This document shows positions 1-64,000 of a stretch of 64,000 bases of DNA, one piece after another. Numbering within the stretch: the first letter of the stretch is position 1; every line of letters starts with the position of its first letter. Both the position numbers and the translations under genes were made by a program. Under the pieces are notes generated by a model. The model saw nothing but the letters and a program-made list of their open reading frames with translations. It was not told where the DNA came from and made no database searches. The stretch is from assembly GCA_000002445.1 (NCBI GenBank), contig CP000068.1, positions 1-64,000 on the forward strand. Direction: 5' to 3'. The stretch is from Trypanosoma brucei. Its lineage: Eukaryota.

Positions 1-966
1 GATCCTCCACAGGTCATCGAAAAGCGGTAAAAATTTGGATTGGGTAAAGGAACAAGAACTAAAATTAAATAACGCAACACCTTCCTCCGCCTTTTCTACT
101 TGCTTTTCATTTTCGAAGCTTACGCGAAGTAGACAACAGAGAAAACTCGAAATTAACCTTTTTTAGCTTTTAATAATAAAACTAAAGATTAAGTCTTTGC
201 TACGCAACGCCCCATTATGTGACACGATCATTTACCCGTACGGCGGACAAAAGATAGTAATAACACACCACACGAAAACTGCTATACCAAAATACCAAAA
301 ATGTAACACACGCAGATCACCCACTATGTATACATTTTATTTCTTTTTCACTGTCATGGATAGCGTTTTCACTCCTTCACATCATCCCCACCTGTTTCGG
401 GTCTCACACCAACACAAGAATGTTGCGGCAAGCAATTTGAACCAATGAAACTTTCTAACACATCATGCCATCCAACTAAGAGCAACATAAAACCACATAC
501 GAGAAAGAGACATAGTTTATTAGTATATCACCATATCACGTTAGAAGTGATATACTTCCAACATGAGCATAGCAACACTTTACACTAATTCCCCCTCCCT
601 ATAACAAAAGTTAACACATTTAAAGAAAAATACTTATAAATACTCCTGGTTAAAGGCATAATAATAATAATAATAACTCATCCGCTACTGTTTCTCCAAC
701 AAGTATTGAAACTAAGTTTCCTTGTCTCGTTTATAATCTATTTTTCGATACCCTTCATTACTTGTTTTGTTGTATTTGTGACGTTTTTAATCGTTGCACC
801 ATTCCCTTTACACGATTAATAACCTTAGTCTATTTTCCCCTCTTCCTACTATCCTCTTAATTTTAGGATGCTCACTATTACTTAATTTGAATTATTCGAT
901 CATCTTCTCATGTCTCGCCACAACGCTGCATGCACACACCCCCTGGTGAAAGTAGTTGCAAGTTGG

Positions 967-1383
967 TTACCTATCATCAGCTTTACCTCCATTTTGCACG
1001 GCACTCACCCCATTAGACATTTTCACACTTCTCAACGGACTTGCAACAACGACTTCTGTGAACATATGAGGCTTAAAACTGCAGAGTATCACTGAACAAC
1101 CTTTACCCACCCCGCCGTTCTTCCTTTGAGTACTGTCTTTTCCATAATCCTGCCCATCCTGATTACTTGTTTCCAGCCCCAGCGTATTTCTTTCCTCGAG
1201 CCCCGACATTTCACCCAGTGGCAGCTGCTCTCTAATACCCTCGATGCCATTCCCTGTTAGTTTCCCACTTGGAACTAATTTCTCACCATTCTCCTTTCCC
1301 CTGTCGCTGCCTTCCACAGCTCCCGAATTCTGCTCTTCTTGACTCACTTTCTGTTCCCTGTGGTCAGTTCCCAGGTGTGCCAC
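967..1383 (-). pseudogene. Gly/Glu/Gln-rich low-complexity ORF fragment (138 aa). Possibly a truncated paralogue of the acidic ORF at 12220-13095.
   Basis: The ORF track gives 138 aa with acidic G/E/Q/S-rich composition, like 12220-13095. It lies ~1.5 kb upstream (in the minus sense) of the GPI-protein gene at 2864-3892. The 12220-13095 ORF has the same spacing to 14812-15852. No signal peptide is visible and I could not align the homology by eye. Confidence 0.2.
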
Positions 1384-2863
1384 CGACCCCGAGACTCGGG
1401 GCCTGACAGATGGCTGTTCAACCTGGCCTTCGTTCCTGCCGCCAACTACAGCATCGTTCAGTTGTACGCTTACCGTAAAGAATTTTCTTACAAGTCTGGA
1501 GACGATTAGCCATTTTCACCCTCCGCTGCTGGATCCTGCATTGCATCGATCTCTTTTTCTTGTCAGGTTGTTGACTGCGCTCACGCTTGGCGCCCTACAA
1601 TCGGGAAGTAGGGGAGCTGAAGCAAGGGGTGGACCCGCCCCCTTTTGGCTGCCACCAACCGTAGTCAAACCAGCACCGCCTGCCTCCGCTGGAGGAGTCC
1701 GAGTATCCCTAGCATCTCTTGCTTTTGCTTGTCGCCGGCAATGAAGCTTTCGACTCAGCCAATAGCAAAATCAATATTAGTGTCAAAAATGGGGCTCTTA
1801 TAGGTCTTGGCATTGTTTTCCTTTAAGGTTGCAGCTGAGCAAACTACACAAAACACTACTAACAAAAAGGAAAACATTTTACGTACATATGCGACATCGA
1901 AAGCAATTACAATTGGATTCGGAATTAGAGAAAATAGAAATTTATTAATGTATCACATTTCATTCCGATTGTTTCCTCCCATGAAGAAGCCTCTCAAAAA
2001 CCATGAGGGTCCCTTCTGTTGCTTTCAGTGCCTTTTAACTTAATTTTTGATACACCATTCAGGTGCTTCCTTCACCCACAGCCCTTTTGATCGCCTCTCA
2101 GCTGCCTCACATCATTCCCAACTTTCCATATACCTCGAACTCCAGGGTTACACAAATAAAAATCAACTTAGACAATATGTCTTTTGGTGGCTTCACATTC
2201 CTACCAATTAGATAGAAAACCATACATCTAGTTCTTTCAATATTTTTTTAAATAAAGAATTTATCGGAGTTCACTAGTCTTTTTGTTACCACTTCCTTCA
2301 TCACCTGTAGGTGACTTTGTCGCCAAACCAACACGTTTGAACTTGACCGTAGCTTCAATGGTTTCCTGTATACATAACTATATTTTTGCTCTCCATTCCT
2401 AAATGCTGCAACCAAGCTTCCAAAGAGAGGTCACGCTGTTTCTGCTTCTTATGTTTGAATGGGCTCAATTGTAAGCCTCGTAAGATTCACTTCCTGTGTA
2501 CATTTATAACGCGGTTCTTTTAATATATCTTGTCCTTCCAGATTCCATAATTCCATAACAACAATATTAAAATCTGTATTCGTTCAATCCCAAAAGTTAT
2601 AAAGTTTATTCACTATTTGCTTTTGTTTTCCTTACTGTCGCTTTTACTTTTCCTAACTTTTGTTGTTACTGATAGGTGTGAGCGGATTATTTTATTCTTT
2701 TGAGCATTGTATTTTTCCATTTTATGCAACTTTTTAAACGGGTGTAAAAAAGAAAAATTATTCCTTCCTTTCCTTTACTCTGTTCGCTGGTCTTCTGCGC
2801 TGGTGTTTGGCGTATTTTCCTTATTAAGGGTTAAAAATAAAAATAATTGAATGATGAATAAAT

Positions 2864-3892
2864 TTATGCAAACAGCCAAAATAAAAATATCCGTAGAAAC
2901 TGTAAAATAGTTTTGGACGAACTCTTTTGTTCTTCTGGTGGTCTTGTCGTAGTGGCATCTTTCTCAGAGCTGGTAGTTGCTTGCGCATTTGGGTTTCCAT
3001 CATTTTGTGGTCCTTCTGTCCCCTTAGCTGGTGAGTTATCCCCTGTGCTTGGAACTGTGTTTGGCTTTGGATTTTTTTCCATGCTTGGCTTCCCCTCCGC
3101 ACGTGGTTTTGTGCTTCCACTTGCACTTTCATCCTTGCTCATTTCTTCAACTTCTCTCACCAGATCTTCGAGCTTATTAAGCCATTCAATACCACTTGCG
3201 TTGTCCTCGTTAGATCCCCTTGGGTACAGCACACAAATGCCGTCGTTCTCTGATTCCGCTCCATTGCAAGTATGCAGTCCGTACTCTTTACCTCCCCCGT
3301 AGGTATAGAAATGCTGGCGTCCATCTGAGTTCTTACGTTTCTTTATGCGCATCCTGAATTGAACCTTATTCTCGTGAAATTCAGTTTCTGATGGCACACC
3401 TTTTCCACTTCCAGTTATGCATCTACTCCTCAAGTCGTCCCACGTGCTTCGGTGCTTTTGGGTGGTTGGCCATTCCTGGGAGTTAACTTTTCTTACATTT
3501 CCCGTGTAACAAAGGTCCTTAAGATCTGGTTGCCGGTTTGTTCCCTCGCATAAGCAAATAAGATCTCTTACAAGTGCCTTTCCTCCGTGGGTACGTTGGT
3601 TTCCACTATCTTGGCCACAATCCATCTCCCTGTGAACTTTCCATAACATTTTATTTACGCCATCGACATTTGCTCCAAACAATATATCTTTAGCTTTGAT
3701 TTGAAGAGAAGTTACGTCAACACCTAGTTTTCCCTTCATTCGCTCCAGTAACTCATTTATTTGTTCTGTCAAGCTAACAAATCCGCACAACGTTTGGAAC
3801 TCCTTCACATTAAGTATATCCTGCTCCGCGCTGGACACACAAGTCATTACTAAAGACACGCCCACAATTGATTCCACTGATTTCTTCCACAT
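2864..3892 (-). CDS. Surface-type protein of 342 aa with an N-terminal signal peptide and a C-terminal hydrophobic GPI-signal-like tail. ESAG-like subtelomeric family member, possibly ESAG9-like. Paralogue of 14812-15852.
   Basis: Single 342-aa ORF. The N-terminus MWKKSVESIVGVSLVMTCVSSA is hydrophobic. It has conserved Cys residues, N-glycosylation sequons (NAS, NSQ, NSD) and a Ser/Thr/Pro-rich stalk. The C-terminus is ...TILQFLRIFLFWLFA. Several blocks are shared with 14812-15852: FGGGK..GLHTCNGA..SE.DGICV.YPRG..EDNASGIEWL.KLE.L. The family name is a guess from memory, not from a search. Confidence 0.6.
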   Translation of the reverse strand: MWKKSVESIVGVSLVMTCVSSAEQDILNVKEFQTLCGFVSLTEQINELLERMKGKLGVDVTSLQIKAKDILFGANVDGVNKMLWKVHREMDCGQDSGNQRTHGGKALVRDLICLCEGTNRQPDLKDLCYTGNVRKVNSQEWPTTQKHRSTWDDLRSRCITGSGKGVPSETEFHENKVQFRMRIKKRKNSDGRQHFYTYGGGKEYGLHTCNGAESENDGICVLYPRGSNEDNASGIEWLNKLEDLVREVEEMSKDESASGSTKPRAEGKPSMEKNPKPNTVPSTGDNSPAKGTEGPQNDGNPNAQATTSSEKDATTTRPPEEQKSSSKTILQFLRIFLFWLFA

Positions 3893-5605
3893 TTTTGTTC
3901 AACTTTATGTAATTAAACCCTTTTCTTTAAAAGTATTTACGAAGATAAGTCACCATTTTCTCGCTTTTCTCGTGAAAATTATAAACATAATACACTAAAA
4001 AACATTTTCGACGGGAAGGTTTTTCACCAATTCGAATATTTTGAATTGAAGAGAAAATGAGGCTCCTCGTTCATCTCATGTTTCCTTCGTTGTGGAATGT
4101 GCGTCATCAATGCATCGCGTCGCACAGCCCGTACAAACTTATTGGCAGCAAAGGCATAAAGGCTAGCTCCCGTTCCAATCTACCAACATTGGAAACCGCA
4201 CCGCCAGGTTTTTGGAAGTTGTCAGTCTCTCGCCGCGGTGACGGGTTTAGAGGAATATAGTCGGCAGCTAGTACAGGTTTTTTCCATTCGGTAAGCGTGG
4301 AGGCATGTCAACACTTGATACACTCTCAACCCTTGAGATGTTATGTTTTCCTCGCATGAAGAAAGCACTGGTTTATGTTGGCGGCTCCTCAACTGCAAGT
4401 AAAAGTTAAGATGTTATTTTTTCCCCGTCAATCACACTCTCCAGTAACAAACCAATCTCCAACACATAACGGTGGAAAAGGCATTCTAGTCCAGGACGCA
4501 CAAATATGTGATACAGATCTTTACACTCAGTAGCGTAACCATGTTCGTTTTCTGGCTGAATTAAATGTTTGGCGCTTTGATGCGCTAAGTGTATTCCTCC
4601 CCAGTGCAATCCTCTACAGCAATGGGGTCTTACCCAACGGTAGACTCAATACTTCAATACCGAAGCTCCGTGACGACTTTGTTGGAGTCTGATATTTGGG
4701 AACGAGGTAGGCGTTCATTTCCTTGGGAAAGTTGATTATACCGCTCACCAATGCGTGTTAATGCTGGTACTGAGGGCATTGGGTTTCCCGTTCATCAGAA
4801 GTAATTGTCGTCTCAGTCGGTAGTATTTCACTTTCCTCTGTCACTTACCATCATGGCTCCGTACTTGCTGTGTTTCCCTTCGGTTGATTTTGATAGTTCC
4901 GAGCTATTGCTCTCGGATAAGACGCCTTTACATCCAATTTATCTACAAAGTCACAGTGAATTTCATTATAGTGAATCTGTTGGTGTACTCTCTTAATTTG
5001 TTGGGAAAATTAAATTCATTGCCTTTTTAATCTCCTACTTCTATTTTCTGATGTAACGTGTCTCTTGAAGGCATAAATAGCTGTTAGGGGCGCCACACTA
5101 CGGTGTTCAACCCCTTGATGCATTGTATCATCTTCCACTCTTTGCCTTTACAGATTTCCTTTTTGAATTTTCTTCGTGCCTTCGTGAGAGTTTCCCCCCA
5201 CTGGCGCGGCCATCAGCCATCACCGTAGAGCCCTGAGATGCTATCGGTCTGGCGACTGTGGCAGAGTCTCCCTTTTTTTTATTCATTCTAACACACTCTC
5301 TATAATTTTTGTTGTAGCTCCACAGTTGAACGGAATACAGCAGATGGGGCGAGAAGCCCCCCACCCCAGACTCTCCCAAAGATGTCAATTAGCAATCCTT
5401 TTGTTTTGATTTTTGTTATTCGTTTATTATTCTCTCCCCCTCTTTTTGTTTGTGTTGCTTGTTGATTGCATACCTCCTCTGTCTCTGAGGGTGTCTGGAC
5501 TATTCCTGCGTCCGGTGCTTTTCCTGCTAGCTACACTCTCGGCAATAAGGGGGGAAGTTGCAGAAGGGAGAGTGGGTTGTATGACTGTTACATTAGGTGA
5601 GGACT

Positions 5606-6856
5606 TCACCTGCGGCCGGCTCCGTTCAACCGCAATGAGAAACTGTGCCAGCCTTTTAGAGAAACATATATCCTGCACACACACACACCTTCTACCGCAA
5701 ACCCGACACGTAACTCCTTCAAACTGGGACAGCTCATCAAGTGCAGCGACGTTTCTTCGCAGTCGCCGCGTTGGCTGGTAACAGCGCGCTCTACCTTCAT
5801 ACCGTGCATCTTCTTTTGATGTAGGGTGAGGCCAGTTTTGCTAGCACACTGCCTTCCGCATGCCGGGCACACCAACATGGATGCGTTTGTATGCGGGGAA
5901 TCAGTGGCACACAATTTTGTGCTTTTGCTGCATTTAAGCTCGACTCCCTCACCTTTGTGGAAAGCCTTACAGTGTCGGATGAGGGAGTCCCTGCAACTGA
6001 GCACTTTTTGGCACACACCACACTGCACCTCGCCTTTCCCCGGGACGTCAACGTTTCCCTCACGGGCACGCTTACGAGGGAATTGCACCAACACCACAAA
6101 GTTACCTCCCTCCGTCACTATGTTCTTATGTTTGAATTTCTTGTGTAGTGACAGGGAAGAGCGTGTATCGAAGCTCGCCTCGCACAGGTCACATTGAAAC
6201 GGCAGCTTCCGTGTATCCTGAGGGGCTGGCGCTGCTGGGACGCTACCATCTCCTTTCACTGAGTCTTCGTTCTCTCGCCCCCTTTTCACGCAGCAACTAC
6301 CGCTACCTATGCCATGTATTGTTTGAAGGCTGTGTAATAGTCGGCCTGGCACTACGAATTTGGAGGTACAGAGGGTACAATGAAGCACCTGCGGTCTCAT
6401 CGGGACTCGTGTGCTCGATGGTAGAGGAACGATCGCCAGCACTGGAGGGGGCTCCGGGGGGATGTCCACTGCAGGTGTTGCATCGCCGTATTTGATCCTC
6501 CTGAGGGCATCAGCTCGCACAAAGCCATGTTTGTTTACCATATGCGTTACAGCACTCGAGCGACATTGGCATGTGGCATCACATTCCGTACATTTGGTCG
6601 GTTCGGAGGTTCTCTGAAGAGTGCGTGTCGCAACAGTTGGGGGCATTCGTATTGTTGGCCCTATCGCTGCATGTTGTGGGTTACACCATCGGCACTGCGG
6701 AGGCACACTCGGGTTGATCTTTCGCAACATCCATCCATAGTGTCTTGAAGATCCAACCCGAAAGCGTGCCAGTGCCGTTTCTTCCTCCCTCGTCAGTTCT
6801 TCTTTATGTTTTGTTGGAAAGTGGTTGCCCGTGATACCAAACCTATGAGTGTTCAC
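5606..6856 (-). pseudogene. ingi ORF segment 3: C-terminal C2H2 zinc-finger domain.
   Basis: 416-aa ORF with repeated C-x2-C...H-x3-5-H motifs: CDLCEASFDTRSSLSLHKKFKH, CGVCQKVLSCRDSLIRHCKAFH and CPACGRQCASKTGLTLHQKKMH. Confidence 0.8.
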
Positions 6857-6862
6857 ATGGAC

Positions 6863-9412
6863 TTATTCCGATCTAAGCACTCGGTTCGCATAAGCAATGA
6901 TGTCGGGGATCCATGTATTTCGCAACTGTGGTAAATCAGCGGCCTTTTTGGCCATGTCATCGCAAACCTCATTCCGTTTCACGCCACAATAGCCAAACAC
7001 AAATTGCAGTCGGATACGTATCTTCCTTCTCTGAACTTGAAGCAGAAGCCTCCATAGTCGTCTTAGAATTGGGTTCGTTACGGCTAGGGGGCCTGTCTGC
7101 AGTGCTGTTAACATTGACAGCGAGTCAGAGAAGATGAACAACCTGCTCGGTGTGCTTCTGTATGCCGGAAGCCATTTCAGCAGCCGTTGCAGTCCTATCT
7201 CTAATGCTACGCATTCCGCTCTGTAACTGCATGAGAGTTCCCCTGCTCCGGTTTTGGGTGCGCAAATCAGCGTGTTGTTTCTATAGAGCAGGGCAGCTGC
7301 TCCGGACTTCTCACCGAGGGACACGGATCCATCAGTCCACAATTCGTAGTGCTCTCGCCGCGGTGGCTCCTTCCCCCTCCGTGCAAAATGCCGTTCAATC
7401 CACTTTTCGGAAGCCTCCCTTTTGAAATCGTCAGGGTCATCAGCGCACACAGGCTTTATCTGCGTGTGAAATAGCGGTCGGCAGCTGTAGCGGAGCGTCG
7501 ATGTCTCTAGTGGGTGCTCGCGTGGTTCAATGCGGAGGTGGGAGTAGGACCGCATGATGCGGGAATGTAGGGCTCTGACTGGATGTTTGCTGTGATATAC
7601 TTCTTCAGCACTGCGCCGCAAACATCCGCCTCGTGACTCACACATCAGCATGAATTTCATACTGCGCACAAGAGTGGTTGTCTTGAGTGGCAGGAGGTTT
7701 GCTTCCGGCAGAGAGTCCTCTTTGCGCGTCCCATGCGGTATGCCGGCTATGATGCGACTGACTTTGTGTTGTGCTGCTGCAAGGAGGTCGAGACTTTGTT
7801 CCGAAGCGTCCCAGTACCATACCTCAATGCCATACATGGTGTGTGCCTGTACGAGTGCTAGATAAAAAGCTCTCAGTACTTGTCGTCTTGGCCCCCATGT
7901 AGAAGCTGAGATGGCTGCTATCTGCAGTAGTCTGAAGTCCATCTTGCGTCTCGTTTCGGCCGCATGTGTTGCCATCCCCTGCAGACACTGGAATGTTACT
8001 CCTAGAAGCTTCGGTGTCCTGTCAGCTCCTATTCTTTCGCCGTCCAGTTGCAATGTAAGGGGGTGGCGCTCTATACACCCGAAGAGTGTGCACTTTGTTT
8101 TCGCTACATTGACAGACATGAAGTACTCTTGTGACCACTGTAACACCACGTTGAGACCGCACTGTAGTGTGTGGTTGATGACATCCCTCTCTGTGTCCCT
8201 CGCAAGTAGCGTCGGGTCGTCTGCAAAGAATCCGTGCTGCAGTAACGGCACTTCTGCAAGGCGTTGGCTCAACGAGTTCATGGCAATAATGAACATGATT
8301 GGGCCAATGACAGTTCCTTGTGGCACTCCTCGCTCAAATGTTCTGCTTCTGGAAAGCTTCTCCTTGAATCTCACTCTGCCAGTTCGGTTACTCAGAAATG
8401 ATAGGCACCACTTCACAATGTGGGGTGATACCTTCATTCTGTGCATTTCCCTCGCAATTTTGTCGTGGTCTACTGTATCGAATGCCTTCTCGTAGTCAAC
8501 AAATACAGCACCCGTACGATATTGGTGCGCGGGACGGCAGAGGGCAGCGCGGACGTGCAGGAGTTGTTCGAGCGTTGAGCATCCGGGGCGAAAGCCTGAC
8601 TGCTGCGGCGTCAGCTGGGACTCAACAGTGTCTCTAAGCCTCGCGGCAATTATGCGCTCCATGACTTTGCAGAGACAGCTCGTGAGCGTCACAGGCCTGT
8701 AAGAATCGAGGTCCTCCGCCTTTTTTCCGGCCTTCAGGATGGGGATGATAACACCAGTCTTCCATGCAGGCGGCACGACTCCCGTTCGTAGGCCCTCATT
8801 GAATAGCCTCAGAACAACATTCAGCGCTGTTCTGCCGAGATGTTGCAGTGCCTCGTTGTATAAGCAATCAGGTCCGGCTGCGGATCCACTCGGTAGCAGT
8901 TTGATCGATCTCCGTAGTTCAGCCATCGTGATGGGACTGAACTCACTCGCTATCGTCTTTATTGGTGCCGGTGGGTGTGAGTCGGGGTTCCTTCTTGCGC
9001 GGGACGAGTACAGTTTACTGAACCTCTCAGCTTGACGGTAGTCCGTGATGGCCGCGTTATCAACAAGTACAGCCGGTGTGGTTAGTGGTCGTGGCGCATA
9101 TACTTTCTTGACAATGTGCCAACTGCAGCGGTCTGACACCGCAAGTCTGGAGCATAGCGTGCTCCATCTCTTCTTTGTGGTACGGTCCAGGATCTGCTTA
9201 CGCGTGGCTACCAACTTTTTCCTTCGGTGGGAGGGTCCGCATCCAGCTATCTCTTCATCGAGTTTCGCGAGCTCAGGTGTCCAATGTGGTGGCGTTGCTC
9301 TGCAGCCACGGGGGACGGAGACCTTCGTCGCAACGCGGATGGCGGAGCACAATTTCTGTTCCGGGGTGTTGACGTTCTTCCCTCTACCAATTTTTCCTGC
9401 AGGGCTCGTCAA
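6863..9412 (-). pseudogene. ingi ORF segment 2: reverse transcriptase and RNase H.
   Basis: 849-aa ORF. RT motifs PQGTVIGPIMF and HGFFADDPTLLA (YXDD-type). An RNase H-like motif ELWTDGSVSLGEKSGAAALL lies near the C-terminus. A stop at 6860-6862 separates it from the next segment. Confidence 0.85.
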
Positions 9413-10358
9413 TCTTGTGACGGAAATTCCTCCAGTTAGCTTTTAGCCATGCGTACATGGGCTTTCGAAGCCGCGGGCAACTCAGTGCATCTGTGTCGTC
9501 TCCAACGATAACTTCGAAAAATATGTTATGGTGATCGCTATCGGGAGAATACAGCGATGTCCACGTGTACACTGTGCAATTCCTTGACAGTGTCACATCA
9601 GGGGTGGACTCTCCGTGGTGGCGCGCGTACCTGGTGCACTCACCGGTGTTGCAGACCAGAAACTGGTTGTCAATGCACCACTGTGTGAGGGTTTCACCCT
9701 TGGTATTTGGTGGGCTCGCGCGATCCCATGCCAACGCGTGTGCGTTAGCGTCTGCACCGATGAGCTGGGCACCGTCAGTCGTCAGAAGCGTATCTAGGTC
9801 AGTTGCCGTGAAGGTGTGTTTTGGTGGGATGTATGCCGACGTGACAGTCAGCGCCGCTCCACGTGCAAGGTAAATTGTTGCATGCACTTGTTCAATGCGA
9901 CCAACAACGGCCATACCGGTCTCGACTGGTAGGTCCTCCCTCACTAGTATTGATACACCACCTCCTTTGCAGTTACGAGCTATTCCGTGATGTTGGTAGC
10001 CAGCAACACTAAAGCAAACCGCCTCTCCAGGTGTCATCCTTGTCTCGCTCAACAGAAAAAAGTTAATCCGCTCATCAACAAGGGTTTTGTGGAGTGCTAA
10101 TCTCTTTCCTTGAGATAGCCCGGCGCAGTTACACTGCATCCCGCGCAATAACTGGCTGAGATTCTCTTCCACATCACCGGACAGCAGCATCTTAGTGCGG
10201 ATGATGCTGCTGATGGCACGCTGGCACGTGCCCAGGGACCGACAAATGAAAAACGGTGTCCCAGCAAGACGCTGCTGATCCCTGTGCTGTATGATGCCGT
10301 AGCCGGAGCAAAGCAGTGTTCCCCATGAAAGGAACGCTGCTGGCTCTTGGCTTCCCAA
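9384..10358 (-). pseudogene. ingi ORF segment 1: AP-endonuclease (APE-like) domain.
   Basis: 324-aa ORF at the 5' end of the element. It overlaps the next segment at 9384-9412 in a different frame, so there is a frameshift. Confidence 0.75.
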
Positions 10359-10418
10359 TCGATTTCTCTTCTGTTACTGGACCTTGGCACCACGTTAAGA
10401 TGGCCGGCATCGCCAGGG
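10340..10418 (-). promoter_or_regulatory. Pr77-like internal promoter/5' hallmark sequence of ingi (first ~79 nt).
   Basis: Reverse complement of 10340-10418 begins CCCTGGCGATGCCGGCCATCTTAACGTGG.... This is the conserved first ~79 nt shared by ingi, RIME, DIRE and L1Tc, recalled from established knowledge. Confidence 0.7.
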
Positions 10419-12219
10419 CACAATGGATAGGATTACCATTAGCAATAGATTAAGAGAAATTTTATTGTGCATACCACTCTCTCATAAACACAAGAACGGC
10501 TGCACTCAAACACCGGTATAATTTTTCCTTAGTGAGAAAATGAAAAAATGGCCCCCTTTATCTAAACAAAGGGCTAGAAGACGCCGAAGAAGGAAAGACA
10601 AGGTATTGGCTGAAATATAGTTAAAATAAAATCACACAATGACTCCAAGGTGGTACAAGCTGTGAGACACTACATGGTCTCAATATTACTTTTTATGAGA
10701 AAAGAGACACACAAGTGTATAGAAATACAATGCTTCCCTGAAAAAGCATTTGCGGTCAAACATAAGTGTTTCCTGCGGAACAAAAAACTATTGCCGTGAC
10801 ATATTGCCTGCTGTAGAATAACAGAACACGTAATAGTAAACCCCACTTCCTATTTACCGCTAACATTCAATGCATTCTGCCAAATTCTCGCTTCCATCTC
10901 TTTATGTCGGTTGGTAAATGGCAACGCACTGTAATCACACAAATACCTCGAACGCATGGTTTTTTTCTTGAAATCATGAAATTCGCCGCAACCATCACTC
11001 TTCACAGATTTCACGATACCCCGCCAGGATCCTCTTCATCCTCGCATGTCGCTGCGAGCTAAAACGTTTGCAACCGAAGAGATTATTTTGTGGAAAGCGA
11101 ACTACTTCAGATTCTTATTATCATGTAAACGAATGAGAAATCAACTTCTTGAAAAATAAACAAAAGCTTTGAAAACCGTTCAACAGAAATAGAGAAATAA
11201 TAACCAAAACTTGCCTCTTATCAGTGCTAAACATTGACATCCGCTTATATTCAATTAATCAAAGAGATAAAAGTCCATAGTGCATTTACTAAAGCACCTT
11301 CCTTTTGCGGTTGCATCACTACTACTATTATCTCTATGTTTCACTGTTCAGGGCATGTGAGGGTCAACTCCGCGAACTCAAGCGCGAATTGCCCTGTTAA
11401 TTAAATAGGTTGTGGATAACCTTTTGCAAAAACAATTAAATCAAATACGCACCGTGAGAATCTTTGAAGAAGTTATGTTTTTTAAAATTAATTGCAGCTC
11501 ATTTCGGGTACTGCCTAAAGCAACCCCCATCGCTTTCCATACACTTACCTGCTTTTGCGACTATTATCAATTTATTCAAGTCTTCGACGTATCTGTACCC
11601 TGTGCGATTCTCTCACTCATTGAATGCTTACTGTTTCAATGACTTATGCCCTCATTATTTGCACCAATTAAAATTCTTTTTTTATGATTACCGATAGAAC
11701 CCTAAATTTAGTTACCGCAATCGTCTGCGTTTTCCTCATTTAAGTTAATGATCTAAATAAGTCCTGCTTTAAACCATTTTCGCTCTCTTAGAAATGTGCC
11801 TTCTTCTAGGCACGGGGCAGCTCTTTATAATTTTTAGAACGCAAAAAAAAATAGTTCACTGAAGAAGATCTCTCCAACACCGTTAAAATTTTAGATTCTT
11901 TGCCTTATCAACGGTCCTGTGGAACTGTCCATGGTTTTTTTGATACTTGTGATCTCATTAATGGTATTCTTTACGCACTCAAAACCTTTAAGTTACGTTC
12001 CCTCCCTTCTGTCTTTTCGTTTTACCTTTTCATTTTACTCATGATTAGGGCAGAGTCGTTCATCCCTGTTATAGCATTCCCCTTTAAAGTGTTATTTCGT
12101 TAAAACACCACAAAAATTTTGTTCTCGTAAAAGAAGTTGTTAATTGGTTACTGTTTCCCATTCGAACCCGTGTCATACTTTTCTGATCTCATTAGATAGT
12201 TGCGTAGTTATGCACGGTC

Positions 12220-13095
12220 CTAGACCAACAAGCGTTGAACGCATATGAAGCTTAATGTTGCGGTGATTAACATCACGTGCCTTTTGTGCGCTGTGGTTCT
12301 CCCCACTTGTGTACTGTTTGCTTCTTGCTCCAGGTCATCCAGATCCTTTCGTGTCTCTTTTTGTGCATTTTCTTTCACAGTGCCCAAAATCACCCTCTGT
12401 GCTGGCGGCCACTTCATGTTGCTCTCTCCTTCCTTTGCTACTTGCAGTGGTGCTACATCCCCTCCTTGGTTCTGGCCTTCATCCCCGCTCCCGGGGTTTC
12501 TTTGTTCACCCTCGGCCATTTGTTTTACTTGCCCTTCCGCTTGTCCGCTCCATAACTCAGTAGTCCTTTGTTGCCCTTCATCTGAGGACGGCTCAGCTGA
12601 TCCTTCGTTCCCTCCGCGAATTGCGGTACCACTTGCTCTACCAACTTGTCTTTCACCATTTATAGTGGCACTCAAAGCGTCAAATGATGGCTGACGAGAA
12701 GCGATTGAACGCAAGTCTAGGCCTCCTCTCTCTTCATGTTGGGTAGCGACCTCGTCGCCGCTTCTCAGGCTGCTTTCTGGCTTCTTCGCTGGAGCAGGTG
12801 CTGGTGGAAGCGCCCGCTGGACTGTACTGCTCTGAGGTGCAAGGGGGGATCCGCACATCTCCTTTCCATTGGAATACCATATTTCGTTGCATTTACCGCC
12901 TTCGGACGACACCGATACCGAGGTTCCACGAGACAAAGCGATTGCATTACTTGTTGTCAGTGCCAAAAAGAGGGGTGCTGTGACCTTGAACATCGTTTCT
13001 CTTATATTGCTGCTGCACAAACTGAGGGGGAAATCATCACTAAAAACACGTAAGAGATTCATTATCCCTACTGTACCAAGTAGATAGAGGGGCAT
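12220..13095 (-). CDS. Hypothetical acidic, low-complexity secreted protein (291 aa) with signal-peptide-like and C-terminal hydrophobic ends.
   Basis: The 291-aa ORF is long for its surroundings. N-terminus MPLYLLGTVGIMNLLRVF is hydrophobic. The core is S/E/G/Q-rich and probably disordered. C-terminus is ...HVMLITATLSFICVQRLLV. Same strand and spacing relative to the GPI-protein gene as in the other repeat unit. Confidence 0.45.
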   Translation of the reverse strand: MPLYLLGTVGIMNLLRVFSDDFPLSLCSSNIRETMFKVTAPLFLALTTSNAIALSRGTSVSVSSEGGKCNEIWYSNGKEMCGSPLAPQSSTVQRALPPAPAPAKKPESSLRSGDEVATQHEERGGLDLRSIASRQPSFDALSATINGERQVGRASGTAIRGGNEGSAEPSSDEGQQRTTELWSGQAEGQVKQMAEGEQRNPGSGDEGQNQGGDVAPLQVAKEGESNMKWPPAQRVILGTVKENAQKETRKDLDDLEQEANSTQVGRTTAHKRHVMLITATLSFICVQRLLV

Positions 13096-14811
13096 ATCGT
13101 TAACTGCAGAATACCCCGGCTAAGTATTATATCTACTGCCTTTATAAGTCACTTCGTATATTTCACATTCATGATTTGTTGTTTGCATTTGGTCACCTTT
13201 ATCATCATATTTTGACTTTTAAATGCATTATTGGGTAGTTGAAAAATTTTCCCCGACCAACATAGAATGACATTTAAAAAATTAGACGAAATAATAACTC
13301 GCCCCCCAAAAAAAAAACTTTAACTTTCCCAACACGTTATTGCTCTGACTCATCCATCTCCCAAAGCTGATTGAGTGTCTTCACACCATTTTGTATGTCG
13401 TTTCTTCTTTTTTACCGACGGTACGTTCCCTTTTCTCCGCACTTTCACGTGTTTTTGATTTGGTTACTATCCAAAACTTCGGTCATTTCTCTTCTTAACT
13501 CGTCCACTTTCGCACGATCTCATCTAACGGACAAAGAAGGTGTACAAAAGGGTTGTTTAGTGTTCGGAAAATCCCATGTGGAATCCTTTTGCCCCCAATT
13601 GTTAATACCGATATACGGAAGGATATGACGTAAGTTTTAACTCCCTGTAATCTGAAAACCTTCCTATATTAACGCGCGATATTTACAAACACAACAAATA
13701 TAATCTGGTGGGTTTTTGAACTTTAACAAAATTAGACTGGGTTTGAAATTTCCAAACATGTTAATGAACAGATTACACACAGAAAACGAAACACAGGTAA
13801 TGAGAAAAGGAAATGTTGGCATCGCGTTTCCGAATACTTATTTACGTGAAATTGTTTTAAAATAGGTATTACACGGTCATTCGTCATGAATGCATTTGGT
13901 GTTAAAATACGTATATAGGCGCATTGAATGTCGTTTTGTGTATTTCCACTCTCTGGAATACTTCTCTGAAAATGTCATGAGGATTCCTGTTGTCGCCACC
14001 ATCTCCGCTGAGCACCTCCTACGTTAAGCGGTCTCTGAACTCCATAGTGTATTAAACTGCTTCCAATATCTGGATCTCTTAGCACTCTGTCGGATACCTC
14101 ACATAACTACCTATTATTTTCAATTGCTGAACATCACGATTTAAAAAAGATGATGTTTTGTTTTCACCTTGCCTTGGTTAGTTACCACCCGTCAATCGTA
14201 GAAAACGTGTATAAGTGTTGCACTCATTTTTTTTTGTTTTGTAATTACAACTCCATTCTGTTTCTTTTACTCCTTTCGAAAGTTCCCCTCATTATCTGCC
14301 GTTGTCTCTTCATATCATCTCATGTTGTTCATTTTTCCATAACAGCCCTGCTTTTTCCGTGACCCCGCTACCTTCTCATTCCCCTCATGTGTTGACCCAA
14401 CGCTAATTCTTTGGATTCCGCTATTTCGGTCCCTTACATTTTAACTGGTAACCCTGCAAACCCCGTATGAGGTGTGGGCCTTGCATCCGTAACCCAGTTC
14501 ATCTCGCTCCTCCATCTCCCCTTCTTTCTGCACCGTCTACCTCAGTCACTAATTTTCTACCTTAATTTCTTTCGAGCTCACCCCCTTTCTCCCATTGCCT
14601 CAGCTACACTAATCCCCTTTGCCTATCTGTATTCAATCCCTACCAGCTCCTTTTTTCGTTATCGAGTATTATAAGCCTCGCTTAAACGAATGGGGGAAAA
14701 TAGCATGTATTTCACACTTCTCCCATTTTCTTTTACAAATTTTTTCGTCGGGATCCATCTTCATCCTTCTTAAGTATCACAAAAGGTTCAAAAGTTGCAT
14801 GATAGATTGTT

Positions 14812-15852
14812 TTATATAAATGACAGCAAAAATAGCGTTACGGGCCTGGAAGCGACTATGGTGCAACTCCTCTGCTCTTCGGGTGGTCTTTTAGTATTGT
14901 TGGTCATGTCGCTGGTTGTAGCTGTGGTATTTCTTTGCGCGTTTGGCCTTTCATTTTGTGTTGATCCGTCTGTTCTGGCAGTTGTGTGTGGACCTTCAGT
15001 TTTGCTCGGTGTCGACCTATCTGATTTTTCCTTTTTGCTAGTTTCTTTAGTTTGTGGATGTGCATTGCTATATGCTCGTTCTTCAACTGTCGCAACTTCG
15101 CTCCTCAGGGTTTCCAGCTTACTGAGCCATTCAATACCGCTTGCATTGTCTTCATCAGTTCCCCTTGGATACATCACACAAATTCCGTCACTCTCTGTCG
15201 CGGCCCCGTTGCAAGTATGTAGTCCTCTATCTTTACCTCCCCCAAAGATATAGTGGTGTTCCCGTCCACTTGTGTCCGTATACCTCCTTACACGCTCCTT
15301 GAGTTGCTTTTTCTTCTCTTGAAATTCAGCCACCGTTGGCATGCCTTCCCTTAACCCTGTATCGCATTTACTTTGCATAGTTTTCCACAATTTTTCATGG
15401 CCTTCTCCGTTTCTCCACCTTGCAGAGCCAGTTTGCTTGACGTTTCCCGCGTAGCAAATAATCTTAATCGTTGACTTTTGGTCGTTTCCATCACATAGGC
15501 AAACAAGATCTTTCACAAGTGACTTTCCAGCCGGGGCGGCTGCAAGGCCATTACCCCGTCCACAATCCAGATCTCTGTACAGATTCCATGTCAATTTACT
15601 TACATCACTTATTCCCGTTCCAAACAAAATTTCATTGACCTTCTTTTTCAGAGGGTCCATATTCGGCCCTGATGTTCCTTCCATTTTTCCCAATAGCTCA
15701 TTTATTCGCTCTGTCAACCTAACAAATCCGCACAACATTTTAAACTCCTCCATGTTGACTATGCTTTCTTCTGCAGTGGATACGTCCACCACCGCAAAGA
15801 CTAACGCTACCGTATATCTCACCGACTCCGACCACATTTTCACCTCTACCAC
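14812..15852 (-). CDS. Surface-type protein of 346 aa with signal peptide and GPI-signal-like C-terminus. Paralogue of 2864-3892 (ESAG-like family).
   Basis: 346-aa ORF. N-terminus has hydrophobic stretch SVRYTVALVFAVVDVSTA. Shares conserved Cys and motif blocks with 2864-3892: YIFGGGKDRGLHTCNGAATESDGICVMYPRGTDEDNASGIEWLSKLETL. Has a Ser/Thr-rich stalk and the tail RPVTLFLLSFI. About 350 bp of upstream flank (15853-16210) is also homologous to 3893-4300. Confidence 0.6.
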   Translation of the reverse strand: MVEVKMWSESVRYTVALVFAVVDVSTAEESIVNMEEFKMLCGFVRLTERINELLGKMEGTSGPNMDPLKKKVNEILFGTGISDVSKLTWNLYRDLDCGRGNGLAAAPAGKSLVKDLVCLCDGNDQKSTIKIICYAGNVKQTGSARWRNGEGHEKLWKTMQSKCDTGLREGMPTVAEFQEKKKQLKERVRRYTDTSGREHHYIFGGGKDRGLHTCNGAATESDGICVMYPRGTDEDNASGIEWLSKLETLRSEVATVEERAYSNAHPQTKETSKKEKSDRSTPSKTEGPHTTARTDGSTQNERPNAQRNTTATTSDMTNNTKRPPEEQRSCTIVASRPVTLFLLSFI

Positions 15853-18800
15853 TATTTAAATTACTCTCCTTAAAAACCACAAAAATTTAGGTCACAAACC
15901 TTCCATTTTGCAAACTTCAAAATTGTAAACGTAGCACACTCGGCGACATTTCTACAACGCAGGTTCTACTCCTATTATAGGCACTTTGAATTAAGGAGAA
16001 AGCGATGCTCCTCGTTAATGTAGTATTTCCTGTGCTGTGGAGTGTGTGCCATCAACACATTGCAGCACACAGACCGTACAAACTCCTTGGTATGGTGGCG
16101 CGAAGGCTAGTTCCCGATCCATTCGTACGACTTTGGTAACCACTCTGCTGGGTTTCAGGGGGCTCTCAAATATCTGCCGCTATGGCAGTGCCATTGAACT
16201 TTAGTCAAAAGAACTCCGACGTTTCTCCACAAGAACCGAATTTGGAAATGCGACACCACGTGAAACATCTGCATCTGTTGGGGTGGCATCTTCCTCTCGC
16301 ACAACGGAAGCACCAGCATAGATGAGAATTTTCTCGGTTACAAGAAGGAAATAAGTTATTCTCCTACTGAAAACAACCTTTTAACGTCACTCACCCCAAG
16401 CCAAAAGCAACCGCGAAATTCTTCGAGACCTGGCAAATAAGCATATTATACGGATCCTCTTCCCACTTGCCAGGGTGTGTACTTTCCTCGATCTCATGGA
16501 TTCCATGCGGAGCACCCTTACCCATGGAAAAGCTTGCTGCCGCATAACAGTTTCTGTTACATCCTGACTACACTAAACACAGGCTCAACGAATAAGTGTG
16601 AACCTCCAGAACGATAATGTCGACTTTTGACACTTGAGGAAAAGGCCTGCAATGCTTGTTTTCTTGAATTGGGCTGACTTCCCGCTTTCCGATGCATATT
16701 TGTACCGAGACGAAGAGCACCGTATGCGCCGTTCATCAACGATAACTGGAGCCACAATCGATATTCCTTTATCCCTCTGTGGCTAACCGAAAGTGCTTGT
16801 CGTCGCCACCAGTGCTGCTCTTAGTAGGTTTTTTTTCCGCAATATCGGGTCCCTACGCGGGAAGTTAATTCTCCCAACAATTCAGTTGAGAAGCTACAGT
16901 GTATGCATTGTAGTGAACACGTTACTGTATTCCTCTCATTTCCTGGGAGAGTTAAGCATGTCGTTGTTCCGCAGCTTCGTATTCCATTACTTGTCCTTTC
17001 ACCGGTATCACACATTCCTTTACCGTTGTTAATGGGTCTCGGGGGCACCGTACTGTCCTGTATCAGCTCCTGCTGTATCGCTGGGAATTCTTCTGGACTC
17101 AACCTGGAACCACCGATCCTCTATTTCACTTCGCAACTGCATGTAGTGGTGCCATTATTGCAACCTATATTTTTCCGTTAGTTCCACATTACTGTGCTTC
17201 GCATTGAACCAACATACCCATTTGACTTTTTTGCGCTGTGAGCACAAGCAATGGTTTACATCAGTGTGTTGGTCCACAATGTATTACGAGGCCTACCCTC
17301 TTTCGCATAATATAAATGCACAAATTCTACATTTATTCGCGTCTTCTCCATGATTATCAGTAGCATCAATTTCATAAGAAAGATTCACAGATTTGACTAG
17401 CGTGTGCCACCACAGTATAATCTTAAGTAATTCCACAAGCACTTTTAGGCGCAATGCCGCATATCGTACAAATTGTTGATTTTGCAAAGATATCGTTGAT
17501 TTCTCTTCTTCTCTTTCTCTCTGTGCTCACCCCCTCGTGTGGATCATAGTGGCATTTAGCAGTATCATATGCATCTCTCTTCTAATTTGTGCACGGTCAG
17601 CTGATATTATTATATATATAGTATTTTGGAGAGTCGCTCAGGCAGTAGTTTAGGAACCACCAGCAGTTGCGTTCTGGATTCCATGTTACTAAGTGATTTG
17701 TTATTGTAAATACCATGAGTTAGCTGAGAGTTCCAGACACAATACGACATGCTCTACCTTGCATCCTTGCTATGACTCTTGCTCTTTTCTTTTCGCCTCA
17801 TAGTATCACATCTCAATTTTGCATGTGACAGTGTGAGGTATAAGCACAAAGTGGCATGCTTGAAGTGAATTTTTGCTTGTCGCTCACTAATGTTGGTAGC
17901 CCAATGAGAGATGTGGTAGTCATGCGCTTCCAACATTTCATATGCCCATTATGTGCCATCGGAATCCCTTCCACAGTAACACGATAACAGGGTATACCTC
18001 AGGGTTCCTATCCTCTCCTCCACGTGAATGCCACCAAGCCCTAAAATCAGGAATATCCTTGAAGAAGTATCCCATTCAGAATGTATCCTTTATTGTCTCC
18101 ATAATAAGTCGTATTCGCTTTTGTAGTGAGACCTGTTTATGGATAAATTTTCCAGAAGCGTCTCGTTGTTGTTGTTGTTGTTTTCGCTCCGCCGTAGAGC
18201 AGTGCAAAGTTGTACGGTGGCACCTGCAAAAGCGATCAGTTATTCGTGTCCGCTGGTTCGTTGATGTTTGGGTCGCCACAGCTACCTTACAATTTCATAA
18301 TATCTCTCTTTATCCTGGTTTCTACAAACCACTTTCTTCTAACTGTCATTCAGATAAACTCGGTGCAGCATATCACTTTTTTTTCGTGTACGAAATCGCG
18401 CTTCAACCACATTTTTCTCTACCATATGCGCTACGGGGCCATCGTGTATTTGAGAGCCTGCATTGTTCCCACTTGCAAAGTCGCGAATGGTCTTCTGGTA
18501 TTAGCTCAACTGTTCCTTACAACTTTCCTTTTCATACTGTTTCACGTTGTTGGAAGTTTCCTGTTACATTCACAAAAACGTCATCACAGCTGCCAACGAA
18601 TAACGTGTAATGAAACCTATGTGCCTTTGGTGTTAAGGTACACATGCAATCAATTCTACGTCGTCTGTGGCAGAACATATTAATACATTGCAGTATATTT
18701 GCTCAATCAACCTTGATGTTTTCCCCACGTTCCTCCGGGATTAGCCACGCACGGTTTTTCACCTTTTATATCTTTTGGAAAGACGCGGATTGGGAAAAAA

Positions 18801-21595
18801 ATTCGCAAGCTTATGCATCACCACCCCTCCCTGGTATTTCCTCCATATGCCTAGGGTACTATCCAGAATACTGTGGTGGATTTTGCTGTTGCTATTGTGT
18901 ATAGAATGTGTTCTTTTCTAGGAGATAATCTGCACCTGATGTTTTCTAACCTGAAAACATCGACAAATGTCATAAACCTTCACGCTACGCTCTGTTTCTA
19001 CTTTTCTCTGGTCGCACAATTCTCAAGCCTGATAACATCAGCTTCATCCGTTGCGGGATGCTTTAGTCACTTCAGTCTCAGTATCCTTCAAAAGACGCTT
19101 CACTTCCACACATGGCAACTTGTATCTCAGAAGTTTCTGTAATGCTACGACCTCGCCGCGGTTGAATTATCCTCATTAAAATTTAACATCTTTAAGTGCT
19201 CACCAACCAGGTCATCAGGGCACACAATCACATTTCGCATTACGCTACACCAATACGGCCGGCTTTCAGGGAGTATATATGTAGGACAGCACTGTGCAAA
19301 ATGCGGGTGAGAATTGAGAGCCCGTATACAAATGTCCCACAAAATTTATTCACCACACTCCATCTACTCCCTTAATATTTGGAAGTCCCAAACGTTCATA
19401 TTTTCTGCAACTGCTGATGCCATGTCGTACATCCTACCACACAAATATTCCACACCTCTGTGCACAGAATGAAGTCCTCTAAGAATTTTTAACCACCGCT
19501 ATTAACTTACTTCTTGCGTAAAAAAAAAATAATAGAAACAAGACAGAACAAAGGGTAAGATCCTATTTATCACCGGTGTGCCTTCATTGGCAAACCTAAC
19601 TCCTCAGAAGGAAACCGTCACAAGCCACGAAGCGCATGACGCATATGATTTCCATCACTCAGGTACATGAGGTGGATTGCATGACGTACCCACCTTTTAG
19701 GAACACACCATCCGGATCGCCCTATTAAAACAGAAGAGACACTATAAGGTTTAAAGACGTTTTTTCATGAACCTTCACTTTATTCGCAAGGATGCATGCG
19801 CAAACAATGACAACAATGGCAATGCTAGCGAAAACAGTGATGGACCGTGAGGATCCTAGAAAAAAAACACGTACTTTTTACATTAAGGAAACTTAATAAA
19901 TAACAAAATATTAATGTGTCCCACACAGAGGCATGGAGAACGTTCGCCAACTTCGCAACGCTGGTCAAAAAGTATTCAAATGTATAGACCATTAGTACAG
20001 TCAGTTGAATAAGAAGTAACATGCAATGCACACACATATACAAAAAAAACTTACAAAACCTACAGACTCGAATGTCTCATCGTTATTCGCCCACTGAAAG
20101 TGATGTTAATTTCATGTTGAACAAAATGGAGACCGATACCGTAAGTGCACCTCGTCCAAAACATATAACGCATACCATTTGAATGGAAGATACAATTTTT
20201 GTGCCCACATAATCTGCTTCATGCCATCACGTCAACACAACCAGGTGTCCGAATACTCCACAAATGTCTTCACCATTTGCAAAACTTAGCATTGCTTCAC
20301 ATTGGCCTACACATAGCAGCGTCCACCAAACAACTAGTGTGGGCAGCATGTGATGATCAGAACACTATGCACTCCACTTACGAGAGGCCTTCACCTCTTT
20401 AAGAACCAGCATAAATTCAGTGAATCAGATTGGTAACATTGTCCGACGGATTCGCTTGTGAGCTGCACAGATTTTTAAAGCGATGAGAACAGCTATTAGG
20501 ATACCAGCGGTGTGTTGCATTCCAGTGTCAATGCCAACCAAGGGCGATACAACCGCTACATTTCGACTCGTGGGTGGCATTGACACTAGAAAAAGAACAA
20601 ACCAAAAACACGGTAGCGTGCACATACACGATTTACCGAACGAACACCGGGGACGGCGGACAGTCGCGTTCAATGGCACATCACTAATCAGTTACCTTTG
20701 GGGAAGGTTGAATACATGTTAAAAGCTAAACACATATTGATACTAGGGGACAAGAGAATATCTTTTCATTACACCAAAACGAACAATCTTATCTGCCTTT
20801 GTCTTCCGTTTGCAATTTAAAAAGGAGACGTTAAAAAAACATGTCAAAGCGTATGCTACTAATCATCATTTACAAACGTAACCGTGAAATGCTAACACAT
20901 ATAGAAGGTAATCAGCCATGAAGTGTAACCCATGCCTCTATGACGGCATCCACACATACTCGGTGGGACTCAACCTTGAAGGGCGGACAAATTTCGATTG
21001 GGACGGGCGCGAGATCACGGAAACACGTAAGGGGTAATTGCAATATTAACCCACTTGTGGTAAATCAGCACAGGATGGCGGTAAACACTGACATCCAAAA
21101 TAATGTTTGGCAAGCAAATCTGGAATAGCAAGTCATGAAATGATTCAGTATTTATCTCAATTGCCTGCACAACACACTGTATTTCCCCAATATAATCACC
21201 TTAGGCGCGACCTACCTCTGCGCTGTATCAAAGGTGTTCCATAGACAAGAAAAAGTGAAAAAATTATAATCTTGCTTGCGTTTCTGTAGCTTTCCCATCG
21301 CTAACATTATGCATGCCATATTGATTTTACGCGCATGAACAGGGACCAGAGTTCGTATCACATTTTTTTTTAATCACCATCACCTCTTTCTCTGACTTCG
21401 TTTTTCACGTTGATTCAAAAATGCATGAAGGCTACAATTTCCACTTGATACGGAACTTCAGCATCGTACAGTTCCGTGTAAAGCGAGCGAGCAAACAAAC
21501 GCGTTTCACCTTGATGTTCATTGTAAATGAGAGTCATTGAAGTTTCACAGATTATGAGTCGCCCACGGGAGTTGTGCGATTACTACAGCGGTCGA

Positions 21596-21613
21596 GGGAG
21601 AGAGAGAGAGAGA
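21596..21613. repeat. (GA)n microsatellite.
   Basis: Sequence gagagagagagagagat seen directly. Confidence 0.8.
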
Positions 21614-24600
21614 TGCGGCCGCTAGCAGGGGTGTCCGGATATAGTGGAACTAAAACGCATTTGCTACTGTATTTCTGAGGACTCGTCCTCACCTTTCTGT
21701 CAAAGTGACGCATGTATCATATGGATTATGGAACAGGTTCGGATGCTCTCATTATAACTATTGCGTGCGCAGTTGTTAAAATGACGTCCACAGCTGTTCA
21801 AATCACTTCGACGGCAGTTTCTTTCCTTGGAATAATCAGACATAGTTAGGTGGGTGCTATTTCTTTTGCCTCTTTGGGGTAGATTTTCTGTGCTCCGCGG
21901 TGGCATGGTAAATGAATAAATGTATTCCTTCCTTCACGAGCACACATACAGCGCAGTGTTCATTCCACTACTTTTGGTTGGTTGTATAAGCCCTTTTTTT
22001 TTAACCATGCAGTCACAAACCCATCACAGTAATGCGATGTGACAATTTCATGCATCTGAGGTTTGATGTTTCTAATTATTTCCTGTATGTGCTGTATCTT
22101 TGTAACCATAAATATGAATATCCGCGTGCTGATTTTCATCCACACAAACAGTTATCTGCAACATTCCTGTACTCAAATAACCTTGAACAGTGGAGATACG
22201 ATTAACACGTGACACTATGCACACATTTCCAACCACCAATGCGCAGGTGCAAGTAAAGAAAGTTAGAGCATTAAGGTCGTTAAAGATGACTTGCTCTCAT
22301 TGCTTCCAAATCCTTTTTGGAGAAGCAATTGTGATACTGAAACATACAGACCTGGCAAGTAGTACTCATCTGAGCAGCAGAATCTTACCTGGTGTGGCAG
22401 CGGTTGGGGTCATCGCAAACGGAATCCAAAACAACACATCGGAAATTCAGTGTGAAACAACAACCTATCTAGTTTCAAAAACAGCGGGCTCAATACATCG
22501 CAAGAGGGGAACTGTTGGCACACAACCACCTTCACATGGGTACTTATAAGTTCAAACAGCGCTCCCGAATACGACACTGCATCGCCAATGTCTAGTTTTT
22601 AGTGCAGCAAAAACAAAGTAAATTTGCGCGCCGCTTGCCTGTCGGTTTGCAGTGAAATGTCGAAGCCCGGTTTTTCCGCGAAGCTTATGCACGTGCAAGC
22701 CTTAACCAGCGTCTGGTGCCTGTCAAAACTTTCGAATCTTAGCTAGGATGCCAAGGAAAAAACATTCGCCGCTCCTTCGCGACTTCAGGCGACGCCTCGG
22801 ATGAATAGACATCACCAATCGTCAACGCGCTCCGCCGCAACAATGCAACTTTCTTTCCTCCCGAAGTAGAAACGGATGGAGTTTAAGGAAAATACGCCTC
22901 CCGCCCGATATGGCCAAGAACCCATTAACGCTCGCTATTCTAAAATGAAAGCTCACGGAGTGTCGACGCTCGTTCGGCACAGCACGGAGATATTCGGGGG
23001 CCAGAAGGCGGCGAAACCTTTGAAAGGCACGACTGCTACACTTGCGCCCGCAAGCGGCAACCGACCCTCAGTGACCTCTGGATGCTTTGGACAACCCCTG
23101 ACGCAAGCACGGAAGGGTTGGGGGCAAGTGAACTAGATCGAGTGCCCAACAATTATTAGGGCAGATGCGTACTCACACTAACGTAACCAGGGCTTCTGCG
23201 TACCAAAGGGTTAAGGTTGAAATCCTGACATCGCACTTGTAGCTTGATGGTGGCTTTGCAGTCGCCGGTGACAGAGCTCAAACCCGACACATTAATTGGA
23301 AGCCCGTACCCTCTCCCCGCTATTACCGACATTAAAGGATGCGGTGCGACACACTGGAAAGTGGCGAAGACCTCAAACAGCATTCAAAAGACGGATCGCC
23401 TTCGGTGCGGCAGTACGAAGCGCCATGGAAGGCTCCGCGCACTGTGAGTTCCGCGTCGCCAAATTTTTGTGGGAAAGGGGATAGATCAGCTAAGTTTTCG
23501 GAAACAATGTGCTACGAAGCCTCGTCAGCATTTTCTTTTTTTGAAGAAGAAGAAATCGATAAAGGAAGCGGACGAACTCAAGGGCACCAATACACTTGCC
23601 GTTCGTGACGAGGATGTCCAAAAGGCTGCTGAAAACAAAGGCATCACACTGCCTGCAAAAACAGAGGGCTGATCGCGACTGAAAATAGACACCGATGAAA
23701 ACTTTGTAAAAAGGACGAGCGGTGGGTATATCTTGAGACTGTTCGGCGAATGTAAATAGAGAAACCTAGGGTGCCGCTTGCTTTCTCTAGAGAAAAAAAC
23801 TTCCTTTCAAGTTAGTTGTCGCACTGCGTCCATCGCCAACCTCAACTTGGGCTGCGCATGGGCGGGCTGATGTCGAAGCACCTGCGGATGCGCTACTTAA
23901 CGGAAATGTAAAGAAAAGGGATCCAAAGCACACGGACGGGCCAGCCAGTGAACATTCCAGGAGCCGATGACTGACCATTTTAACCGTTTTCACGCCCTGA
24001 GTTAGCAGAAGTGGTTTGGGGAGCTTCCCGCCAACTGATGGGGGTGAGGCTTGGTTCTGAAAGCGGTAGGAGCTAAGCAAAGGTGCTGCGCGAAAGCTGA
24101 CTTATCTTCGTAATCGATGAACTTCGTCTAGAGAAGACTGCTGAAAAATGCCTTCACTGAAGGAAAACTGCTTTTTCATTCCCTAGAGAAATCGACTAAT
24201 AATGTCGAGTTGTATTGACTTGTCGCTGTGGCCGTTGGAACGTAGAAACTCAACGGAAGGGTTGTCGCCAGAAGGAAAGAACGCGTGCTTGAGCGAGCCG
24301 GTGCGCAACAATAATATCTCTTCTGGTGGAAGTTTGCCGTCAGCTCTCTCGAGCAAGCGGCGGTCTACACCAAACTCGAGGGAATGCCTCCAGTGCAAAA
24401 GTGGCGCTACCGGATTGTATGTCAGTACATTATTCTTGAGGATGAAGGAGGGGAGCGTGAACGTCTCATCCTCCGCTCATGGCGTTTAGCGTGAATCCAC
24501 GTCTAACGCAACGGATGTGTGGCTCCTTGTTAGAGAGGGAAAGTTGAGCAAATGGGGATCTTAACGTAACTGACACTGCGAAGATAACAGGCATGACGTT

Positions 24601-25864
24601 TTAGGGACCTTTGTAGGCCCTTATTGTCATTCATGATCGCAGGAAATATATGGGCGAAAGGTCTGAATAGCAATCCCGGATGTGGGAACATGCGTTGTCT
24701 TACTTTTTTTTTTTACGAACTGTGCCGGCCTTTTTGAGATGTACACCATAAGGCGAAAGATATGTGATACAGGACCAAAGAGACTGGACAGTGGAAAGAA
24801 GTGGATCCAATAAGTTTTGAAGCCTAATATTCTGATAATGATATGGAATGCATACAATACCGACTGCTTTGTAACAATGATATTGTCACATCACAGCACT
24901 GCAGGACATATTACAAATGCGTTCCTTGACAAAAAAAAAACGCTTGAAGTGAACCGACAAGTGCTCCATCCCCCTTTTAGTAAACCAAAAACCGAAACAT
25001 CAATAGGTAAGCGCCGTTGTCCACTGAAAATAACGGACGCGAGGATGCTAGCAAAGCAACCCGTTGGCGTGTATATGGCGGTTGGAACTGTTCCTCAGAA
25101 AAAGTGTATCTATGCGGCAGCTGCAGCATCAAAACCCAAGGTTTGAGCACCGGTGAAGAGACAGAAACGTAAGAGAGCACTGCGGCGGGAAACCGTTCGG
25201 TTATTAGCGAGAGAAAGTTATCCAATGAGGGTGGGCTGTCAATGAGGTTTCGTTGATGCATGTGAAGATTAAGCGTCCAATGAAGGAGAAAATGGAACAC
25301 AGATTGCTGGTGTGGACAATGTCTGTGTTTGAGACCGTTGAGTATTACGCCTCGCTTAGCCGCTTTTTATCTTACTCCAATTTCATATTAAAATGAAAAT
25401 GAGAAGACTTTGAACCGTGTCTTATTTGCATTATTCTGAGCGGTGGTGGTTCAATAACATCCACCTTTCTCCGTTCCCAGCTCATTCGAAACATTTTTCT
25501 GGGGAAAAAAATCCCGGAATGCTGTAACACAGTGAAGCAAATGATACTTAAAACATTGTTATGATTGTATGTGTGTGATTACTGGGAGATGCTCTTATGC
25601 TTTCTTTGATATTACAACTTAAGTGATATGCGTGACTCGCATGGTGTAAGTCTGTGCTTCTCCATGTATTGAGCAAATTTCAGAGAATCTGTATATCGCC
25701 ACCGATGGGCTTAAAATTCCTAAGCACTATGTGGAGGTGATGACAGGCGTGCATATCAAAATTTGTTTTTGCGAAACTCTTCTTTATGCCCTTGGTAATT
25801 TATTATGATACTTCTTGTAAGGTTCCGTATACACTTGTGTAGTAGCAGCTTGTGAAGTAAAACA

Positions 25865-26680
25865 ATGCTTAAAATTGCAGCAGTCATTTTTTTGACGCTG
25901 AGGACGTGTAACCCCAGTGTTGTTTTCACACGACAACCGGACGTGCAGGTCACATATGGAGACGAAGGGCCGAGAGAGTACTTCGCTCCTACAGCAGAAC
26001 AGTTGGCACGGGGAAAGATAACTCCAAAACACGAAACTCAGCCGATGGTGGGACCTTTGACCCATGGCAGTATACCCGATGAAAGGAGTGAAGGAGGTGA
26101 AAGTGAGAATAAAAGTAGTGAAAAAGTCAGCCCTAAGGCAAGCGATCTTGAGAACGAGGATGGTACAGTGGTTGAAGTATTACACCAACCAGAGGCGAGT
26201 GGGGCACCTGTTGTTGCAGGTGAGGAAAGCACATATAGATCAGCACAAAAGTCAGAAAGAACAAAAAAACAACATGGCGAGGACGATGAGGGCAAAGGAG
26301 GGAAGAACAGAGAGGATATTTTAGGAATACAAGCAAAAAATCGTAACTACAGCCATGATGCACATCCTGCACCACGAGGTGCAGTCTCGGTGGTTAACCA
26401 AGGAAGCACACAAGGGGTGAAAACCGTGAGCAAACGATCAGTCGATGAGGAAGGAAAGGAGATTTCGCAGCAGCAAACGTCGAGGCAGTATGAAAGCTAC
26501 GTAGCGTTGCCACTGCGAAACGGAATGTCCGAGCATGAAGTGAGTAGACCTTCAGAGGTGGCCTTGGACGATGTGGGTGAACCCTCGTCCTTAAGTGAAA
26601 GTGTACCGAGGGGAAACGGTGCGAGTCGCAAAAGGTATGCGATATTACTCTACGCAGGATTAAGTGTTGTGTTCTCCTGA
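25865..26680 (+). CDS. Hypothetical acidic Ser/Glu/Gly-rich protein (271 aa) with N-terminal signal peptide and C-terminal hydrophobic (GPI-like) tail.
   Basis: 271-aa ORF standing alone in an otherwise ORF-poor 19-kb stretch. N-terminus MLKIAAVIFLTLRTCNPSVVF. C-terminus ...RYAILLYAGLSVVFS. Low-complexity acidic core. No recognised domain. Confidence 0.35.
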   Translation: MLKIAAVIFLTLRTCNPSVVFTRQPDVQVTYGDEGPREYFAPTAEQLARGKITPKHETQPMVGPLTHGSIPDERSEGGESENKSSEKVSPKASDLENEDGTVVEVLHQPEASGAPVVAGEESTYRSAQKSERTKKQHGEDDEGKGGKNREDILGIQAKNRNYSHDAHPAPRGAVSVVNQGSTQGVKTVSKRSVDEEGKEISQQQTSRQYESYVALPLRNGMSEHEVSRPSEVALDDVGEPSSLSESVPRGNGASRKRYAILLYAGLSVVFS

Positions 26681-29600
26681 AAATCATTGCCTTGCGCTGA
26701 TACATAGGCATACAACCAATGAATAAAGTGAGAGTTTGTCGAGGTAGAACTAAGGGTAAGAATAGGTGACTAAGCTGCTACTTTTTCCACCAAAGGGCAT
26801 GTGTATGTAGCTTTGTGCTGACACATGATAAAAGGATCGAATAACTCCAATATAATTATAAATAGGTTACAGAAGTGGAGCGAGTGACTGGAAGAGGGGA
26901 AAAGTAAATCAATGTCCTTCATTGTATAAGCAAAAGGTCACCAGTATTTGAAGTGACACAAATGCAAACCAGAAAACGGTGAACGCCCGTAAGAAAATTG
27001 GCCATGAGAATAGTGAACTTAACCTCAATGCTACTGAGGAAATAGTGGGTGATTTATTTTTTAAGATATGTAACGGGAACTGGTTGGCACCCAGAGGGAA
27101 ACGCACCATGAAGAAAATGGGTAAGGTCTCGGTGAAAGGTGTGGCGGCATCACAAACTTAAAATGTGATGGCAACACAAAATTCCTCGACCACCAAATTG
27201 GAAATCGTATCTGTGAATATTTAAGTATTTTTTAGACAGTGCTTGTTACGAGTAACACATAAAGACATAAATGATTTAATCGAGCAACGAATGGGTTGGC
27301 GAACTGCTGAGGGTACAGTTATATAAAGATCCTTAACTGATTGAGAAAAATTTGCTAAATCAGGCAATTCTTAAAAAGATATGAAGGACTGTTAAAGCGA
27401 TGCTTGACGGTATACGATGAATTATCTAAGGTAAACTACCAAAACGGGTACCCCTAGTGTGTGTACTTGTTGTGTTTTTTTTTTTTAAGCTTGTTGTTGC
27501 GGTCTATTTATCTAAACGAAGAGTGTACACTTTCTGCAATCAGTTTTCGAAGTAATTACCTTTTCAGCACAGAAACAATAACAAACAATAGTGATGCGAC
27601 TGCAAAATGGGGGATTTTGGTAAATTTGGTACGAGCACTCGTTTTTTATCTCCATGGTTAGTTGTGTGTTCGTGTATTTAAGCAAAGCTTGGCTGTAATA
27701 GGAACCAAGACTTGGATTTTGTTTTCTTTCTTGTAACTATGAATCTTTTACTTTGAATGCTATACATTTTCTAAATGTTGTTGCGTTAATAGGAAGTTGA
27801 AGTATTCCGCTTACTCCAGAGGGAAAAAACCGGCTGCTATACGGTTTAGATGGTGGTGTTTGATGATGCTGAGAAATAGATTGGAGCATTGTGGATGCTA
27901 AGCTGCCACGTGGCCGCATTTATTACCGTTCAATTTTTAGACGTGCGTGGCGTTCGTCCGTTCCTCAAATTTGATAAGGGATACGCGTTGTTCTTTGGGA
28001 ACGTGGTTTCCAACGACGAGACGCAGGTAAGGAAATAGTGAAACAGGCTGACTTTAGGTGGTGATTTTTTTCCATAAAATAAAAAGGTTGACTTTTGTCA
28101 GTGAACTTGTTATTGCGCGCTATTGTTTCCCACCGAACCAAAAAAGAACGGAGATATTTCTGCAGACTCCCCAGCGACGCGTCCATGGGATTACTATGAT
28201 GACAGTAGTTGGCGGACGGCGGATGTATTGTGCATTACGCTGTAAAGCAATTACTGTTTTTCCACTTCAACACATTTCTTGCGGACGATATCATAGGTGG
28301 TTGGTTTTCCATTTCTGTATGAGTTACAGGTTGCTGCTATCACTTTGAAACCGCTAGAATCACGAGGGAAATGTCATTTTTGTATTGCACTTACATTCAA
28401 AACCAATTGGGCAGCGCTTTGAAGGCAGTGAAGTAGCGTATGGAAATATTTGCGTATTGGTGGTTCTTTAACGTATGAGTGTTACGTTCCTAACGGTGAT
28501 GGAAAAAAAATTAACATATGAATGTGTGTTCAATAATAATTATTATTAAATGCCAAGTTCTCTTACTTTCTGTATCAAACAGTGAGTCTTTTTTTTTATT
28601 TTAATCTCACTTTTTCAAATGCGTATCGAGGTTTAGGAGGCACAATGTTGCTTAAAACTCAACTCTCACGAAAATGACACAAATTAAGGGAAGCCTCTAT
28701 CGCACCCACCATTTCCATGTGTGCAACAGTAAGCGAGTCATCGTAACAATTTTTTTTTGCGCGTGTGAAGTGTGAAATCCTCATGAGAACTCAAAATTCA
28801 CCACAATAATACTCATTATGCAAGGTGCTTTGAGTGGGGAAGGCGGCGCAGACTCAAATATCCAAAACAATTTATTTTCCCATATGGCGGAGCGAACGGA
28901 AGCTGTAGTGAAACACACACTGCAAAGCGAGAAAAGTATATCTCCTAGTGTCGACACTCTCCAACGATGTGAGCACAAAACCCTTCATTTACGAACAGGA
29001 GGCTTCAGTTTGTTTATTTGTTTGTTTGTTTTTGAATCCATTCCTCACATCAGCGTCCAAAATTTAATACAGGGAATTCAGAACCTTTATCATGACCATT
29101 ATTGTTGTGTCTTGTGAGAAGGTACATATTTTATGATAGGAACTTACTGGGCACCAGCAGCCAACAAAGAAATACGAAAGAACACAACAGTGATAAACAT
29201 ATATTACCTTGAAGCTACATGTGTACGTTTGCACGGAATTAGCTCAGTGATGTTTGCGAACTCAGAGAATGAGGAAAAGCGACAGTCAGATGAAATGAAT
29301 AAAATACCAAATGTCGTGGATCAATTAATATGTTTGAAAATAGAGTCTCATGCTGTATAGTCCTTGGAGGCATGAAAATAGATTTAATAACGCTAAGGCG
29401 TGACGGTGTTGAGGCATGTGTTTTTCAACATGCGTTGAAAGGGGTGGGAAATGTCAGTGAATACCTGAGGAAGCGCCAAAACTATTTTTTTTTTTAATGG
29501 CCACAAAATGCTGCAGTGGAGCAGTGTGGAAATAATTTCATTGGATAGAAAACTGTGTGTGGAAAGCTTATTAAAATTATTTGAAATTTATAACTGTTCT

Positions 29601-32600
29601 ACCTGAGTAACTGTGTGCGTGCTTTAGTACAGGAATCCCTTTGTAGTAAAGCTTCTGTATCCTTTACAAAGAAACACTAAGAAGCCGAATTAGTTAGAAA
29701 AGTAAAGCAAATATTTTCATCAAGAGCAATACTCAACATTTTGCTTCAGGACAAAAAAAACACTCATTCTGTGAGAAAAGCATCTGAGGGGACGTGAAGC
29801 AAGAGGTGATAATGTTTTCAGTTTATATGGCTCCGTATGCAATGCAAAGTGGAGTCACATTATAATGGATAACGAAACTCAACTGCTCGGGATGGAGTTT
29901 GTAGATAGAACGCGTGGTGGCAATGTAATGTGGAAGGATGAAGAAGTTAATGTTGTCCCCAAAATTGAGGAAGCTGTTGAGAAGAAACCAGAGTGCAGGG
30001 AAGAAGTTGAAGCAATGGTTCTAACATCTCAAATGGGGTGATAATAAGCCAAGTTTACCGACGGAAGTAACAAAAACATATTCATCCGTAGAGAAGAGCT
30101 CTGTGTATGGAATGTTGTAAGGAGTGGAATTGAATTATGGCGTACACAGCGTGCTTTACCGGAATGTCTTTATTTTCCACGATCATACGCTGCCATTGTT
30201 AACCTTGGGATTGGCAAATCTCAGAATTTTGGTTCTTTCATCCTCTACAAGTTATTGCATTGTGATGCGGAAGAGTTGCCTATTGTTGCGTATTTCTGCG
30301 GCATGGCAGTACTTATATTTGAAACCAACTGACGGACCCTTCGGCATGATCAAGGGAGATAGAAGGTACACAGCTTTCATGCTGGACGGAAGCATGCCAA
30401 GCATTAGTCATTTTTTCTGCTACACCTTTAATGAAAGTGTGCATTTATCTGAGTTGTCTGTGAATTGGGGAAGCGCTTCGACCAGTTCGTTTAATGAGCA
30501 AACTCCCATGGCAGAGTGTTGAACACACCTCATTGCGATGTCGGAATCCGGTGCATCTTCGAGAGGGGACGAGATTAAATGTTCGCGCGCATCCCGTCTT
30601 AAGGATTGCGGCAGTCGGACGGTAACGGACTGCCAGGGGGAGAAGGGAAAGCGGCGAAACCGTCGGTTTTCGGGATGGTGGGAAGTATCGGCGTGATCCT
30701 CCACGTGTGCAAACATGATTCTTTCGGTATCTTTAGAGCGCTCTCAATGTTGAGATCGGTGGTGTTGAGCAGGACGCAGGTATGATCTCAAGTGAGTCGC
30801 AGCGGAATTCCGGGGAACTCTCCTCCCCGAAAAGGATCACCTAAGCAAATAACTGCGCGAGAAAAGGGTAGCTGCCACATTTTGTAGTAAACGTTATCAT
30901 CAGGCCCGGAGGCGGAATCCACAGTGATGACTGGGTGTTGGAAGATTGATATGGCATGGCCTCCTAAGGGTTCATAAGCGTGGAGATTGGCAAAGGATGG
31001 GATCGGTGTGTTGAAGGTTTCGCAAAAAAAAAAAAAGACAAGCGAGTACGAAATACGATCGGTTGATCTAGCTGTCGCACCGGAGCCGCTAATTGCATCT
31101 GTATCGACGTTTTTACACGAACGAAAACAATAACAAAGGAGGAATCGGGTATACGGTGGCCGACATAACGTTTCAAAACAGCCGGGCACGGGGTTCAGCC
31201 ACAACATCTATCAACGGATGATGATGTGCTGTGCAATGGCCCTCGCAGTACATGATGGAAATAACCGGTACGAGGAATGACGCGAGAACGTCCCATGTGT
31301 AACTGGTTTTCACCTCAAGTCATGGTCTTCTACAGGTTATGTGGGGGGAACGAAAATATCAGGAAATTGCGGAAGACAAGGTTTGAAAAGAGTTTTTCGC
31401 TGTCATCGTCATCATTCTTCGGAAAGTCAGTATATGGGTTGTTATTATGGCGGTGCGAACTAGACCAGTCCGACGACGGCCACTGCATTTTCTCCCGGCG
31501 ACTACTGATATTTTCTCCGCCTTGTCCCTTTCCAAACACTTTTAACTCCTGAAGGTTTCGACATCTTTTCACTTCTTCAGCTGTGCTCGCGTCTTCCTTC
31601 TGTTCCCGATGTCAACGACTGCTGTCCTTTTTACCTTTGCAGAATTCGCACGCTCTCAAGAATTTCCTTACATTTTGCACCTCTTCCCAGTTCTCTCGCC
31701 CACATCGTGGTCATTCCTATGCCTTCGCCACGATAGCGTGACGGTTTTTACCATACGCCTCGTCACCGAATCTAGCGCCGGTGTTTCCCGCGCCTGTGAA
31801 CTTTCGCCCATGGTGTCCACGGCAAGTCGTTTCTCAACGATCCTTATTTCGCTGCATTTGCAAGTTGCCGTTGGCTCTCTTTCCCACTTGACGTCATGAC
31901 AACAATGGCTGCGTTCGGCTTTGGCATATGGCTTGTGCACAGCATCTCTTGTTTTGCTTATTTCTTCCGTGTGTCGAGTGAATGCTGCCGTTGGCATTGA
32001 CGTTCCTGAACTCAGCAAGCTCCTGCGATCACTCACTTTCGTGAGTTCCATCAGCCGTAACTGTTGTGCTCTCGAGTTTGGCATAGTTCTTTCGCTCGCT
32101 TAGCGTCAGTTAAATGCCACGGCCATGGGCGTCTCCTGCGCAACAATGCTTTTCTTTATGTCAGCAGCGTCGGCCTTACATATTTAAGCCGTACGTTGCG
32201 TGGGAAGACGCAGCTATGGTTTCAGGGTGGTGAACTCCGTTCGTTTGTTTTATCATCAGCGACGAATTCGATTACACAATTTGTTTTATCCTTCTGTAAC
32301 TTTCCCTTCCCCAGTTTCAACTGTACAGGTTTTCCTGAAAGCCACTCCCATCTGACAAGTTGGTTTGTTTTTTCCTCCCTTTACCGCTTCCAACAAACAG
32401 AACGCCGTCGGCGACACAGCTACATCTCTTTTTCACCTTACCTTCCCCACCGAACAACATCGTTTAAAGATCAATACTTTCGATACAACTTGAGCGCAAG
32501 AAGTTTTTCGGCAGAGATGGCCAAGAATAGTCAAGTCTCACTTCCCTATAACATAGTAATAGAAAAAATATACCATAAATATAAGAGTGTTTTCGTACAA

Positions 32601-33169
32601 ATGAGTTTTACTGAAATATGAGTCATATCTCAATTAAACTTTATTGTCACATATTTAATCCATTCCTTATATTACTCACGAAGCGGAAGTTTCTGAAAGC
32701 GCAGTTTACTCACCTCCCGTGCTCCCCTTTACTTGCCCTTTGGAGACAGCCGCGTGGTTATCTTTCTGAGATCACGTAACTCCATGCAGAATTAATTCTT
32801 CCATCACACAGCACCTTCTCCCTATGGCTAAAGCCTCATGAACCATTGGCATTGGTATGTGTGTTGCAATTCTTACCATATTTTTTAAAATAATAACATG
32901 CATCATAGTAGTGTTGTTCACGCATACATATACCAAACTCTTCAACCTCTTTCAGAAGGCAAATATTCACAAGTTAGCTCTAGTTTCACAAGCACCACTT
33001 GCAATTAAGAACTTCTTTCTTGAGTTGAGGAATTATAAAACCATCCCCATCATATTTGTATGGAAGCATCCGTTACCATCATGGCCACAGTTGCCGCAAC
33101 TCGCTACCTGCTCACTGGTGTTTTCTTTACCAAACTTCACATCCATTTTTGCGTCAGCCGTAACGCATA

Positions 33170-33200
33170 TGTATATGTGTGTGTATGTGTGTGTGTGTGG
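33170..33200. repeat. (TG)n / (TGTA)-type microsatellite.
   Basis: Sequence tatatgtgtgtgtatgtgtgtgtgtgtggtgg seen directly. Confidence 0.8.
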
Positions 33201-35328
33201 TGGCATGGTTAAATTATTGGGTCGCATCAGGACCGTATTGCGTCATTAAAAATATCACGTTACCATTAAAAAAAAAAAAGTAGCAGTATTATTAAGGAGA
33301 AAGCTATTGTTTTTTCTCACTCCTGCTGCCGCGTACATCATGCGTGATACAACAGTTTCCATTTATTCTATGGTAGTTTTTTTCATATAGCAAGGGATAC
33401 TCGGAATTGCTGTATCACTTTCGTTGTCCCAGCCATACTGTCTGCTTTTCATAGTTAAACTAAAACTCCAATGAAATCACATTGTTGTGTCATGCTTTGC
33501 AAATCACCAATGATAGTATGCCCCACATTTCTTCACGTTCGTAACTATTTTGTTTCCACGACATTTAACCACGTCATGTGCCTCACACTGATACATATGT
33601 TGCATATCCATGTTTGAGTCCTTAATATTTCAGGGTTCGCTTGCTGCAGTTTCACGACATCGGCGTCTTCTAAAAAGAGCTTTGTAATGGTGTGTGAAAC
33701 TCCAGGATTCTCCTTTATTGACTGATGGGGAGTTGATTCAAATTCAATAGTTCCTCATTTTCGCTAACGTATCGGAACCTCACCCGAATATCCTCAGGCA
33801 ACTTCACTTGGGAGAGAAATGACTTTAGATCAAACACTGCCACCGACTGGTCATGGAGAGTATTTAGATACTGGGAAAAGTGACACAATGGGACATATGC
33901 CTCACAATCATCCCTGCTCTTTTTAGCCTTTGGTCATGCAATAAATCAACGCCTTCTTCCAAATCTGTGTTTCCTCCATCACAAAGAATAGCACACAACT
34001 CATCCTGTCGTATGTCTCTCTGAAACTGGGCCAATGATACGCGGCTGCTTCATTATTTGGGACTTCTTTTTCCACAATGTGCAATTTCAGATTCCCTGTT
34101 TGATACTTTCTCTCTTTGTTTCTCTCTTTCCACATCATCTGTGCTATTCTTAATGCTCCAAACCTCATCAAATCGTTTACTCGGTGCTTGCATCATCCTC
34201 TGTCAAATCCACGGAAGGAAAATCATTCCCACATTCATTTCCTATTGGAGAGGTGAAGTCTTTTTTTTTCCTCCTCTTCCCGTGAGGTCACCTTTGTTTT
34301 CCCTTGTGAGTGTCAAGGAATGTTGTGCCCTTAATAATTTGGAAAGGTATTCCCTGTTATAAGTCCCGTCTTCCCTCACACTGACGCTGCACATTCCTTC
34401 CAATTATATCTTACATCAAAAACACTCAAAGAATCGACTTGCTGACGGCAGTTGTCACACATCTGAGATACCGCACTGTGCCTCGTGGAAGTTCTATTGT
34501 GTAGATGTGCTTTCCCAATTCTATTAATAATATGTTGTCAATGTCGTGTTCCATTGCAACTACTTCCGCTGCGCGTGTCAGAAGTGCTCTTCTCTTTATG
34601 GGATGTTCTATCATTACGTATGGTCGTTTCAGTATGGTGTCACTTTTCCCTTTTGTGGTAATGGCTGTGATTTTTCCTCTTTCCTCCAGAGGTTCCTCCC
34701 TATGACTTTTCTCACACTGGCAATATCCTTTTCCCAGTTGATATTTACGCATCGGGTGACTCTGTGGGTATCGCTTTTGAATTTCTTTAGATGGTTCCCT
34801 CCCAAAAAAATACACTATTGAGGCTTTTTTTTCGTGTGAGTGTGGTATAACATTTTTCTCTTTTTTGGGAGCTGTATAATTACTTTTTGCCATCGCATGG
34901 CTGGGTGTAATTCATTCCATTGATATTGCGGCTGGATACCACTCTGGACGGAACTTCCTGCAAGATATTATCGAACCTCCATTACAACATGTGTTGTGTT
35001 TGTTTGATGGGTTCACCTGTTACCGTATTGTAAAGACAGACCCCAAAACAACATCCGCGTCGGTGTGTCCAATAGAAATGATGGAAGAGCTCTCCTGTAC
35101 TGAAATGGCAATGCTCTTTACGAGTTGTAAACTTACAACAACAAATAGAAGTGCAGTTGCTCCCTATGCTGAAATGCGGTAATGATTTTCCCACGACACA
35201 TAAAAACTCCACATGACGAATTCCCTGTTGCTCACATGTTTTAGTCCTCGGCCACATTCACTTTGCTATTCTGTGGGGTCCTGAAACCAATGTCATGATG
35301 TACGGATGGCTTTGTGTGGGAACTGCAG

Positions 35329-35430
35329 TAATAATAATAAATAATAATAATAAATAATAATAATAATAATAAATAATAATAATAATAAATAATAATAATA
35401 ATAATGATAATAATAATAATAATAATAATG

Positions 35431-35462
<32 letters not shown>

Positions 35463-35520
35463 TAATAATAATAAATAATAATAATAATAATAGGAGAGTG
35501 TTGTGAGTGTATCATTATTG
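35329..35520 (+). repeat. 70-bp-type VSG upstream repeat with a greatly expanded (TAA)n/(TGA) tract (~165 bp). Marks the upstream boundary of the VSG array.
   Basis: A long run taataataaataataat...gataataat ends in AGGAGAGTGTTGTGAGTGTATCATTATTG. This matches the 70-bp repeat core (..AGAGTGTTGTGAGTGTGTATATACGAATATTATAATAAGAG) recalled from established knowledge. Confidence 0.8.
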
Positions 35521-36318
35521 TAAAGAATGTGATAGACAGCTCACGATACCAAGCGGAGTTCAGACTCCAGAACCATTTAGATTTTATTTAGATACGGTTC
35601 GCCGCATTAAGAGAGTTGCACCTTCTCGGCCTGCAGTGGTTAAGCCAACCAAACCATACACAGGCAACTGGGGAATGAAACAGCCACGAATAATCAACGT
35701 GAATCTAGAGGCGGGGGTGCAGCTGCAGTGTCTCAATAAGTCTCGAAAAATTGGAACTGAAAGCGAACTTAGAAGCTAAAACATCCAAAGGTGTGAAGAA
35801 ATGGGTATTGCAAACTACTTGATCAGTTCCCGCGGTGACTTCGATTGATGGTAGTCTAGAGAAGTGAAATGTCTAGTATTTTTAACAAAAATATGACATT
35901 TTATGGAAACAGATACAGTGAAAGAGCTTAACGGGCTCAAGGGTTGTATATAATAGTACCACAGTTTGAAAGAGTTTTAACGTCAACATTATAACCGTCC
36001 CGAAGAAATCATAGAAGACACACGGTAACTTCCTTGGTCAAATACAGAGATTTGGTAAAGCAAAGCAATAGCGTACACTATTTTTTAGCATGTGCACGGA
36101 AAACAATACATATTTATACTTGATCAATAACATAGCATACCTTTCAGTTTACCTCTCTGAAGCTTCAAGAGCGCCAGCACATGCACCGCACATCCATGTG
36201 GCCCGAACAATCTCAATTGACAACTTATGCACTAACTTTTGCGTATATCTTGCACATAGTGTGCAGCAACACGGAGGCGACGACGAAAAAGCCGTTCAAA
36301 TGAACCGAGGTTGAAAAG

Positions 36319-37755
36319 TTGTGCACACTATCGGCGTTTCTAAGCAAGATAGGACAGCATGCAAGTCAAAAAGCGCAGACAATAAAGAACGCAATTGCAG
36401 CAGCAAACAAGGTCCAAGTACAAGCACTCGCAGGAGCAGCGGCGACACAAAATACTAATACGAGCCCGGTGTACTATGCCATGGCCATGGCGGCCCAGGA
36501 CTGCGTAGATCAAGCAACCGAACAGCATGACGACATTGTGAAAAAGGGCCTCGCAGCAACGGCCAGAGCCGCAAGCACAGCGGGCGGCATTGCCGAATTT
36601 ATCTCTTTACTCAAGGCAGTTTCTAACGGTGGGGCCACGACGGGCTATTGCCTTAGCACGACAAAAAATACGACAGTGACGGCGACAAAAATTGGCGATT
36701 TCGAATGTACGGCACCAGAATTCGCGACAACTGGCGAACCGCAACCCTTTGATGACAGGCTAGTATCAGCAAGCGGCTTTCCAACCATGAATTCAGGTAG
36801 TTTGCTCGACGGGACAGACAATACAAAATGCATGTTTCTGCGCAAAAGCGGCGGTGTGCCGGCAGCGGCCGACCTATTCCAGTCATCAGGCCCCCACGAC
36901 TTTGCGTCGCAGCTGATAAAGGTCACTGCGGCTGATAGCGGCAACAACGCAGCAGTATTCAGCTCGCTGCACGCCATAGCATCTCAATGGCAGCTCAACG
37001 GTGGAGCGGCCAACACGATGCCGAAAAAGCTTTACAAAGCCCTAGTAGACCTCAAGACAGCCAACCCATCAACATGCGGTGAAACGGCTGCCAACGTAAT
37101 CGAGAATTAAATTCAGGAAATAAAGTGACATCCATGATAATAATAGTACTACAAGAAAAGCATCCCCAAGCAAAACCGCCAGACGGTGAAGGGTGGGCTC
37201 AGCAATTAATAGACTCAATAGCACCAAAAACAGGCCAGCAACCAAAAAAGATCATGGAAGCACTAGAAAAGGTGGCTGTCAAAAAAATCGAGGGCAAAAA
37301 CACAGCCGATAAAGCAGTCAGCACGGTTGGCGATGATGGTGAACTAAGAAAAAGCATACTTCTTCAGCATATAATGAACAGAGAAGCCGTTGCAAACTTA
37401 GCAAATCAATTGCAGGAAGAAAAAGCAAAAAAAACACAGAAACCACAAGGATTACCGAGACAGATGAGAGTTGTCAAAAGAAAGGGCCAGGAGATAACTG
37501 CAAAGAAGGCTGCAAAGAAGTCGAAGAAGGTGGAAAAAAGAAGTGCGTAAAGGATTCAAATTACAAGCTAAAACAGGAATATGGAAAAAAAGAAGGTGGG
37601 GTAGCAGTCTCAGATTGCAAATCTAATCAAAAAGAGGCAGAATGCACAGAAAATTGCAAATGGAAGGGCAAAGAGTGTAGGACTCCTGTTTTCTTGTCAA
37701 TAAGAAATTGGCCCTGAGTGTGGCTGCTGTTTTTGTGAGTTTTGCAACATTCTAG
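36319..37755 (+). pseudogene. VSG: VSG pseudogene (cassette 1). The N-terminal domain lacks a signal peptide. At least two frame breaks precede a recognisable C-terminal domain and GPI signal.
   Basis: ORFs 36319-37110 and 37125-37550 plus a third frame ending ...ECTENCKWKGKECRTPVFLSIRNWP / DSCFLVNKKLALSVAAVFVSFATF* (stop 37753-37755). The N-domain is A-type-like and Ala/Thr-rich. The first ORF starts MCTLSAFLSKIGQHASQKAQ, which is not a signal peptide. Confidence 0.8.
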
Positions 37756-37809
37756 CATTTTGAAAATTGTTGCGGAAATTTATTAAATTTATAACAATTT
37801 CTTAATAGT

Positions 37810-37925
37810 GGTAATATCAGAAGGGAAAGAATGTTATGAGTGTGTATATACTAATATAATAATAAGAAGAATCAGAATAAAAGAAGAGTGTTTTGAGTGT
37901 GTCTACCGGTATTATAAGAGTATTT
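37810..37925 (+). repeat. 70-bp-type repeat, ~2 degenerate units.
   Basis: GAATGTTATGAGTGTGTATATACTAATATAATAATAAGAAG and AGAGTGTTTTGAGTGTGTCTACCGGTATTATAAGAG. Confidence 0.7.
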
Positions 37926-39519
37926 AGAGAGCCGAATGGATGCCTAAAACAGAAACACTTACAAACATTGCAAGGGTACAATGGTGGTAAGTGAGTGAGT
38001 GCAAGATCAAAATTAATTTTATTCAAGAAAACGCAGAAAGGATATTGAATATTGTGATTTCAAAGAAAGCTTGATTTTGAGCGTCAACATACACAATGAT
38101 AAGACTGATTGGACGATAATCTAAAGACATAATCTAGTAAAAATTCTAAATGAATTGCTACTGTAGCTGCGTAAGCAGGGAAAGGGGTTTATAAAATGGG
38201 ATAAAACGGAAGCAGGACAATACAAAAAAGATGATAATAATACTTCAGGATGAGACAATTATTCCATGCATTTTACACAATGATGGATATGTTGTACTGC
38301 AAAAATGATGATTCTCACTGTGTTTATTAATCTGACCAGAGATTATGATAACAATATTTGAAAAAATCAGGGGCAAGAGCAGGAAAAAGAGATTTGGGAG
38401 GCATAAGGTGCTGTCTAATTCTTCTTTTCATCAGATATAGTACTGACTAAAGCATTTGTGGAATCAACATAATATTGTCTGGAGGATAGTTTGATAACTA
38501 GAACTACCAATGAAGTTGTGGCGGGAGAAAAAAAGGAATAAAAACGTTGAATATTCTTGCAGTAGATCATGTATAAGAAGTACTTTTAGAAGTAAACAAA
38601 GTAGAAAAGTTTGTAATGATATACCACCACTTCAATGCTATCATAGAGGTAAAAAATTAAATGTATTCAATAATCTAGTGCTACACATTACATGCATTAG
38701 AAAAAACATTCAATTGAGCGAACAAAGAACTTACAACACTCAAGAAATTTGCGAATGGCGCCACAACTACCAAATTTAAGTGTAAAAAGGAAGAAAAGAA
38801 AGAACAATATTCCAAGGAATCCCAACCAAGATAGCGGATACATACAAAACAAAGGCGTTATATGGTAACAGAATCTGGATGTACCAGCGGCAAGTTGGCG
38901 ACAAATAAAGTAGATCAGAAGCACCGACATCTGACTTCTTAGGTGAAAAAGTGTGGGGAATTTTCGCAGCATAGTGGTGACAATCTAAAAAGAGCAGAGA
39001 GAAATGTTATAGATATTGAAAGCCTAGGTTAAATTTAAATGTAGAATACTCTGCACAACTAACGCATCATTTTTTTTATTTTACCATGGAATTTAAATTG
39101 TACCTTAAAAAATATGGTGTACACTACAGAAGGACGAATACAAAGCACAAGAAATATAACGAAGACAATATTATACCAAGGTAGCGCAGTCAATGATATA
39201 GAAGCCGTGTAAGAACGCAAAATTTTTCTCGAGAGAAAGTAAATGCGAAACAACAACATGGGTAACTGTGCATTTTAATTAAACATTCAAGTATACGTCA
39301 CAAAAAGACTAAATTTTGAATTCAAATCAATGGTGCTTTGTAACCGAAGGCGCGAAAATAAACAATTAATATAAGTCTCCTTATCTTGTACTTTAACATA
39401 ACAAGCCTTGTCGCGAATCGTTAATAGATTGTCCTGCTTCACCTCTAAACCATTTACAGATATGCAATGAATCTCCTTATATTATAAAAGTTCAAAACAA
39501 CAAGAAAAGACCAGGATAA

Positions 39520-40955
39520 ATGCACATAATCGCCAGGATCATAGCTTTCACATATGTCGCAGTCCTGATGTGTACCCAACGATCAGCCACAACCGGGGCA
39601 GCTCTGAAGAAAGCAGCCTGGAATAAAATGTGCGCAACAGAAAAAGAGCTCAGAACGGTACCAGCAACGGCAGAACAAAAGCTAACAGAAGCACAGGGTA
39701 CAATCGAAGCATTGGAAAACCCAGCCCTTAAGATGGCGGCTGTAGCGGGGGCACACGCAGACGCCGGAGAAGCTCTAATACTGGCGGCGCTGGCGGCGGA
39801 ACTAAGGAGCGAGGCGCAGACAAAACTGCTGAACCTAAAAGAGCTTCGAAAAACAGCGCTCGAAGCAGCAGCGGTGGCGGCGGCCGTTTACGGCGGTGTA
39901 TCCGAGTTCTTTACGCTAATGACTGCCGGGCAAAGTGGGACAATAAACGGCTGCCTAGCAGACACGGATGGATCCAACGTCATTAGCGGCAAAAGCGGCC
40001 TAGGCGATTGCCCGATAGACCAAGCAATAAGCCTAACAGACACTTCAGAAACACTAACCACAACTTTCACGGAGAACGGCATAAGCTCGCTAAAGGCAGC
40101 AGATGTCAAGGACGACTCAACAAACGCGAACAAGTGCGTACTTTTCCAAAACGCGCAGGCAGGAAACGACAGACTCTTCCAGCATGGCGCAGCTTTCTTG
40201 GCTGCAGGCGGCACACTCAGCGTCAGCACGGCGGCGACAACACTCAAAACAGGGCACGGGCAAAACATTAAGGCCAACTCAACAGCGACGGGGGCGGCGC
40301 TAATTAAGCAAGCGCACTCGGCAACACTCGAACTGCTAAAACATGCAACGACGGAAGCAGAGCACGTAGGAAAGAATAAAGCCAAGGAACTAGCATCCGA
40401 CTCACATTTTGCCGCTACCGTAGTAAAAAAACTGAAGCTAATAGGCATGAAAGGGTCTGACAGCACGCTAGAAGCCTACGCCAAAAGCAAAATCAAAAGC
40501 CTTCTGGCCGATGGCGGCGAAAACTTCGGTTCCAAATGGCAAACCCTTATAGACACGCCAATATACGACGGCAAAAGCGAAGAAGTCAAAACAGAAAAGG
40601 CGTCGTCTATTACCTCCACAAAAGAGCTAATCCAATCGGTGTTGTACTACCAGATAGACCTCAAGACAAAATTTAAGCGTGCCAAAGAGGAACTCGAAAA
40701 GACACAAAACGATTACGAAAAGAAACCACAGAAACCAGAATGAAATGGCAAAGAAGAGGGAGAATGCGGCACCACTAAGGGTTTCGAATGGAATAAGACA
40801 GAAGAAAAGTGCAAACTCACAATAGCCGCACAAAAAGAGGCAAAAAAGCAAAACAGGAAATAGGAAAAGATGGCAAACCCACAAACACCACAGGAAGCAA
40901 TTCTGTTTTAATAAATAAGGCTCCTCTTTTGCTTGCAGTTTTACTTCTCGCATAA
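39520..40955 (+). pseudogene. VSG: VSG pseudogene (cassette 2). N-terminal domain is intact (407 aa with signal peptide). A frameshift at ~40740 precedes the C-terminal domain.
   Basis: ORF 39520-40743 starts MHIIARIIAFTYVAVLMCTQRSATTGA.... The C-terminal domain continues in the +1 frame (EEGECGTTKGFEWNKTEEKCKL) and another frame gives a GPI-signal-like NSVLINKAPLLLAVLLLA* ending 40955. A degenerate 16-mer lies at 41035-41050. Confidence 0.8.
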
Positions 40956-41034
40956 CATTTGTAGGATTTCCCTTCACTTGTAGAAAATTAAGAAAATTAC
41001 TTAATTTTTGAGAATTTGCGGCAATTTCTAAAAT

Positions 41035-41050
41035 TTGAAATATTCTAACA
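41035..41050 (+). promoter_or_regulatory. Degenerate VSG 3'UTR 16-mer (TGAAATATTCTAACAC).
   Basis: Matches 13/16 of the TGATATATTTTAACAC consensus. Followed by CTTTTCGATGAAAGTG, as downstream of the other VSGs. Confidence 0.5.
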
Positions 41051-41221
41051 CTTTTCGATGAAAGTGAGCAAATCTTTAAAAATTAATAATTAAAACACTG
41101 GTAAAAAGTGTATTATAGTGGGCTATGGGTGTAAATTAATAGGGTTATAAATATCAAAATGTTACCGTATTTTAATTTTGTTTATTTTATGGTTATTAGT
41201 TAAGGTTATAAAGGTAACGTA

Positions 41222-41290
41222 GTGATGATGATGATGATAATAATGATACGAGAGTGTTGTCAATGTGTAATTATTAATATATAATAGAAG
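41222..41290 (+). repeat. 70-bp-type repeat, 1 unit.
   Basis: GTGATGATGATGATGATAATAATGATACGAGAGTGTTGTCAATGTGTAATTATTAATATATAATAGAAG. Confidence 0.7.
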
Positions 41291-42839
41291 TATTTGTGAA
41301 CCATGGATTCAATGACAAAATAGAGGAGCACTTAAAACAATATAACTGTTCAATTGGAGGAAGTAAGTGAGATAGAAAGAGATATAAGATGCACAGGTTC
41401 ATACATAAATGTGAAAATGACCATCACCATACACATGAAAATGATAAAGGTGAGAGTAAAGGGGAAACAAAGTCCAGTATACAAGTATAATGGAGTCGCT
41501 TTTCCATCCGCAGAAGCAACCGATAGGAGAGGAAAAATAAGGAAAGAAAATACAGGATGCACAGATCCGCAGAAAAGTACACAATGTTTCAGGAGTTGGC
41601 TGTGCTTCACGGTTAACACAGCAATAGCGAGATGCAACGACTGAGATGGTGCTGCCTGTAAACTTTAATGGGATTATAAATTCTAATGTCCAGCTGTAAC
41701 TATGAGCAAACCCAAGCAGAAACATACGGCATAAACTAGATAAGTGTAGGGAAATGTCGAATTGTTTTTATTAGATACAGCAATAATGTCAACATTTTAG
41801 GCCAACTTTCAATATTATTTGGAGAAACGTTTTAAAAATAGAATTGCTATTAAATTACCGTGGGCAGTAAAATATAAAAATGAGGAAAATGCATAAAATA
41901 CCGCGCGTATGAAACTACAGACCAACTTTATATGTGGTACTAAGAGCTGCTAGTAATACTCCACCGCCTCTATATTGGTATAACGGTGACACTTTAAGTA
42001 CTTTAAAACAGTGGGGATTCCATATAAGCATAAGGGCCGACGAAGTCTAACTGAAGCAACAACGTATGAGGAAAAAGACGTAATAGTGCAATTCACACAA
42101 AAATTACAAAGTCTTAACCGCAAGCAGGCTTTTAAAAAATGAACCTAAAAAATACTGTATTGCGCATACAACCTAAACAAATACGTTATTTTGTCACCTT
42201 AGCTGACTATAGAGCCAAAAATTGAAAAAAAGTTATAAACAACAAGATTTGTAAATTTATATATGGAAATTTGTGCTGTTTTATAAAGAGGTTATGTATT
42301 GGGGTTGAAAAACTGGAGAGCTACGGCATAGATACAAATATATAGCGGTCCTATTGTAATAAAGATCTCAAAATATTCGCCTAAAAATAAGTTTTATTTA
42401 CGAGGCCCACACACGTAGACACATTATTGGATCCTCTCAAGCTGAGATGATGGAGAAAGAACAAAGTAGTCTAAACAACCAATTTCAAACCTCAAAAGAT
42501 TCAAGTTGAAGAACATAACACCAACAAACTCCGAATAGAAGTTGTCCTTCAATGGAGAAGTGTCTACCGCCGATAAATAATTGAGACAGAAAACAACAAA
42601 CTTAGTAGACGCAGTGGCGTCCGATGTTGATGCACAGTCCAACAGCGTAAAGATCGAAAAGAAACAAAGTTATGGCATTGGTAAAATATTTATATGTAAA
42701 TGTTGCACCATCCGTATACACATCCTAGGCGCTGCCAATGACTAAACTTACTTCTTCATACACTTTTTTTGATGAAATTTGAAGGTAGTAGCGGTGGATA
42801 AAAAGCTAGTCAATGCGCGCGGAAACCACAGGCTTTGTA

Positions 42840-44294
42840 CTCTTTACTCTAACCGCCAAATTGGCGGCAGCACAACCGGCAAAGAGAACACTCACTGATG
42901 CTGTTAATACGCCGTGAAAGGAGATTGGATACCTACAGAAATTAAGCAGCGAATTTAGTACGCAAATCACAATGGCAGACAACAGGCTACCAGAGCTTTC
43001 AAATGACATCATACAACTTTCAACAGCAGCCACATTAGCTCAAGATGCCGAAACCAAAACAGAGTACGTGGCACTTTTTGCACTAACAACGGTGGCGGGC
43101 GCAAGAACAAGCACAGCAACTCAGCACAGGACTGAAAGCCCTGGAAAACGCGTTTCTAACCCTGAACTCCAGAATAGCACCACTTAAAATGGCCATCTAC
43201 GCCACCGACAGAGCACAAGCCGTCATCTCAAACGGCAAATCAGGGACAGGGCAAGACAATTTACTAGCGGGCACAGAAAAAAATGCGACATTGCCGTTAC
43301 ATTCCAACAAACTGCAGCCAAAGACTGCCAAGCAGATCTTACTAGCGGCCCCCACGTAATGGAGGCAACATCGGAGCTAAAAAAACTGGGAGTCGTGAAG
43401 CTACATCCCGACAAGTTGTTTCATATACCAGAACTGACGCTAGATGCGCGCAATAAGGGAGACGTCAGCAGCTTCAGCAACAGCGTATTCGTAGCTGGCG
43501 CATGCCTCAGTAGCGGCCAAAGCATTGGAACAGCGGACAAAGGCTTTGGAGTCAAGGAAGCAAAAATGAAAGCATCACCCCAGCCAACCGACGTCGATTT
43601 GCACCAGCAATCGACAGCAAACAAGCCATGCGCAAACCATGTGATACCACCTAACTCATTGCTAACAACAGACAAAGCGGTAGCAAATGCGTTATGCGCA
43701 TCAAAAGGCATAGAAATAAAGCTATCACCACGGCCAATTAAACAAGACCTGGCAGAACTACGTGTTGACACAGAGATGCAAAACATAGCCCAAATAATAA
43801 TGACTGGATCCGCCAAAGCGGACCTTCCAGCTGACAAAAAGGAAGAAATTGTAGACAATCTCTTCGGTGGAAAAGGAACCAAAGTACAACAAAAGTGAAT
43901 ACAGCCCCTAGAAAACAAACAAATAACTTTTAAAATAGGTGCAGAAACAAAGTAATCAAAATTTTCTGAAGTTGCAACCACAGACGACATTGGTCACGCT
44001 GTGGCTGCAGCTTTTTACAAAGGCAAGCCACAGCAGTCCAAAACGGCAACCACAGGAGCAGAGAGCAATAAAGGTGGTGAAAGCAAGGAGAAGGAAAGTG
44101 AAAAGACGATAGGTAAAAAAGACGGCGAAAAAACAACTCCTGCTGAATGTACAGCCACTGAAGCAGATAAATGTGACAAGACAAAATGTACTTGAAATAA
44201 AGAAAAATAAAGAGTGCAAAGTGAAAGAGGAAGCGGCTGTTATTTCCACTGTAATCAAGGCCCCTCTTTTTCTTGTGTTTTTCTTCTATAATTA
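42840..44294 (+). pseudogene. VSG: VSG pseudogene (cassette 3), heavily fragmented.
   Basis: VSG-like ORF fragments at 42972-43187, 43359-43898 and 44001-44195. The C-terminal domain has ...TTPAECTATEADKCDKTKCT. The 3'UTR 16-mer lies at 44370-44384. Confidence 0.7.
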
Positions 44295-44369
44295 AATTGA
44301 TAAAAGGTTTTTGTTAAATTTTATGAAATTTTTTCTCTTTATAAGAATTTGATATATTTTACTAAAATT

Positions 44370-44384
44370 GGTATATTTTAACAC
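44370..44384 (+). promoter_or_regulatory. VSG 3'UTR 16-mer-like element (GGTATATTTTAACAC) with a partial extra copy just upstream (TGATATATTTTAC at 44350-44362).
   Basis: Seen directly. Followed by the CTTTTCGACAAAAC motif. Confidence 0.6.
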
Positions 44385-44550
44385 TTTTCGACAAAACTAT
44401 GAAAAATTATGTGAACTTTGAGAATTTAAAAATTTGGTGTTATAGTGACCTATGTGTGTAAGTAAAGGAGTAATAAAGTAAAAAAGAAGGTGATAGTCTT
44501 ATTTTGTTTACTTCATTTTTCTTGTTTATTTAATGTAGAATTAGTTAGTG

Positions 44551-44660
44551 AAATAATAGAAATGATAAAAGTGATAATATTTGTGACCATAATAGTGAAA
44601 ATGAAAGGATAGTTTTGTGAGTCTGTATATACTAATATTATAATAAGAGTAGTTGTGATG
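44551..44660 (+). repeat. 70-bp-type repeat, ~1.5 units.
   Basis: ...GATAGTTTTGTGAGTCTGTATATACTAATATTATAATAAGAGTAGTTGTGATG. Confidence 0.7.
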
Positions 44661-45186
44661 AACTCTAAGTGTCAAGACAAAATATACACACGTAAAACAA
44701 TGGCGAGGGTACTAGGAGAGGGTGAGTGGTTGAGAAAAAAGAATTCATCAGGGATATTGTTATAAAAAAGATTTGACGAGACGAGGGGAGAGTATTATGC
44801 GCACTGTGAAGTGGTCGAATAAACATAGAATGTGTAACTAGGTTTATATAAAGCTGAACTCTGAAACAAAACATAGACTTTCACAAAATATAAGCTGCAT
44901 ATACTGATCATACACACTTCAACAGCTATATCATAACAGTGTAAAGTTATTAGTTACATGTAAATACACAGTCTCCTTACCTAAACAGCTTAGTATCACA
45001 ACTTACTTTTTCTCCAGTTTTTTTAAGCATTTCCTATAATCCTACCAATTTTTAAAGATTAATTAGCACATGAAATTTGATGTATTGAGGGTTTTATTGC
45101 TATTACGTTTAGTATGTCTAAGCTAAATATCTTTTGAAGGTGATGAAATATATAACGAAATATTTATAACAGAAAATGTGCAAAAG

Positions 45187-45900
45187 AATCTTAGACTATT
45201 TGTGGTTGTAGTTCAAAAGAATGCAACTAAAGGATGGTATAGGCTCATATTGAGTGCCAAACTAAGCAATATTGAAATTATTACAATTGCGATGGGAGAT
45301 TTATATAGTCATGTTAAAAGGACTAGATGGGTTGTGGAATTCATAGAAAGTAAGAATGCAAGTAATAAGGATGTTGTAATTCATTTGGATGGGTCTGATG
45401 TTATTGTTAGTGAGAAAGATAAGAATGAGAATGCAGTAAAGTATATTTTATACAAAATAATGCAGATAATGAAAAAAAATTATGGAAGAACATAGTTACA
45501 AAGAACATGTGGAGAGATGTTATTTGCTGTTTTAATGTTGGGCATAGAAAAAAAGAGGATAAGAAGCTACCGCATTTACTAAATAAACTCCAAGTAGAAA
45601 ACCTTATTTAGTGGTGGAGGTTTGATAGCAAGAGTTTTGGCGTTTAAGAAATTTGAATATGGATTTTAAGAGTTACTAAAGGCAAGTGAGGAGTGGCAGT
45701 CGGAGCAAAGTATCTACAAAACCTTGCTATTTTGGAGTGCAAGTCAAGAAGAAGTTGTTGGACAGAGATTTTTTTTGAAGAGAGGAATGATTAGATTGGA
45801 ATATGAGGAGGGATTCTTTTCTATTCCCAATAGTGGGGTGATTGGAGAAGTTCTATTTATTCATTTTCCAGGACAACTAATTGCATAGCAGGAGAAAGTA
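45187..45900 (+). repeat. Conserved ~740-bp inter-cassette element (co-transposed-region-like), copy A. Contains a small conserved ORF (45178-45495, 105 aa).
   Basis: Visibly homologous to 57589-58340: GAATCTTAGACTATTTGTGGTTGTAGTTCAAAAGAATGCAACTAAAGGATGGTATAGGCTCATATTGAGTGCC.... Both copies lie between a 70-bp repeat and the next VSG. Confidence 0.6.
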
Positions 45901-46533
45901 AAATTGACTGTGAAATATCCTGCTTGGTTAAGCTGTCTGCGAACAAGACAAGTTAATACGATAGGTTTGGAGACAATTCAAACTGATAAAATAGGTGGAA
46001 GGGAATGGTTTATTAAATATGGAGAGATTGGTGGTGAAGTGTTTAAACTGTGGAGTTATTAAAATCTAAGAAGATGCAATAGGTGTCTGTAACTGACACG
46101 TATCAGTAGGCTTAAGTTGAAATAAAAGCACATTAATGAACCATACGGATAGATTTACCTAAACAGATTTTTATAGTTTCCAACCGTTAAGCTGCCTATC
46201 ATTGGTTGCTGAAGAAGAGACACAGTAACACCAGTGTCTTTTTTCTTCTATAGTTGTGACACCAAGGTAACTGCCTTACAGGAATAAAAGTAACCGGTAA
46301 ATTACTAAGTCTCCATTTTTTCGATGTTTTGAGAAAAACAATAACAGCACCGATTTCTTGAAAATATAAATAAAAAGTGGCACACTGACGCAAATTAATG
46401 TTGGTTTTAAAGCTTTAATGCCGAACAGTCCGCTCCGGCCAAAAAAAAATAAGTTGAACTATTTTTTGAAGGAACCGAGACTGATTGCCTTTTCGCTGGA
46501 ACCTGTTTTCATTAAGGAAAAAAATCAGAGACA

Positions 46534-48165
46534 ATGATCCGGAGCCTCGAATCCCTCGCGATTATATGGCTGTATACAGCAGCTGTAGCAGCTTATGCGG
46601 CTCAACTGCGCGCCAATGACCTAGCCGACGATTTGGGGCCCTTTGCGGTGCCATAAATCTAGCGCTAACTGAGCCCAAGGTGCAATCAGCGCCAACCGAA
46701 GTGGAAGAGCTAACCCTTGCTGTAGGCGTAATTAATCTTACTTTGGCACCCAAGAACCTAACCGATCTTATCGATTTGCAGAAGACACTTGACCAACTCA
46801 CCGACAGACCAACAACCCCAAAAGACGGCGACGAACTAAACAAGTGGAAAGCGCACTGGGACTTTTGGCAGAAAAGCAAGAAGAAGACGGAAGAACAGGA
46901 CTCAAAAAAAAAGTTACGCCGCGTGGAAGCAAGTAAAACTTTCTGAGAGAAGCCGCAAAGCGCTGCGAGCAAGCGCTGAACTTGCATACACACTCTTAAA
47001 CAAAGCCAAAGTGGAATAACTCAAACTCGCGGACAAGAACATCAAAAAACAACTGTCACAGTCACTCTACGGACCTGGCGGAAGCGAAACAGTAGATCAG
47101 ACGTACACAGGCAGCAACAGAGCCGCAAAATGCGGAAAACATGAAAGCCTAAAAGCCAGCCATGCAGGTAGCTCTTTACGATTTGACATTCAATGCCTCT
47201 GCGGTTTCGCAACAGGTGACAGCGACACCGGCAAGACCTGCTGCACAGGCTGCGGCGCAGACGTGGCCGGCACCAACCTGGGGCCAGCGAACTGGGACGG
47301 CAGCAAAGACAGCAAACCGCTGTAGCAAACGCTCAAAACAGAATGCCAAAAACTTAGTCACCACCTCACGCTATCAACCAGCTCCGTCAATGCGGTCCTT
47401 AGGTCATTTCATAACCGCCTAGAGCGAAAAAAGGCGACACCGGCGAAGCGACCTTACATTTACCGGAGAATACGGCCGGACTGGCCAGCAGTGACTACAC
47501 CGGCAGCGGTGACACAAACGGCGGTCGATGGGTACACTACAAAGTGGACTACTTCGCTGCCGGCACAACCAGCGTGCCTTGGGTAACTGCATTTTAAACA
47601 GCAGCAGCAGAAGCAGACGGCTCCAGTAAAGCTGAAGCAGCGCTTGAGGCGATCAAACTCCAGCTGGAGACACTAAACGCTACCAACGCGGCGCTAATCT
47701 ACGACACAGAGATCAACAACCCGACTAACGACGAACAACGCCGACAACCGCGATGCAAGAACAAGAAAAAGCCCAGAAAGAGGCAGCCGAAAAGTTTGCA
47801 ATGAAGCAAAAGAAGACCAGAAAGAATGCGCAAACTTAAAGGAGAAATGTTGTGTTTATAAGGAGGATGGGGGGAAGGACGAAAAGTGCATATTGAGTGA
47901 GAATGCCAAAAGGGAAGCAGAAAAAGAAGCTGCAAAGGAAGGAGAAGGAGAGGCTGGAGATACAGCTGGGTGTTCAAGACACGGCATTGATAAGGCAAGA
48001 TGTGAAAATGACAAAAAAGGCGACAAACACAATTATGCGTTTATAAATGGCAATGATAGCCAAGAGGGGAAAGACAAAGTTAAATACCAAAATAGTAATT
48101 TTCTCATCAATAAGAAATTAGTTCTGAGTATGGATTCTGCTTTTGTGAGTTGGGTACCATTTTGA
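46534..48165 (+). pseudogene. VSG: VSG pseudogene (cassette 4). Start codon and signal peptide are present, but the body has multiple frameshifts and stops.
   Basis: ATG at 46534 gives MIRSLESLAIIWLYTAAVAAYAAQLRAND. Fragments follow at 46680-46946 and 47162-47422. C-terminal ORF 47893-48165 ends ...KYQNSNFLINKKLVLSMDSAFVSWVPF, which is a GPI signal. Confidence 0.75.
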
Positions 48166-48410
48166 GTATTCTGAGGATGTTTGCTCGGTTTTATCAAATT
48201 TTGGAAATTAGCCAAATTTTCTGTTTTCACATAGTTTTATAATGTTAATAACATTTTATATATCTTAAGACTTTTTGATGAAAGTGTAATAACTTCGAAA
48301 ACATTAATTTTTTGTATGAAAGTAGAGTATGGGTGCAATGTATTAAGATGACAGTGTGTGAAAAATAAATTCATTCCAATCCATCTATTCTATGAATATT
48401 TTTAGGGTTA

Positions 48411-48575
48411 CAATAATGATAATAATAATGATGATAATAATGATGATGATAATAGGAAAGTGTTGTGAGTGTGTGTATATACGAATATTATAATGACAGC
48501 AGTAATAGTAATAATAATAGTGGTAATGAAAGTGTTTTATGGATGTGCATATGCTCATATTATAATAAGAGTGGT
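48411..48575 (+). repeat. 70-bp-type repeats, ~2.5 units.
   Basis: CAATAATGATAATAATAATGATGATAATAATGATGATGATAATAGGAAAGTGTTGTGAGTGTGTGTATATACGAATATTATAATGACAGCAGTAATAGTAATAATAATAGTGG...CATATTATAATAAGAGTGGTG. Confidence 0.8.
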
Positions 48576-50400
48576 GCGGGAAACTAAATGAAACGCCCAA
48601 GTAGCAGTACATAAAAATGAGATTTGTGCAATAAGTGATGGAGTGTGGGAGACGGAGATCAATAGAGGATGCATGCGGAATAATACTAATGAGGCACATG
48701 AATAAAGTTAGAGTTTGTGGAGCTTAATACACAAATATGAGTAAAGGCATCATCATACACAAGGAGATGATGGAGGAAACAATGAAGGATGGGGAAAGTG
48801 CGATTTACAGGATAAATTTATTCTTTACGGTACTCGCAGAAGCAGCAACAGAAGACGAAAAAAATGCGGCAGACAGAGTGAAGTAACAGGATACGCGAAA
48901 CGCAGTATTGAGGAAAAAAATGATGATACAGGAGCAGAAGGTACCCTGTATATCACTTACAAAAGGATAGATAATCTGCAGAGATGATAGTATAGACTGT
49001 AGTTGTTAATTGCACTACAGATCCCAATATTCATCGATGTATAAGAAAGAGTAAAGCAGAAATATGTGGAAACGAATGGGTAAGCGTGAGGAAATTCAAA
49101 TTTTTTTTCTCATCAGATATACTGATAAGCACCAATATTTGCATGAAATAAATTAATTTTTGGTGGAAGATGTTTTTAAACCTATGGCTACCAATGAATT
49201 ATGGTGGAGAGCAGAAGAAGAAAAAACAAAAACGTGAAAAGGCTCAGAACAGCGCAGAGGAAAGGGACGCAGGATGACTATGAAGTGAAGGAAAACAATT
49301 GCGAGGGTTCTACAGCTCCATACTGATATACAGATGAGAAATTAATACCATCCAGAAATGGTGCGCTACATATTAGAGTCAGATCTAGACCCTCGTATAA
49401 TGAAAACAATAAATAAGTCGCAACAGATAAGGGAGTTAAAAATGAGTTCCGCGTTTCAGATTACCAAACGTAGAAGACGTAAAAGCATGCAAATTTTGAA
49501 GAAAACCCAAGGAAGACCATGCATGCGCGCAAGGAAGGGACGTTGCCCTGCTAACTCAGTCTGAAATTAGAATGTAAAGTTAGTTAGAGATTTTAGATTT
49601 GAAAAGGTAAATTTTTATTTTAAGGTATAGAAAACTGTCAGTTTTTTTTTATGAAGCGCCGCGATGTATTGGACGATAAATAGAGATAAAACAGATATAA
49701 ACCTAACTAACTTGGAATTAAAAGTGGTAAACGTTTGTTATTTTCACGCGCGTTTTACTCTCATCTTGCAACAGAGAAAGCCAGTAGCCGCTGCAGGCAG
49801 AACCATGAAGGATAAACTGCAAACGAAGACAATACAAAAGAAAGGAAGGAAGACTTTAAACAAACCAGAGAAGAGCTGATTCAACTGAGGATCAAAGAAA
49901 ATTCTCCAAAATCTCTATTGAAAGCTACATCTTTGATTGGAACGCAATATGAGCATATAGAGAAACCATCAGTGACGGTAGAACGATCTTTAAAAATAAA
50001 AAACATGCTGTGCACAGGCAGAAATCGTCAGCAGCAGAAGGCAGCGACTGTAGAAAAGAAAAAAACGCTGAAAATCAGATGCTAACGTCGTCATTTTATT
50101 CTACAGAACTCCAGTCTGGACAACTCAACCTCTAAAGACCAGACACTTGGTGGAAATGCTTGAATATTACGGCTGCAAAGTCGTTCCCCATTTAATTTAT
50201 TTGTCTTAAGTTTTAACGAACCGCCACACGTGGCAGTGCAGTCTAAACAGCAGCCAAGCACAACCAACAAGCAAGCACCATTTCTTATCCAGTTGCAGGG
50301 AAGCCGGGAACCACTTTACGGGAGAGAAAATTCAAACCAAAAAGTCCTTGAAAACCCTGTAAGACGTTTCAGCGAACAAAAAAAAATACCTTAGCGACAA

Positions 50401-51924
50401 ATGGCGAAAATAGTAGGGATTGTCCTAGGGTTACTTGTAATCGCTGACACTCTCCGTAGCGGCCACGCTGCTGGAACGTACGGCGTCACAAAAGCCAGTT
50501 GGCAGCCGCTCTGTGAAGCGACCACAGACCTGAGAACTATTCCGTCAGATGTGGCAGCAAACCTCAAAGCCGGAGTAACAAAAGTTAAAAACATGATCCT
50601 TGACTCCACAAGGGCGGCAATATACAGTCAACTTCAAAAAGGCACCAAAGAAGCGGCCCGGGTAATAACTATTTCATTGTACATGCTGGGAGCAGCTTTA
50701 CGCGCGGTAAGTTACCTGGAGTCCACCGACATAATCAACGGCGTGGACCTTGCGGCAAAGAGTGCGTACTTAAAAGGGCACATCGATGAATTTTTAAAGG
50801 TCGCAGAAAAGACAACAAGGTCAGGGGAACATTGTTTACTGGCTGCCGGGGACACCGGCGCGGCCACATTTGCAGGAGAGTCGCTAAATAGAGTTAACTG
50901 CCCGACCACCATGGTCGACACAACACCGACGAAGGCGTCACTAAAGAAACTATCCAGCAAAGGCCACAAAGGAGCGATGACACCAAGCAACGGAGGCAGC
51001 CACGAGCACCAAGCAAGCGGAACGTACAGGTGCAGGCTGTTTTCAAAGAGCAACGCCAACGGCCTTGCGCACTCCGGCGGCAACGTAGAAGACGGCATAA
51101 AATGGGCAGGAGGCTACTACAGCCTACACAGCACACCAGATAATCCACTGACAGTAGCGGATCTACGCGAAACGCCGGACACGCCACGAGAAGCGAGCAC
51201 AGCATGGCAGCAGGTTTTTACAGCAATATCAAAAGCACCGAACAGCGAGTCAGCCACATACACCAATAACTCAAAGGCGATTGACTCAGACACAGAAGCA
51301 ACCGAACTTCTGTCCCAAGTACTACACAACGAAAAAGGGGAAAATGCCGAAGACATAAAAAAAATGCGTGATGACATTTTTACCACCAAACTTGCAAGCG
51401 TTGTTGACAGCACCTTCGCTAATATTCATAACGCCAAACTACCGGCCAAAATCTCAGGTATTGACAAAGGCAAATCGCTAGGAGAAATCACAGCACCAAG
51501 CGACCTCGCAGCGTTGCTAGCAGCTTTGCTCCGCAAAATAGACACGGAGGTAGCGACACTCAAGAAGAAGCTCGAAACAACAAATGAGCGCCCAGACCCA
51601 GTAAGCGAAGCCACGTGCAATACAATCAAAGGTGAAGCAGACTGCAACAGAGCGGCAGCGTGTAGATACAACACAACAGAAACTTACGAAAATAAAAAGT
51701 TCCAATTTAATGCCTCAAAAGCTTCAGCAAGCGGTGTCCCTGCACCACAACCTCAAACTGGAGGAACCGAAACGACAACAGAAAAATGCAAAGGGAAAGG
51801 AGAGAAAGATTGCAAATCTCCGGATTGCAAATGGGATGGAAAAGAGTGCAAGGATTTCAGTTTTCTTGTAAATATGAAACTTGCTCTGAGTATTTCTGCT
51901 TTTATGAGTTTGGTAGCATTTTAA
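50401..51924 (+). CDS. VSG: Intact variant surface glycoprotein (507 aa) with signal peptide, N-terminal domain, two-subdomain C-terminal domain and GPI-anchor signal.
   Basis: Uninterrupted 507-aa ORF. Starts MAKIVGIVLGLLVIADTLRSGHAAG. The C-terminal domain has characteristic Cys spacing (...EKCKGKGEKDCKSPDCKWDGKECKDFSFLVNMKLALSISAFMSLVAF*). The 16-mer TGATATATTTTAACGC lies 45 bp downstream and a 70-bp repeat ~1.8 kb upstream. Confidence 0.9.
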   Translation: MAKIVGIVLGLLVIADTLRSGHAAGTYGVTKASWQPLCEATTDLRTIPSDVAANLKAGVTKVKNMILDSTRAAIYSQLQKGTKEAARVITISLYMLGAALRAVSYLESTDIINGVDLAAKSAYLKGHIDEFLKVAEKTTRSGEHCLLAAGDTGAATFAGESLNRVNCPTTMVDTTPTKASLKKLSSKGHKGAMTPSNGGSHEHQASGTYRCRLFSKSNANGLAHSGGNVEDGIKWAGGYYSLHSTPDNPLTVADLRETPDTPREASTAWQQVFTAISKAPNSESATYTNNSKAIDSDTEATELLSQVLHNEKGENAEDIKKMRDDIFTTKLASVVDSTFANIHNAKLPAKISGIDKGKSLGEITAPSDLAALLAALLRKIDTEVATLKKKLETTNERPDPVSEATCNTIKGEADCNRAAACRYNTTETYENKKFQFNASKASASGVPAPQPQTGGTETTTEKCKGKGEKDCKSPDCKWDGKECKDFSFLVNMKLALSISAFMSLVAF

Positions 51925-51968
51925 GAATACTTTTAAGTTTTATAAGATTCACTAAATTTGTTATTATT

Positions 51969-51984
51969 TGATATATTTTAACGC
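51969..51984 (+). promoter_or_regulatory. VSG 3'UTR 16-mer (TGATATATTTTAACGC) of the intact VSG.
   Basis: 15/16 match to consensus, 45 bp after the stop codon. Confidence 0.8.
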
Positions 51985-52099
51985 TTTTTGGTAAAAACTT
52001 TGCTAAAATGTTAAAATATGAAAAATTTAATGAAAGGTGCATAATATGAGAATTTTGGTATACTTCATTAGGGTAATAAGATATAAAAAATTAGTTATA

Positions 52100-52250
52100 G
52101 TTATAAGAGTAATAATAATAGAAGAGTGTTGTGAGTGTGCATATACGAATATTATAATAGGAGCAGTAATAATAATAAGAGTATTGGTAATAATGATAGA
52201 AGAATTTTGTGGGTGCTAGTATACTTATATTTTAATAATAGTGGCAATAG
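52100..52250 (+). repeat. 70-bp-type repeats, ~2.5 units.
   Basis: AGAGTAATAATAATAGAAGAGTGTTGTGAGTGTGCATATACGAATATTATAATAGGAGCAGTAATAATAATAAGAG...TTTTAATAATAGTGGC. Confidence 0.8.
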
Positions 52251-53863
52251 AGACTAAATTAACATATGAAAATAAAGCACTCGAAGTAGTGGCAAGGATA
52301 CAATGAGAGTAAGTAAGCGAAAAAGAGAGGGAGATGGAGCATGTTCACTTTCAAAAAGAAACATGACGACGCGCTGCCTTACGGACAAGAAGATAGAGGA
52401 GAGGGTGATGAAGAAGGTCAGACTAAAATGCACAGGAAAATGAAGCCTCGATACTTAATACAAAAAAGCAGTATAAGTGTAAGACACTTAAGAGTTCCAC
52501 TTCGAGTCTGCTTCCAAGAACTCCTGGAAGGACGCATTATTTCACTTTAGTTCTCAATAACTGATATAGAGCAATCTATTACAGATACTCCATCTGTAAA
52601 AGACTTAACTTTTGTCCAAAAGTTCGTCCCTAATCAGAGTTTATCGCACCGAAGAAGAAGAGACAAAAAACAAGCACCAAATTTAGAAGTGTTAGGTGAA
52701 AGAAAAATAACGCATCAAACCTGCAACATAAAAGTAGAAATCAAAGCGTTTCAGCATCATCAAATAGATTAGAGACACTTAGTTTTAAAGAAAAAAACAA
52801 GCAGAAAAATTAGTAAAGTTATTACGAAGAAGAAAGCTTTTCGTTTTTTTTTAGAACTAAGTTAACCACTTGCTTTTTAAAACCGCACCTTAAATGGAAA
52901 ATTTAGTACATTGACAATGAGGTGTTTAAAAGAGTGCAATTAAGTTCATTTTGACAAGTACAATGTAGTAAAAATATTCATTTATACAATTATTTCATTT
53001 CATTAACAGATTTCGATAGCTTTAAACTAAAAAGAAAGCAATATGTACTAGACAAACGTAGAAATGCATTGCAAAAATTGAAGAAGTAAAAGTCTGCATG
53101 TTTCAATTGCAATTAGTCCATAGGGAAAAAGTAGAACTTAGTCCTTCTCAATGCTCAAAATGTACGCAAACAAACAGAATAATGAAACAAGTAAAATACG
53201 GGGCTAAGCTTGCTGCGCACCAAGGTTCTAAGATTAAAAAATAACTTAGGGATCCTGTGTGGGGCCCTTATGACAAACTCCAAAGACAGTCTTAGTTCAC
53301 TAAAAAAAGTATGCAACTGCAGTAGATGTCAAGACTGTGGCTTTTAATTTACTGACAGGTCCTAGTGTTCGTCACAACACATCATAACAAAGGTTTCACA
53401 GGTTCATATACGTCTTTTGGAGTCGATGTAAGAGGGAAAAGAAACGGAAGCGATATGGACATATGTAAAAAAAATACCTGACACGTGGTATCTGTGGGGT
53501 GTCGTTAATACAAATGGAAAGCGCACGCTTTAAGCAGTCAAGGCAACGAGCACGTTCCACAAAGCTACAGTACACCAAAACGGAGACGTCTACACTGGAA
53601 AGAGGTGCCACAGAGACGGCGTATGTGCAACCACGAGCTGATGGGTTCACCACAACCACTGGCCCCATCTTGCACCCAATGTGTTCAATGTAGCGGTGCA
53701 TTTCGGTTAACTATCAGCAAACACTTTTTTGTCACGGAATCCTGGAGACGCAGCAGAGGCAGCGCTATCAGTATTTAAAGTAGGGAAGACCACTGAAATC
53801 TTTGCGAAAGACCAAGACCAATAAACTCTAGCCATAGCCATAATCTTCTCTCATCAACAACCA

Positions 53864-55323
53864 TTGACTAAAGATATGTTCAGGAAAGTAGTCACAATAA
53901 TCGGAATTTTAGCCGCCACAGCTGACAAAGCAGCGGGAGCGGCCAACGACAATGCCAGAGCTTTCAACGCTCTTTGCGCAGTAATTGGCATAGCGTCTTC
54001 TCCGCCTGACGTCGCGACAGAAGACAAAGGTGACAGCATCCCAGCGATCCTAGAAAGTCTAAAACAGCTCAATCTTTCGTTGGCGCCAGAAAGCTCCTAC
54101 AAACTTTCGTTCGAGAAAAAAACAGACGAATCTCAGGAATCACAACACTGGAAAGACAACAGAGACACCTGAGAAAAAAGTAAAAAATTAATCGAAGAAG
54201 GCACCACGTTGATCGACGGCATAAAGCTACTGCGCCCCGGGCCAAGCCATGAAAGGAAAGTCGCAGCGACGATTATAAACCGAACACTAGAGCTGGCGCT
54301 CACCGCAGCGGAAAAGCTCAAACCGGCAATACCAGCTGCAGCAGTAAAAGAACTACAAAACAAACGCTGTATGGCGAGAGCGGGACGCTAACAACTAACA
54401 ATGACGAGCCCTTTCCAGCCTCGGGTACCGCAGCCTGCGGCGGCGGCGACCCAACAAGCCAAAAATCAGGCAGCAGCCTCGCAGCCGACCTGGTCTGTCT
54501 TTGCGCCAAAACAGGCGGCAATGGGGAAGAGTGCGCGGGCAAAAGTGCCGGCACGATAGACTATACAGCCGCAGCCGCAGCGAAAGCAGCCTACGAAAAA
54601 CTACTACCACTGTGCCCGAAAGCCAAAGGCACGAAATTCAACACCGGAGCGACCGCCGCGGCACGTGCAGGGTTTATCACGGCGCTGAAAGAGAACGGCA
54701 AAAGCAATCAAGCCGAAGCCAACATATTAGGTGCAGAGAACGCCAAGCAATGCAACGGCGGCGCCCAAGGCAAATGAGTCTATTACAAAGGCGCACCAGC
54801 GGACGGGCACACACCTATACCGTGGCTAGACGCGCTCGAAACAGCAGAGCGGAAGGTGGAAGAAGCCAAAACAAACGCCCTTGCTAATGACGAAATTTAT
54901 AGTGCAGTTGTAAACCTCAAACAAACAGCCCTATCAGCGTATCTGCGGGCAATTTCAGGAGATGCATCGCTGCCGGTGGACAGCGCCCAGGCAGCAAAAC
55001 CGTCAGGTTCAGAAACGGAAAAATGCGACAAGCTCAAAACAAAGAAGGACTGTGAAGAAAAGGGTTGCCAATGGAAAGGAACTGATAACAAAACTGGCAC
55101 ATGCGAAGCAGATGAAACTAAAGTTACAACTCAGACAAATACAGCAGGCACAGGAGAAGGAGCTTCAGGAGCTACAACAGAGAAATGCAAAGGGAAAGAA
55201 CAAAAAGACTGCAAAGATGGATGCAAATGGGAAGGAACAGAATGCAAAGATTCCAGCTTCCTCCTAAACAAACACTTCGCCCTCAGCGTAGTTTCTGCTG
55301 TATTTGTGACCTTGCTTTTTTAA
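53864..55323 (+). pseudogene. VSG: VSG pseudogene (cassette 6). Signal peptide and N-domain start are present, with internal frameshifts. C-terminal domain and GPI signal are intact. A fossil telomere follows.
   Basis: ORF 53864-54172 starts MTKDMFRKVVTIIGILAATADKAAGAAN. ORF 54856-55323 ends ...EKCKGKEQKDCKDGCKWEGTECKDSSFLLNKHFALSVVSAVFVTLLF*. An exact 16-mer TGATATATTTTAACAC lies at 55373-55388. Confidence 0.8.
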
Positions 55324-55372
55324 TTTTTTCCCCTCTTTTTCTTGCTAAATTTTTTTGCTATTTGAAAACTTC

Positions 55373-55388
55373 TGATATATTTTAACAC
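55373..55388 (+). promoter_or_regulatory. VSG 3'UTR 16-mer, exact consensus TGATATATTTTAACAC.
   Basis: Exact match 50 bp after the VSG 6 stop. Confidence 0.85.
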
Positions 55389-55493
55389 CTAAAAAAATTC
55401 CCGAAAAAATTGAACTGTTTTTGTAAGTTGACTGTATGATTGTCTAGAAATTTTTTCTGACAACTAAATTTTTTTCTTCTTTTCCCGTTTTTT

Positions 55494-55841
55494 TTTGTTT
55501 TTTAGGGTTAGGCTTTTTTTACGTGTTTTTTTTTCAAGGTTTTTTTCCTCTATTTTCTTCGTTCATTTTTCTAGATTTTAAAAAATTTTTTGGTTTAGTT
55601 TTCACTATTTTGAATTTATTTTGCATTTGAATTTTTGACGGGTTTTTTATCTTTAATTTTTTTTAATTTACCGTTTTTTTGCTTTTTAAGTTTTTGAGAT
55701 TTTTTTCGTTTTTGACGGTTTTTTTTCTTAACGCCAGAGATCGTTTTTTTTTTGCTCCCTCTTTTTGTTCGCCGCGCAACGGACGGTGTCTCGGCTTAGC
55801 GGGTTCGGCTTAGAGTGTTTTGGGTTAGGGTTAGGGTTAGG
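55494..55841 (+). repeat. Degenerate telomeric/subtelomeric tract: T-rich region with TTAGGG-like units, ending in (TTAGGG)3.
   Basis: TTTTTTAGGGTTAGGC lies at 55494-55512. CGGCTTAGCGGGTTCGGCTTAGAGTG is degenerate. GGGTTAGGGTTAGGGTTAGG at 55822-55841 is exact. The tract starts ~170 bp after the VSG 6 stop. Confidence 0.7.
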
Positions 55842-55954
55842 TTTTTAATTTTCCTCTTACTAATAATTATTTTTAGCTCAAACCTCGCTGCCAATTGCTC
55901 CAATTCTATTTTAATTTTTTGATTTTTATTGTGCGTTGCAGGGCCTTTTTTTAT

Positions 55955-55966
55955 GAGGACCCTAAC
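55955..55966 (-). repeat. Inverted telomere hexamer pair (CCCTAACCCTTA on the + strand).
   Basis: The sequence ACCCTAACCCTTAT is ~115 bp downstream of the TTAGGG block, in opposite orientation. Confidence 0.5.
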
Positions 55967-56910
55967 CCTTATGCACGGAGCAGAATTTTGTTACGCTTTG
56001 TTCGACGGTTTTTGTTTCTGTGGCGCATAATTGTATTTTTTATATTTTTTCATTAGTGATGCAGCGGCTCTTTTTTAAAAAACAGCAAGACTGGTGCCTA
56101 TTTCCACTGGAGACATTCTCTCTTTATTTTGTACTTGAATTTTAATCTCCCACCGTTACGCTTACGTTAAATTTGTTTTTTAATTTTAGCTGTGCGTTTT
56201 GCGCGCTTTGCGCGGCTTTGCATTTTTTAAAACGGTGGCGCGTGGAGGTTTTGCTGCGCCAAACAATTTGGTTTGTAAGGGAAAATAAATTTAAAAATAC
56301 TAATATTTGGGGAATAGCCGATTATGAAAATTGGAAATTAAATATAAGCGGCACGATCTGTCGCTGCCACCCCACAATTAAAGACGCTCGGCTGCCAGGG
56401 GTGCGTTTTTAACTTCAAATCCGATGAGAGAAAGCATGCAGCAACAGCAACAGGAGATATAGCAACAGATAAGTGCGCTTCCGCATAAAATGCTGAGGGC
56501 TGTGTCAAAATAAGTGGCCCGATTCCTAAAGGAAAGAAAGCTTTTTGTGGTTGTATTACTTACATTGATGGCCAGGACACAGTAATTCATGTTTTTCTCT
56601 CTTCCAGTTTGTTTGTAACCAAAACTTTTCTCTGATGGCTGCTTCCTGTGAGAGTTTCGCAGTATTTTAGTGACTTAAGAATTTTTTCTCAATTTTATAA
56701 ATTTTTGTGAAATTTACTAAATTTTGATATGTTTAAATACCTTTGTGAGGCCTTTAAAAAATATGAAAATTTTAGTAAATTTCACAAAAATTTATATGAT
56801 AACAGCCTATGGGAGTCATGTGACAGAGTGATAGTGTGTCAAAAGAGATTTATGATCTGAAATTTAATATTTTTAATTTTATGAACACTAGTTAGCGGTA
56901 CAATATTACT

Positions 56911-57055
56911 GATAAGGATAATGATAATGATAATAATAATAGGAGAATGTTGTATGTATATACGAATATTATAATAAGAGCAGTAATAATAATAATAATA
57001 GTAATAATGATATGAAACTGTTGTAAGTGTGTAAATACTAATGCTACAATGAAAT
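56911..57055 (+). repeat. 70-bp-type repeats, ~2 units.
   Basis: GATAAGGATAATGATAATGATAATAATAATAGGAGAATGTTGTATGTATATACGAATATTATAATAAGAGCAGTAATAATAATAATAATAGTAATAATGATATGAAACTGTTGTAAGTGTGTAAATACTAATG. Confidence 0.8.
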
Positions 57056-57588
57056 TAGTAGTGAAGCCAAAGTAGACAACCAAGAATAATAGAATTCAAA
57101 ACAAAGGAGAGGGAACAATCGATGTGATGAAGTGAAAGCAAATTATGAAGAATATCATTGAAGGAAAAAAAGATAGATAGAATGTTCGTAGTGTTGTACA
57201 CAAATATAAAAATGGCGATCATCTGACACAAGGAGATGAAGAAAAGAGAAAGTTCAATGTACAAGTGAAATAAAGTCTACGTTACCTATAGTGAGAGAGG
57301 AAACTAAGGACCATAAATTTTGATATTTTACATTTAGATACAGGGCGGAATATTTTTTAATTGAGAGTGGAAACTTTTCGAACAAATTAGAGAAGCTGCG
57401 TGACTGATTTTCGCTCTTCAACTTTCTATTTTTCTCATAACAACTACAAATTTCACATGTATAATGGGACATGAACTTAATTATCTTGGCAGTTTTACTG
57501 GTTCTGCTGTCCTTAGTGTGTTTAACCTCGATAACCCTCAAGATGATAAAATAAATAACAAAACAGAAATGAGAGAATGATCTTAAGA

Positions 57589-58340
57589 ATCTTAGACTAT
57601 TTGTGGTTGTAGTTCAAAAGAATGCAACTAAAGGATGGTATAGGCTCATATTGAGTGCCAAACTAAGCAATATTGAAATTATTACAATTGCGATGGGAGA
57701 TTTATATAGTCATGTTAAAAGGACTAGATGGGTTGTGGAATTCATAGAAAGTAAGAATGCAAGTAATAAGGATGTTGTAATTCATTTGGATGGGTCTGAT
57801 GTTATTGTTTCTGATGGAGAAAAATATGAGAATTCTGTAAAGTATATTTTATACAAAATACTGCTTATAACAAAAAGAAATTTAGTGAAGATGAAATAGT
57901 GAAGGAGGAACAAATATCCCCTATTCTATTCATGACAACATCAGAGTGTTATACTCCTCAATTATATGTGATTATAAATTCGTATCATAAAGAGCGTGCG
58001 GAGAGGTGTTATTGGTTTTTAAATGTTGGATACAGGAAGAAAGAGGATAAAAAATTATCTCATTTGCTGAAATCATCTCCTAGTGCAAACATTATCTTAC
58101 TGAAGGTGGTGTCATATCAAGAGTTTGTGCACTTAGGAAATTTGAATATGCTTTTGGAGAGTTATTGAAAGGAAGCGATGAATGGTGGTGTTAGCAAAGA
58201 ATTTACACACCTTTGCTAATTTTGAGTGTGATTCAAGAAGAAGCTGTTGGACAGAGATTTGTTTTGAAGAGAGGAATGGTTTGATTGGATTATGAAGAAA
58301 GATTCTTTTCTACTCCCCTAGTGGTAAAAATGGACTAGCG
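57589..58340 (+). repeat. Conserved inter-cassette element, copy B. Contains ORFs 57603-57899 (98 aa) and 57899-58168.
   Basis: Near-identical to copy A across the first ~230 bp (ORF MVVVQKNATKGWYRLILSAKLSNIEIITIAMGDLYSHVKRTRWVVEFIESKNASNKDVVIHLDGSDVIVS). Divergent but alignable afterwards. Confidence 0.6.
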
Positions 58341-58595
58341 CATTTATTCATTTTCATGTAGCCACTTGCATGGGAATAAAAAAGCAAAATTTATTGTGAA
58401 AATGTTTCTCGGTATAAATAATTTTGAAGAAAACAATTTATTACGAATGACTTGAGGGAAATCGAAACTTCTTCAATAAAAGGGGGAAAATGGGAACTTA
58501 AACATGTAAAGGTTTGTAGTGTTTTTTGAGAGTGGTAGAATTTTTTAAAGTGGAAAAGCTCGAGAAGAGCCAAAGCAAGGCACAGTAGACGGCAG

Positions 58596-59825
58596 TTGTT
58601 CCCAGCTTTTCATGTTAATATTGGTTTCCTGCTGCGGTTACAGCGTCCGAGAATGTCACGCGACCGACCTGTTCCTTCAAGCCTGAAAACTAACACCCTA
58701 GCGCAAATGCAAAGTAAACTCTCTACGCTGCCCGCAGCGCAGACATTCGTTTTGCTTCGCCTGGCGATAACTGTCCATGTTTCCGATTCTAACATCGGGG
58801 CCGGGGAAAATGGAGCATACTACGCCGCGGCATGCTCCATTGTAAGCACGTTGGAAGGGGCAACAAAAATCACAGAAGGCGGCAACTCAGTGGACAGCTT
58901 ACTAGGTGATATCAACGCGATAAACCTTTCGGCCGCGGACCCAGCATTCAGGAAATTAATTAACCCTGAAAAAGACTGGGCGGATTCAGCGGCAAAAGAA
59001 GAGGTAGGTACAAACAGCTTTGCTTCAGACTGGGAAAAACGCTACGGATCGTGGAGGGCGGCGGCGGTTAAAATAAAAAACAACGAAGCAGCGTACTCAG
59101 AGTTCAAGCGCGAGAAAATCTCATCTGTAGCTCAAAAGACAATACGAGCAGCAACCGAAGCAGAAACGGCACTATCAACTGACTCAGCGCTGTGCGACCA
59201 AAAAAGCAAGATACAAACCATGGTTACCAATGCAAAAGCAGCACTGTATGAATCGGAGACAGGAAATGACGACGAGCAGGCGCCGGACCTAACCAACCGC
59301 ATCAATAAATGCGGAAAGGACGACGGAACTGGCGGTGACATCGCCGGGGAAAGTCTGAGAACGGACATAATCTGTATATGCTCGAAACAAGGCGGCGACA
59401 CCGGAAAGTATTGCTGCGAAGGCTGCGACGGTGCACCGGCAACAGCGTGGGCGGCCAAAACAAACAGCCCAACGATCTGGAAAGCACTCAAGCAAAACTG
59501 CGCGACCCTCTACCCAACTATTCCGCTAAGCACAGCAACATTAACGACGGCCGTAGCACACCTGCTCTCTTTAAGCTTAAAAGCACAAGGCATAACAACA
59601 CCCAAACAATTTTTTCTGGGAACACTGCTAACCACCGGAGCACAAGGCTGTGCCGGAAGTTCCGCAAACACATATGGCTATTGGGTTCGATACAAAACAA
59701 CTACGGCAGGAGCCTTAACATCAGCAAGCATACCATGGCTAACGCCTGCCAAAGAAGCCGCTGCAGCAGATTCTATAAAGCAAAACCAACAGAAGATCGC
59801 TAGAATTGAACTTTTTCGAATTTGA
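58596..59825 (+). pseudogene. VSG: VSG N-terminal domain (409-aa ORF) truncated at its 3' end by the ingi insertion. There is no C-terminal domain or GPI signal.
   Basis: B-type-like N-domain with Cys spacing ...ICICSKQGGDTGKYCCEGCDGAPAT.... The ORF stops at 59823-59825, exactly where ingi copy 2 homology begins at 59822. No CTD cysteines or hydrophobic tail are present. Confidence 0.75.
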
Positions 59826-60264
59826 ATTTTCTCCCTGCCTTCGTGGGAGTTTCCCCCCACTGGCGTGGCCATCAGCCATCACCGTAGAGCCCTGAGATGC
59901 TATCGGTCTGGCGACTGTGGCAGAGTCTCCCTTTTTTTTATTCATTCTAACACACTCTCTATAATTTTTGTTGTAGCTCCACAGTTGAACGGAATACAGC
60001 AGATGGGGCGAGAAGCCCCCCACCCCAGACTCTCCCAAAGATGTCAATTAGCAATCCTTTTGTTTTGATTTTTGTTATTCGTTTATTATTCTCTCCCCCT
60101 CTTTCTGTTTGTGTTGCTTGTTGATTGCATACCTCCTCTGTCTCTGAGGGTGTCTGGACTATTCCTGCGTCCGGTGCTTTTCCTGCTAGCTACACTCTCG
60201 GCAATAAGGGGGGAAGTTGCAGAAGGGAGAGTGGGTTGTATGACTGTTACATTAGGTGAGGACT

Positions 60265-60774
60265 TCACCTGCGGCCGGCTCCGTTCAACCGCAATGAGAA
60301 ACTGTGCCAGCCTTTTAGAGAAACATATATCCTGCACACACACACACCTTCTACCGCAAACCCGACACGTAACTCCTTCAAACTGGGACAGCTCATCAAG
60401 TGCAGCGACGTTTCTTCGCAGTCGCCGCGTTGGCTGGTAACAGCACGCTCTACCTTCATACCGTGCATCTTCTTTTGATGTAGGGTGAGGCCAGTTTTGC
60501 TAGCACACTGCCTTCCGCATGTCGGGCACACCAACATGGATGTGTTTGTATGCGGGGAATCAGTGGCACACAATTTTGTGCTTTTGCTGCATTTAAGCTC
60601 GACTCCCTCACCTTTGTGGAAAGCCTTACAGTGTCGGATGAGGGAGTTCCTGCAACTGAGCACTTTTTGACACACACCACACTGCACCTCGCCTTTCCCC
60701 GGGACGTCAACGTTTCCCTCACGGGCACGCTTACGAGGGAATTGCACTACCACCACGGTACCATCCTCCGTCAC
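60265..60774 (-). pseudogene. ingi copy 2 ORF segment (C-terminal zinc fingers, 169 aa).
   Basis: CGVCQKVLSCRNSLIRHCKAFH and CPTCGRQCASKTGLTLHQKKMH, near-identical to copy 1. Confidence 0.8.
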
Positions 60775-60897
60775 TATGCTCTTATGTTTGAATTTCTGGT
60801 GTAGTGACAGGGAAGAGCGTGTACCGAAGCTCGCCTCGCACAGGTCACATTGAAACGGCAGCTTCCGTGTATCCTGAGGGACTGGCGCTGCTGGGGC

Positions 60898-62493
60898 TCA
60901 ACCATCTCCTTGCAATGAGTCTTCGTTCTCTCGCCCCCTTTTCACGCGGCAACTACCGCTATCTATGCCATGTATTGTTCTAAGGTGGTGTAATAGTCGG
61001 CCTGGCACTGCGAATTTGGAGGCACAGATGGTACAATGAAGCACCTGCGGTCTCATCGGGACTCGTGTGCTCGATGGTGGAGAAACGATCGCCACCACTG
61101 GAGGGGGCTCCGGGGGGATGTCCACTGCAGGTGTTGCATCGCCGTATTTGATCCTCCGGAGTGCATCAGCTCGCACAAAGCCGTGTTTGTTTACCATATG
61201 CGTTACAGCACTTGAGTGGCATTGGTATGTGGCATCACATTCCGTACATTTGGTCGGTTCGGAGGTTTTATGAAGAATGCGTGTCGCAACAGTTGGGGCT
61301 GTTTGTATTGTTGGTCCTATCGCTGCATGTTGCGGGTTACACCATCGGCACTGTGGAGGCACACTCGGGTTGATCTTTCGCAACATCCATCCATAGTGTC
61401 TTGAAGACCCAACCCGAAAGCGTGCCAGTGCCGTTTCTTCTTCCCTCGTTAGTTCTTCTTTATGTTTTGTTGGAAAGTGGTTGCCCGTGACACCAAACCT
61501 ATGAGTGTTCTCATGGACTTCTTCCGACCTAAGCACTCGCTTCGCATAAGCAATGATGTTGGGGATCCATGTGTCTCGCAACTGTGGCAAATCTGCAGCC
61601 TTTTTGGCCATTTCATCACAAACCTCATTCCGTTTCACGCCACAATGGCCAAACACAAATTGCAGTCTGATACGCAACTTCCTTCTCTGAACTTGAAGCA
61701 GAAGCCTCCATAGTCGTCTCATAATTGGGTCCGTTACTGCTAGGGGGCCTGTCTGCAGTGCTGTTAACATTGACAGCGAGTCAGAGAAGATGGACAACCT
61801 GCTCGGTGTGCTTCTGTATGCCGGAAGCCATTTCAGCAGCGGTTGCAGTCCTATCTCTAATGCTACGCATTCCGCTCTGTAACTGCATGAGAGTTCCCCT
61901 GCTCCTGTCTTAGGTGCACAAATCAGCGTGTTGTTTCTATAGAGCAAGGCAGCTGCTCCGGACTTCTCACCAAGGAACACGGATCCATCAGTCCACAATT
62001 CGTAGTGCTCTCGCCGCGGTGGCTCCTTCCCCCTCCGTGCAAAATGCCGTTCAATCCACTTTTCGGAAGCCTCCCTTTTGAAATCGTCAGGGTCATCAGC
62101 GCACACAGGCTTTATCTGCGTGTGAAATAGCGGTCGGCAGCTGTAGCGGAGCGTCGATGTCCCTAGTGGGTGCTCGCGAGGCTCAATGTGGAGGTGAAGG
62201 TAAGACAGCATGATGCGGGAATGTAAGACTCTGACTGGGTGTTTGGTGTGGTATACTTCCTCAGCACTGCGGTGCAAACATCCGCCTCGTGACTCACGCA
62301 TCAGCATGAATTTCATGCTGTGCACAAGAGTGGCCGTCTTGAGTGGCAGGAGGTTTGCTTCCAGCAGAGAGTCCTCTTTGCGCGTCCCATGCGGTATGCC
62401 AGCTATGATGCGACTGGCTTTGTGTTGTGCTGATGCAAGGAGGTCGCGACTTCGTTCCGAAGCGTCCCAGTACCATACCTCAATGCCATACAT
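60898..62493 (-). pseudogene. ingi copy 2 ORF segment (RNase H and zinc fingers, 531 aa).
   Basis: Near-identical to the C-terminal part of 6863-9412 plus the N-terminal part of 5606-6856. Here this is read in one frame, so the stop that separates those segments in copy 1 is absent. Confidence 0.8.
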
Positions 62494-62789
62494 GGTGTGT
62501 GCCTGTACGAGTGCTAGATAAAAAGCTCTCAGTACTTGTCGTCTTGGCCCCCATGTAGAAGCTGAGATGGCTGCTATCTACAGTAGTCTGAAGTCCATCT
62601 TGCGTCTTGTTTCGGCCGCATGTGTTGCCATCCCCTGCAGACACTGGAATGTTACTCCTAGAAGCTTCGGTGTCCTGTCAGCTCCTATTCTTTCGCCGTC
62701 CAGTTGTAATGTAAGTGGGTGGCGCTCTATACACCCGAAGAGTGTGCACTTTGTTTTCGCTACGTTGACAGACATGAAGTACTCTTTTG

Positions 62790-63872
62790 TCACCATTGTA
62801 ACACTACGTTGTGGCCACATTGCAGTGTGTGGTTGATGACATCCCTCTCTGTGTGCCTCGCAAGTAGCGTTAGGTCATCTGCAAAGAATCCGTGCTGCTG
62901 CAACGACACTTCTTCAAGGCGTTGGCTCAACGAGTTCATGACAATAATGAACATTATCGAACCAGGGACAGTTCCTTGTGGCACTCCTCGCTCAAATGTT
63001 CTGCTGCTGGAAAGCTTCTCCTTGAATCTCACTCTGCCAGTTCGGTTACTCAGAAATGATACGCACCACTTCACAATGTGGGGTGATACCTTCATTCTGT
63101 GCATTTCCCTCGCAATTTTGTCGTGGTCTACTGTATCAAATGCCTTCTCGTAGTCAACGAATACAGCACCCGTACGATGTTGGGGCGTGGGGCGGCAAAG
63201 GGCAGCGCGGACGTGCAGGAGTTGTTCGAGCGTTGACCATCCGGGGCGAAAGCCTGATTGCTGCGGCGTCAGCTGGGACTCAACAGTGTCTCTAAGCCTC
63301 GCGGCAATTATGCGTTCCATGACTTTGCAGAGACAGCTCGTGAGCGTCACAGGCCTGTAAGAATCGAGGTCCTCCTCCTTTTTTCCGGCCTTCAGGATGG
63401 GAATGATAACACCAGTCTTCCATGCAAATGGCACGACTCCCGTTCGTAGGCTCTCATTGAATAGCCTCAGAACAACATCCAGCGCTGTTCTGCCGAGATG
63501 TTGTATTGCCTCGTTGTATAAGCAATCAGGTCCGGCTGCGGATCCACTCGGTAGCAGTTTGATCGATCTCCGTAGTTCAGCCATCGTGATGGGACTGAAC
63601 TCACTCGCTATCGTCTTTATTGGTGCCGGTGGGTGTGAGTCGGGGTGCCTTCTTGCGCGGGACGAGTGCAGTTTACTGAACCTCTCAGCTTGACGGTAGT
63701 CCGTGATGGCCGCGTTATCAACAAGTACAGCCGGTGTGGTTAGTGGTCGTGGCGCATATACCTTCTTGACAATGTGCCAACTGCAGCGGTCTGACACCGC
63801 AAGTCTGGAGCATAGCGTGCTCCATCTCTTCTTTGTGGTACAGTCCAGGATCTGCTTACGCGTGGCTACCAA
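62790..63872 (-). pseudogene. ingi copy 2 ORF segment (reverse transcriptase, 360 aa).
   Basis: Contains GVPQGTVPGSIMF and HGFFADDLTLLA. Homologous to the RT part of copy 1. Confidence 0.8.
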
Positions 63873-64000
63873 CTTTTCCCTTCGGTGGGAGGGTCCGCAT
63901 CCAGCGATCTCTTCATCGAGTTTCGCGAGCGCAGGTGTCCAATGTGGTGGCGTTGCTCTGCAGCCACGGGGGACGGAGACCTTCGTCGCAATGCGGATGG

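What the first reader, a model, noticed from the sequence alone, without database searches (positions are those of the whole stretch)
900..16210. Tandemly duplicated two-gene unit encoding GPI-anchored surface-type proteins, split by the ingi
The genes at 2864-3892 and 14812-15852 are clear paralogues. Each has a signal peptide, conserved Cys and motif blocks (FGGGK..GLHTCNGA..DGICV.YPRG..EDNASGIEWL), a Ser/Thr-rich stalk and a GPI-like tail. About 350 bp of 5' flank is also shared. Each lies ~1.5-1.7 kb downstream of an acidic low-complexity ORF (967-1383 and 12220-13095). The ingi sits in the spacer of unit 1. The family resembles subtelomeric ESAG-type genes (ESAG9-like is my best guess), but I could not assign it by eye. 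Divergence between the paralogues is high, at roughly 50% amino-acid identity, so the family appears to evolve fast.
Basis: partly seen in the sequence, partly recalled or inferred. Interest (0 to 1): 0.6.

Follow-up and report, generated by a model that had tools for sequence, protein, structure and literature searches.

The report
Two VSG-related/ESAG9 gene cassettes in T. brucei

Summary
Two homologous head-to-tail units lie on the minus strand, at about 663-5125 and 11841-17080, separated by an ingi retrotransposon (about 5157-10418) and 1.4 kb of unique DNA.

The window is T. brucei brucei TREU927. Both paralogues are exact matches to annotated "VSG-related (VR), putative" proteins, XP_844697.1 and XP_844699.1. 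They hit Pfam VSG_B (E=4e-32 and 7.5e-29) and lack three canonical VSG features: the C-terminal domain, upstream 70-bp repeats and the 3'UTR 16-mer. They are not ESAG9.

The second gene of each unit is the ESAG9-family member. ORF 12220-13095 is XP_844698.1. ORF 967-1383 is the largest fragment of an ESAG9 pseudogene that is frameshifted and absent from the protein collection searched.

- **Divergence:** the paralogues share 42% amino-acid identity, not about 50%. Synonymous sites are saturated and omega is about 0.36.
- **Conservation:** VR2 is 100% identical over 340 residues to an EATRO1125 protein, so the data show an old duplication, not fast evolution.
- **History:** unit 1 is closer (79-85% DNA identity) to a VR-ESAG9 cassette on another chromosome than to unit 2. 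The same pair recurs at other loci and, per the literature, in expression site BES11.

The family is already known, so interest is low. The modest added value is the recurring VR-ESAG9 cassette and the ESAG9 pseudogene missing from the protein set.

The parts
2864..3892 (-). VR1: VSG-related gene, 342 aa. It has a signal peptide, a b-type VSG N-terminal-domain homologue, a disordered S/T/P-rich linker and a GPI-type tail. Identical to XP_844697.1. Inferred to be Tb927.5.110 (VR10).
   Evidence: ORF. Pfam VSG_B E=4e-32. 100% match to annotated 'VSG-related, putative'. Fold search returns VSGs.
14812..15837 (-). VR2: VSG-related gene, 341 aa counted from the ATG at 15837. The ORF also opens at the GTG at 15852. 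Identical to XP_844699.1. Inferred to be Tb927.5.130.
   Evidence: 100% identical over 340 aa to EATRO1125 'VSG 1125.5273'.
12220..13095 (-). Intact ESAG9-family gene (GRESAG9), identical to XP_844698.1 'ESAG protein, putative'. The true start is probably Met35 at about 12993, where the homologues begin. It has a signal peptide, two conserved Cys, an acidic low-complexity region and a hydrophobic GPI-type tail. Inferred to be Tb927.5.120.
   Evidence: Exact look-up. Exhaustive phmmer finds 7 relatives, E=9e-39 to 4e-09. Five of the seven clusters carry an ESAG9 name. Alignment A2.
967..1878 (-). ESAG9 pseudogene of unit 1. An N-terminal remnant lies in another frame (1822-1712). It is not in the protein collection.
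   Evidence: nhmmer 663-1878 with 11841-13059, E=9e-25, 56% identity, many indels not divisible by 3. ESAG9 HMM hits at E=8e-10 and 0.004 in two different frames. No exact or near protein in the collection.
3893..5125 (-). Non-coding region upstream of VR1, shared with unit 2. It is best conserved 100-250 bp upstream of the ATG.
   Evidence: nhmmer E=4e-60. Identity profile. No ORF of 100 aa or more.
15838..17080 (-). Non-coding region upstream of VR2, homologous to 3893-5125. It abuts the divergent strand switch, since the next gene (17942-18610) is on the plus strand.
5157..10418 (-). ingi non-LTR retrotransposon, 5.26 kb. Its ORF is broken into three pieces. No target-site duplication was detected.
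   Evidence: Pfam RVT_1, RNase_H, endonuclease and C2H2 zinc finger. 95.8% identity over 4.18 kb to a second ingi at 59821-64000. 5' end located and no shared flank k-mer of 7 nt or more.
10419..11840 (.). Unique spacer between the ingi and unit 2, with no homologue in the window or in the fetched loci.
663..5125 (-). Unit 1 as a whole: VR1 followed by the ESAG9 pseudogene, plus 1.2 kb of upstream flank.
   Evidence: Collinear nhmmer matches. 79-85% identical to the cassette in L001, on another chromosome.
11841..17080 (-). Unit 2 as a whole: VR2 followed by the intact ESAG9, plus 1.2 kb of upstream flank.

Best explanation
The region holds two head-to-tail copies of a VR-then-ESAG9 gene cassette. 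They lie on the minus strand of T. brucei brucei TREU927, on the 1.608-Mb chromosome (chromosome 5 from memory), immediately downstream of a divergent strand switch and back-to-back with a plus-strand silent VSG array.

**Shown here**
- Each VR gene encodes a protein of about 340 aa. It consists of a cleavable signal peptide, a shortened b-type VSG N-terminal domain with four likely disulfides (eight invariant Cys), a disordered S/T/P-rich linker in place of the canonical VSG C-terminal domain, and a GPI-type signal (17 residues in VR2, 18 in VR1) after an invariant Ser in the motif RPPEEQ(K/R)S.
- The VR genes lack the elements that canonical VSGs use for duplicative activation and for VSG-type mRNA stabilisation (70-bp repeats and the 3'UTR 16-mer).
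- The downstream partner is an ESAG9-family gene. It is intact in unit 2 and frameshifted in unit 1.

**From the literature**
- VR proteins are enriched in the bloodstream-form surface proteome.
- Tb927.5.110 and Tb927.5.130 mRNAs are 4-5 fold higher in bloodstream than in procyclic forms.
- Tb927.5.120 (ESAG9) is induced in stumpy forms, and its C-terminal signal drives GPI anchoring of a reporter.

**Inferred**
- The genes are transcribed by RNA polymerase II as part of the polycistron that starts at the strand switch, and each is regulated through its own 3'UTR.
- The VR proteins act as invariant VSG-fold surface or flagellar-pocket proteins, plausibly ligand-binding like other VSG-derived proteins. 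They are not variant antigens.

**History**
- The two units are old, with non-coding identity of about 56% and dS of about 1.1.
- They belong to a dispersed cassette family.
- Unit 1 is much closer to a cassette on another chromosome, and VR1 is a mosaic of paralogue segments. Gene conversion or transposition has therefore acted on this locus in addition to, or instead of, simple in-situ duplication.

**Confidence**
- The stated confidence of 0.9 applies to the identity and anatomy of the locus (VR genes, ESAG9 partners, ingi, repeated cassette).
- The proposed role of VR proteins as invariant ligand-binding surface proteins is much less certain, at about 0.4.
For: - **Identity:** exact matches to XP_844697.1 and XP_844699.1 (VR) and to XP_844698.1 (ESAG), with consecutive accession numbers on a 1,608,198-bp contig.
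- **VSG-B domain:** Pfam E=4e-32 and 7.5e-29 with no Trypan_glycop_C hit, whereas the VSG at 50401-51924 does have that domain. The family profile hits PDB VSG1954 at E=3e-7 and VSG615 at E=2e-5. The top 15 Foldseek hits are all VSGs.
- **No VSG 16-mer near the VRs:** 4 hits, all in the plus-strand array, against 0.09 expected by chance.
- **No 70-bp repeats upstream of the VRs:** they occur upstream of the array VSGs at 35.3, 37.8, 41.2, 44.6, 48.4, 52.1 and 56.9 kb.
- **ESAG9 identity of the partner genes:**
- **Unit homology:**
- **Cassette recurrence:** L001 has a VR plus a gene annotated ESAG9 (E=2e-17). L006 has a VR plus ESAG9 (E=2e-22). BES11 holds a VR plus a full-length ESAG9 (PMC2567434).
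- **Expression and surface data:** PMC2771046, PMC4587319, PMC11298655.
- **Selection and conservation:**
- **Unit 1 closer to L001 than to unit 2:**
Against: - The mapping to Tb927.5.110, Tb927.5.120 and Tb927.5.130 is inferred from annotation order and product names. It was not checked against TriTrypDB.
- No dedicated SignalP or GPI predictor was available, so the signal peptide and omega site rest on heuristics and family conservation.
- The AlphaFold model is weak (mean pLDDT 53, pTM 0.56; TM-scores to VSGs 0.3-0.45), so the fold evidence is only supportive.
- The biochemical function of VR proteins is unknown, and the ligand-binding idea is analogy only.
- The surface proteome paper reports VR proteins as a class. 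I did not confirm that these two particular genes were detected.
- Not every VR locus has a detectable ESAG9 downstream (L002/L003 and L005).
Confidence: 0.9

Rival explanations
1. The adjacency of the two units did not arise by in-situ tandem duplication. Instead, unit 1 (a chromosome-1-type cassette) was placed next to unit 2 by ectopic recombination or transposition, possibly mediated by ingi elements.
For: - Unit 1 is 79-85% identical over about 3 kb, non-coding DNA included, to the cassette in L001 (T. b. equiperdum CM010672, locus tags DPX39_01...). It is only 56-66% identical to unit 2.
- The ingi has no target-site duplication, as expected if its two flanks come from different insertion sites.
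- Inter-unit homology stops about 30 bp from the ingi, and the 1.4 kb beyond the ingi is unique.
- VR1 is a mosaic of segments that best match different paralogues.
Against: - The same pattern arises if an old tandem duplicate was later overwritten by gene conversion from the chromosome-1 cassette, or if the chromosome-1 copy derives from unit 1.
- Loss of the target-site duplication alone is weak evidence.
- No outgroup or syntenic locus without the ingi was available.
Confidence: 0.3
2. The two genes are ordinary or atypical silent VSGs of the archive that contribute to antigenic variation by duplicative transposition or mosaic formation.
For: - They carry a VSG_B domain.
- VSGnome data sets list close relatives as 'variant surface glycoprotein'.
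- A VSG array lies in the same window.
- VR1 looks mosaic.
- A VR gene sits in BES11.
Against: - There is no VSG C-terminal domain, no 70-bp repeats upstream and no 3'UTR 16-mer.
- The family has its own conserved C-terminus.
- VR2 is identical in a second strain.
- The mRNAs are expressed from their chromosomal position (PMC2771046).
Confidence: 0.04
3. One reading: the paralogues are ESAG9-like (or other ESAG-type) proteins of a fast-evolving family.
For: - They share the overall architecture of signal peptide, low-complexity region and hydrophobic tail.
- ESAG9-family genes are in the immediate neighbourhood.
Against: - An ESAG9 profile searched against all six-frame segments of the window hits 13119-12223, 25856-26677, 1515-970 and 1822-1712, but not the paralogues.
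- The paralogues are VSG_B proteins.
- None of the 28 homologues carries an ESAG name.
- omega is 0.36, and VR2 is conserved between strains.
Confidence: 0.01
4. The repeat is conserved non-coding duplication and the ORFs are not genes.
For: None found, beyond the fact that ORF 967-1383 is indeed not an intact gene.
Against: - Both long ORFs are intact.
- Codon-position identity follows the pattern 2>1>3 (0.71, 0.64, 0.58) and omega is 0.36.
- At least 25 full-length homologues share eight invariant Cys.
- Microarray expression data exist (PMC2771046).
Confidence: 0.01

Closest known systems
VSG-related (VR) genes of T. brucei (defined by Marcello & Barry 2007; 36 in TREU927 according to PMC2854126)
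   Same: The products match annotated VR proteins exactly. They have a b-type VSG N-terminal domain, no 70-bp repeats, a position next to a strand-switch region, bloodstream-enriched mRNA, and surface association reported for the class.
   Different: Nothing essential differs; these are members. This locus sits at the edge of a subtelomeric VSG array rather than deep in the chromosome core.
Canonical b-type VSGs (for example VSG1954, VSG615 and VSG11, which have solved structures)
   Same: The N-terminal domain is homologous (Pfam VSG_B; profile E=3e-7 to PDB 8b3w). Both have a signal peptide and a GPI signal after a Ser of about the 17-residue class (17 residues in VR2, 18 in VR1).
   Different: The VR proteins are about 340 aa against about 480. 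Pfam aligns only the C-terminal half of the VSG_B model well (model positions 157-343). They have no C-terminal domain, no 70-bp repeats and no 3'UTR 16-mer, and they are invariant between strains (VR2).
ESAG9 / GRESAG9 family (stumpy-enriched, secreted or GPI-anchored, regulated by REG9.1)
   Same: This is the family of the second gene in each unit. ORF 12220-13095 is an intact member and 967-1878 is a pseudogene.
   Different: It is not the family of the two paralogues the finding is about. Within the family, ORF 12220-13095 and the ESAG9-like gene at 25865-26680 are so diverged that pairwise BLAST is not significant.
VR + ESAG9 pair in bloodstream expression site BES11 of Lister 427 (PMC2567434)
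   Same: The same two gene families are adjacent, which indicates that the pair moves as a unit.
   Different: BES11 is telomeric and transcribed by RNA polymerase I. The locus here is chromosomal. I could not compare the sequences.
Other VSG-derived non-variant proteins: ESAG2, Fam1 (Tb927.6.1310), ESP5 (Tb927.5.291b), the ESAG6/7 transferrin receptor, SRA and TgsGP
   Same: They share the principle of a VSG-fold N-terminal domain re-used as an invariant surface or pocket protein, often lacking the C-terminal domain and GPI-anchored. Fam1 is 347 aa, b-type, with a signal peptide and GPI signal (PMC3605285).
   Different: These are different lineages. ESAG6/7 is a-type (PMC3605285), and SRA is a-type to my recollection. 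The P0026/ESP5 orthologue is 43% identical to VR1. Fam1 and ESAG2 were not among the 28 homologues and were not compared directly.

Membership tests
VSG-related (VR) genes | Product homologous to the VSG N-terminal domain | tested here: met
   Pfam VSG_B E=4e-32 and 7.5e-29. Profile hits to PDB VSGs. The top 15 Foldseek hits are all VSGs, from a low-confidence model.
VSG-related (VR) genes | Structurally distinct from canonical VSG: no canonical C-terminal domain | tested here: met
   No PF10659 hit in either protein. The positive controls at 50401-51924 and 54856-55323 do hit it.
VSG-related (VR) genes | No 70-bp repeats in the upstream flank | tested here: met
   70-bp repeat sequences taken from this window's VSG array match only 35-57 kb on the plus strand, apart from a bare (TAA)6 at 659-676. 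Nothing matches in 3893-5156 or 15838-17900.
VSG-related (VR) genes | Located outside telomeric expression sites and arrays, typically at strand-switch regions | tested here: met
   The genes are on the minus strand and the next gene (17942-18610) is on the plus strand, so VR2 is the first gene after a divergent switch. The VSG array is on the plus strand from about 35 kb. The locus is nevertheless close to the array.
VSG-related (VR) genes | Annotated as VR in the reference genome | tested here: met
   100% matches to XP_844697.1 and XP_844699.1, 'VSG-related, putative'.
Canonical VSG (variant antigen) | Conserved 3'UTR 16-mer TGATATATTTTAACAC | tested here: not met
   4 matches with up to 2 mismatches, all on the plus strand at 41-55 kb and none downstream of either VR gene. 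The motif itself was recalled from memory, but its distribution in the array validates it.
Canonical VSG (variant antigen) | C-terminal domain plus upstream 70-bp repeats | tested here: not met
ESAG9 (as proposed for the two paralogues) | Sequence homology to ESAG9 proteins | tested here: not met
   The ESAG9 HMM built from alignment A2 does not hit the VR ORFs among 2640 six-frame segments.
ESAG9 (for ORF 12220-13095) | Sequence homology to proteins named ESAG9, with signal peptide, conserved Cys pair, acidic region and hydrophobic tail | tested here: met
   phmmer E=9e-39 to 4e-09 against 7 relatives. Five of the seven clusters carry an ESAG9 name; one is named only 'ESAG protein, putative' and one is unnamed. 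Alignment A2 has invariant C69 and C81.
ESAG9 (for region 967-1878) | Intact ESAG9 coding sequence | tested here: not met
   Homologous (nhmmer E=9e-25; HMM E=8e-10 and 0.004) but split across two frames with stop codons, so it is a pseudogene.
ingi retrotransposon | About 5.2 kb, encoding endonuclease, reverse transcriptase, RNase H and zinc finger, with conserved ends | tested here: met
   Pfam hits. 95.8% identical to a second copy. The 5' end motif (recalled from memory) was located at 10418.
ingi retrotransposon | Flanking target-site duplication | tested here: not met
   The two flanks share no k-mer of 7 nt or more.
ESAG2 / Fam1 (other b-type VSG-derived families) | Closest homology to ESAG2 or to Tb927.6.1310 | not tested
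   No reference sequences were in hand. None of the 28 homologues is named ESAG2, and none lies on a contig other than those of 1.06, 1.61 and 3.06 Mb (TREU927), two T. b. equiperdum contigs and one T. b. gambiense contig.

The most novel reading that the evidence does not exclude
VR and ESAG9 form a conserved two-gene cassette that is dispersed together: twice in this window, on the chromosome-1-type and chromosome-9-type loci of T. b. equiperdum, and in BES11. The pairing would then reflect functional coupling. One example would be a bloodstream-form VSG-fold surface protein working with a stumpy-induced GPI-anchored or shed acidic partner at the slender-to-stumpy transition. The alternative is simple hitch-hiking of neighbours. 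I did not find this stated as a general rule in the papers I could read.
Probability: 0.15. Interest if true: 0.5.

Novelty: already known. Interest (0 to 1): 0.2.

Why it matters
It matters little as a discovery. Both paralogues and the intact ESAG9 gene are annotated in the TREU927 reference, and the VR and ESAG9 families are described in the literature.

The check does add four things:
- It corrects the family assignment. The paralogues are VR / b-type VSG-like, and ESAG9 is the neighbouring gene.
- It shows that the second 'acidic ORF' is a decayed ESAG9 copy that is missing from the protein set.
- It shows that the two units are ancient members of a dispersed VR-ESAG9 cassette rather than a recent local duplication.
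- It documents mosaicism in VR1.

If the VR-ESAG9 linkage proved functional, it would give a handle on two T. brucei-specific surface families whose functions are still unknown.

Tried and rejected
- **Protein comparison of the two acidic ORFs.** Pairwise BLAST and tblastn of 967-1383 against 12220-13095 gave no significant similarity. I would have rejected the two-gene unit on that basis. nhmmer and an ESAG9 profile then showed homology.
- **Word-indexed homologue searches.** The search with the ESAG9 protein returned only itself. The search with the extended 967-1515 frame returned nothing at E<=10. The exhaustive HMMER search was needed to reach the family.
- **Exact look-up of the encoding contig for XP_844697.1.** It is not on record, so I could not list TREU927 gene calls directly.
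- **MAFFT global alignment of the units.** It misaligned the ESAG9 part because the spacers differ in length. I relied on the local nhmmer matches instead.
- **phmmer of VR2 against PDB sequences.** No hits. The family profile was needed.
- **AlphaFold model.** Low confidence, so I used it only as supporting evidence.
- **Rfam scan of the window.** Nothing found.
- **Marcello & Barry 2007, the primary VR paper.** It is not held in the library.
- **Miller 2024.** It does not print the Tb927.5.120 signal sequence and no supplements are held, so the gene-ID mapping could not be verified directly.
- **The gene downstream of VR in L002/L003.** It is the orthologue of Tb927.5.292b (the T. b. gambiense and T. 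b. equiperdum copies). It has an ESAG9-like architecture but no detectable ESAG9 homology.

Full report
**1. What is in the sequence**

ORFs 2864-3892(-) (342 aa) and 14812-15852(-) (346 aa) exist. They align end to end with 42% identity and 65% positives (E=3e-103).

Each has:
- a hydrophobic N-terminus (MWKKSVESIVGVSLVMTCVSSA|EQ and MWSESVRYTVALVFAVVDVSTA|EE);
- a linker made of 52-57% S/T/P/N/G, which AlphaFold leaves disordered;
- a hydrophobic C-terminal tail.

In an alignment of 25 family members, eight Cys are invariant (C36, C92, C113, C115, C128, C158, C209, C220). The motif RPPEEQ(K/R)S is also invariant. After its Ser come 18 mostly hydrophobic residues in VR1 and 17 in VR2. This matches the layout of the 17-residue class of VSG GPI signals as described in PMC11298655. 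No dedicated signal-peptide or GPI predictor was available, so these two features rest on heuristics and conservation.

The whole family starts at MW.., and the annotated protein of gene 2 has 341 aa. Its start is therefore the ATG at 15837, not the GTG at 15852.

**2. Identity of the paralogues**

The window is Trypanosoma brucei brucei TREU927 DNA.
- Gene 1 is 100% identical to XP_844697.1.
- Gene 2 is 100% identical to XP_844699.1.
- Both are annotated 'variant surface glycoprotein (VSG)-related, putative' on a contig of 1,608,198 bp.

Several lines of evidence place them in the b-type VSG fold:
- Pfam puts both in VSG_B (PF13206; E=4e-32 and 7.5e-29). Neither has a VSG C-terminal domain. 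A canonical VSG at 50401-51924 in the same window does have one.
- A profile of the family hits the solved VSGs 8b3w (mVSG1954, E=3e-7) and 8ok8 (VSG615, E=2e-5).
- The AlphaFold model is weak (pLDDT 53, pTM 0.56), but its 15 best Foldseek matches in the PDB are all VSG N-terminal domains.

The genes lack the canonical VSG accessory elements:
- The 3'UTR 16-mer occurs four times, all in the plus-strand array at 41-55 kb (0.09 expected by chance) and never near the VR genes.
- 70-bp repeats of the form (TRR)n plus GGAGAGTGTTGTGAGTGTG occur upstream of the array VSGs at 35.3, 37.8, 41.2, 44.6, 48.4, 52.1 and 56.9 kb. None occurs upstream of either VR gene.

These are the defining properties of VR genes as summarised in PMC2771046, PMC2567434 and PMC3605285. 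The genes are therefore VR family members, not ESAG9.

**3. The second gene of each unit**

ORF 12220-13095(-) is XP_844698.1, 'expression site-associated gene (ESAG) protein, putative'.
- A word-indexed search found only itself.
- The exhaustive HMMER search found seven relatives, with E-values from 9e-39 to 4e-09.
- Five of the seven clusters carry an ESAG9 name. One is named only 'ESAG protein, putative' and one is unnamed.
- The homologues begin at its Met35 (MFKVTAPLFLAL..), so the annotated 34-residue N-terminal extension is probably spurious.

ORF 967-1383(-) is not in the protein collection. It has no detectable homologue by word-indexed search and no BLAST similarity to the ESAG9 protein. 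More sensitive methods do show homology:
- nhmmer aligns 663-1878 with 11841-13059 (E=9e-25, 56% identity, many indels not divisible by three). Forty dinucleotide shuffles gave no hit at all.
- An ESAG9 HMM searched against all 2640 six-frame segments of the window hits four places. These are the intact gene, a third ESAG9-like gene at 25856-26677(+) (E=5e-10), segment 1515-970(-) (E=8e-10, profile positions 118-246), and segment 1822-1712(-) in a different frame (E=0.004, profile positions 7-35).

Unit 1 therefore carries a frameshifted ESAG9 pseudogene.

**4. Extent of the repeat**

nhmmer gives four collinear matches:

| Unit 1 | Unit 2 | Content | E-value |
|---|---|---|---|
| 663-1878 | 11841-13059 | ESAG9 | 9e-25 |
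| 1886-2144 | 13841-14136 | spacer | 0.003 |
| 2872-3891 | 14823-15836 | VR coding sequence | 4e-84 |
| 3911-5125 | 15854-17080 | upstream flank | 4e-60 |

The units are thus about 663-5125 and 11841-17080. The shared 5' flank is about 320 bp at blastn sensitivity (66% identity) but about 1.2 kb in total.

The ingi occupies about 5157-10418 on the minus strand.
- It encodes reverse transcriptase, RNase H, endonuclease and a zinc finger, and its ORF is broken into three pieces.
- It is 95.8% identical to a second copy at 59821-64000.
- It lies between the units, about 30 bp beyond the end of unit 1's upstream homology.
- I found no target-site duplication.
- The 1.4 kb between the ingi and unit 2 (10419-11840) has no homologue anywhere I looked.

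**5. Age and evolution**

A Nei-Gojobori comparison of VR1 and VR2 gives dS of about 1.1, which is saturated. omega is 0.36 in the N-terminal domain and 0.60 in the linker and tail. Codon-position identity is 0.64, 0.71 and 0.58. This is purifying selection on an old pair.

VR2 is 100% identical over 340 residues to EATRO1125 'VSG 1125.5273', so it is conserved between strains. 'Fast-evolving' is therefore not supported.

VR1 has a different history. Its best non-self match is 78%, and it is a mosaic:
- residues 1-60 best match P0003 and P0007 (87-93%);
- residues 91-225 best match P0002 (87-100%);
- residues 211-300 best match P0003 (83-100%).

At the DNA level, unit 1 is 78.6% identical over 2778 bp and 85% identical over 306 bp to the cassette in L001. 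L001 is from T. b. equiperdum CM010672, with locus tags DPX39_01.. indicating chromosome 1. Those matches include non-coding DNA. Unit 1 is only 56-66% identical to its neighbour unit 2.

The two units are therefore anciently diverged members of a dispersed cassette family. Gene conversion or transposition has acted on unit 1. Whether the adjacency began as an in-situ tandem duplication or arose by later juxtaposition (perhaps ingi-mediated, given the missing target-site duplication) cannot be decided from this window.

**6. Recurrence of the VR-ESAG9 pair**

Outside the window, the results were as follows:

| Locus | VR gene | Downstream gene |
|---|---|---|
| L001 | 9989-11032 | ESAG9, 12377-12859, E=2e-17, annotated ESAG9 |
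| L006 (chromosome-9-type contig) | 9971-11080 | ESAG9, 12083-12826, E=2e-22 |
| L005 | present | no ESAG9 detected |
| L002/L003 | orthologue of Tb927.5.291b (ESP5) | orthologue of Tb927.5.292b, no detectable ESAG9 homology |

The Tb927.5.292b-type protein at L002/L003 has 246 aa with a signal peptide, an acidic region and a hydrophobic tail.

[quoted passage not shown] The gene lists in PMC2771046 also place VR and ESAG9 identifiers close together on chromosomes 1, 5 and 9. The pair thus behaves as a mobile cassette. I did not find this stated as a general rule in the papers I could read.

**7. How it most likely works**

*Shown here.* The VR genes encode secretory, VSG-fold proteins of about 340 aa with a GPI-type C-terminus. 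They lack the cis-elements that make a VSG switchable.

*From the literature.*
- VR proteins as a class are enriched in the bloodstream-form surface proteome (PMC4587319).
- Tb927.5.110 and Tb927.5.130 mRNAs are 4.1-fold and 5.4-fold higher in cultured bloodstream forms than in procyclics (PMC2771046 Table 3).
- Tb927.5.120 (ESAG9) is 3.9-fold up in stumpy forms.
- ESAG9 mRNAs are controlled through their 3'UTRs by REG9.1 (PMC5380359).
- The Tb927.5.120 C-terminal signal directs GPI anchoring of sfGFP (PMC11298655).

*Inferred.*
- The three consecutive accessions correspond to Tb927.5.110 (VR10), Tb927.5.120 and Tb927.5.130. This rests on order and product names only.
- The genes are transcribed by RNA polymerase II from the divergent strand switch at about 17-18 kb. 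The next annotated gene, 17942-18610, is on the plus strand.
- Each mRNA is regulated post-transcriptionally.
- VR proteins act as invariant, possibly ligand-binding, surface or flagellar-pocket proteins, by analogy with other VSG-derived proteins. Their actual function is unknown.

**8. Verdict**

The locus is already annotated and the families are already described, so interest is low. The points that go slightly beyond the annotation are:
- the ESAG9 pseudogene that is missing from the protein collection;
- the 1.2-kb shared upstream region;
- the closer kinship of unit 1 to a cassette on another chromosome;
- the VR1 mosaicism;
- the recurrence of the VR-ESAG9 cassette.

Noticed in passing
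window 58596-59825 (+) and 59821-64000 (-): A b-type VSG ORF (409 aa, complete VSG_B domain, no C-terminal domain) ends exactly where a second ingi begins. That ingi is 95.8% identical to the first and has the same orientation. The ingi appears to have truncated or interrupted this VSG.
   Followed up: partly
window 35300-57100 (+): A silent VSG array lies on the plus strand. It holds an intact a-type VSG with C-terminal domain at 50401-51924, a-type fragments at 36319-37110 and 39520-40743, and a C-terminal-domain-only ORF at 54856-55323. 70-bp repeats lie at 35.3, 37.8, 41.2, 44.6, 48.4, 52.1 and 56.9 kb. 3'UTR 16-mers lie at 41036, 44369, 51969 and 55373.
   Followed up: partly
window 25865-26680 (+): A third ESAG9-like gene, XP_844701.1, annotated 'hypothetical protein, conserved' and named ESAG9 by UniRef. 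It hits the ESAG9 profile at E=5e-10 but has no significant pairwise similarity to the ESAG9 at 12220-13095 (E=0.81).
   Followed up: partly
window 5157-10418: The ingi between the units has no detectable target-site duplication, and the 1.4 kb on its far side (10419-11840) is unique. This is compatible with a recombinant element or an ingi-mediated rearrangement.
   Followed up: partly
window 2864-3892 (VR1 protein): VR1 is a mosaic relative to other VR proteins. Successive segments are 87-100% identical to different paralogues (P0003/P0007, then P0002, then P0003). This suggests segmental gene conversion within the VR family. VR2 shows no such pattern.
   Followed up: partly
window 12994-13095 (-): The annotated ESAG9 protein XP_844698.1 carries a 34-residue N-terminal extension that all homologues lack. 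The signal peptide starts at Met35, so the annotated start codon is probably wrong.
   Followed up: partly
window 659-676: A (TAA)6 run sits exactly at the distal boundary of unit 1, where homology with unit 2 starts at 663. It has no GT-rich half, so it is not a full 70-bp repeat.
   Followed up: no
L002 12137-12877 and L003 12133-12873: The gene downstream of the ESP5-type VR (the orthologue of Tb927.5.291b) is the orthologue of Tb927.5.292b. It encodes 246 aa with a signal peptide, a Cys-rich start, an acidic low-complexity region and a hydrophobic tail. The architecture is ESAG9-like but no ESAG9 homology is detectable. It may be a very diverged cassette partner.
   Followed up: partly
L001 12377-12859: The ESAG9 partner of the chromosome-1-type cassette in T. 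b. equiperdum is also N-terminally truncated (124 aa annotated, profile positions 123-254 only). Decay of ESAG9 in this cassette lineage may therefore predate the split from unit 1 of the window.
   Followed up: no

What the first reader, a model, noticed from the sequence alone, without database searches (positions are those of the whole stretch)
5163..64000. Two near-full-length ingi copies in direct orientation bracket the whole VSG array
Copy 1 (5163-10418) and copy 2 (59822+) are both on the minus strand. They are >90% identical by eye over >4 kb and each has only 2-3 frame disruptions, so they look young. Direct repeats of this size are substrates for homologous recombination. That would delete or circularise ~49 kb containing all seven VSG cassettes. 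Conversely, such an event could have assembled the locus. The frame-disrupting lesions differ between copies, which suggests independent decay rather than a recent segmental duplication.
Basis: partly seen in the sequence, partly recalled or inferred. Interest (0 to 1): 0.5.

Follow-up and report, generated by a model that had tools for sequence, protein, structure and literature searches.

The report
Two dead ingi retrotransposons flanking VSGs
Two ordinary, already catalogued, inactive ingi retrotransposons sit in the same orientation on either side of a seven-gene VSG array at the left end of Trypanosoma brucei TREU927 chromosome 5, and their last ~0.6-0.9 kb is nearly identical, which suggests they once exchanged sequence.

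Summary
The repeat is real. Window 5162-9342 and 59821-64000 are on the same strand and 95.8% identical over 4,183 bp. Both encode, on the minus strand, the endonuclease, reverse transcriptase, RNase H and zinc finger of Tbingi.

The window is T. b. brucei TREU927 chromosome 5, bases 1-64000. Both elements are already listed in a published ingi catalogue, at 5160-10418 and 59824-65071.

- The copies are not young. They are 2.8% and 3.2% from the family consensus. Copy 1 has 4-5 disabling lesions, and copy 2 has at least 4 in its visible part.
- The lesions are not all different. Both copies share a 2-bp frameshift insertion.
- The divergence is not uniform. It is 5.1% over 3.27 kb, the same as between unrelated ingi copies, but 1.1% over the 3'-terminal 925 bp. 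A 578-bp core there has only 1 mismatch.

The flanks are unrelated, so this is not a segmental duplication. Neither copy has the 12-bp target-site duplication. Copy 2 joins an RHS pseudogene at its 5' end to a truncated VSG at its 3' end.

Best reading: these are two independent old insertions whose 3' ends were later homogenised by ectopic gene conversion. This is known biology and of low interest.

The parts
5158..10418 (-). ingi copy 1: full-length (~5.26 kb), inactive Tbingi element
   Evidence: Pfam domains on the minus strand. tblastn to the intact ingi protein P0097, aa 18-1656, in three frames. 95.0-96.4% nt identity to T. equiperdum ingi copies. 5' end CCCTGGCGATGCC and 3' end ...GAAAATTCAAAAA. 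Listed as NC_007278 5160-10418 m 'Complete INGI'.
59817..64000 (-). ingi copy 2: the 3' 4.18 kb is visible; the element continues to chr5 position 65071, outside the window
   Evidence: The catalogue row NC_007278 59824-65071 m covers element positions 1-5245.
5165..6088 (-). near-identical 3' tract in copy 1 (core 5208-5785 has 1 mismatch in 578 bp)
   Evidence: 10 differences in 924 sites here against 167 in 3,256 upstream. Max-chi2 breakpoint at 6088, permutation P = 4e-4. 21 shared derived variants. Other ingi pairs differ by 3.1-5.7% in this region.
59824..60747 (-). the same near-identical 3' tract in copy 2 (core 59867-60444)
5687..5688 (-). GT insertion that frameshifts the ORF at codon 1571; shared with copy 2 (60346-60347)
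   Evidence: Alignment. Absent from the 7 comparator sequences in that alignment. Both copies end in the same aberrant peptide ...VEGVCVCRIYVSLKGWHSFSLRLNGAGRR*.
60346..60347 (-). the shared GT frameshift insertion in copy 2
6863..6865 (-). copy 1 private nonsense codon (TAA, codon 1180)
9395..9395 (-). copy 1 private 1-bp insertion (frameshift at codon 337)
10352..10375 (-). copy 1 private scrambled block, 4 nt longer than consensus, inside the 5' 79-bp signature and ORF codons 13-17
62790..62791 (-). copy 2 private 2-bp insertion (frameshift at codon 758)
62578..62580 (-). copy 2 private TAG (codon 828)
60898..60900 (-). copy 2 private TGA (codon 1387)
36232..37714 (+). VSG cassette 1: A-type pseudogene, preceded by (TAA)n and a 70-bp-repeat core at 35329-35511
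   Evidence: Pfam Trypan_glycop 1.8e-20. tblastn. Repeats.
39520..41051 (+). VSG cassette 2: A-type, 407-aa ORF followed by a frameshift, with a 3'-UTR 16-mer at 41036
   Evidence: Pfam 7.9e-35. 16-mer with 2 mismatches.
42918..44384 (+). VSG cassette 3: probable VSG pseudogene, with a 16-mer at 44369 and a GPI-signal-like tail; the N-domain is not recognised by Pfam
46516..48162 (+). VSG cassette 4: B-type pseudogene with several frameshifts
   Evidence: Pfam VSG_B 1.4e-24 and Trypan_glycop_C 1.2e-15 on joined frame segments.
50401..51984 (+). VSG cassette 5: intact 507-aa A-type VSG (AAZ11144, 'VSG, atypical, putative') plus its 16-mer
   Evidence: Pfam 2.5e-97 and 3.1e-23. Name. 16-mer.
53825..55388 (+). 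VSG cassette 6: B-type pseudogene with a perfect 16-mer at 55373
   Evidence: Pfam VSG_B 2.5e-44 and CTD 6.1e-24..
58596..59816 (+). VSG cassette 7: B-type N-terminal domain only, cut off at the 3' end of ingi copy 2
   Evidence: Pfam VSG_B 5.4e-43 covering profile positions 3-342 of 352. The ORF runs into the ingi tail.
2864..3892 (-). intact VSG-related gene (AAZ11138) lying outside the bracket, left of copy 1
14812..15852 (-). intact VSG-related gene (AAZ11140), right of copy 1
12220..13095 (-). 'ESAG protein, putative' (AAZ11139)
   Evidence: No Pfam family.
25865..26680 (+). hypothetical / ESAG9-like ORF (AAZ11142)

Best explanation
These are two separate, old, inactive copies of Tbingi, the autonomous ~5.25-kb non-LTR retrotransposon of T. 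brucei. They lie at the left end of TREU927 chromosome 5.

They arose as independent insertions. Over most of their length they are as different from each other as any two ingi copies in the genome, and their flanks are unrelated.

Later, their 3'-terminal ~0.6-0.9 kb became almost identical. The most likely cause is a non-reciprocal homologous exchange (ectopic gene conversion), either between the two copies or from one common donor. That exchange also copied a frameshifting GT insertion into both.

Both copies have also lost their 12-bp target-site duplications. Copy 2 now joins an RHS pseudogene (5' flank) to a truncated VSG (3' flank). So each element has been at the edge of at least one flank-changing rearrangement.

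As direct repeats 54.66 kb apart, they could recombine to delete or circularise the seven-VSG array. The 3' tract, with perfect runs of 340 and 242 bp, is the only segment where that should be efficient.

Shown: identity of the elements, their orientation, the lesions, the patchy divergence, the missing target-site duplications and the mismatched flanks. Inferred: gene conversion as the cause of the patch, and any future deletion.
For: Identity and orientation:
-.
- Source and prior annotation.

Independent origin:
- 5.1% divergence over c1 9342-6089, against 2.2-5.1% among unrelated copies.
- Only 18 shared derived sites in 3,632 columns there.
- Homology ends at the ingi 3' end.

The 3' tract:
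- 1.1% divergence over about 925 bp and 0.2% over the 578-bp core. All other pairs differ by 3.1-5.7% in the same region.
- 21 shared derived variants, about 10 of them unique to this pair, including the GT frameshift.
- Max-chi2 breakpoint at 6088 with permutation P = 4e-4. The direction of heterogeneity is opposite to that of every other pair.
- BLAST of the tract against 8 other copies gives 95.2-96.6%.

Missing target-site duplications and mismatched flanks:
- c1's best match is 6 of 12, which is chance level. Control copies score 12/12, about 11/12 and 9/12.
- c2 is also at chance level.
- c2's 5' flank is the RHS P-loop hot spot, while its 3' flank is a VSG_B N-domain.

Recombination requirements (PMC1904282):
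- The minimal efficient processing segment is about 100 bp.
- 5% divergence lowers recombination 33-fold on 450-bp substrates.

Other support:
- A second conversion-like patch in the same window: 226 bp of perfect identity inside ~78% similar VSG upstream regions.
- The literature states that ingi and RIME recombine (PMC2854126).
Against: - All comparator copies come from T. b. equiperdum and T. b. gambiense, not from TREU927. A TREU927 ingi sub-lineage carrying this 3' haplotype cannot be excluded. With 0 of 8 comparators carrying it, a frequency up to roughly 30% remains possible.
- The core tract is about the length of one Sanger read, so local mis-assembly in the 2005 reference is possible.
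- The 5' 1.07 kb of copy 2 and all but 100 nt of its 5' flank are outside the window and could not be read.
- Missing target-site duplications can also result from small flank deletions.
- No direct evidence of any deletion or circle exists here.
Confidence: 0.6

Rival explanations
1. Shared source lineage. The two copies were retrotransposed independently from two different mosaic master elements that happened to carry the same 3' module, including the GT insertion. No post-insertion exchange occurred.
For: - ingi copies form a star-like family, and about half of the 21 shared variants also occur in one or more other copies.
- Elements with a damaged ORF can be mobilised in trans, as RIME is (PMC3820030).
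- Comparators were few (8) and came from other subspecies.
Against: - None of 8 other copies has the haplotype.
- About 10 pair-specific changes in 565 bp is the density expected of private decay in one genomic copy, not of a master sequence.
- Within the tract the copies carry only 1 and 4 private changes. At their upstream private rates of 2.2-2.6%, 12-15 each would be expected.
- A master with a frameshifted C-terminus is less likely to be a source.
- Both copies lack target-site duplications, which points to post-insertion events.
Confidence: 0.2
2. Assembly artefact. In the Sanger-era chromosome 5 assembly, reads from the 3' end of one copy were placed in both copies, creating a false near-identical patch.
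For: - The core is 578 bp, about one Sanger read.
- The two copies are 55 kb apart, so they could lie in one BAC.
- 5-kb repeats at 95% identity are hard to finish. This point is an inference; no tool result bears on it.
Against: - The patch is not perfectly identical: there is 1 mismatch in the core and 10 in 925 bp.
- Divergence tapers over 5786-6088 rather than changing abruptly.
- A similar perfect-identity patch occurs in unrelated VSG upstream regions.
- Both junctions with unique flanks are clean.
Confidence: 0.12
3. Recent segmental duplication of a block containing one ingi, followed by decay.
For: Same orientation and 95.8% overall identity.
Against: - No flank homology at the visible 3' junction.
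- The 5' flanks differ: c1 has a non-RHS flank and c2 has the RHS P-loop.
- 5.1% divergence over 3.27 kb equals the divergence between unlinked copies.
Confidence: 0.02

Closest known systems
Tbingi (ingi4 subclade of the ingi/L1Tc clade of trypanosomatid non-LTR retrotransposons) and its deletion derivative RIME
   Same: - About 5.25 kb long.
- 5' end CCCTGGCGATGCCGGCC...
- One long reading frame ordered endonuclease, reverse transcriptase, RNase H, C2H2 finger.
- ...GAAAATTC(A)n tail.
- 95-96% nt identity to annotated copies.
- Both copies are already catalogued.
   Different: - Both copies are dead, with at least 4 lesions each.
- Both lack the 12-bp target-site duplication that typifies the family.
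- Copy 1 has a damaged 79-bp signature and a short A5 tail. Copy 2 has an interrupted tail.
ingi/RIME insertions in the RHS (retrotransposon hot spot) gene family
   Same: The 5' flank of copy 2 is the RHS P-loop (...IVIGTPGIGK). A chromosome 6 ingi sits at the homologous RHS site.
   Different: The 3' flank is not the rest of the RHS gene. It is a truncated B-type VSG, so the element is now a junction between two unrelated genes.
Ectopic gene conversion and unequal recombination between dispersed LINE/SINE copies (for example mammalian L1 and Alu); named from general knowledge
   Same: Works alike. Dispersed copies a few percent diverged exchange short tracts and can mediate deletions. Loss of target-site duplications marks recombinant elements.
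   Different: The organism and element family differ. No deletion or duplication product was observed here, only a candidate conversion tract.
Segmental gene conversion in T. brucei VSG arrays
   Same: Patchy identity between paralogous sequences in silent arrays. The same window holds a 226-bp perfect block in otherwise ~78% similar VSG upstream regions.
   Different: Here the substrate is a retrotransposon, not a VSG or its flank, and there is no link to expression.

Membership tests
Tbingi non-LTR retrotransposon | Length about 5.2 kb | tested here: met
   c1 measures 5,253 bp to the AAAATT motif plus the tail. c2 spans 59824-65071 in the catalogue.
Tbingi non-LTR retrotransposon | Coding capacity for AP-endonuclease, reverse transcriptase, RNase H and a C2H2 zinc finger, in that order, in one frame | tested here: met
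   Pfam hits in that order on the minus strand. Colinear tblastn to the intact 1,656-aa protein P0097. The frame is broken by lesions.
Tbingi non-LTR retrotransposon | Conserved 76-79-bp signature at the 5' end | tested here: met
   c1 starts CCCTGGCGATGCCGGCC, like all full-length comparators, but carries C>T changes and a scrambled ~20-nt block. The 5' end of c2 is outside the window; the catalogue marks it 'ok'.
Tbingi non-LTR retrotransposon | A-rich 3' tail | tested here: met
   c1 ends ...GAAAATTCAAAAA. c2 ends ...GAAAATTCAAATTCGAAAAA. Comparators have A9-A11.
Tbingi non-LTR retrotransposon | 12-bp target-site duplication (PMC3820030) | tested here: not met
   c1's best match is 6 of 12, with shuffle P = 0.90. 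c2 scores 7 of 12, with shuffle P about 1. Controls score 12/12, about 11/12 and 9/12. I read this as post-insertion change, not as non-membership.
Tbingi non-LTR retrotransposon | Conserved upstream insertion motif (ingi4 signature) or a known hot spot | tested here: inconclusive
   c1 matches 5 of 10 conserved positions by eye against the pattern quoted. c2 sits at the RHS P-loop hot spot.
Tbingi non-LTR retrotransposon | High nucleotide identity to known copies | tested here: met
   93.5-96.4% to seven copies from T. b. equiperdum and T. b. gambiense.
Potentially active (young) ingi | Intact 1,656/1,657-aa ORF, low divergence and intact target-site duplication | tested here: not met
   At least 4 lesions per copy. 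2.8% and 3.2% from consensus. No target-site duplication.
Segmental duplication | Homology extending into the flanks on at least one side | tested here: not met
   Alignment stops at the element's 3' end. The 5' flanks are unrelated.
Gene-conversion tract between paralogues | A block of much lower divergence with shared derived variants, bounded by normally diverged sequence and not explained by regional conservation | tested here: met
   A donor in the same genome other than these two copies could not be tested.
Subtelomeric VSG cassette array | Head-to-tail VSG genes or pseudogenes with upstream 70-bp repeats and a 3'-UTR 16-mer | tested here: met
   Seven + strand cassettes. The 16-mer is found at 4 of them. 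A 70-bp-repeat core is found upstream of 5.

The most novel reading that the evidence does not exclude
The near-identical 3' tract records a recent physical exchange between two ingi copies 55 kb apart. Together with the two lost target-site duplications and the RHS-ingi-VSG junction, this would mean that ingi elements act as the recombination anchors that attach, remodel and could excise this seven-gene VSG array at the chromosome 5 end.
Probability: 0.35. Interest if true: 0.35.

Novelty: already known. Interest (0 to 1): 0.2.

Why it matters
The significance is limited. It is established that ingi elements populate VSG subtelomeres and recombine, and both copies are already in the reference annotation and in a published catalogue.

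The one useful addition is a concrete, testable case. These two array-flanking ingi copies share a 0.6-0.9 kb conversion-like tract and have non-matching flanks. That marks where a deletion or circle removing the seven VSGs would most likely break. It also provides a simple junction assay for archive plasticity between strains: the RHS flank of copy 2 joined to the VSG-related-gene flank of copy 1.

Tried and rejected
- **Reading past base 64000.** I tried to fetch the TREU927 contig to see the 5' end of copy 2. Look-ups for the intact VSG and for a copy 2 ORF found no record. Only the 100-nt flank printed in a catalogue was available.
- **Finding the frameshifted C-terminal peptide elsewhere.** A search of the protein database returned no candidates. 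I think this is because the ingi cluster representative P0001 stops short of that region, so the result is uninformative.
- **Rfam scan of the whole window.** No match.
- **Published ingi TALE target sequence.** Hits were at chance level.
- **Pfam on joined reading-frame segments.** No family was found for 3893-5150, 12-13 kb or the 42.9-44.3 kb cassette, nor for ORFs in 16-36 kb.
- **A RIME-sized exchange.** Rejected, because from general knowledge of RIME its 3' half is only ~250 bp while the tract is 578-925 bp.
- **Whole-element segmental duplication.** Rejected because the flanks are unrelated.
- **A reciprocal swap of 3' flanks between the two copies.** Rejected. The 3' flank of copy 1 shows no RHS family hit and no similarity to the copy 2 flank.
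- **Template switching during reverse transcription.** Considered less likely, because that route should leave a target-site duplication.
Full report
**What is there**

A repeat search and a self-BLAST of the window find one long direct repeat. Positions 5162-9342 match 59821-64000 on the same strand, at 95.79% identity over 4,183 bp with three gap openings. No inverted copy was found. A global alignment gives 184 substitutions and three indels.

On the minus strand both copies encode, in order, an AP-type endonuclease (seen in copy 1 only), reverse transcriptase, RNase H and a C2H2 zinc finger. The closest database protein is a T. b. equiperdum reverse transcriptase at 94% identity. Its cluster contains an intact 1,656-aa ingi protein, P0097. 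Both copies align colinearly to P0097 at 92-95% identity.

Copy 1 runs from CCCTGGCGATGCC... at 10418 to ...GAAAATTCAAAAA at about 5158, roughly 5.26 kb. It is 93.5-96.4% identical in DNA to seven ingi copies fetched from T. b. equiperdum and T. b. gambiense. The elements are ingi and the core observation holds.

**Where the window comes from**

Five ORFs of the window are exact matches to T. b. brucei TREU927 proteins AAZ11138-AAZ11144 on a 1,608,198-bp chromosome. They comprise two 'VSG-related' proteins, one 'ESAG protein, putative', one ESAG9-like hypothetical protein and one 'VSG, atypical'.

A published catalogue of ingi/RIME in TREU927 (PMC4660242, supplement 1) lists NC_007278 (chromosome 5) 5160-10418, minus strand, 'Complete INGI'. 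Its 100-nt 5' flank is identical to the window sequence. The catalogue also lists NC_007278 59824-65071, minus strand, element positions 1-5245.

So the window is chromosome 5 bases 1-64000, copy 2 is full length, and both elements are already on record.

**What lies between and around the copies**

Seven VSG cassettes lie head to tail on the + strand:

| Cassette | Position | Type and state |
|---|---|---|
| 1 | 36.2 kb | A-type pseudogene |
| 2 | 39.5 kb | A-type |
| 3 | 42.9 kb | Probable VSG: 3'-UTR 16-mer and GPI-like tail only |
| 4 | 46.5 kb | B-type pseudogene |
| 5 | 50.4 kb | Intact 507-aa A-type |
| 6 | 53.8 kb | B-type pseudogene |
| 7 | 58.6 kb | B-type N-domain only |

The 3'-UTR 16-mer is found at four cassettes and a 70-bp-repeat core upstream of five.

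The seventh cassette is cut off within about 20-30 bp of the 3' end of copy 2.

Copy 1 lies 26 kb to the left of the first cassette. It sits among minus-strand genes: a VSG-related gene at 14812-15852, an ESAG-like gene at 12220-13095, and a second VSG-related gene at 2864-3892 on its far side.

'Bracket' is therefore a fair description of the seven-cassette array. It is not accurate for all VSG-family genes in the window.

**Are the copies young and decaying independently?**

I compared both copies with the intact ORF of L001.

| Copy | Lesions |
|---|---|
| Copy 1 | Scrambled block 4 nt longer than consensus at codons 13-17; 1-bp insertion at codon 337; TAA at codon 1180; 2-bp insertion at codon 1571 |
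| Copy 2 (visible part) | 2-bp insertion at codon 758; TAG at codon 828; TGA at codon 1387; the same 2-bp (GT) insertion at codon 1571 |

Both copies therefore end in the same aberrant peptide.

Copy 1 is 2.8% and copy 2 is 3.2% from a leave-one-out consensus. They are among the more diverged of the sampled copies, which range from 1.7% to 3.0%. They are ordinary dead copies, not young ones, and one lesion is shared.

**Uniform or patchy divergence?**

The divergence is strongly patchy.

- From c1 9342 to 6089 (3.27 kb) the two copies differ by 5.1%. That is as much as or more than any pair of unlinked copies (2.2-5.1%).
- From 6088 to 5165 (about 925 bp) they differ by 1.1%. In the core 5785-5208 there is one mismatch in 578 bp. 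All other pairs differ by 3.1-5.7% in the same region.
- The last 565 columns hold 21 variants shared by the two copies against the consensus of the others. About ten of these, including the GT insertion, are seen in no other copy. The upstream 3,632 columns hold only 18 such variants.
- A maximum chi-square scan puts the breakpoint at c1 6088, with permutation P = 4e-4.
- Many other pairs also show heterogeneity, but always with the 3' part more diverged than the reverse-transcriptase part. Only this pair is reversed.
- Eight other copies are 95.2-96.6% identical to the tract.

**Flanks**

Homology ends at the element's 3' end.

Tbingi normally carries a 12-bp target-site duplication (PMC3820030). 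Control copies show 12/12, about 11/12 and 9/12 matches. Copy 1's best match is 6 of 12, which is chance level.

The 5' flank of copy 2, taken from the catalogue, translates to ...IVIGTPGIGK*. This is the P-loop of a retrotransposon hot spot (RHS) pseudogene. Pfam RHSP is the top hit but weak, at E = 0.41. A near-identical chromosome 6 flank scores E = 1.4e-5. This flank has no target-site partner at the 3' side, where a VSG lies instead.

So neither element is a pristine insertion, and copy 2 joins two unrelated genes.

**Interpretation**

The two copies are independent insertions. They are not a segmental duplication.

The 3' tract is best explained by ectopic gene conversion between them or from a common donor:
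- The density of pair-specific changes (about 1.8%) is that of private decay in a single genomic copy.
- Within the tract each copy has only 1 and 4 private changes. At their upstream private rates, 12-15 each would be expected.

A sub-lineage of ingi sharing this 3' module, or a mis-assembly of the Sanger-era reference, cannot be excluded. All comparators come from other subspecies, and the TREU927 contig could not be fetched.

A second block of perfect identity occurs in the same window: 226 bp (45184-45409 = 57585-57810) inside ~78% similar upstream regions of cassettes 4 and 7. This shows that patchy exchange is not unique to the ingi pair.

**Recombination potential**

A crossover between the copies would remove 54.66 kb, of which 49.4 kb is unique DNA, including all seven cassettes.

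In T. brucei, 5% divergence lowers recombination 33-fold on 450-bp substrates in repair-proficient cells. The RAD51-type pathway needs about 100 bp of uninterrupted homology (PMC1904282).

Outside the tract the longest perfect run is 185 bp. Inside it the runs are 340 and 242 bp. Any exchange should therefore favour c1 5208-5785.

The literature already states that ingi lie within subtelomeric VSG arrays (PMC3553974) and that ingi and RIME recombine and cause rearrangements (PMC2854126).

**Verdict**

The sub-claims 'young', 'different lesions' and implicit uniform divergence are wrong. The recombination idea is reasonable and partly supported by a conversion-like tract and non-matching flanks.

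Nothing here is new in kind, and both elements were already annotated. Interest is low.

Noticed in passing
window 45184-45409 and 57585-57810 (within 45100-45900 / 57501-58390): The upstream regions of B-type VSG cassettes 4 and 7 are about 75-80% alike but contain a 226-bp block of perfect identity. An ORF of about 100 aa is open in both, with no convincing Pfam family. It looks like a second gene-conversion patch.
   Followed up: partly
window 2864-3892 (-) and 14812-15852 (-): Two intact 'VSG-related' genes (AAZ11138 and AAZ11140) are 42% identical in protein. Each has a signal peptide, a partial VSG_B domain and a GPI-type tail. One lies on each side of ingi copy 1, 11.9 kb apart.
   Followed up: partly
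window 6058-6357 (-): Copy 1 has a private hyper-divergent patch: 24 differences from consensus in 300 bp, including a 3-bp insertion. Copy 2 and most or all of the other copies agree with each other at those sites. This could be another exchange with a more diverged element.
   Followed up: no
window 10352-10375 (-): The 5' 79-bp signature of copy 1 contains a scrambled block of about 20 nt plus C>T changes relative to all other full-length copies. Its promoter/ribozyme region is probably non-functional.
   Followed up: no
chr5 65072-65171 (outside the window; sequence from PMC4660242): The 5' flank of copy 2 is an RHS pseudogene interrupted at the P-loop hot spot. A chromosome 6 ingi has a nearly identical flank. 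The VSG array is therefore bounded on its inner side by RHS and ingi.
   Followed up: partly
window ~16000-36000: About 20 kb has almost no recognisable coding sequence; only the ESAG9-like ORF at 25865-26680 was identified. GC and AT skew change sign at about 20-24 kb. This marks a strand switch between the minus-strand VSG-related/ESAG genes and the plus-strand VSG array.
   Followed up: partly
window 35329-35492: A (TAA) run of about 52 units lies immediately before the first 70-bp-repeat core (35500) at the head of the VSG array.
   Followed up: no
window 50401-51924 (+): The only intact VSG of the array (AAZ11144, annotated 'atypical') has a 94% identical counterpart in strain EATRO1125 (VSG 1125.4147) and 63-67% relatives in T. 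evansi and T. brucei.
   Followed up: no
ingi alignment of loci L001-L006: For every pair of ingi copies other than the window pair, the 3' third is more diverged than the reverse-transcriptase region. This suggests past selection on the RT part of source elements.
   Followed up: no

What the first reader, a model, noticed from the sequence alone, without database searches (positions are those of the whole stretch)
12220..13095. Acidic low-complexity ORFs with secretory termini (12220-13095 minus strand, and 25865-26680 plus strand)
These are 291- and 271-aa ORFs with hydrophobic N- and C-termini and long disordered S/E/G/Q-rich cores. They are not recognisable as any family I know. ORFs of this length are unlikely by chance in this AT-rich context. 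Hydrophobic segments at both ends are even less likely by chance. They could be secreted or GPI-anchored mucin-like proteins, or rapidly evolving pseudogene remnants. The fragment at 967-1383 may be a third member.
Basis: inference. Interest (0 to 1): 0.5.

Follow-up and report, generated by a model that had tools for sequence, protein, structure and literature searches.

The report
Known ESAG9 genes of Trypanosoma brucei
The two open reading frames are real but already annotated and studied: both belong to the ESAG9 family of Trypanosoma brucei (Tb927.5.120 and Tb927.5.150), disordered glycoproteins of the secretory pathway switched on in the transmissible "stumpy" blood stage, and the third fragment is a decayed copy of the same family.

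Summary
The window is bases 1-64000 of T. brucei TREU927 chromosome 5, a VSG array with ingi retroelements. Published coordinates for Tb927.5.150 (25865-26680, forward) and Tb927.5.140 match window ORFs exactly.

- **ORF1, 12220-13095 (-):** this is XP_844698.1, "ESAG protein, putative", which I assign to Tb927.5.120 (GRESAG9). An exhaustive HMMER search finds seven relatives (E 9e-39 to 4e-9). Six of the seven are named ESAG9 or ESAG; all that carry an organism name are T. brucei or T. equiperdum.
- **Published work on ORF1:** it is up 3.9-fold in stumpy forms. Its C-terminal tail drives GPI anchoring of a reporter, and its NST site is N-glycosylated.
- **ORF2:** UniProt names it ESAG9, and it is listed under surface-phylome Family 2. 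It is a divergent relative that lacks the two family cysteines (profile E 4e-5; hhalign 92.6%).
- **Fragment 967-1383:** this is the C-terminal half of an ESAG9 pseudogene, about 1813 to 1055 (-), E 9e-10.

The descriptors need correction. The proteins are only mildly acidic (pI 5.6). They are not low-complexity by entropy, have no repeats, and are not mucin-like. ORF1 probably starts at Met35. The family's function remains unknown. Verdict: already known, low interest.

The parts
12220..13095 (-). [quoted passage not shown] I assign it to Tb927.5.120 (GRESAG9).
   Evidence: The sequence is an exact match in the protein collection. The window equals Tb927_05 1-64000. The ID follows from accession numbering: XP_844698 and XP_844701 are three apart, as are .120 and .150. 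An ESAG9 profile built only from external proteins scores it at E 8e-56. HMMER relatives range from E 9e-39 to 4e-9.
12220..12993 (-). Probable true CDS of ORF1, starting at Met35 (257 aa).
   Evidence: All HMMER alignments start at query residues 32-52, with the best at residue 1-2 of the relative. Five of the seven relatives start at the column of Met35. ORF2's Met1 aligns to Met35. A TTTCCCCCTCAG...CAGCAG tract lies between Met1 and Met35 and could be a splice acceptor; that last point is inference.
12925..12993 (-). Signal peptide MFKVTAPLFLALTTSNAIALSRG.
   Evidence: Translation. The N-terminal block is conserved in alignment A1. No signal-peptide predictor was available.
12853..12891 (-). 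Family cysteine motif CNEIWYSNGKEMC, holding the two invariant Cys of ESAG9.
   Evidence: C35 and C47 are invariant columns in A1. Translation.
12310..12318 (-). Conserved N-glycosylation sequon NST, within the family motif ENSTQ.
   Evidence: The reporter carrying this segment shifts on PNGase F treatment (PMC11298655).
12223..12309 (-). C-terminal GPI-insertion region QVGRTTAHKRHVMLITATLSFICVQRLLV. The exact omega site was not determined here.
   Evidence: Hydropathy. The block is conserved in the family. The GPI signal of Tb927.5.120 made sfGFP releasable by GPI-PLC (PMC11298655).
25865..26680 (+). ORF2, 271 aa: Tb927.5.150, XP_844701.1 / Q57XH1. NCBI calls it 'hypothetical protein, conserved'; UniProt calls it 'ESAG9 protein'. 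It is a divergent ESAG9-like gene without the cysteine pair.
   Evidence: Published coordinates are identical. Names. Relatives are 93% and 51-52% identical. External ESAG9 profile gives E 4e-5. hhalign of A1 against A2 gives 92.6%, E 4.5e-7.
25865..25930 (+). ORF2 signal peptide MLKIAAVIFLTLRTCNPSVVFT.
   Evidence: It matches ESAG9 profile positions 1-19.
26321..26422 (+). Core block shared with ESAG9: ...HPAPRGAVSVVNQGSTQGVK against the family's PPxRRAVSxxEQENTQE.
   Evidence: hhalign aligned region and hmmsearch domain 2.
26627..26677 (+). ORF2 basic motif plus hydrophobic C-terminal tail RKRYAILLYAGLSVVFS, a candidate GPI signal.
   Evidence: Aligns to the family's KRHAVILSAVLSLLS (domain 3). 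Hydropathy. GPI addition has not been tested for this protein.
1055..1813 (-). ESAG9 pseudogene. It comprises a signal peptide (ATG at 1813), an in-frame stop at 1709-1711, a degenerate Cys motif (1598-1708), a frameshift, and a C-terminal half (1078-1515). The 3' end at about 1055 is approximate.
   Evidence: Collinear profile hits: HMM 7-27 (E 0.068), 39-62 (E 2.8) and 123-253 (E 8.7e-10). tblastn of the ESAG9 protein P0011, aa 114-254, gives E 2e-10. Translations.
669..985 (-). 3' flank of the pseudogene, homologous to the proximal 3' flank of ORF2 (26751-27061).
   Evidence: 63% identity over 319 nt, E 6e-24.
26751..27061 (+). Proximal 3' flank (putative 3'UTR) of ORF2, shared with the pseudogene locus.

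Best explanation
**What they are.** The two ORFs are the annotated T. brucei TREU927 chromosome-5 genes Tb927.5.120 (GRESAG9) and Tb927.5.150. Both belong to the Trypanozoon-specific ESAG9 family, cell-surface phylome Family 2. The fragment at 967-1383 is the tail of a third, decayed ESAG9 copy.

**Protein architecture.**
- An N-terminal signal peptide takes the protein into the ER.
- A short two-cysteine motif follows; it is present in ORF1 and lost in ORF2.
- The polar core of about 200 residues is fast-evolving and probably disordered.
- The family alignment including ORF1 has a conserved NST glycosylation site; ORF2 has other sequons (NKS, NYS).
- The protein ends in a basic motif and a short hydrophobic tail. 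For Tb927.5.120 this tail is a working GPI-insertion signal.

**Regulation (from the literature).** Slender bloodstream forms repress the mRNAs through 3'UTR elements and the RNA-binding protein REG9.1. Stumpy forms, the transmission stage, de-repress them. The protein is reported in the ER or released from the cell.

**Status of each step.**
- Shown here: identity, family membership and architecture.
- Taken from published experiments: GPI anchoring, N-glycosylation and expression pattern.
- Inferred: an extracellular role in chronic infection or tsetse transmission, which is still unproven in the field.
For: **Identity**
- Tb927.5.150 is published at Tb927_05 25865-26680 forward and Tb927.5.140 at 17942-18610 forward. 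Both equal window ORFs.
- The exact protein sequences are XP_844698.1 ('ESAG protein, putative') and XP_844701.1 / Q57XH1 ('ESAG9 protein').
- The surroundings are VSG genes and ingi elements.

**Family membership**
- An exhaustive HMMER search with ORF1 gave only eight cluster representatives, including itself, with relatives at E 9e-39 to 4e-9. Six of the seven relatives are named ESAG9 or ESAG; every one with an organism name is T. brucei or T. equiperdum.
- Alignment A1 shows a signal peptide, two invariant Cys, ENSTQ, and KRH plus a hydrophobic tail.
- A profile built from the seven external ESAG9 proteins, run on the six-frame translation of the window, scores ORF1 at 8e-56, the pseudogene at 8.7e-10 and ORF2 at 4e-5. 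Nothing else scores below E 0.6.
- hhalign of the ORF1 family against the ORF2 family gives 92.6%, E 4.5e-7.
- The three loci share collinear DNA similarity in the 5'UTR and signal peptide, the C-terminus and the 3' flank.

**Published experiments**
- All eight annotated ESAG9 genes are up in stumpy forms, with Tb927.5.120 at 3.86-fold (PMC2771046).
- Tb927.5.150 is tagged 'Family 2' and rises by logFC 1.45 on REG9.1 RNAi (PMC5380359 Table S2).
- ESAG9 belongs to Family 2 and is absent from T. congolense and T. vivax.
- The GPI signal of Tb927.5.120 confers GPI-PLC-releasable anchoring, and its sequon is N-glycosylated (PMC11298655).

**Disorder**
- AlphaFold2 pLDDT is 44.6 and 39.4, with helices only at the termini.
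Against: - ORF1 and ORF2 are not significantly similar by direct BLASTP (E 0.8). ORF2 lacks both invariant cysteines. Its link to ESAG9 therefore rests on profile-level scores and on database and paper labels.
- ORF2 evolves almost neutrally against its T. equiperdum copy: dN/dS is 0.76, and CDS identity (96.45%) is no higher than flank identity (96.0%). Protein-level function of ORF2 is thus not demonstrated.
- Codon-position periodicity is weak for both ORFs (p 0.05-0.09).
- The gene ID Tb927.5.120 for ORF1 is inferred from accession numbering and description. I did not find a published coordinate for it.
- No protein-level evidence was retrieved for either native protein. The key ESAG9 papers (Barnwell 2010, Monk 2013) were not held.
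Confidence: 0.92

Rival explanations
1. ORF2 (Tb927.5.150) is a transcribed but functionally decaying ESAG9-like copy. Its intact reading frame is a recent leftover and is not maintained by selection.
For: - dN/dS is 0.76, and the CDS is no more conserved than its flanks against the T. equiperdum copy.
- The family's two invariant cysteines are lost.
- A near-identical sequence occurs as two short proteins of 136 and 117 aa, matching the N- and C-terminal parts of ORF2. That suggests a broken chromosome-9 paralogue.
- A decayed copy lies in the same window.
- Codon periodicity is weak.
Against: - The 816-nt frame is intact in both T. brucei and T. equiperdum despite 29 substitutions.
- The same architecture is kept in paralogues only 51-52% identical (266 aa).
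- The transcript is detectable and co-regulated with ESAG9 on REG9.1 knock-down.
- dN/dS near 1 is common in fast-evolving parasite surface families.
Confidence: 0.15
2. They are mucin-like, heavily O-glycosylated coat proteins.
For: Signal peptide, polar unstructured core and GPI-type tail.
Against: - S+T is only 16-17% and P 5-6%, similar to a VSG.
- There are no tandem repeats.
- Sequence entropy is normal.
- The glycosylation documented for ORF1's C-terminal segment is N-linked.
- GRESAG9 is described as a non-surface GPI protein located in the ER.
Confidence: 0.03
3. They are chance ORFs in non-coding subtelomeric DNA.
For: Codon-position periodicity is only marginal. There is no Pfam domain.
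Against: - None of 100 simulations gave an ORF of 250 aa or more.
- Homologues exist with conserved architecture.
- Expression and reporter experiments have been published.
Confidence: 0.01

Closest known systems
ESAG9 / GRESAG9 family of Trypanosoma brucei (cell-surface phylome Family 2), e.g. ESAG9-EQ Tb927.5.4620
   Same: ORF1 shares full-length homology, the signal peptide, the two-Cys motif, the ENSTQ sequon and the KRH plus hydrophobic GPI tail. It also shares the subtelomeric, non-expression-site location and the stumpy-enriched mRNA. ORF2 shares the two ends, one core motif and REG9.1-dependent regulation.
   Different: ORF2 and its 266-271-aa relatives lack both conserved cysteines and are detectable only at profile level. 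The annotated ORF1 carries a 34-residue N-terminal extension absent from relatives. The third copy is a pseudogene.
MASP (mucin-associated surface proteins) of Trypanosoma cruzi
   Same: From my own knowledge, both families have conserved signal-peptide and GPI-signal ends flanking a hypervariable core. I also recall that Barnwell et al. 2010 reported weak ESAG9-MASP similarity. Here the DNA of the three ESAG9 loci is conserved at the ends, including the UTRs, and divergent in the core.
   Different: The exhaustive HMMER search with ORF1 returned no T. cruzi protein. Homology to MASP was therefore not reproduced here.
VSG and other GPI-anchored surface proteins of the same array
   Same: Same genomic neighbourhood, a signal peptide, and a C-terminal GPI signal.
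   Different: There is no VSG_B, Trypan_glycop or Trypan_glycop_C domain. No folded domain is predicted. The proteins are much shorter.

Membership tests
ESAG9 (ORF1, 12220-13095 -) | Significant full-length sequence homology to proteins named ESAG9 | tested here: met
   phmmer over 1.84 billion representatives gave seven relatives, E 9e-39 to 4e-9. Six are named ESAG9 or ESAG. An external ESAG9 profile scores ORF1 at E 8e-56 over HMM positions 1-261.
ESAG9 (ORF1) | N-terminal signal peptide, two conserved cysteines, and the conserved ENSTQ N-glycosylation sequon | tested here: met
   Alignment A1 has invariant C35 and C47, the conserved N-terminal hydrophobic block and ENSTQ. No signal-peptide predictor was available.
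ESAG9 (ORF1) | C-terminal GPI-insertion signal | not testable with these tools
   The hydrophobic tail is present. The published experiment used the Tb927.5.120 signal, which gave GPI-PLC-releasable sfGFP (PMC11298655). No GPI predictor was available here.
ESAG9 (ORF1) | Stumpy-form-enriched mRNA | not testable with these tools
   From the literature: Tb927.5.120 is up 3.86-fold in stumpy bloodstream forms (PMC2771046).
ESAG9 (ORF2, 25865-26680 +) | Significant sequence homology to ESAG9 proteins | tested here: met
   The match is weak but consistent. External profile: E 4e-5, three collinear segments. hhalign: 92.6%, E 4.5e-7. tblastn with P0012: E 0.001. Direct BLASTP against ORF1 is not significant. 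UniProt names it ESAG9 and the REG9.1 paper lists it as Family 2.
ESAG9 (ORF2) | Two conserved cysteines after the signal peptide | tested here: not met
   The only Cys is at position 15, inside the signal peptide. The region REYFAPTAEQLARG sits where the motif would be (my reading). ORF2 is therefore filed as a divergent ESAG9-like branch, not a canonical member.
ESAG9 (ORF2) | Co-regulation with ESAG9 through REG9.1 | not testable with these tools
   From the literature: logFC 1.45 on REG9.1 RNAi, adjusted P 0.011 (PMC5380359 Table S2).
ESAG9 (fragment 967-1383 and upstream to 1813, -) | Homology to ESAG9 together with an intact reading frame | tested here: not met
   Homology is met: E 8.7e-10 for HMM 123-253 and tblastn with P0011 at E 2e-10. 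The frame is broken by an in-frame stop at 1709-1711, a frameshift and loss of the normal stop. It is therefore a pseudogene of the family.
ESAG9 (all three) | Restriction to the T. brucei group (Trypanozoon) | tested here: met
   Every hit with an organism name, among 1.84 billion representatives, is T. brucei or T. equiperdum. The literature reports absence from T. congolense and T. vivax.
Mucin-like proteins | Ser/Thr/Pro-rich tandem repeats | tested here: not met
   S+T is 16-17% and P 5-6%. There are no tandem repeats in the ORFs.
T. cruzi MASP | Detectable sequence homology to MASP proteins | tested here: not met
   No T. cruzi protein appeared among the HMMER hits with ORF1 and there was no Pfam hit. 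Only the architecture is analogous.

The most novel reading that the evidence does not exclude
ORF2 and its Cys-less relatives of 266-271 aa may form a distinct sub-family. On this reading they keep only the ESAG9 'ends' (5'UTR and signal peptide, GPI tail and 3'UTR), while the core has been replaced or has diverged beyond recognition. ESAG9 genes would then evolve by end-anchored recombination, as MASP-type families do. The shared blocks in the 3' flanks (26751-27061 with 669-985, and 27589-27849 with 11059-11321) would carry the stumpy-specific regulatory signals.
Probability: 0.2. Interest if true: 0.3.

Novelty: already known. Interest (0 to 1): 0.08.

Why it matters
ESAG9 matters because it is one of the most strongly stumpy-enriched, T. 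brucei-specific gene families, and its function in chronic infection or transmission is still unknown. This window adds no new kind of gene. Both ORFs are annotated, named, and used in published experiments. The modest additions are these:
- Evidence that the annotated start of Tb927.5.120 is probably 34 codons too far upstream.
- A profile-level link between the Cys-less Tb927.5.150 clade and canonical ESAG9.
- Delineation of an ESAG9 pseudogene at 1813-1055.
- Conserved 3'-flank blocks that could be checked against the known ESAG9 3'UTR regulatory element.

Tried and rejected
- **Pfam.** Scans of the three ORFs and of all eight aligned family members matched no family.
- **Solved structures.** A PDB profile search found nothing at E up to 1.
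- **Direct BLASTP.** Comparisons among the three ORFs were not significant, E 0.8 to 3.7. Profiles were needed.
- **Word-indexed search.** With ORF1 it found only the protein itself. The exhaustive HMMER search was required.
- **AlphaFold2.** Both models had pLDDT below 45, so no fold search was run; it would have been meaningless.
- **Codon statistics.** The null windows probably contain VSG pseudogene debris. I do not rely on this test.
- **Contig look-up.** The chromosome-9 split copy P0005 was not on record, so no dN/dS could be computed against it.
- **Papers not held.** Barnwell et al. 2010 and Monk et al. 2013 could not be read. I therefore could not map the published 34-nt 3'UTR element onto the window, nor cite their glycosylation and release data directly.
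- **Rejected readings.** Chance ORFs, mucin-like repeats and VSG fragments.

Full report
**1. Where the window comes from.**
Pfam scans of the long ORFs show A- and B-type VSG domains. They also show two ingi-type non-LTR retroelements with endonuclease, reverse transcriptase, RNase H and C2H2 finger domains. This is a Trypanosoma brucei subtelomeric VSG array. Table S2 of PMC5380359 lists Tb927.5.150 at Tb927_05 25865-26680 forward and Tb927.5.140 at 17942-18610 forward. Both are identical to window ORF coordinates. The window is therefore bases 1-64000 of TREU927 chromosome 5.

**2. Checking the observation.**
The third is 138 aa, starts with GTG, and lies at 967-1383 (-).
- None of 100 first-order Markov simulations of the window produced an ATG-ORF of 250 aa or more; the longest was 220 aa.
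- Both ends are hydrophobic and the cores are polar.
- The proteins are only mildly acidic: pI 5.6, core net charge -8 and -12.
- They are not low-complexity. Twelve-residue entropy is 2.92-2.95 bits, against 2.91 for a VSG and 2.98 for the ingi reverse transcriptase.
- There are no tandem repeats in the ORFs.
- AlphaFold2 finds no fold: pLDDT 44.6 and 39.4, with helices only at the termini. This fits disorder, but the alignments had only eight and four sequences.
- Codon-position periodicity is marginal, p 0.05-0.09.

**3. Identity of ORF1.**
[quoted passage not shown] XP_844701.1 is Tb927.5.150 and lies three accession numbers later, so ORF1 should be Tb927.5.120. That ID is inferred, but it agrees with papers that call Tb927.5.120 ESAG9 or GRESAG9.
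- An exhaustive phmmer search of 1.84 billion representatives returned only eight proteins, including ORF1 itself. The relatives score E 9e-39 to 4e-9.
- Six of the seven relatives are named ESAG9 or ESAG. Every one that carries an organism name is from T. brucei or T. equiperdum.
- The alignment (A1) shows the family layout: signal peptide, two invariant cysteines (C-x2-[YF]W-x-P-x-G-x3-4-C), a variable polar core, the motif PPxRRAVS..EQENTQE, the sequon ENSTQ, and finally KRH followed by a hydrophobic tail of about 13 residues.
- All alignments begin at ORF1 Met35, and five of the seven relatives start at that column.
- A pyrimidine tract followed by AG dinucleotides lies between Met1 and Met35.
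- I therefore think the real start is 12993 and that the annotated 34-residue extension is an artefact. This is inference.

**4. Identity of ORF2.**
ORF2 is XP_844701.1 / Q57XH1. NCBI calls it 'hypothetical protein, conserved'; UniProt calls it 'ESAG9 protein'.
- Its relatives are a 93% identical T. equiperdum protein and two 266-aa proteins at 51-52% identity, one of which is Tb09.v4.0151.
- Two short proteins of 136 and 117 aa, each over 90% identical to the N- and C-terminal parts of ORF2, also occur. They look like a broken chromosome-9 copy.
- Direct BLASTP against ORF1 is not significant.
- I built a profile from the seven external ESAG9 proteins only and ran it on all 2099 six-frame segments of the window. 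ORF2 scored E 4e-5 in three collinear pieces: signal peptide, core motif and C-terminal tail.
- hhalign of the two family alignments gives 92.6%, E 4.5e-7.
- ORF2 lacks both family cysteines.
- I conclude that it is a divergent ESAG9-like branch. The REG9.1 paper places it in Family 2, which is the family containing ESAG9.

**5. The third fragment.**
The same profile scores the frame holding 967-1383 at E 8.7e-10 over HMM positions 123-253. The ESAG9 protein P0011 matches 1476-1078 at E 2e-10.
- Upstream, collinear weaker hits recover a signal peptide, MPRPIRAPFLTLILILLLAESKAS, with its ATG at 1813.
- An in-frame stop follows at 1709-1711.
- After it comes a degenerate cysteine motif, RRCWFDYGWWQPKGGGSTPC. 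A frameshift then leads into the C-terminal half.
- The normal stop is lost, so the frame runs on to 970.
- The 3' flank at 985-669 is 63% identical to ORF2's proximal 3' flank, E 6e-24.

This is an ESAG9 pseudogene.

**6. How it works.**
I take the following from published work.
- All eight annotated ESAG9 genes are up-regulated in stumpy forms, with Tb927.5.120 at 3.86-fold (PMC2771046).
- The family is regulated through its 3'UTR and repressed by REG9.1. Tb927.5.150 rises by logFC 1.45 on REG9.1 RNAi (PMC5380359).
- The proteins appear to be secreted, and their function is unknown (PMC5617986).
- The C-terminal signal of Tb927.5.120 was fused to sfGFP. The fusion became GPI-PLC-releasable, and its NST site was N-glycosylated. 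The native protein is described there as a non-surface GPI-anchored protein of the ER (PMC11298655).

The mechanism I commit to has five steps:
- ER entry through the signal peptide.
- N-glycosylation.
- GPI addition at the C-terminus.
- Post-transcriptional repression in slender forms.
- Expression in stumpy forms, with an extracellular or interface role that remains inferred.

**7. Evolution.**
Against its T. equiperdum copy, ORF2 has dN/dS 0.76. Its CDS identity (96.45%) equals its flank identity (96.0%). Constraint is therefore weak, which leaves room for the rival that ORF2 is decaying.

The three loci are conserved at their ends, including the UTRs, and divergent in the core. From my own knowledge this resembles MASP-type families. 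No T. cruzi homologue was detected.

**8. Verdict.**
It is wrong that the family is unknown. These are already annotated and experimentally used ESAG9 genes. Novelty: already known. Interest: low.

Noticed in passing
window 17942-18610 (+): Tb927.5.140, annotated 'hypothetical protein, conserved' (222 aa), is basic (pI 9.4) and rich in S, F and C. It has no Pfam hit and shows no codon-position periodicity (p 0.46). It may not be a real protein-coding gene, although a transcript signal is listed.
   Followed up: partly
window 11059-11321 and 27589-27849: A block of about 260 nt lies some 900-1160 nt downstream of the stop codon of both ORF1 and ORF2. The two copies are collinear and 60% identical (E 6e-9), and the block occurs nowhere else in the window. 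It could be shared intergenic or regulatory sequence. The 1057-nt 'long' ESAG9 3' flank was reported to repress more strongly than the 400-nt form.
   Followed up: partly
window 5606-10358 (-) and 60265-63872 (-): Two ingi-type non-LTR retrotransposons carry endonuclease, RVT_1, RNase H and C2H2 finger domains. The first is split over three ORFs, so its frame is broken. The second runs towards the window end.
   Followed up: no
window 2864-3892 (-), 14812-15852 (-), 36319-37110, 39520-40743, 50401-51924, 54856-55323, 58596-59825 (+): The VSG array contains truncated B-type N-domains on the minus strand, A-type fragments, an isolated C-terminal domain and a B-type ORF on the plus strand, and one apparently complete A-type VSG (507 aa, with N- and C-domains). 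Gene orientation switches between about 15.9 and 17.9 kb, and GC skew changes sign near 24 kb.
   Followed up: no
window 25808-25909; protein P0009: The annotated 14-residue N-terminal extension of the ESAG9 protein P0009 aligns to the DNA upstream of ORF2's ATG (E 0.002). The 5'UTR is therefore conserved across ESAG9 loci. Over-long start-codon calls seem to recur in this family, as in ORF1.
   Followed up: partly
L001 2843-3184 (T. equiperdum contig CZPT02001040.1): The end of the T. equiperdum contig matches window 27961-28304 a second time at 89.6%, in addition to the collinear match. This points to a local duplication or an assembly artefact downstream of the ORF2 orthologue.
   Followed up: no
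proteins P0004 and P0005 (T. brucei TREU927, 3.06-Mb record): Two short proteins (136 and 117 aa) match the N- and C-terminal parts of ORF2 at 94% and 91% identity. They probably derive from a paralogue broken by a frameshift or stop. P0004's length fits Tb927.9.730 (354 nt). The older IDs Tb09.142.0370 and Tb09.142.0380, 'ESAG9-like', are reported up in stumpy forms, but my mapping of those IDs to these proteins is inferred.
   Followed up: partly

What the first reader, a model, noticed from the sequence alone, without database searches (positions are those of the whole stretch)
53864..55970. Fossil telomere immediately downstream of an internal VSG pseudogene
VSG 6 ends with an intact C-terminal domain, GPI signal and a perfect 3'UTR 16-mer. 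A T-rich tract seeded with TTAGGG-like units follows (55494-55841, ending in an exact (TTAGGG)3), then a short inverted CCCTAA block. The array then continues with another 70-bp repeat and VSG. This is the arrangement of a telomere-adjacent VSG, as in expression sites or minichromosome ends. Here it appears to have been internalised, either by telomere healing followed by further array addition or by end-to-end fusion. The sequence shows the repeats directly. Former telomeric status is inference.
Basis: partly seen in the sequence, partly recalled or inferred. Interest (0 to 1): 0.7.

Follow-up and report, generated by a model that had tools for sequence, protein, structure and literature searches.

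The report
Telomere-type VSG flank stranded inside array
A dead surface-antigen gene inside a Trypanosoma brucei gene array still carries the T-rich downstream sequence and a short TTAGGG tract typical of genes next to a chromosome end, so it probably once sat at or was copied from a telomere; this is an instructive footprint but not a new kind of element.

Summary
The window is T. brucei TREU927 chromosome 5 VSG array DNA. VSG6 (53876-55323) is a B-type VSG pseudogene with an intact C-terminal domain and a perfect 16-mer. Downstream lie an exact 20-nt telomere tract (55822-55841, G-strand pointing away from the gene), an 11-mer (55502-55512) and an inverted 10-mer (55960-55969).

Corrections:
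- Between the two forward sites, telomere k-mers are at chance level.
- The T-rich block does not end at the tract. It runs to about 56200.
- A truncated VSG C-terminal remnant (about 56340-56740) lies before the next 70-bp repeat.

VSG6's flank is unlike the four array-type 3' flanks in the window. The gap from the 16-mer to the next 70-bp repeat is 1545 nt, against 120-230 nt for the others. The flank does match published descriptions of telomere-proximal VSG flanks: TTAGGG-like repeats, 200-1590 nt from VSG to telomere, and a T2AG3-like tract between VSG221 and its telomere.

Best reading: a telomere-type VSG cassette was internalised by an illegitimate join inside another VSG. The 20-mer could be that flank's own internal tract rather than a remnant of the terminal array. 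End-to-end fusion is not supported. I could not retrieve real VSG-telomere junction sequences, so homology is untested. This is a new member of a known kind, of modest interest.

The parts
52108..52230 (+). 70-bp repeat(s) heading the VSG6 cassette. It begins about 125 nt after the 16-mer of the preceding intact VSG (50401-51924).
   Evidence: Sequence read. 70-bp core match at 52124-52178.
53876..55323 (+). VSG6, a B-type VSG pseudogene with two in-frame stops and one frameshift. It has a complete C-terminal domain and GPI signal.
   Evidence: Translation. Pfam VSG_B and Trypan_glycop_C. 77% identical to VSG 1125.2044 (E 9e-230).
55324..55388 (+). Canonical VSG 3'UTR, including a TTTTCCCCTC element and a perfect 16-mer TGATATATTTTAACAC (55373-55388).
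55389..56200 (+). Strand-asymmetric T-rich block (42-61% T per 100 nt). It is unique in the window and runs through and beyond the telomere-like tract. I interpret it as a telomere-type VSG 3' flank.
   Evidence: Composition. No self-similarity in the window. Divergence from array-type flanks.
55502..55512 (+). First telomere-like site, TTAGGGTTAGG (11 nt exact). Its distal edge TTAGGGTTAGG(C/T)TTTT is the same as that of the main tract.
   Evidence: family D11.
55800..55844 (+). T2AG3-like tract. About 22 nt of degenerate units (GGGTTCGGCTTAGAGTGTTTTG) lead into the perfect GGGTTAGGGTTAGGGTTAGG (55822-55841). The G-strand reads away from VSG6.
   Evidence: 0 of 100 shuffles give a match.
55960..55969 (-). 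Inverted telomere-like 10-mer (CCCTAACCCT on the + strand). It is weak on its own.
56340..56650 (+). Remnant of another VSG (VSG-X): only the last C-terminal subdomain and a decayed GPI signal. The junction with the T-rich block lies upstream of about 56340-56460.
   Evidence: tblastn hit at 56465-56629 to P0012 residues 453-508 of 522 (E 5.5e-7). BLASTP E 5e-9. No Pfam hit.
56698..56742 (+). VSG-X 3'UTR remnant, 76% identical to the VSG6 3'UTR, with a 16-mer-like TGATATGTTTAAATAC (56725-56740). An array-type flank follows.
   Evidence: (family D2).
56901..57016 (+). 70-bp repeat of the next cassette.
58596..59825 (+). Next VSG (B-type N-terminal domain ORF). It shows that the array continues distally.
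   Evidence: Pfam VSG_B E 5.4e-43.

Best explanation
VSG6 and the roughly 1 kb after it form a telomere-type VSG cassette now stranded inside a subtelomeric array on T. brucei TREU927 chromosome 5.

Layout of the cassette:
- a 70-bp repeat;
- the VSG;
- a canonical 3'UTR;
- a T-rich, strand-asymmetric flank holding a short degenerate-to-perfect T2AG3 tract, with the G-strand pointing away from the gene.

This is the organisation described for VSGs next to chromosome ends in expression sites, on minichromosomes and at array termini.

Proposed origin (inferred): the cassette either was once the terminal gene of a chromosome arm or was copied from such a locus. It became internal when that end, after loss of its terminal repeats, was joined to another array, or was extended by break-induced copying of one. 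The join was illegitimate and fell inside the C-terminal domain of another VSG. That VSG's last roughly 100 codons, 3'UTR, array-type flank and 70-bp repeat now follow at about 56340-57016.

The 20-nt perfect tract is either a residue of the old terminal array or, about equally likely, the internal T2AG3-like element that telomere-proximal flanks carry upstream of the true telomere.

Present-day role (inferred): none is required. The tract could seed a new telomere if the chromosome broke distal to it. The flank also gives VSG6's intact 3' end expression-site-like downstream homology.

What is shown and what is inferred: the anatomy, the statistics and the contrast with array-type flanks are shown here. 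The telomeric origin and the joining mechanism are inferred.
For: - Identity: VSG5 in the window is exactly XP_844703.1 of TREU927, on a 1,608,198-bp record.
- Anatomy.
- The exact 20-mer telomere tract is absent from 100 shuffles.
- All top telomere-like alignments in 64 kb cluster at 55502-55970.
- The flank is unique in the window, and it is the only region with more than 48% T on either strand.
- Four other VSG 3' ends share an array-type flank (53-64% identity) and reach the next 70-bp repeat within 120-230 nt. VSG6's flank is 41-44% identical to them, and the gap is 1545 nt.
- Two T. equiperdum VSG loci (L001, L002) also lack telomere-like 12-mers and any T-rich tract.
- Literature:
  - GGGTTA-like sequences lie between the VSG and the telomere in expression sites (PMC11229358).
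  - The VSG-to-telomere distance is 200-1590 nt (PMC2567434).
  - The VSG221 site has a 106-bp T2AG3-like tract proximal to the telomere, and it seeds de novo telomeres (PMC1807955; PMC3610638).
  - Arrays can end in a telomere-proximal VSG (PMC12137147).
- The last roughly 75 codons of VSG6 are 100% identical to ARB50794.1, whose upstream part is 65-90% identical. They are only 51-60% identical to VSG6's closest full-length relative. This modular 3' end fits the 3'-donation pattern seen at telomeric sites.
Against: - No genuine VSG-telomere junction sequence could be retrieved, so homology of 55389-56340 to telomeric flanks is untested.
- Only 20 nt of perfect repeat remain.
- Between the two forward sites, telomere k-mers are at chance level.
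- Sequence shared between the parts before and after the tract is only marginally above composition (19 of 300 shuffles reach the observed score). The continuity of the block therefore rests on base composition alone.
- No telomere repeats are present at the inferred join with VSG-X.
- The in-window control set is small: four array flanks plus two T. equiperdum loci. A genome-wide census could show that such flanks are common inside arrays.
Confidence: 0.5

Rival explanations
1. Ordinary spacer variant. T-rich blocks with occasional TTAGGG-like motifs are a recurrent class of inter-VSG spacer in T. brucei arrays, spread by array duplication, and say nothing about a telomeric past for this locus.
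For: - Between the exact sites, telomere k-mers are at chance level.
- The T-rich block runs on past the tract.
- Only a handful of control flanks could be examined.
Against: - None of the four other VSG 3' ends in the window, nor either T. equiperdum locus, has such a block.
- A 20-nt perfect telomere run in the correct orientation is not expected from composition.
- The literature treats TTAGGG-like repeats as diagnostic of telomere-proximal VSGs.
Confidence: 0.2
2. Short interstitial telomeric insertion. Telomerase or a repair polymerase added a few TTAGGG units while a double-strand break in an internal spacer was repaired, as proposed for short interstitial telomeric sequences in mammals. 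On this reading the surrounding T-rich DNA is unrelated.
For: - The perfect run is very short (20 nt) and embedded in otherwise non-telomeric sequence.
- T. brucei can add telomere repeats at breaks near T2AG3-like or G-rich sequence (PMC1807955).
- Break-repair insertion of such sequences is documented in vertebrates (abstracts of PMC7215372 and PMC2246262, listed).
Against: - It does not explain the unusual 1 kb T-rich flank, the second forward site with an identical distal edge (family D11), or the degenerate units leading into the perfect run.
- It does not explain the truncated VSG remnant at the far end.
Confidence: 0.15
3. Head-to-head telomere fusion. Two chromosome ends fused, leaving TTAGGG and CCCTAA remnants facing each other.
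For: Forward (55822-55841) and inverted (55960-55969) telomere-like blocks lie 118 nt apart.
Against: - The inverted block is only 10 nt, close to chance expectation for the window.
- The 118 nt between the blocks are not telomeric.
- T-skew keeps the same sign for about 230 nt beyond the inverted block.
- The next VSG remnant, 70-bp repeat and VSG are all on the + strand. There is no mirror-image subtelomere.
Confidence: 0.03
4. Chance or low-complexity coincidence in a T/G-rich stretch.
For: The 10-mer and 11-mer are individually not very improbable. For a 10-mer with up to one mismatch there are 7 matches against 3.4 expected.
Against: - The 20-mer was never matched in 100 shuffles, even allowing three mismatches.
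- The three sites cluster within 470 nt of a 64-kb window.
Confidence: 0.01

Closest known systems
3' flank of telomere-proximal VSGs in T. brucei (Aline & Stuart 1989 organisation; for example the VSG221/VSG-2 expression site, AJ271641 nt 211-322)
   Same: - A VSG with a canonical 3'UTR is followed by several hundred nt containing T2AG3-like repeats on the sense strand.
- The distance from VSG to repeats is within the published 200-1590 nt.
- A T2AG3-like tract is embedded in further non-telomeric flank, as at VSG221.
   Different: - No long terminal (TTAGGG)n follows here. At least 8 kb of array follow instead.
- The tract is shorter: about 45 nt with 20 perfect, against 106 bp at VSG221.
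- Sequence homology could not be tested.
Telomere-proximal VSG at the end of a subtelomeric array
   Same: An array-type cassette (a short 70-bp repeat plus a VSG) whose 3' end would face a telomere. Such genes are reported in Lister 427 (PMC12137147).
   Different: Here the cassette is internal and the VSG is a pseudogene.
Short interstitial telomeric sequences of vertebrates
   Same: A few perfect telomere hexamers at a non-terminal site.
   Different: The vertebrate sequences are clean insertions at repaired breaks, without telomere-adjacent flanking organisation. Here the tract sits in a flank class otherwise associated with chromosome ends.
Fusion-type interstitial telomeric sequences (head-to-head arrays, for example human 2q13; cited from my own knowledge)
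   Same: Forward and inverted telomere-like blocks lie close together.
   Different: The blocks do not abut, the inverted one is 10 nt, and the flanks are not mirror images.

Membership tests
Telomere-proximal VSG 3' flank (expression-site / minichromosome / array-terminal type) | VSG with the canonical 3'UTR (16-mer) immediately upstream | tested here: met
   Perfect TGATATATTTTAACAC at 55373-55388, 50 nt after the stop codon.
Telomere-proximal VSG 3' flank (expression-site / minichromosome / array-terminal type) | TTAGGG-like repeats downstream, with the G-rich strand as the VSG sense strand | tested here: met
   TTAGGGTTAGG at 55502 and a degenerate-to-perfect tract at 55800-55844, both on the + strand.
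Telomere-proximal VSG 3' flank (expression-site / minichromosome / array-terminal type) | Distance from VSG to telomere repeats of 200-1590 nt (PMC2567434) | tested here: met
   179 nt from the stop codon to the first site and 499 nt to the perfect tract. It is about 1.0-1.1 kb to the end of the block.
Telomere-proximal VSG 3' flank (expression-site / minichromosome / array-terminal type) | Flank differs from the array-type flank that leads directly into the next 70-bp repeat | tested here: met
   The gap to the next 70-bp repeat is 1545 nt against 120-230 nt. Identity to the four array flanks is 41-44%, against 53-64% among those flanks.
Telomere-proximal VSG 3' flank (expression-site / minichromosome / array-terminal type) | Runs into a long terminal (TTAGGG)n array at a chromosome end | tested here: not met
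   Only 20 perfect nt. A VSG remnant, a 70-bp repeat, another VSG and an ingi element follow. It is therefore at most a former member.
Telomere-proximal VSG 3' flank (expression-site / minichromosome / array-terminal type) | Sequence homology to known expression-site or minichromosome VSG-telomere junctions | not testable with these tools
   - No T. brucei telomeric DNA could be retrieved.
- Four published expression-site 3'-end (telomere-adjacent) primer sequences have no match within four mismatches.
Interstitial telomeric sequence (short type) | At least two perfect telomere hexamers at a non-terminal position | tested here: met
   20-nt perfect run at 55822-55841, with 8 kb of further sequence distal to it.
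Interstitial telomeric sequence (short type) | Clean insertion relative to an orthologous locus that lacks the tract | not testable with these tools
   No orthologous locus from another strain is available.
Fusion-type interstitial telomeric sequence (head-to-head) | Abutting inverted repeat arrays with mirror-image subtelomeric flanks | tested here: not met
   There is a 118-nt non-telomeric spacer, the inverted block is 10 nt, the T-skew sign is unchanged, and + strand VSG features lie on both sides.
VSG pseudogene (B-type) | VSG N- and C-terminal domains with a disrupted reading frame | tested here: met
   Pfam PF13206 and PF10659. Two stops and one frameshift.

The most novel reading that the evidence does not exclude
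This locus may be a footprint of traffic from telomere to archive. On this reading, a VSG that resided at a telomeric site acquired its C-terminal end and 3' flank there by 3' donation. It was then deposited back into a chromosome-internal array, complete with its telomere-adjacent flank. If such footprints are recurrent, they would show that products assembled at telomeres can be stored in the silent archive. They would also mark ready-made sites for de novo telomere seeding that could turn an internal VSG into a privileged telomere-adjacent one.
Probability: 0.2. Interest if true: 0.6.

Novelty: new member of a known kind. Interest (0 to 1): 0.35.

Why it matters
How the silent VSG archive is built and renewed is an open question, and so is whether genes move from telomeres back into arrays. 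A telomere-type flank inside an array gives a sequence signature for that movement: a T-rich asymmetric block, a T2AG3 tract and a truncated neighbouring VSG. This signature can be searched for genome-wide and compared between strains.

The tract is also a candidate seed for new telomere formation after subtelomeric breakage. That would change which VSG is telomere-adjacent. Telomere-adjacent VSGs were the only ones newly activated after a cut in the active VSG (PMC12137147).

On its own, one short fossil tract in a region already known for extreme recombination is not surprising to specialists.

Tried and rejected
RETRIEVING COMPARATOR SEQUENCES
- Exact-protein look-ups of VSG5, of three homologues (P0002, P0018 and P0021) and of a local ORF all returned nothing.
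- Only two T. equiperdum contigs came back. They served as negative controls.
- A C-terminal-domain-only protein search failed.
- A profile search of 40 VSGs gave no new contig-linked hits.
- A metagenome scan for the VSG 3'UTR motif found nothing.
- Four published primers from the 3' (telomere-adjacent) ends of expression sites have no match in the window.

TESTS ON THE FLANK ITSELF
- Homology between the parts of the T-rich block before and after the tract is only marginal (19 of 300 shuffles), so I do not claim it.
- Pfam on translations of 55842-56770 gave no hit. The VSG-X remnant rests on BLAST to one VSG and on 3'UTR similarity.

LITERATURE
- Searches for interstitial or internal telomeric repeats in T. 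brucei arrays found no explicit description.
- Marcello & Barry 2007 is not held in the library.

REJECTED READINGS
- Head-to-head fusion: contradicted by strand and skew data.
- Chance: contradicted.
- Assembly chimera: a 20-nt tract flanked by unique sequence on both sides gives no reason to suspect one, though I could not check reads.
Full report
SOURCE AND CONTEXT

The window is a Trypanosoma brucei subtelomeric VSG array. Pfam finds A- and B-type VSG domains and ingi-type reverse transcriptase, RNase H and endonuclease ORFs. The intact VSG at 50401-51924 is identical to XP_844703.1 of T. b. brucei TREU927, on a 1,608,198-bp record. From my own knowledge of the TREU927 assembly, that is chromosome 5. 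VSG-domain ORFs lie on the minus strand at 2864-3892 and 14812-15852, and on the plus strand from 36319 onward.

THE OBSERVATION

VSG6 starts at 53876 and stops at 55323. Its conceptual product has VSG_B and VSG C-terminal domains and is 77% identical to VSG 1125.2044. It has two in-frame stops and one frameshift. Its C-terminal domain, GPI signal and 3'UTR are intact, with a perfect 16-mer at 55373-55388.

Three telomere-like sites lie downstream:
- TTAGGGTTAGG at 55502-55512.
- GGGTTAGGGTTAGGGTTAGG at 55822-55841.
- An inverted CCCTAACCCT at 55960-55969.

The 20-mer is not matched in any of 100 dinucleotide shuffles, even with three mismatches. Across the 64 kb, 12-mers within one mismatch of the repeat occur only at these sites and once at 23207. 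The three best local alignments to (TTAGGG)n on either strand are these same sites. The enrichment is therefore real and confined to this region.

1. Between the two forward sites, telomere 4- to 6-mers are no more frequent than in local shuffles. The tract is not generally seeded with telomere-like units. Only about 22 nt of degenerate units lead into the perfect run (55800-55844).
2. The T-rich block does not stop at the tract. It continues to about 56200.
3. A truncated VSG remnant precedes the next 70-bp repeat.
4. The 10-nt inverted block is close to chance expectation on its own.

- Frame 3 of 56340-56650 encodes the last subdomain of a VSG C-terminal domain and a decayed GPI signal. tblastn to P0012 residues 453-508 of 522 gives E 5.5e-7, and BLASTP gives E 5e-9.
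- Next comes a 3'UTR that is 76% identical to that of VSG6, with the 16-mer-like TGATATGTTTAAATAC at 56725-56740.
- The 70-bp repeat follows at 56901-57016, and then VSG7 at 58596-59825.

The order along the + strand is therefore:
1. 70-bp repeat
2. VSG6
3. 3'UTR
4. About 1 kb of T-rich block holding the T2AG3 tract
5. The tail of another VSG (VSG-X) with its own array-type flank
6. 70-bp repeat
7. VSG7
8. ingi element (on the minus strand)

IS THIS FLANK ORDINARY?

Within the window it is not.
- Four other VSG 3' ends (16-mers at 41036, 44369, 51969 and 56725) reach the next 70-bp repeat within 120-230 nt. VSG6 needs 1545 nt.
- The 125 nt after those four 16-mers are 53-64% identical to each other, but only 41-44% identical to the VSG6 flank.
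- The region 55324-56860 has no similarity elsewhere in the window.
- It is the only place on either strand where a single base exceeds 48% in 400-nt windows.
- Two T. equiperdum VSG loci, the only external trypanosome DNA I could fetch, have no telomere-like 12-mers and no T-rich tract.

That criterion is not met in the data available, but the sample is small.

COMPARISON WITH PUBLISHED KNOWLEDGE

- Hall et al. [quoted passage not shown]
- Expression sites contain GGGTTA-like sequences between the VSG and the telomere (PMC11229358).
- The VSG-to-telomere distance in 17 expression-site clones is 200-1590 nt (PMC2567434).
- In the VSG221 site, a 106-bp T2AG3-like tract lies between the VSG and a marker (NPT) inserted near the telomere, hence proximal to the true telomere. 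It seeds new telomeres after breakage (PMC1807955; PMC3610638).
- Arrays can end in a telomere-proximal VSG (PMC12137147).

The VSG6 flank fits this description in order, orientation and distances. The G-strand is the sense strand. The stop codon lies 499 nt from the perfect tract and about 1.0-1.1 kb from the end of the block.

The VSG221 precedent also weakens the specific claim that the 20-mer is the fossil of the terminal array. It may instead be the flank's own internal T2AG3-like element. In that case the true telomere once lay near the present join with VSG-X, where no repeats survive.

A circumstantial point concerns the 3' end of the gene. The last roughly 75 codons of VSG6 are 100% identical to ARB50794.1, whose upstream part is 65-90% identical. 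They are only 51-60% identical to VSG6's closest full-length relative. The 3' end therefore behaves as a separate module, as expected from 3' donation at telomeric sites.

MOST LIKELY MECHANISM

The cassette was telomere-adjacent, either in place or in a donor locus. After loss of the terminal repeats, the end was joined to another array, or was extended by break-induced copying of one. The junction fell inside a VSG C-terminal domain, which explains the orphan VSG-X tail. This is an inference. The anatomy and the statistics are shown here.

The alternatives are weaker.
- End-to-end fusion is contradicted by the unchanged T-skew and by the + strand orientation of everything distal.
- A simple telomerase-mediated insertion explains only the 20-45 nt tract. 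It does not explain the 1-kb flank, the second site with an identical distal edge, or the truncated VSG.
- A generic spacer class remains possible, because a genome-wide census could not be done.

WHAT COULD NOT BE DONE

No expression-site or minichromosome junction, and no orthologous locus from another strain, could be retrieved. Look-ups, a profile search and a metagenome scan all failed. Homology, which is the decisive test, is therefore open. Literature searches found no explicit report of interstitial telomere tracts in T. brucei arrays. The key 2007 archive paper is not held in the library, so I cannot exclude that this has been noted before.

VERDICT

This is a real and statistically secure short interstitial telomere tract. 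It sits in a flank that looks like the telomere-proximal VSG type, inside a TREU927 chromosome 5 array. The telomeric-origin reading is the best available, at about 0.5 confidence. The narrower claims of a fossil of the terminal array and of a fusion are weaker or unsupported. It is a new instance of known phenomena in a genome compartment known for rearrangement. Interest is modest (0.35). Its main value is as a searchable signature of telomere-to-array movement.

Noticed in passing
window 41052-41175, 44385-44510, 51985-52110, 56741-56866: Four VSG 3' ends share a conserved array-type flank between the 16-mer and the next 70-bp repeat (53-64% pairwise identity, with blocks such as TATAGTG..CTATGGGTGTAA). 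VSG6 lacks it.
   Followed up: partly
window 56696-56725 / 56767-56796: A 30-nt inverted repeat, 97% complementary, with a 41-nt loop that holds the 16-mer-like element of the VSG-X 3'UTR. A similar AAAATATGAAAAATT motif follows the VSG5 16-mer, so this may be a general feature of array flanks.
   Followed up: partly
window 56340-56740: An orphan VSG C-terminal remnant (VSG-X) with its own 3'UTR.
   Followed up: yes
window 55100-55323 (last ~75 codons of VSG6): This segment is 100% identical at protein level to ARB50794.1 (P0003), whose upstream part is only 65-90% identical. The closest full-length relative, VSG 1125.2044, is 51-60% identical here. The C-terminal end therefore behaves as an exchangeable module.
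   Followed up: partly
window 55502-55517 and 55831-55846; 55791-55818: Both forward telomere-like sites end with the same edge, TTAGGGTTAGG(C/T)TTTT. A 14-nt tandem duplication, TCGGCTTAG(C/A)G(G/T)GT, lies just upstream of the perfect tract. The motif TTTGACGG(G)TTTTT recurs at 55634, 55711 and 56001.
   Followed up: partly
window 2864-15852 versus 36319 onward: VSG orientation changes within the window. B-type VSG ORFs at 2864-3892 and 14812-15852 are on the minus strand, with an ingi element (5606-10358, minus strand) between them. VSGs from 36319 onward are on the plus strand. The ORFs in the interval 17942-32621 have no Pfam match.
   Followed up: no
window 35329-35492: A (TAA)n microsatellite of about 53 units abuts a 70-bp-repeat core fragment at 35496-35510.
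   Followed up: no
window 60265-63872: A second ingi-type retroelement lies on the minus strand (zinc-finger, RNase H and reverse-transcriptase ORFs), about 440 nt after the VSG7 ORF. VSG7 has no recognisable C-terminal domain in its ORF and may be truncated by the element.
   Followed up: no
window 23207-23218: AGGGTTAAGGTT is the only near-telomere 12-mer outside the finding. It is isolated and at chance level.
   Followed up: yes

What the first reader, a model, noticed from the sequence alone, without database searches (positions are those of the whole stretch)
58596..59840. ingi insertion truncates a VSG exactly at the N-domain/C-domain boundary
The 409-aa VSG N-domain ORF ends at 59825. 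Homology to the ingi 3' end (shared with copy 1 at 5163) begins at 59822. The VSG has no C-terminal domain, GPI signal or 16-mer. Either an ingi retrotransposed into the VSG, or ingi-mediated recombination deleted the VSG 3' end. In either case a retroelement has remodelled the VSG repertoire directly, and the remaining N-domain could still act as a mosaic donor.
Basis: seen in the sequence. Interest (0 to 1): 0.6.

Follow-up and report, generated by a model that had tools for sequence, protein, structure and literature searches.

The report
VSG pseudogene cut short by ingi
In a silent surface-antigen (VSG) gene array of the Trypanosoma brucei TREU927 reference genome, one B-type VSG gene stops about 20 codons before the end of its N-terminal domain because the 3' end of an antisense ingi retrotransposon sits there; this is an ordinary kind of lesion for these arrays.

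Summary
ORF 58596-59825 is a B-type VSG N-terminal domain (Pfam VSG_B, E 5e-43). Its real start is probably ATG 58707, giving 372 codons. A minus-strand ingi begins at 59821-59824 and matches copy 1 at 95.8% over 4.18 kb. No C-terminal domain, GPI signal or 16-mer follows within the window.

"Exactly at the N/C boundary" is loose. VSG homology ends at 59808, which is residue 368. That is about 3-7 residues before the end of the Pfam N-domain model and 16 residues before the end of a crystallised N-domain. It is about 40-50 residues before the C-terminal-domain model. Some 114-170 residues of a full-length VSG are missing.

A 78%-identical T. equiperdum paralog runs on past this point into a decayed C-terminal domain, GPI signal, 16-mer-like element and 70-bp repeat. 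The truncation is therefore derived.

The stop codon is built from the ingi tail and terminus. Twelve unassigned bases (59809-59820) separate VSG from ingi.

Most likely the ingi retrotransposed into the VSG. Whether the VSG 3' part survives beyond the ingi 5' end, about 1.08 kb outside the window, could not be checked.

The locus is TREU927, on a contig the size of chromosome 5. Both elements are of known kinds, so interest is low.

The parts
56889..57037 (+). 70-bp-repeat remnants upstream of the VSG cassette
   Evidence: These are members of repeat families D2 and D9, which also sit upstream or downstream of the other VSGs in the window. TRF reports an array at 56971-57016.
57513..58401 (+). 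VSG upstream (cassette) region shared with another cassette in the window
   Evidence: It is 89% and 75% identical to 45109-45915. The T. equiperdum contig L001 aligns from 57769 onward.
58596..59825 (+). the ORF as reported (TTG start, 409 aa)
   Evidence: The ORF list gives these coordinates. The first 37 codons lie upstream of the start shared by the homologs.
58707..59808 (+). B-type VSG coding sequence that is really VSG: signal peptide plus N-terminal domain, lacking its last ~16-21 residues
   Evidence: Pfam VSG_B matches at E 5e-43. It is 94% identical to Lister 427 VSG-1553 and 35% identical to the full-length VSG 1125.4202. PDB 8b3w matches at E 7e-17 over residues 29-368. A full-library search found 126 relatives at E <= 0.001. 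DNA homology to T. equiperdum L001 ends at 59808.
59682..59684 (+). TGG (Trp) codon where relatives have a conserved Cys
   Evidence: The window reads YGYWVRYK. P0001 and the T. equiperdum DNA (ggctattgcgttcga, L001 ~2856-2870) give YGYCVRYK. The other 11 B-type VSGs in alignment A3 all have Cys in that column; the 13th row, the T. equiperdum fragment, starts downstream of it.
59809..59820 (.). 12 unassigned bases, AACTTTTTCGAA (TTCGAAAAAGTT in ingi sense), between VSG and ingi
   Evidence: Only 2 of 12 bases match the paralog. The encoded LFRI does not fit the VSG consensus. The sequence is unique in the window. It lies outside the homology between the two ingi copies.
59821..59823 (-). T3 on the + strand, i.e. 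a 3-base A-run that is the residual ingi tail
   Evidence: It aligns with the T5 run at 5160-5164 of copy 1.
59824..64000 (-). ingi copy 2: the 3' 4.18 kb of a degenerate element that runs off the window; its 5' end is predicted at about 65076
   Evidence: It is 95.8% identical to copy 1. It carries RVT_1, RNase_H and C2H2 zinc-finger domains, and the ORF is broken into pieces of 360, 531 and 169 aa.
5165..10418 (-). ingi copy 1, full length, used as the reference for the element's ends
   Evidence: Its 5' signature CCCTGGCGATGCCGG... is exact at 10386-10418. It carries AP-endonuclease, RT, RNase H and zinc-finger domains in three broken ORFs. No 12-bp target-site duplication was found.

Best explanation
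An ingi non-LTR retrotransposon integrated by target-primed reverse transcription, in antisense orientation, into a silent B-type VSG gene of a subtelomeric array. The integration point is at VSG codon 368/369, within the last helix of the N-terminal domain. The VSG + strand ending ...GCTAGAATTG-3' (59808) would have served as primer. The cDNA then starts with a short, heterogeneous A-rich tail (AAATTCGAAAAAGTT in ingi sense, 59809-59823) followed by the complete ingi 3' terminus. The VSG reading frame runs 4 codons into this filler and stops at a TGA made from the tail and the ingi terminus.

The result is an N-domain-only VSG pseudogene. It keeps its upstream 70-bp-repeat remnant but has lost its last N-domain helix, hinge, C-terminal domain, GPI signal and 3'UTR 16-mer, at least from this side of the element.

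Shown: the identity of both partners, the positions of both homology ends, and the derived nature of the truncation. Inferred: the TPRT mechanism, the nature of the 12-nt filler, and any future use of the fragment as a donor for segmental (mosaic) gene conversion.
For: The ORF is a VSG_B domain and the homologs are VSGs.

Homology between the two ingi copies ends at the same element base in both, with unrelated flanks. This defines the natural 3' terminus, and the VSG abuts it within 15 nt. A deletion or end-joining breakpoint would not be expected to land on the element's terminus.

The T. equiperdum paralog L001 continues past the breakpoint with the conserved ILNxK helix, a decayed C-terminal domain, a GPI signal (DSSFLANKKLVMS...), a 16-mer-like element and a 70-bp repeat, and has no ingi.

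Lister 427 VSG-1553 (94% identical) reads, in a shifted frame, to the equivalent of 59803. The 3' part of the fragment is therefore not an assembly oddity of one strain.

The literature describes ingi/RIME as retroposons with poly(dA) ends, 12-bp target-site duplications and a T-rich motif upstream (PMC3820030, PMC2323293). It also describes them as agents of indels and rearrangements between T. brucei genomes (PMC2854126).
Against: The ingi 5' junction lies outside the window. No target-site duplication and no VSG 3' remainder could be seen.

The tail is not a clean poly(A): 12 bases are of unknown origin.

The neighbouring ingi copy 1 has no target-site duplication. Ingi flanks in this subtelomere have therefore been reshuffled at least once.

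Both ingi copies are degenerate and differ from each other by about 4%, so the event is old and secondary rearrangements are plausible.
Confidence: 0.65

Rival explanations
1. The present arrangement is the product of recombination rather than a simple insertion. An ingi did insert into the VSG, or lay next to it. Later ingi-ingi homologous recombination, gene conversion or a deletion exchanged or removed the 5' flank. Under this reading the VSG 3' part is no longer adjacent and has been lost from the locus.
For: Ingi copy 1, 54.7 kb away in the same orientation, lacks any 12-bp target-site duplication: the best match is 8/12 and is not at the ends. The 12-nt non-VSG, non-ingi spacer could be a remnant of an earlier flank. 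Published comparisons attribute several T. brucei rearrangements to ingi/RIME recombination (PMC2854126).
Against: Homologous recombination between ingi copies would leave the 3' junction intact. It therefore does not by itself explain why the VSG abuts the exact element terminus. A deletion with one end 12 nt from the terminus would be a coincidence. No direct evidence was obtainable.
Confidence: 0.3
2. The junction is an assembly chimera: a repeat-induced misjoin at a multi-copy 5.2-kb element in a subtelomere.
For: Ingi is highly repeated and subtelomeres are hard to assemble. None of the tools gave access to reads or to a second assembly.
Against: A misjoin would be expected inside the repeat, not at the unique/repeat boundary. 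The unique VSG sequence runs uninterrupted into the complete ingi terminus. Lister 427 VSG-1553 shares the VSG 3' sequence to within 5 nt of the breakpoint.
Confidence: 0.03
3. The ORF is not a truncated VSG but a naturally short VSG-related protein with its own stop codon, like the 'VSG-related' genes at 2864-3892 and 14812-15852.
For: The window does contain annotated VSG-related genes whose VSG_B match also ends at profile position 342-343.
Against: Those genes match only the second half of the profile. This ORF matches positions 3-342 and has a VSG signal peptide. Its closest relatives are VSGs. The paralog continues into a C-terminal domain and GPI signal. The stop codon is contributed by ingi sequence.
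Confidence: 0.02

Closest known systems
ingi / RIME non-LTR retroposons of T. brucei (ingi clade; Kimmel 1987, Bringaud 2004 from own knowledge; PMC3820030)
   Same: The element has the same sequence family, the same domain order (AP endonuclease, RT, RNase H, C2H2 zinc finger), the same 3' terminus as the other copy in the window, and an A-run at the end.
   Different: The tail is only A3 plus 12 mixed bases rather than a clear poly(dA). The 12-bp target-site duplication and the upstream T-rich motif could not be examined. The ORF is broken, so this copy is not autonomous.
VSG pseudogenes and gene fragments of the TREU927 silent archive (Berriman 2005, Marcello & Barry 2007; own knowledge, papers not held)
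   Same: It is a silent array member with an upstream 70-bp repeat. It is not annotated as a protein: it is absent from the protein collection, whereas its neighbours XP_844697-844703 are present.
   Different: From my recollection of those papers, most described fragments are C-terminal pieces. This one is an almost complete N-domain with an open frame, and its breakpoint can be assigned to a named element.
RHS (retrotransposon hot spot) pseudogenes carrying ingi/RIME insertions (Bringaud 2002/2004; own knowledge)
   Same: A member of a subtelomeric multigene family has been inactivated by an ingi-clade insertion.
   Different: RHS genes are hit repeatedly at one conserved site. Nothing here suggests that VSGs carry a preferred site, since this is a single case.
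Lister 427 VSG-1553 (UniProt M4T0F3) and the T. equiperdum OVI VSG_B pseudogene on CZPT02000218.1
   Same: They belong to the same VSG sub-family (94% amino-acid identity and 78% nucleotide identity respectively) and both are also defective.
   Different: VSG-1553 carries a frameshift about 30 codons upstream of the breakpoint. The T. equiperdum copy has frameshifts but retains the 3' half and has no ingi.

Membership tests
B-type VSG (N-terminal domain, Pfam PF13206) | Significant match to the VSG_B profile over most of its length | tested here: met
   The match scores 148 bits against a cut-off of 25, covering profile positions 3-342 of 352. 126 relatives were found in the representative library.
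B-type VSG (N-terminal domain, Pfam PF13206) | Complete N-domain including the last helix with the LNxT/S motif, and the conserved cysteines | tested here: not met
   The sequence ends at 'ARIE'. The following 'xxLxxLNxT...' helix is absent, and one conserved Cys is replaced by Trp.
Functional VSG gene | C-terminal domain (PF10659) and GPI-anchor signal | tested here: not met
   There is no PF10659 hit. Nothing after 59830 is homologous to the paralog's C-terminal domain or GPI region.
Functional VSG gene | Conserved 16-mer in the 3'UTR | tested here: not met
   Matches occur only at 41036, 44369, 51969 and 55373.
Functional VSG gene | 70-bp repeat upstream | tested here: met
   Repeat families D2 and D9 have copies at 56889-57037.
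ingi retroposon | Sequence identity to ingi and RT / RNase H / zinc-finger coding capacity | tested here: met
   It is 95.8% identical to full-length copy 1, with the expected Pfam domains.
ingi retroposon | 5' 79-bp signature (CCCTGGCG...) | not testable with these tools
   For copy 2 it lies about 1.08 kb beyond the window. It is present in copy 1.
ingi retroposon | 3' poly(dA) tail | tested here: inconclusive
   Only A3 is present, followed by TTCGAAAAAGTT. Copy 1 has A5.
TPRT insertion event | 12-bp target-site duplication flanking the element, with the interrupted target continuing on the far side | not testable with these tools
   The far side is outside the window. TREU927 contigs are not in the contig index.

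The most novel reading that the evidence does not exclude
The 12 bases between the A3 run and the VSG (TTCGAAAAAGTT) are exactly the length of an ingi target-site duplication. They could be the target-site duplication of the progenitor copy, carried along by 3' read-through transcription (a 3' transduction). That would allow the source ingi to be traced and would show that ingi can mobilise flanking DNA into VSG arrays. A bolder version is that ingi preferentially hits the stretch encoding the end of the N-domain and so produces N-domain-only donor modules systematically.
Probability: 0.07. Interest if true: 0.45.

Novelty: new member of a known kind. Interest (0 to 1): 0.15.

Why it matters
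This locus gives a concrete, base-resolved example of a retroelement creating an N-domain-only VSG pseudogene in the silent archive. It illustrates how the archive decays and diversifies. It does not change the known picture: ingi elements and VSG pseudogenes or fragments are both abundant and well described in T. brucei subtelomeres, and this locus is part of the long-published TREU927 reference. It would matter only if such junctions turned out to be recurrent at this position across VSGs or strains.

Tried and rejected
Reaching beyond the window. I ran exact-protein contig look-ups for the truncated VSG, the 531-aa ingi ORF and the intact neighbouring VSG, the last both as a DNA reference and as P0004. 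All returned 'not on record'. The cluster look-up identified the genome as TREU927 but gives no DNA.

The ingi insertion consensus. I looked for the published Tbingi insertion-site consensus so I could test the reconstructed target. The open papers give only the ingi6 signature and a 'T-rich motif' statement. Bringaud 2004 and Marcello & Barry 2007 are not held.

Target-site duplications and the spacer. I looked for a target-site duplication around copy 1, and for a match between copy 2's 3' flank and copy 1's 5' flank. Only chance-level 8-9/12 matches turned up. I searched the window for other copies of the 12-nt spacer and of the putative target-site duplication and found none that were informative. 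I tried to reconstruct an empty site for copy 1 from the duplicated VSG-related segment, but the homology stops at about 4211, well short of the ingi.

Readings rejected. The spacer as a decayed pure poly(A): too many non-A bases for about 4% divergence. LFRI as VSG sequence: it does not fit the family consensus.

Searches not run. I ran no further search on the decayed T. equiperdum C-terminal region. TREU927 pseudogenes have no protein records, so the chance of success was judged very low.

Full report
**What is there.** The window is from Trypanosoma brucei brucei TREU927. Five ORFs (2864-3892, 12220-13095, 17942-18610, 25865-26680, 50401-51924) are exact matches to GenBank proteins within the range AAZ11138-AAZ11144 / XP_844697-XP_844703. 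These lie on a contig of 1,608,198 bp, the size I recall for chromosome 5. From about 36 kb onward the + strand carries a typical silent VSG array. It contains A-type VSG ORFs with or without a C-terminal domain, VSG 3'UTR 16-mers at 41036, 44369, 51969 and 55373, and 70-bp-repeat remnants between cassettes.

**The VSG.** ORF 58596-59825 (409 aa, TTG start) matches Pfam VSG_B (PF13206) at E 5.4e-43 over profile positions 3-342 of 352. Its closest relatives are:
- Lister 427 VSG-1553 (P0001), 94% identical, 366 aa;
- a T. equiperdum VSG_B pseudogene product (P0002);
- at 35% identity, the full-length EATRO1125 VSG 1125.4202 (P0003, 499 aa).

P0001 and P0002 start at MQSKLSTLPAAQTF, so the true start is most likely ATG 58707 (372 codons). 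An exhaustive HMMER search found 126 relatives at E <= 0.001. The dozen or so checked are all VSG_B proteins, and the best solved structure is the N-terminal domain of VSG 1954 (8b3w, E 7e-17).

**The ingi.** Window 59821-64000 aligns to 5162-9342 at 95.8% identity with two gaps. On the minus strand it encodes RT, RNase H and C2H2 zinc-finger segments in three broken ORFs. Copy 1 (5165-10418) is full length: it has the 5' signature CCCTGGCGATGCCGG... at 10386-10418 and an AP-endonuclease domain. The two copies stop being alike at the same element base, with unrelated flanks. This defines the natural 3' terminus as GAATTTTC... on the + strand, at 59824 and 5165, preceded by T3 and T5 respectively. 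By the offset between the copies, the 5' end of copy 2 should lie at about 65076, which is 1.08 kb outside the window.

**The junction.** The T. equiperdum contig CZPT02000218.1 (L001) aligns to window 57769-59808 at 78% identity. In a three-way alignment the VSG homology runs through ...ATCGCTAGAATTG (59808). After that point the T. equiperdum sequence continues GAGAAAATATGCACATTCTAAAC..., while the window reads AACTTTTTCGAA (59809-59820), then TTT, then the ingi terminus.

The 12 intervening bases match the paralog at only 2 of 12 positions. They encode LFRI, which does not fit the B-type consensus 'LE xxLxxLNxT'. They are unique in the window. The stop codon TGA (59823-59825) consists of the last T of the tail and the GA of the ingi terminus. 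The ORF therefore ends because the ingi begins.

**How close to the domain boundary.** Residue E368 aligns with residue 369 of P0003. There, Pfam VSG_B ends at 373 and the C-terminal-domain model PF10659 starts at 415. In ten further B-type VSGs of 448-513 aa, VSG_B ends at 369-379. In the eight where Pfam detects it, the C-terminal-domain model starts at 407-423. The equivalent of the break maps to residues 363-374 in full-length relatives, leaving 114-170 residues. The crystallised N-domain 8b3w extends 16 residues beyond the aligned end.

The break is therefore 3-7 residues short of the Pfam N-domain model. It is 16-21 residues short of the structural N-domain, since the last helix with the LNxT motif is lost. 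It is 40-50 residues upstream of the C-terminal-domain model. 'Near the end of the N-domain' is correct; 'exactly at the boundary' is not. With a single event, the position has no statistical meaning.

**The truncation is derived.** Beyond the breakpoint the T. equiperdum paralog carries the following:
- the missing helix (IGENMHILNFKAASAIIKQ);
- a frame-shifted C-terminal domain;
- a GPI signal (DSSFLANKKLVMSMTTSFF...);
- a 16-mer-like element;
- a 70-bp repeat at about 3705.

That 3' region finds the 3' ends of other VSGs in the window (48099-48338, 37679-37790, 51848-51929) but nothing after 59830. Lister 427 VSG-1553 carries a frameshift and reads in the window's alternative frame (ORF 59378-59803) to the equivalent of 59803. 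The 3' part of the fragment is thus shared between strains to within 5 nt of the break. Nothing can be said about an ingi in that strain.

**Mechanism.** The VSG abuts the complete, natural 3' terminus of the element within 15 nt. The simplest origin of this junction is therefore target-primed reverse transcription into the VSG, with the element antisense to the array. The published properties of the ingi clade are a poly(dA) end, a 12-bp target-site duplication and a T-rich motif upstream of the 5' duplication (PMC3820030, PMC2323293). These predict what should be found at the other end, but that end is outside the window. Look-ups for TREU927 contigs failed.

Two observations keep a recombination history plausible. 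Copy 1 has no target-site duplication. The tail of copy 2 is A3 plus 12 mixed bases rather than a clean poly(A). Ingi/RIME-mediated indels between T. brucei genomes are documented (PMC2854126).

My estimates are about 0.65 that an ingi insertion into the VSG made the junction and the locus is otherwise undisturbed. I put about 0.3 on later recombination or deletion having changed the far side. Artefact or a naturally short gene gets a few per cent.

**Donor potential.** The fragment keeps an open 372-codon frame and upstream 70-bp-repeat remnants (56889-57037). It lacks all 3' homology blocks, so it could contribute only by segmental conversion with a crossover inside the N-domain. It also has Trp (TGG 59682-59684) where all the aligned relatives have a conserved Cys. 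Its only close relatives in very large databases are two other pseudogenes. The mosaic-donor idea is reasonable from general knowledge of VSG mosaics but is untested here.

**Novelty.** Both partners are well-known kinds, and the locus belongs to the reference genome published in 2005. VSG fragments and ingi elements are standard components of these arrays. This is a clean, base-resolved instance, not a new kind of thing. Only the 12-nt spacer is unexplained.

Noticed in passing
window 5165-10418 (minus), flanks 5101-5164 and 10419-10480: The full-length but degenerate ingi copy 1 has no 12-bp target-site duplication. The best 12-mer match between its flanks is 8/12 and is not at the element ends. 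This suggests its flanks were reshuffled or have decayed.
   Followed up: partly
window 59682-59684: The truncated VSG has Trp (TGG) where Lister 427 VSG-1553, the T. equiperdum paralog (read from the DNA) and the other 11 aligned B-type VSGs have a conserved Cys. This is a second lesion, independent of the truncation.
   Followed up: yes
window 59809-59820: Twelve bases (AACTTTTTCGAA) belong neither to the VSG nor to the ingi. Their length equals that of an ingi target-site duplication, and their origin is unexplained.
   Followed up: partly
window 2864-3892 and 14812-15852 (both minus): These are two 'VSG-related' paralogs that match only the second half of the VSG_B profile (positions ~154-343). 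They are 66-72% identical and 11,945 bp apart, and they bracket ingi copy 1 and an ESAG-like gene (12220-13095). This looks like an old segmental duplication.
   Followed up: partly
window 50401-51924: This is the only intact-looking VSG in the window (A-type N-domain plus C-terminal domain, 507 aa). It is XP_844703.1, annotated 'VSG, atypical'. It falls in the same 90% cluster as EATRO1125 VSG 1125.4147, so it is shared between strains.
   Followed up: no
window 57513-58401 vs 45109-45915: The upstream region of the truncated VSG is 89% and 75% identical to the region upstream of another, heavily decayed cassette whose 3' end is at about 48099-48338. The two cassettes are related.
   Followed up: no
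window 35329-35492: A long (TAA)n/(TAATAA) tract of about 53 units merges into a 70-bp-repeat-like sequence upstream of the VSG fragment at 36319-37110.
   Followed up: no
L001 (T. equiperdum CZPT02000218.1) 1774-3440: The T. equiperdum relative is itself a pseudogene. It has a frameshift in the middle of the N-domain (the annotated product is only 296 aa) and further frameshifts in the C-terminal domain. All three known members of this VSG sub-family are therefore defective in different ways.
   Followed up: partly
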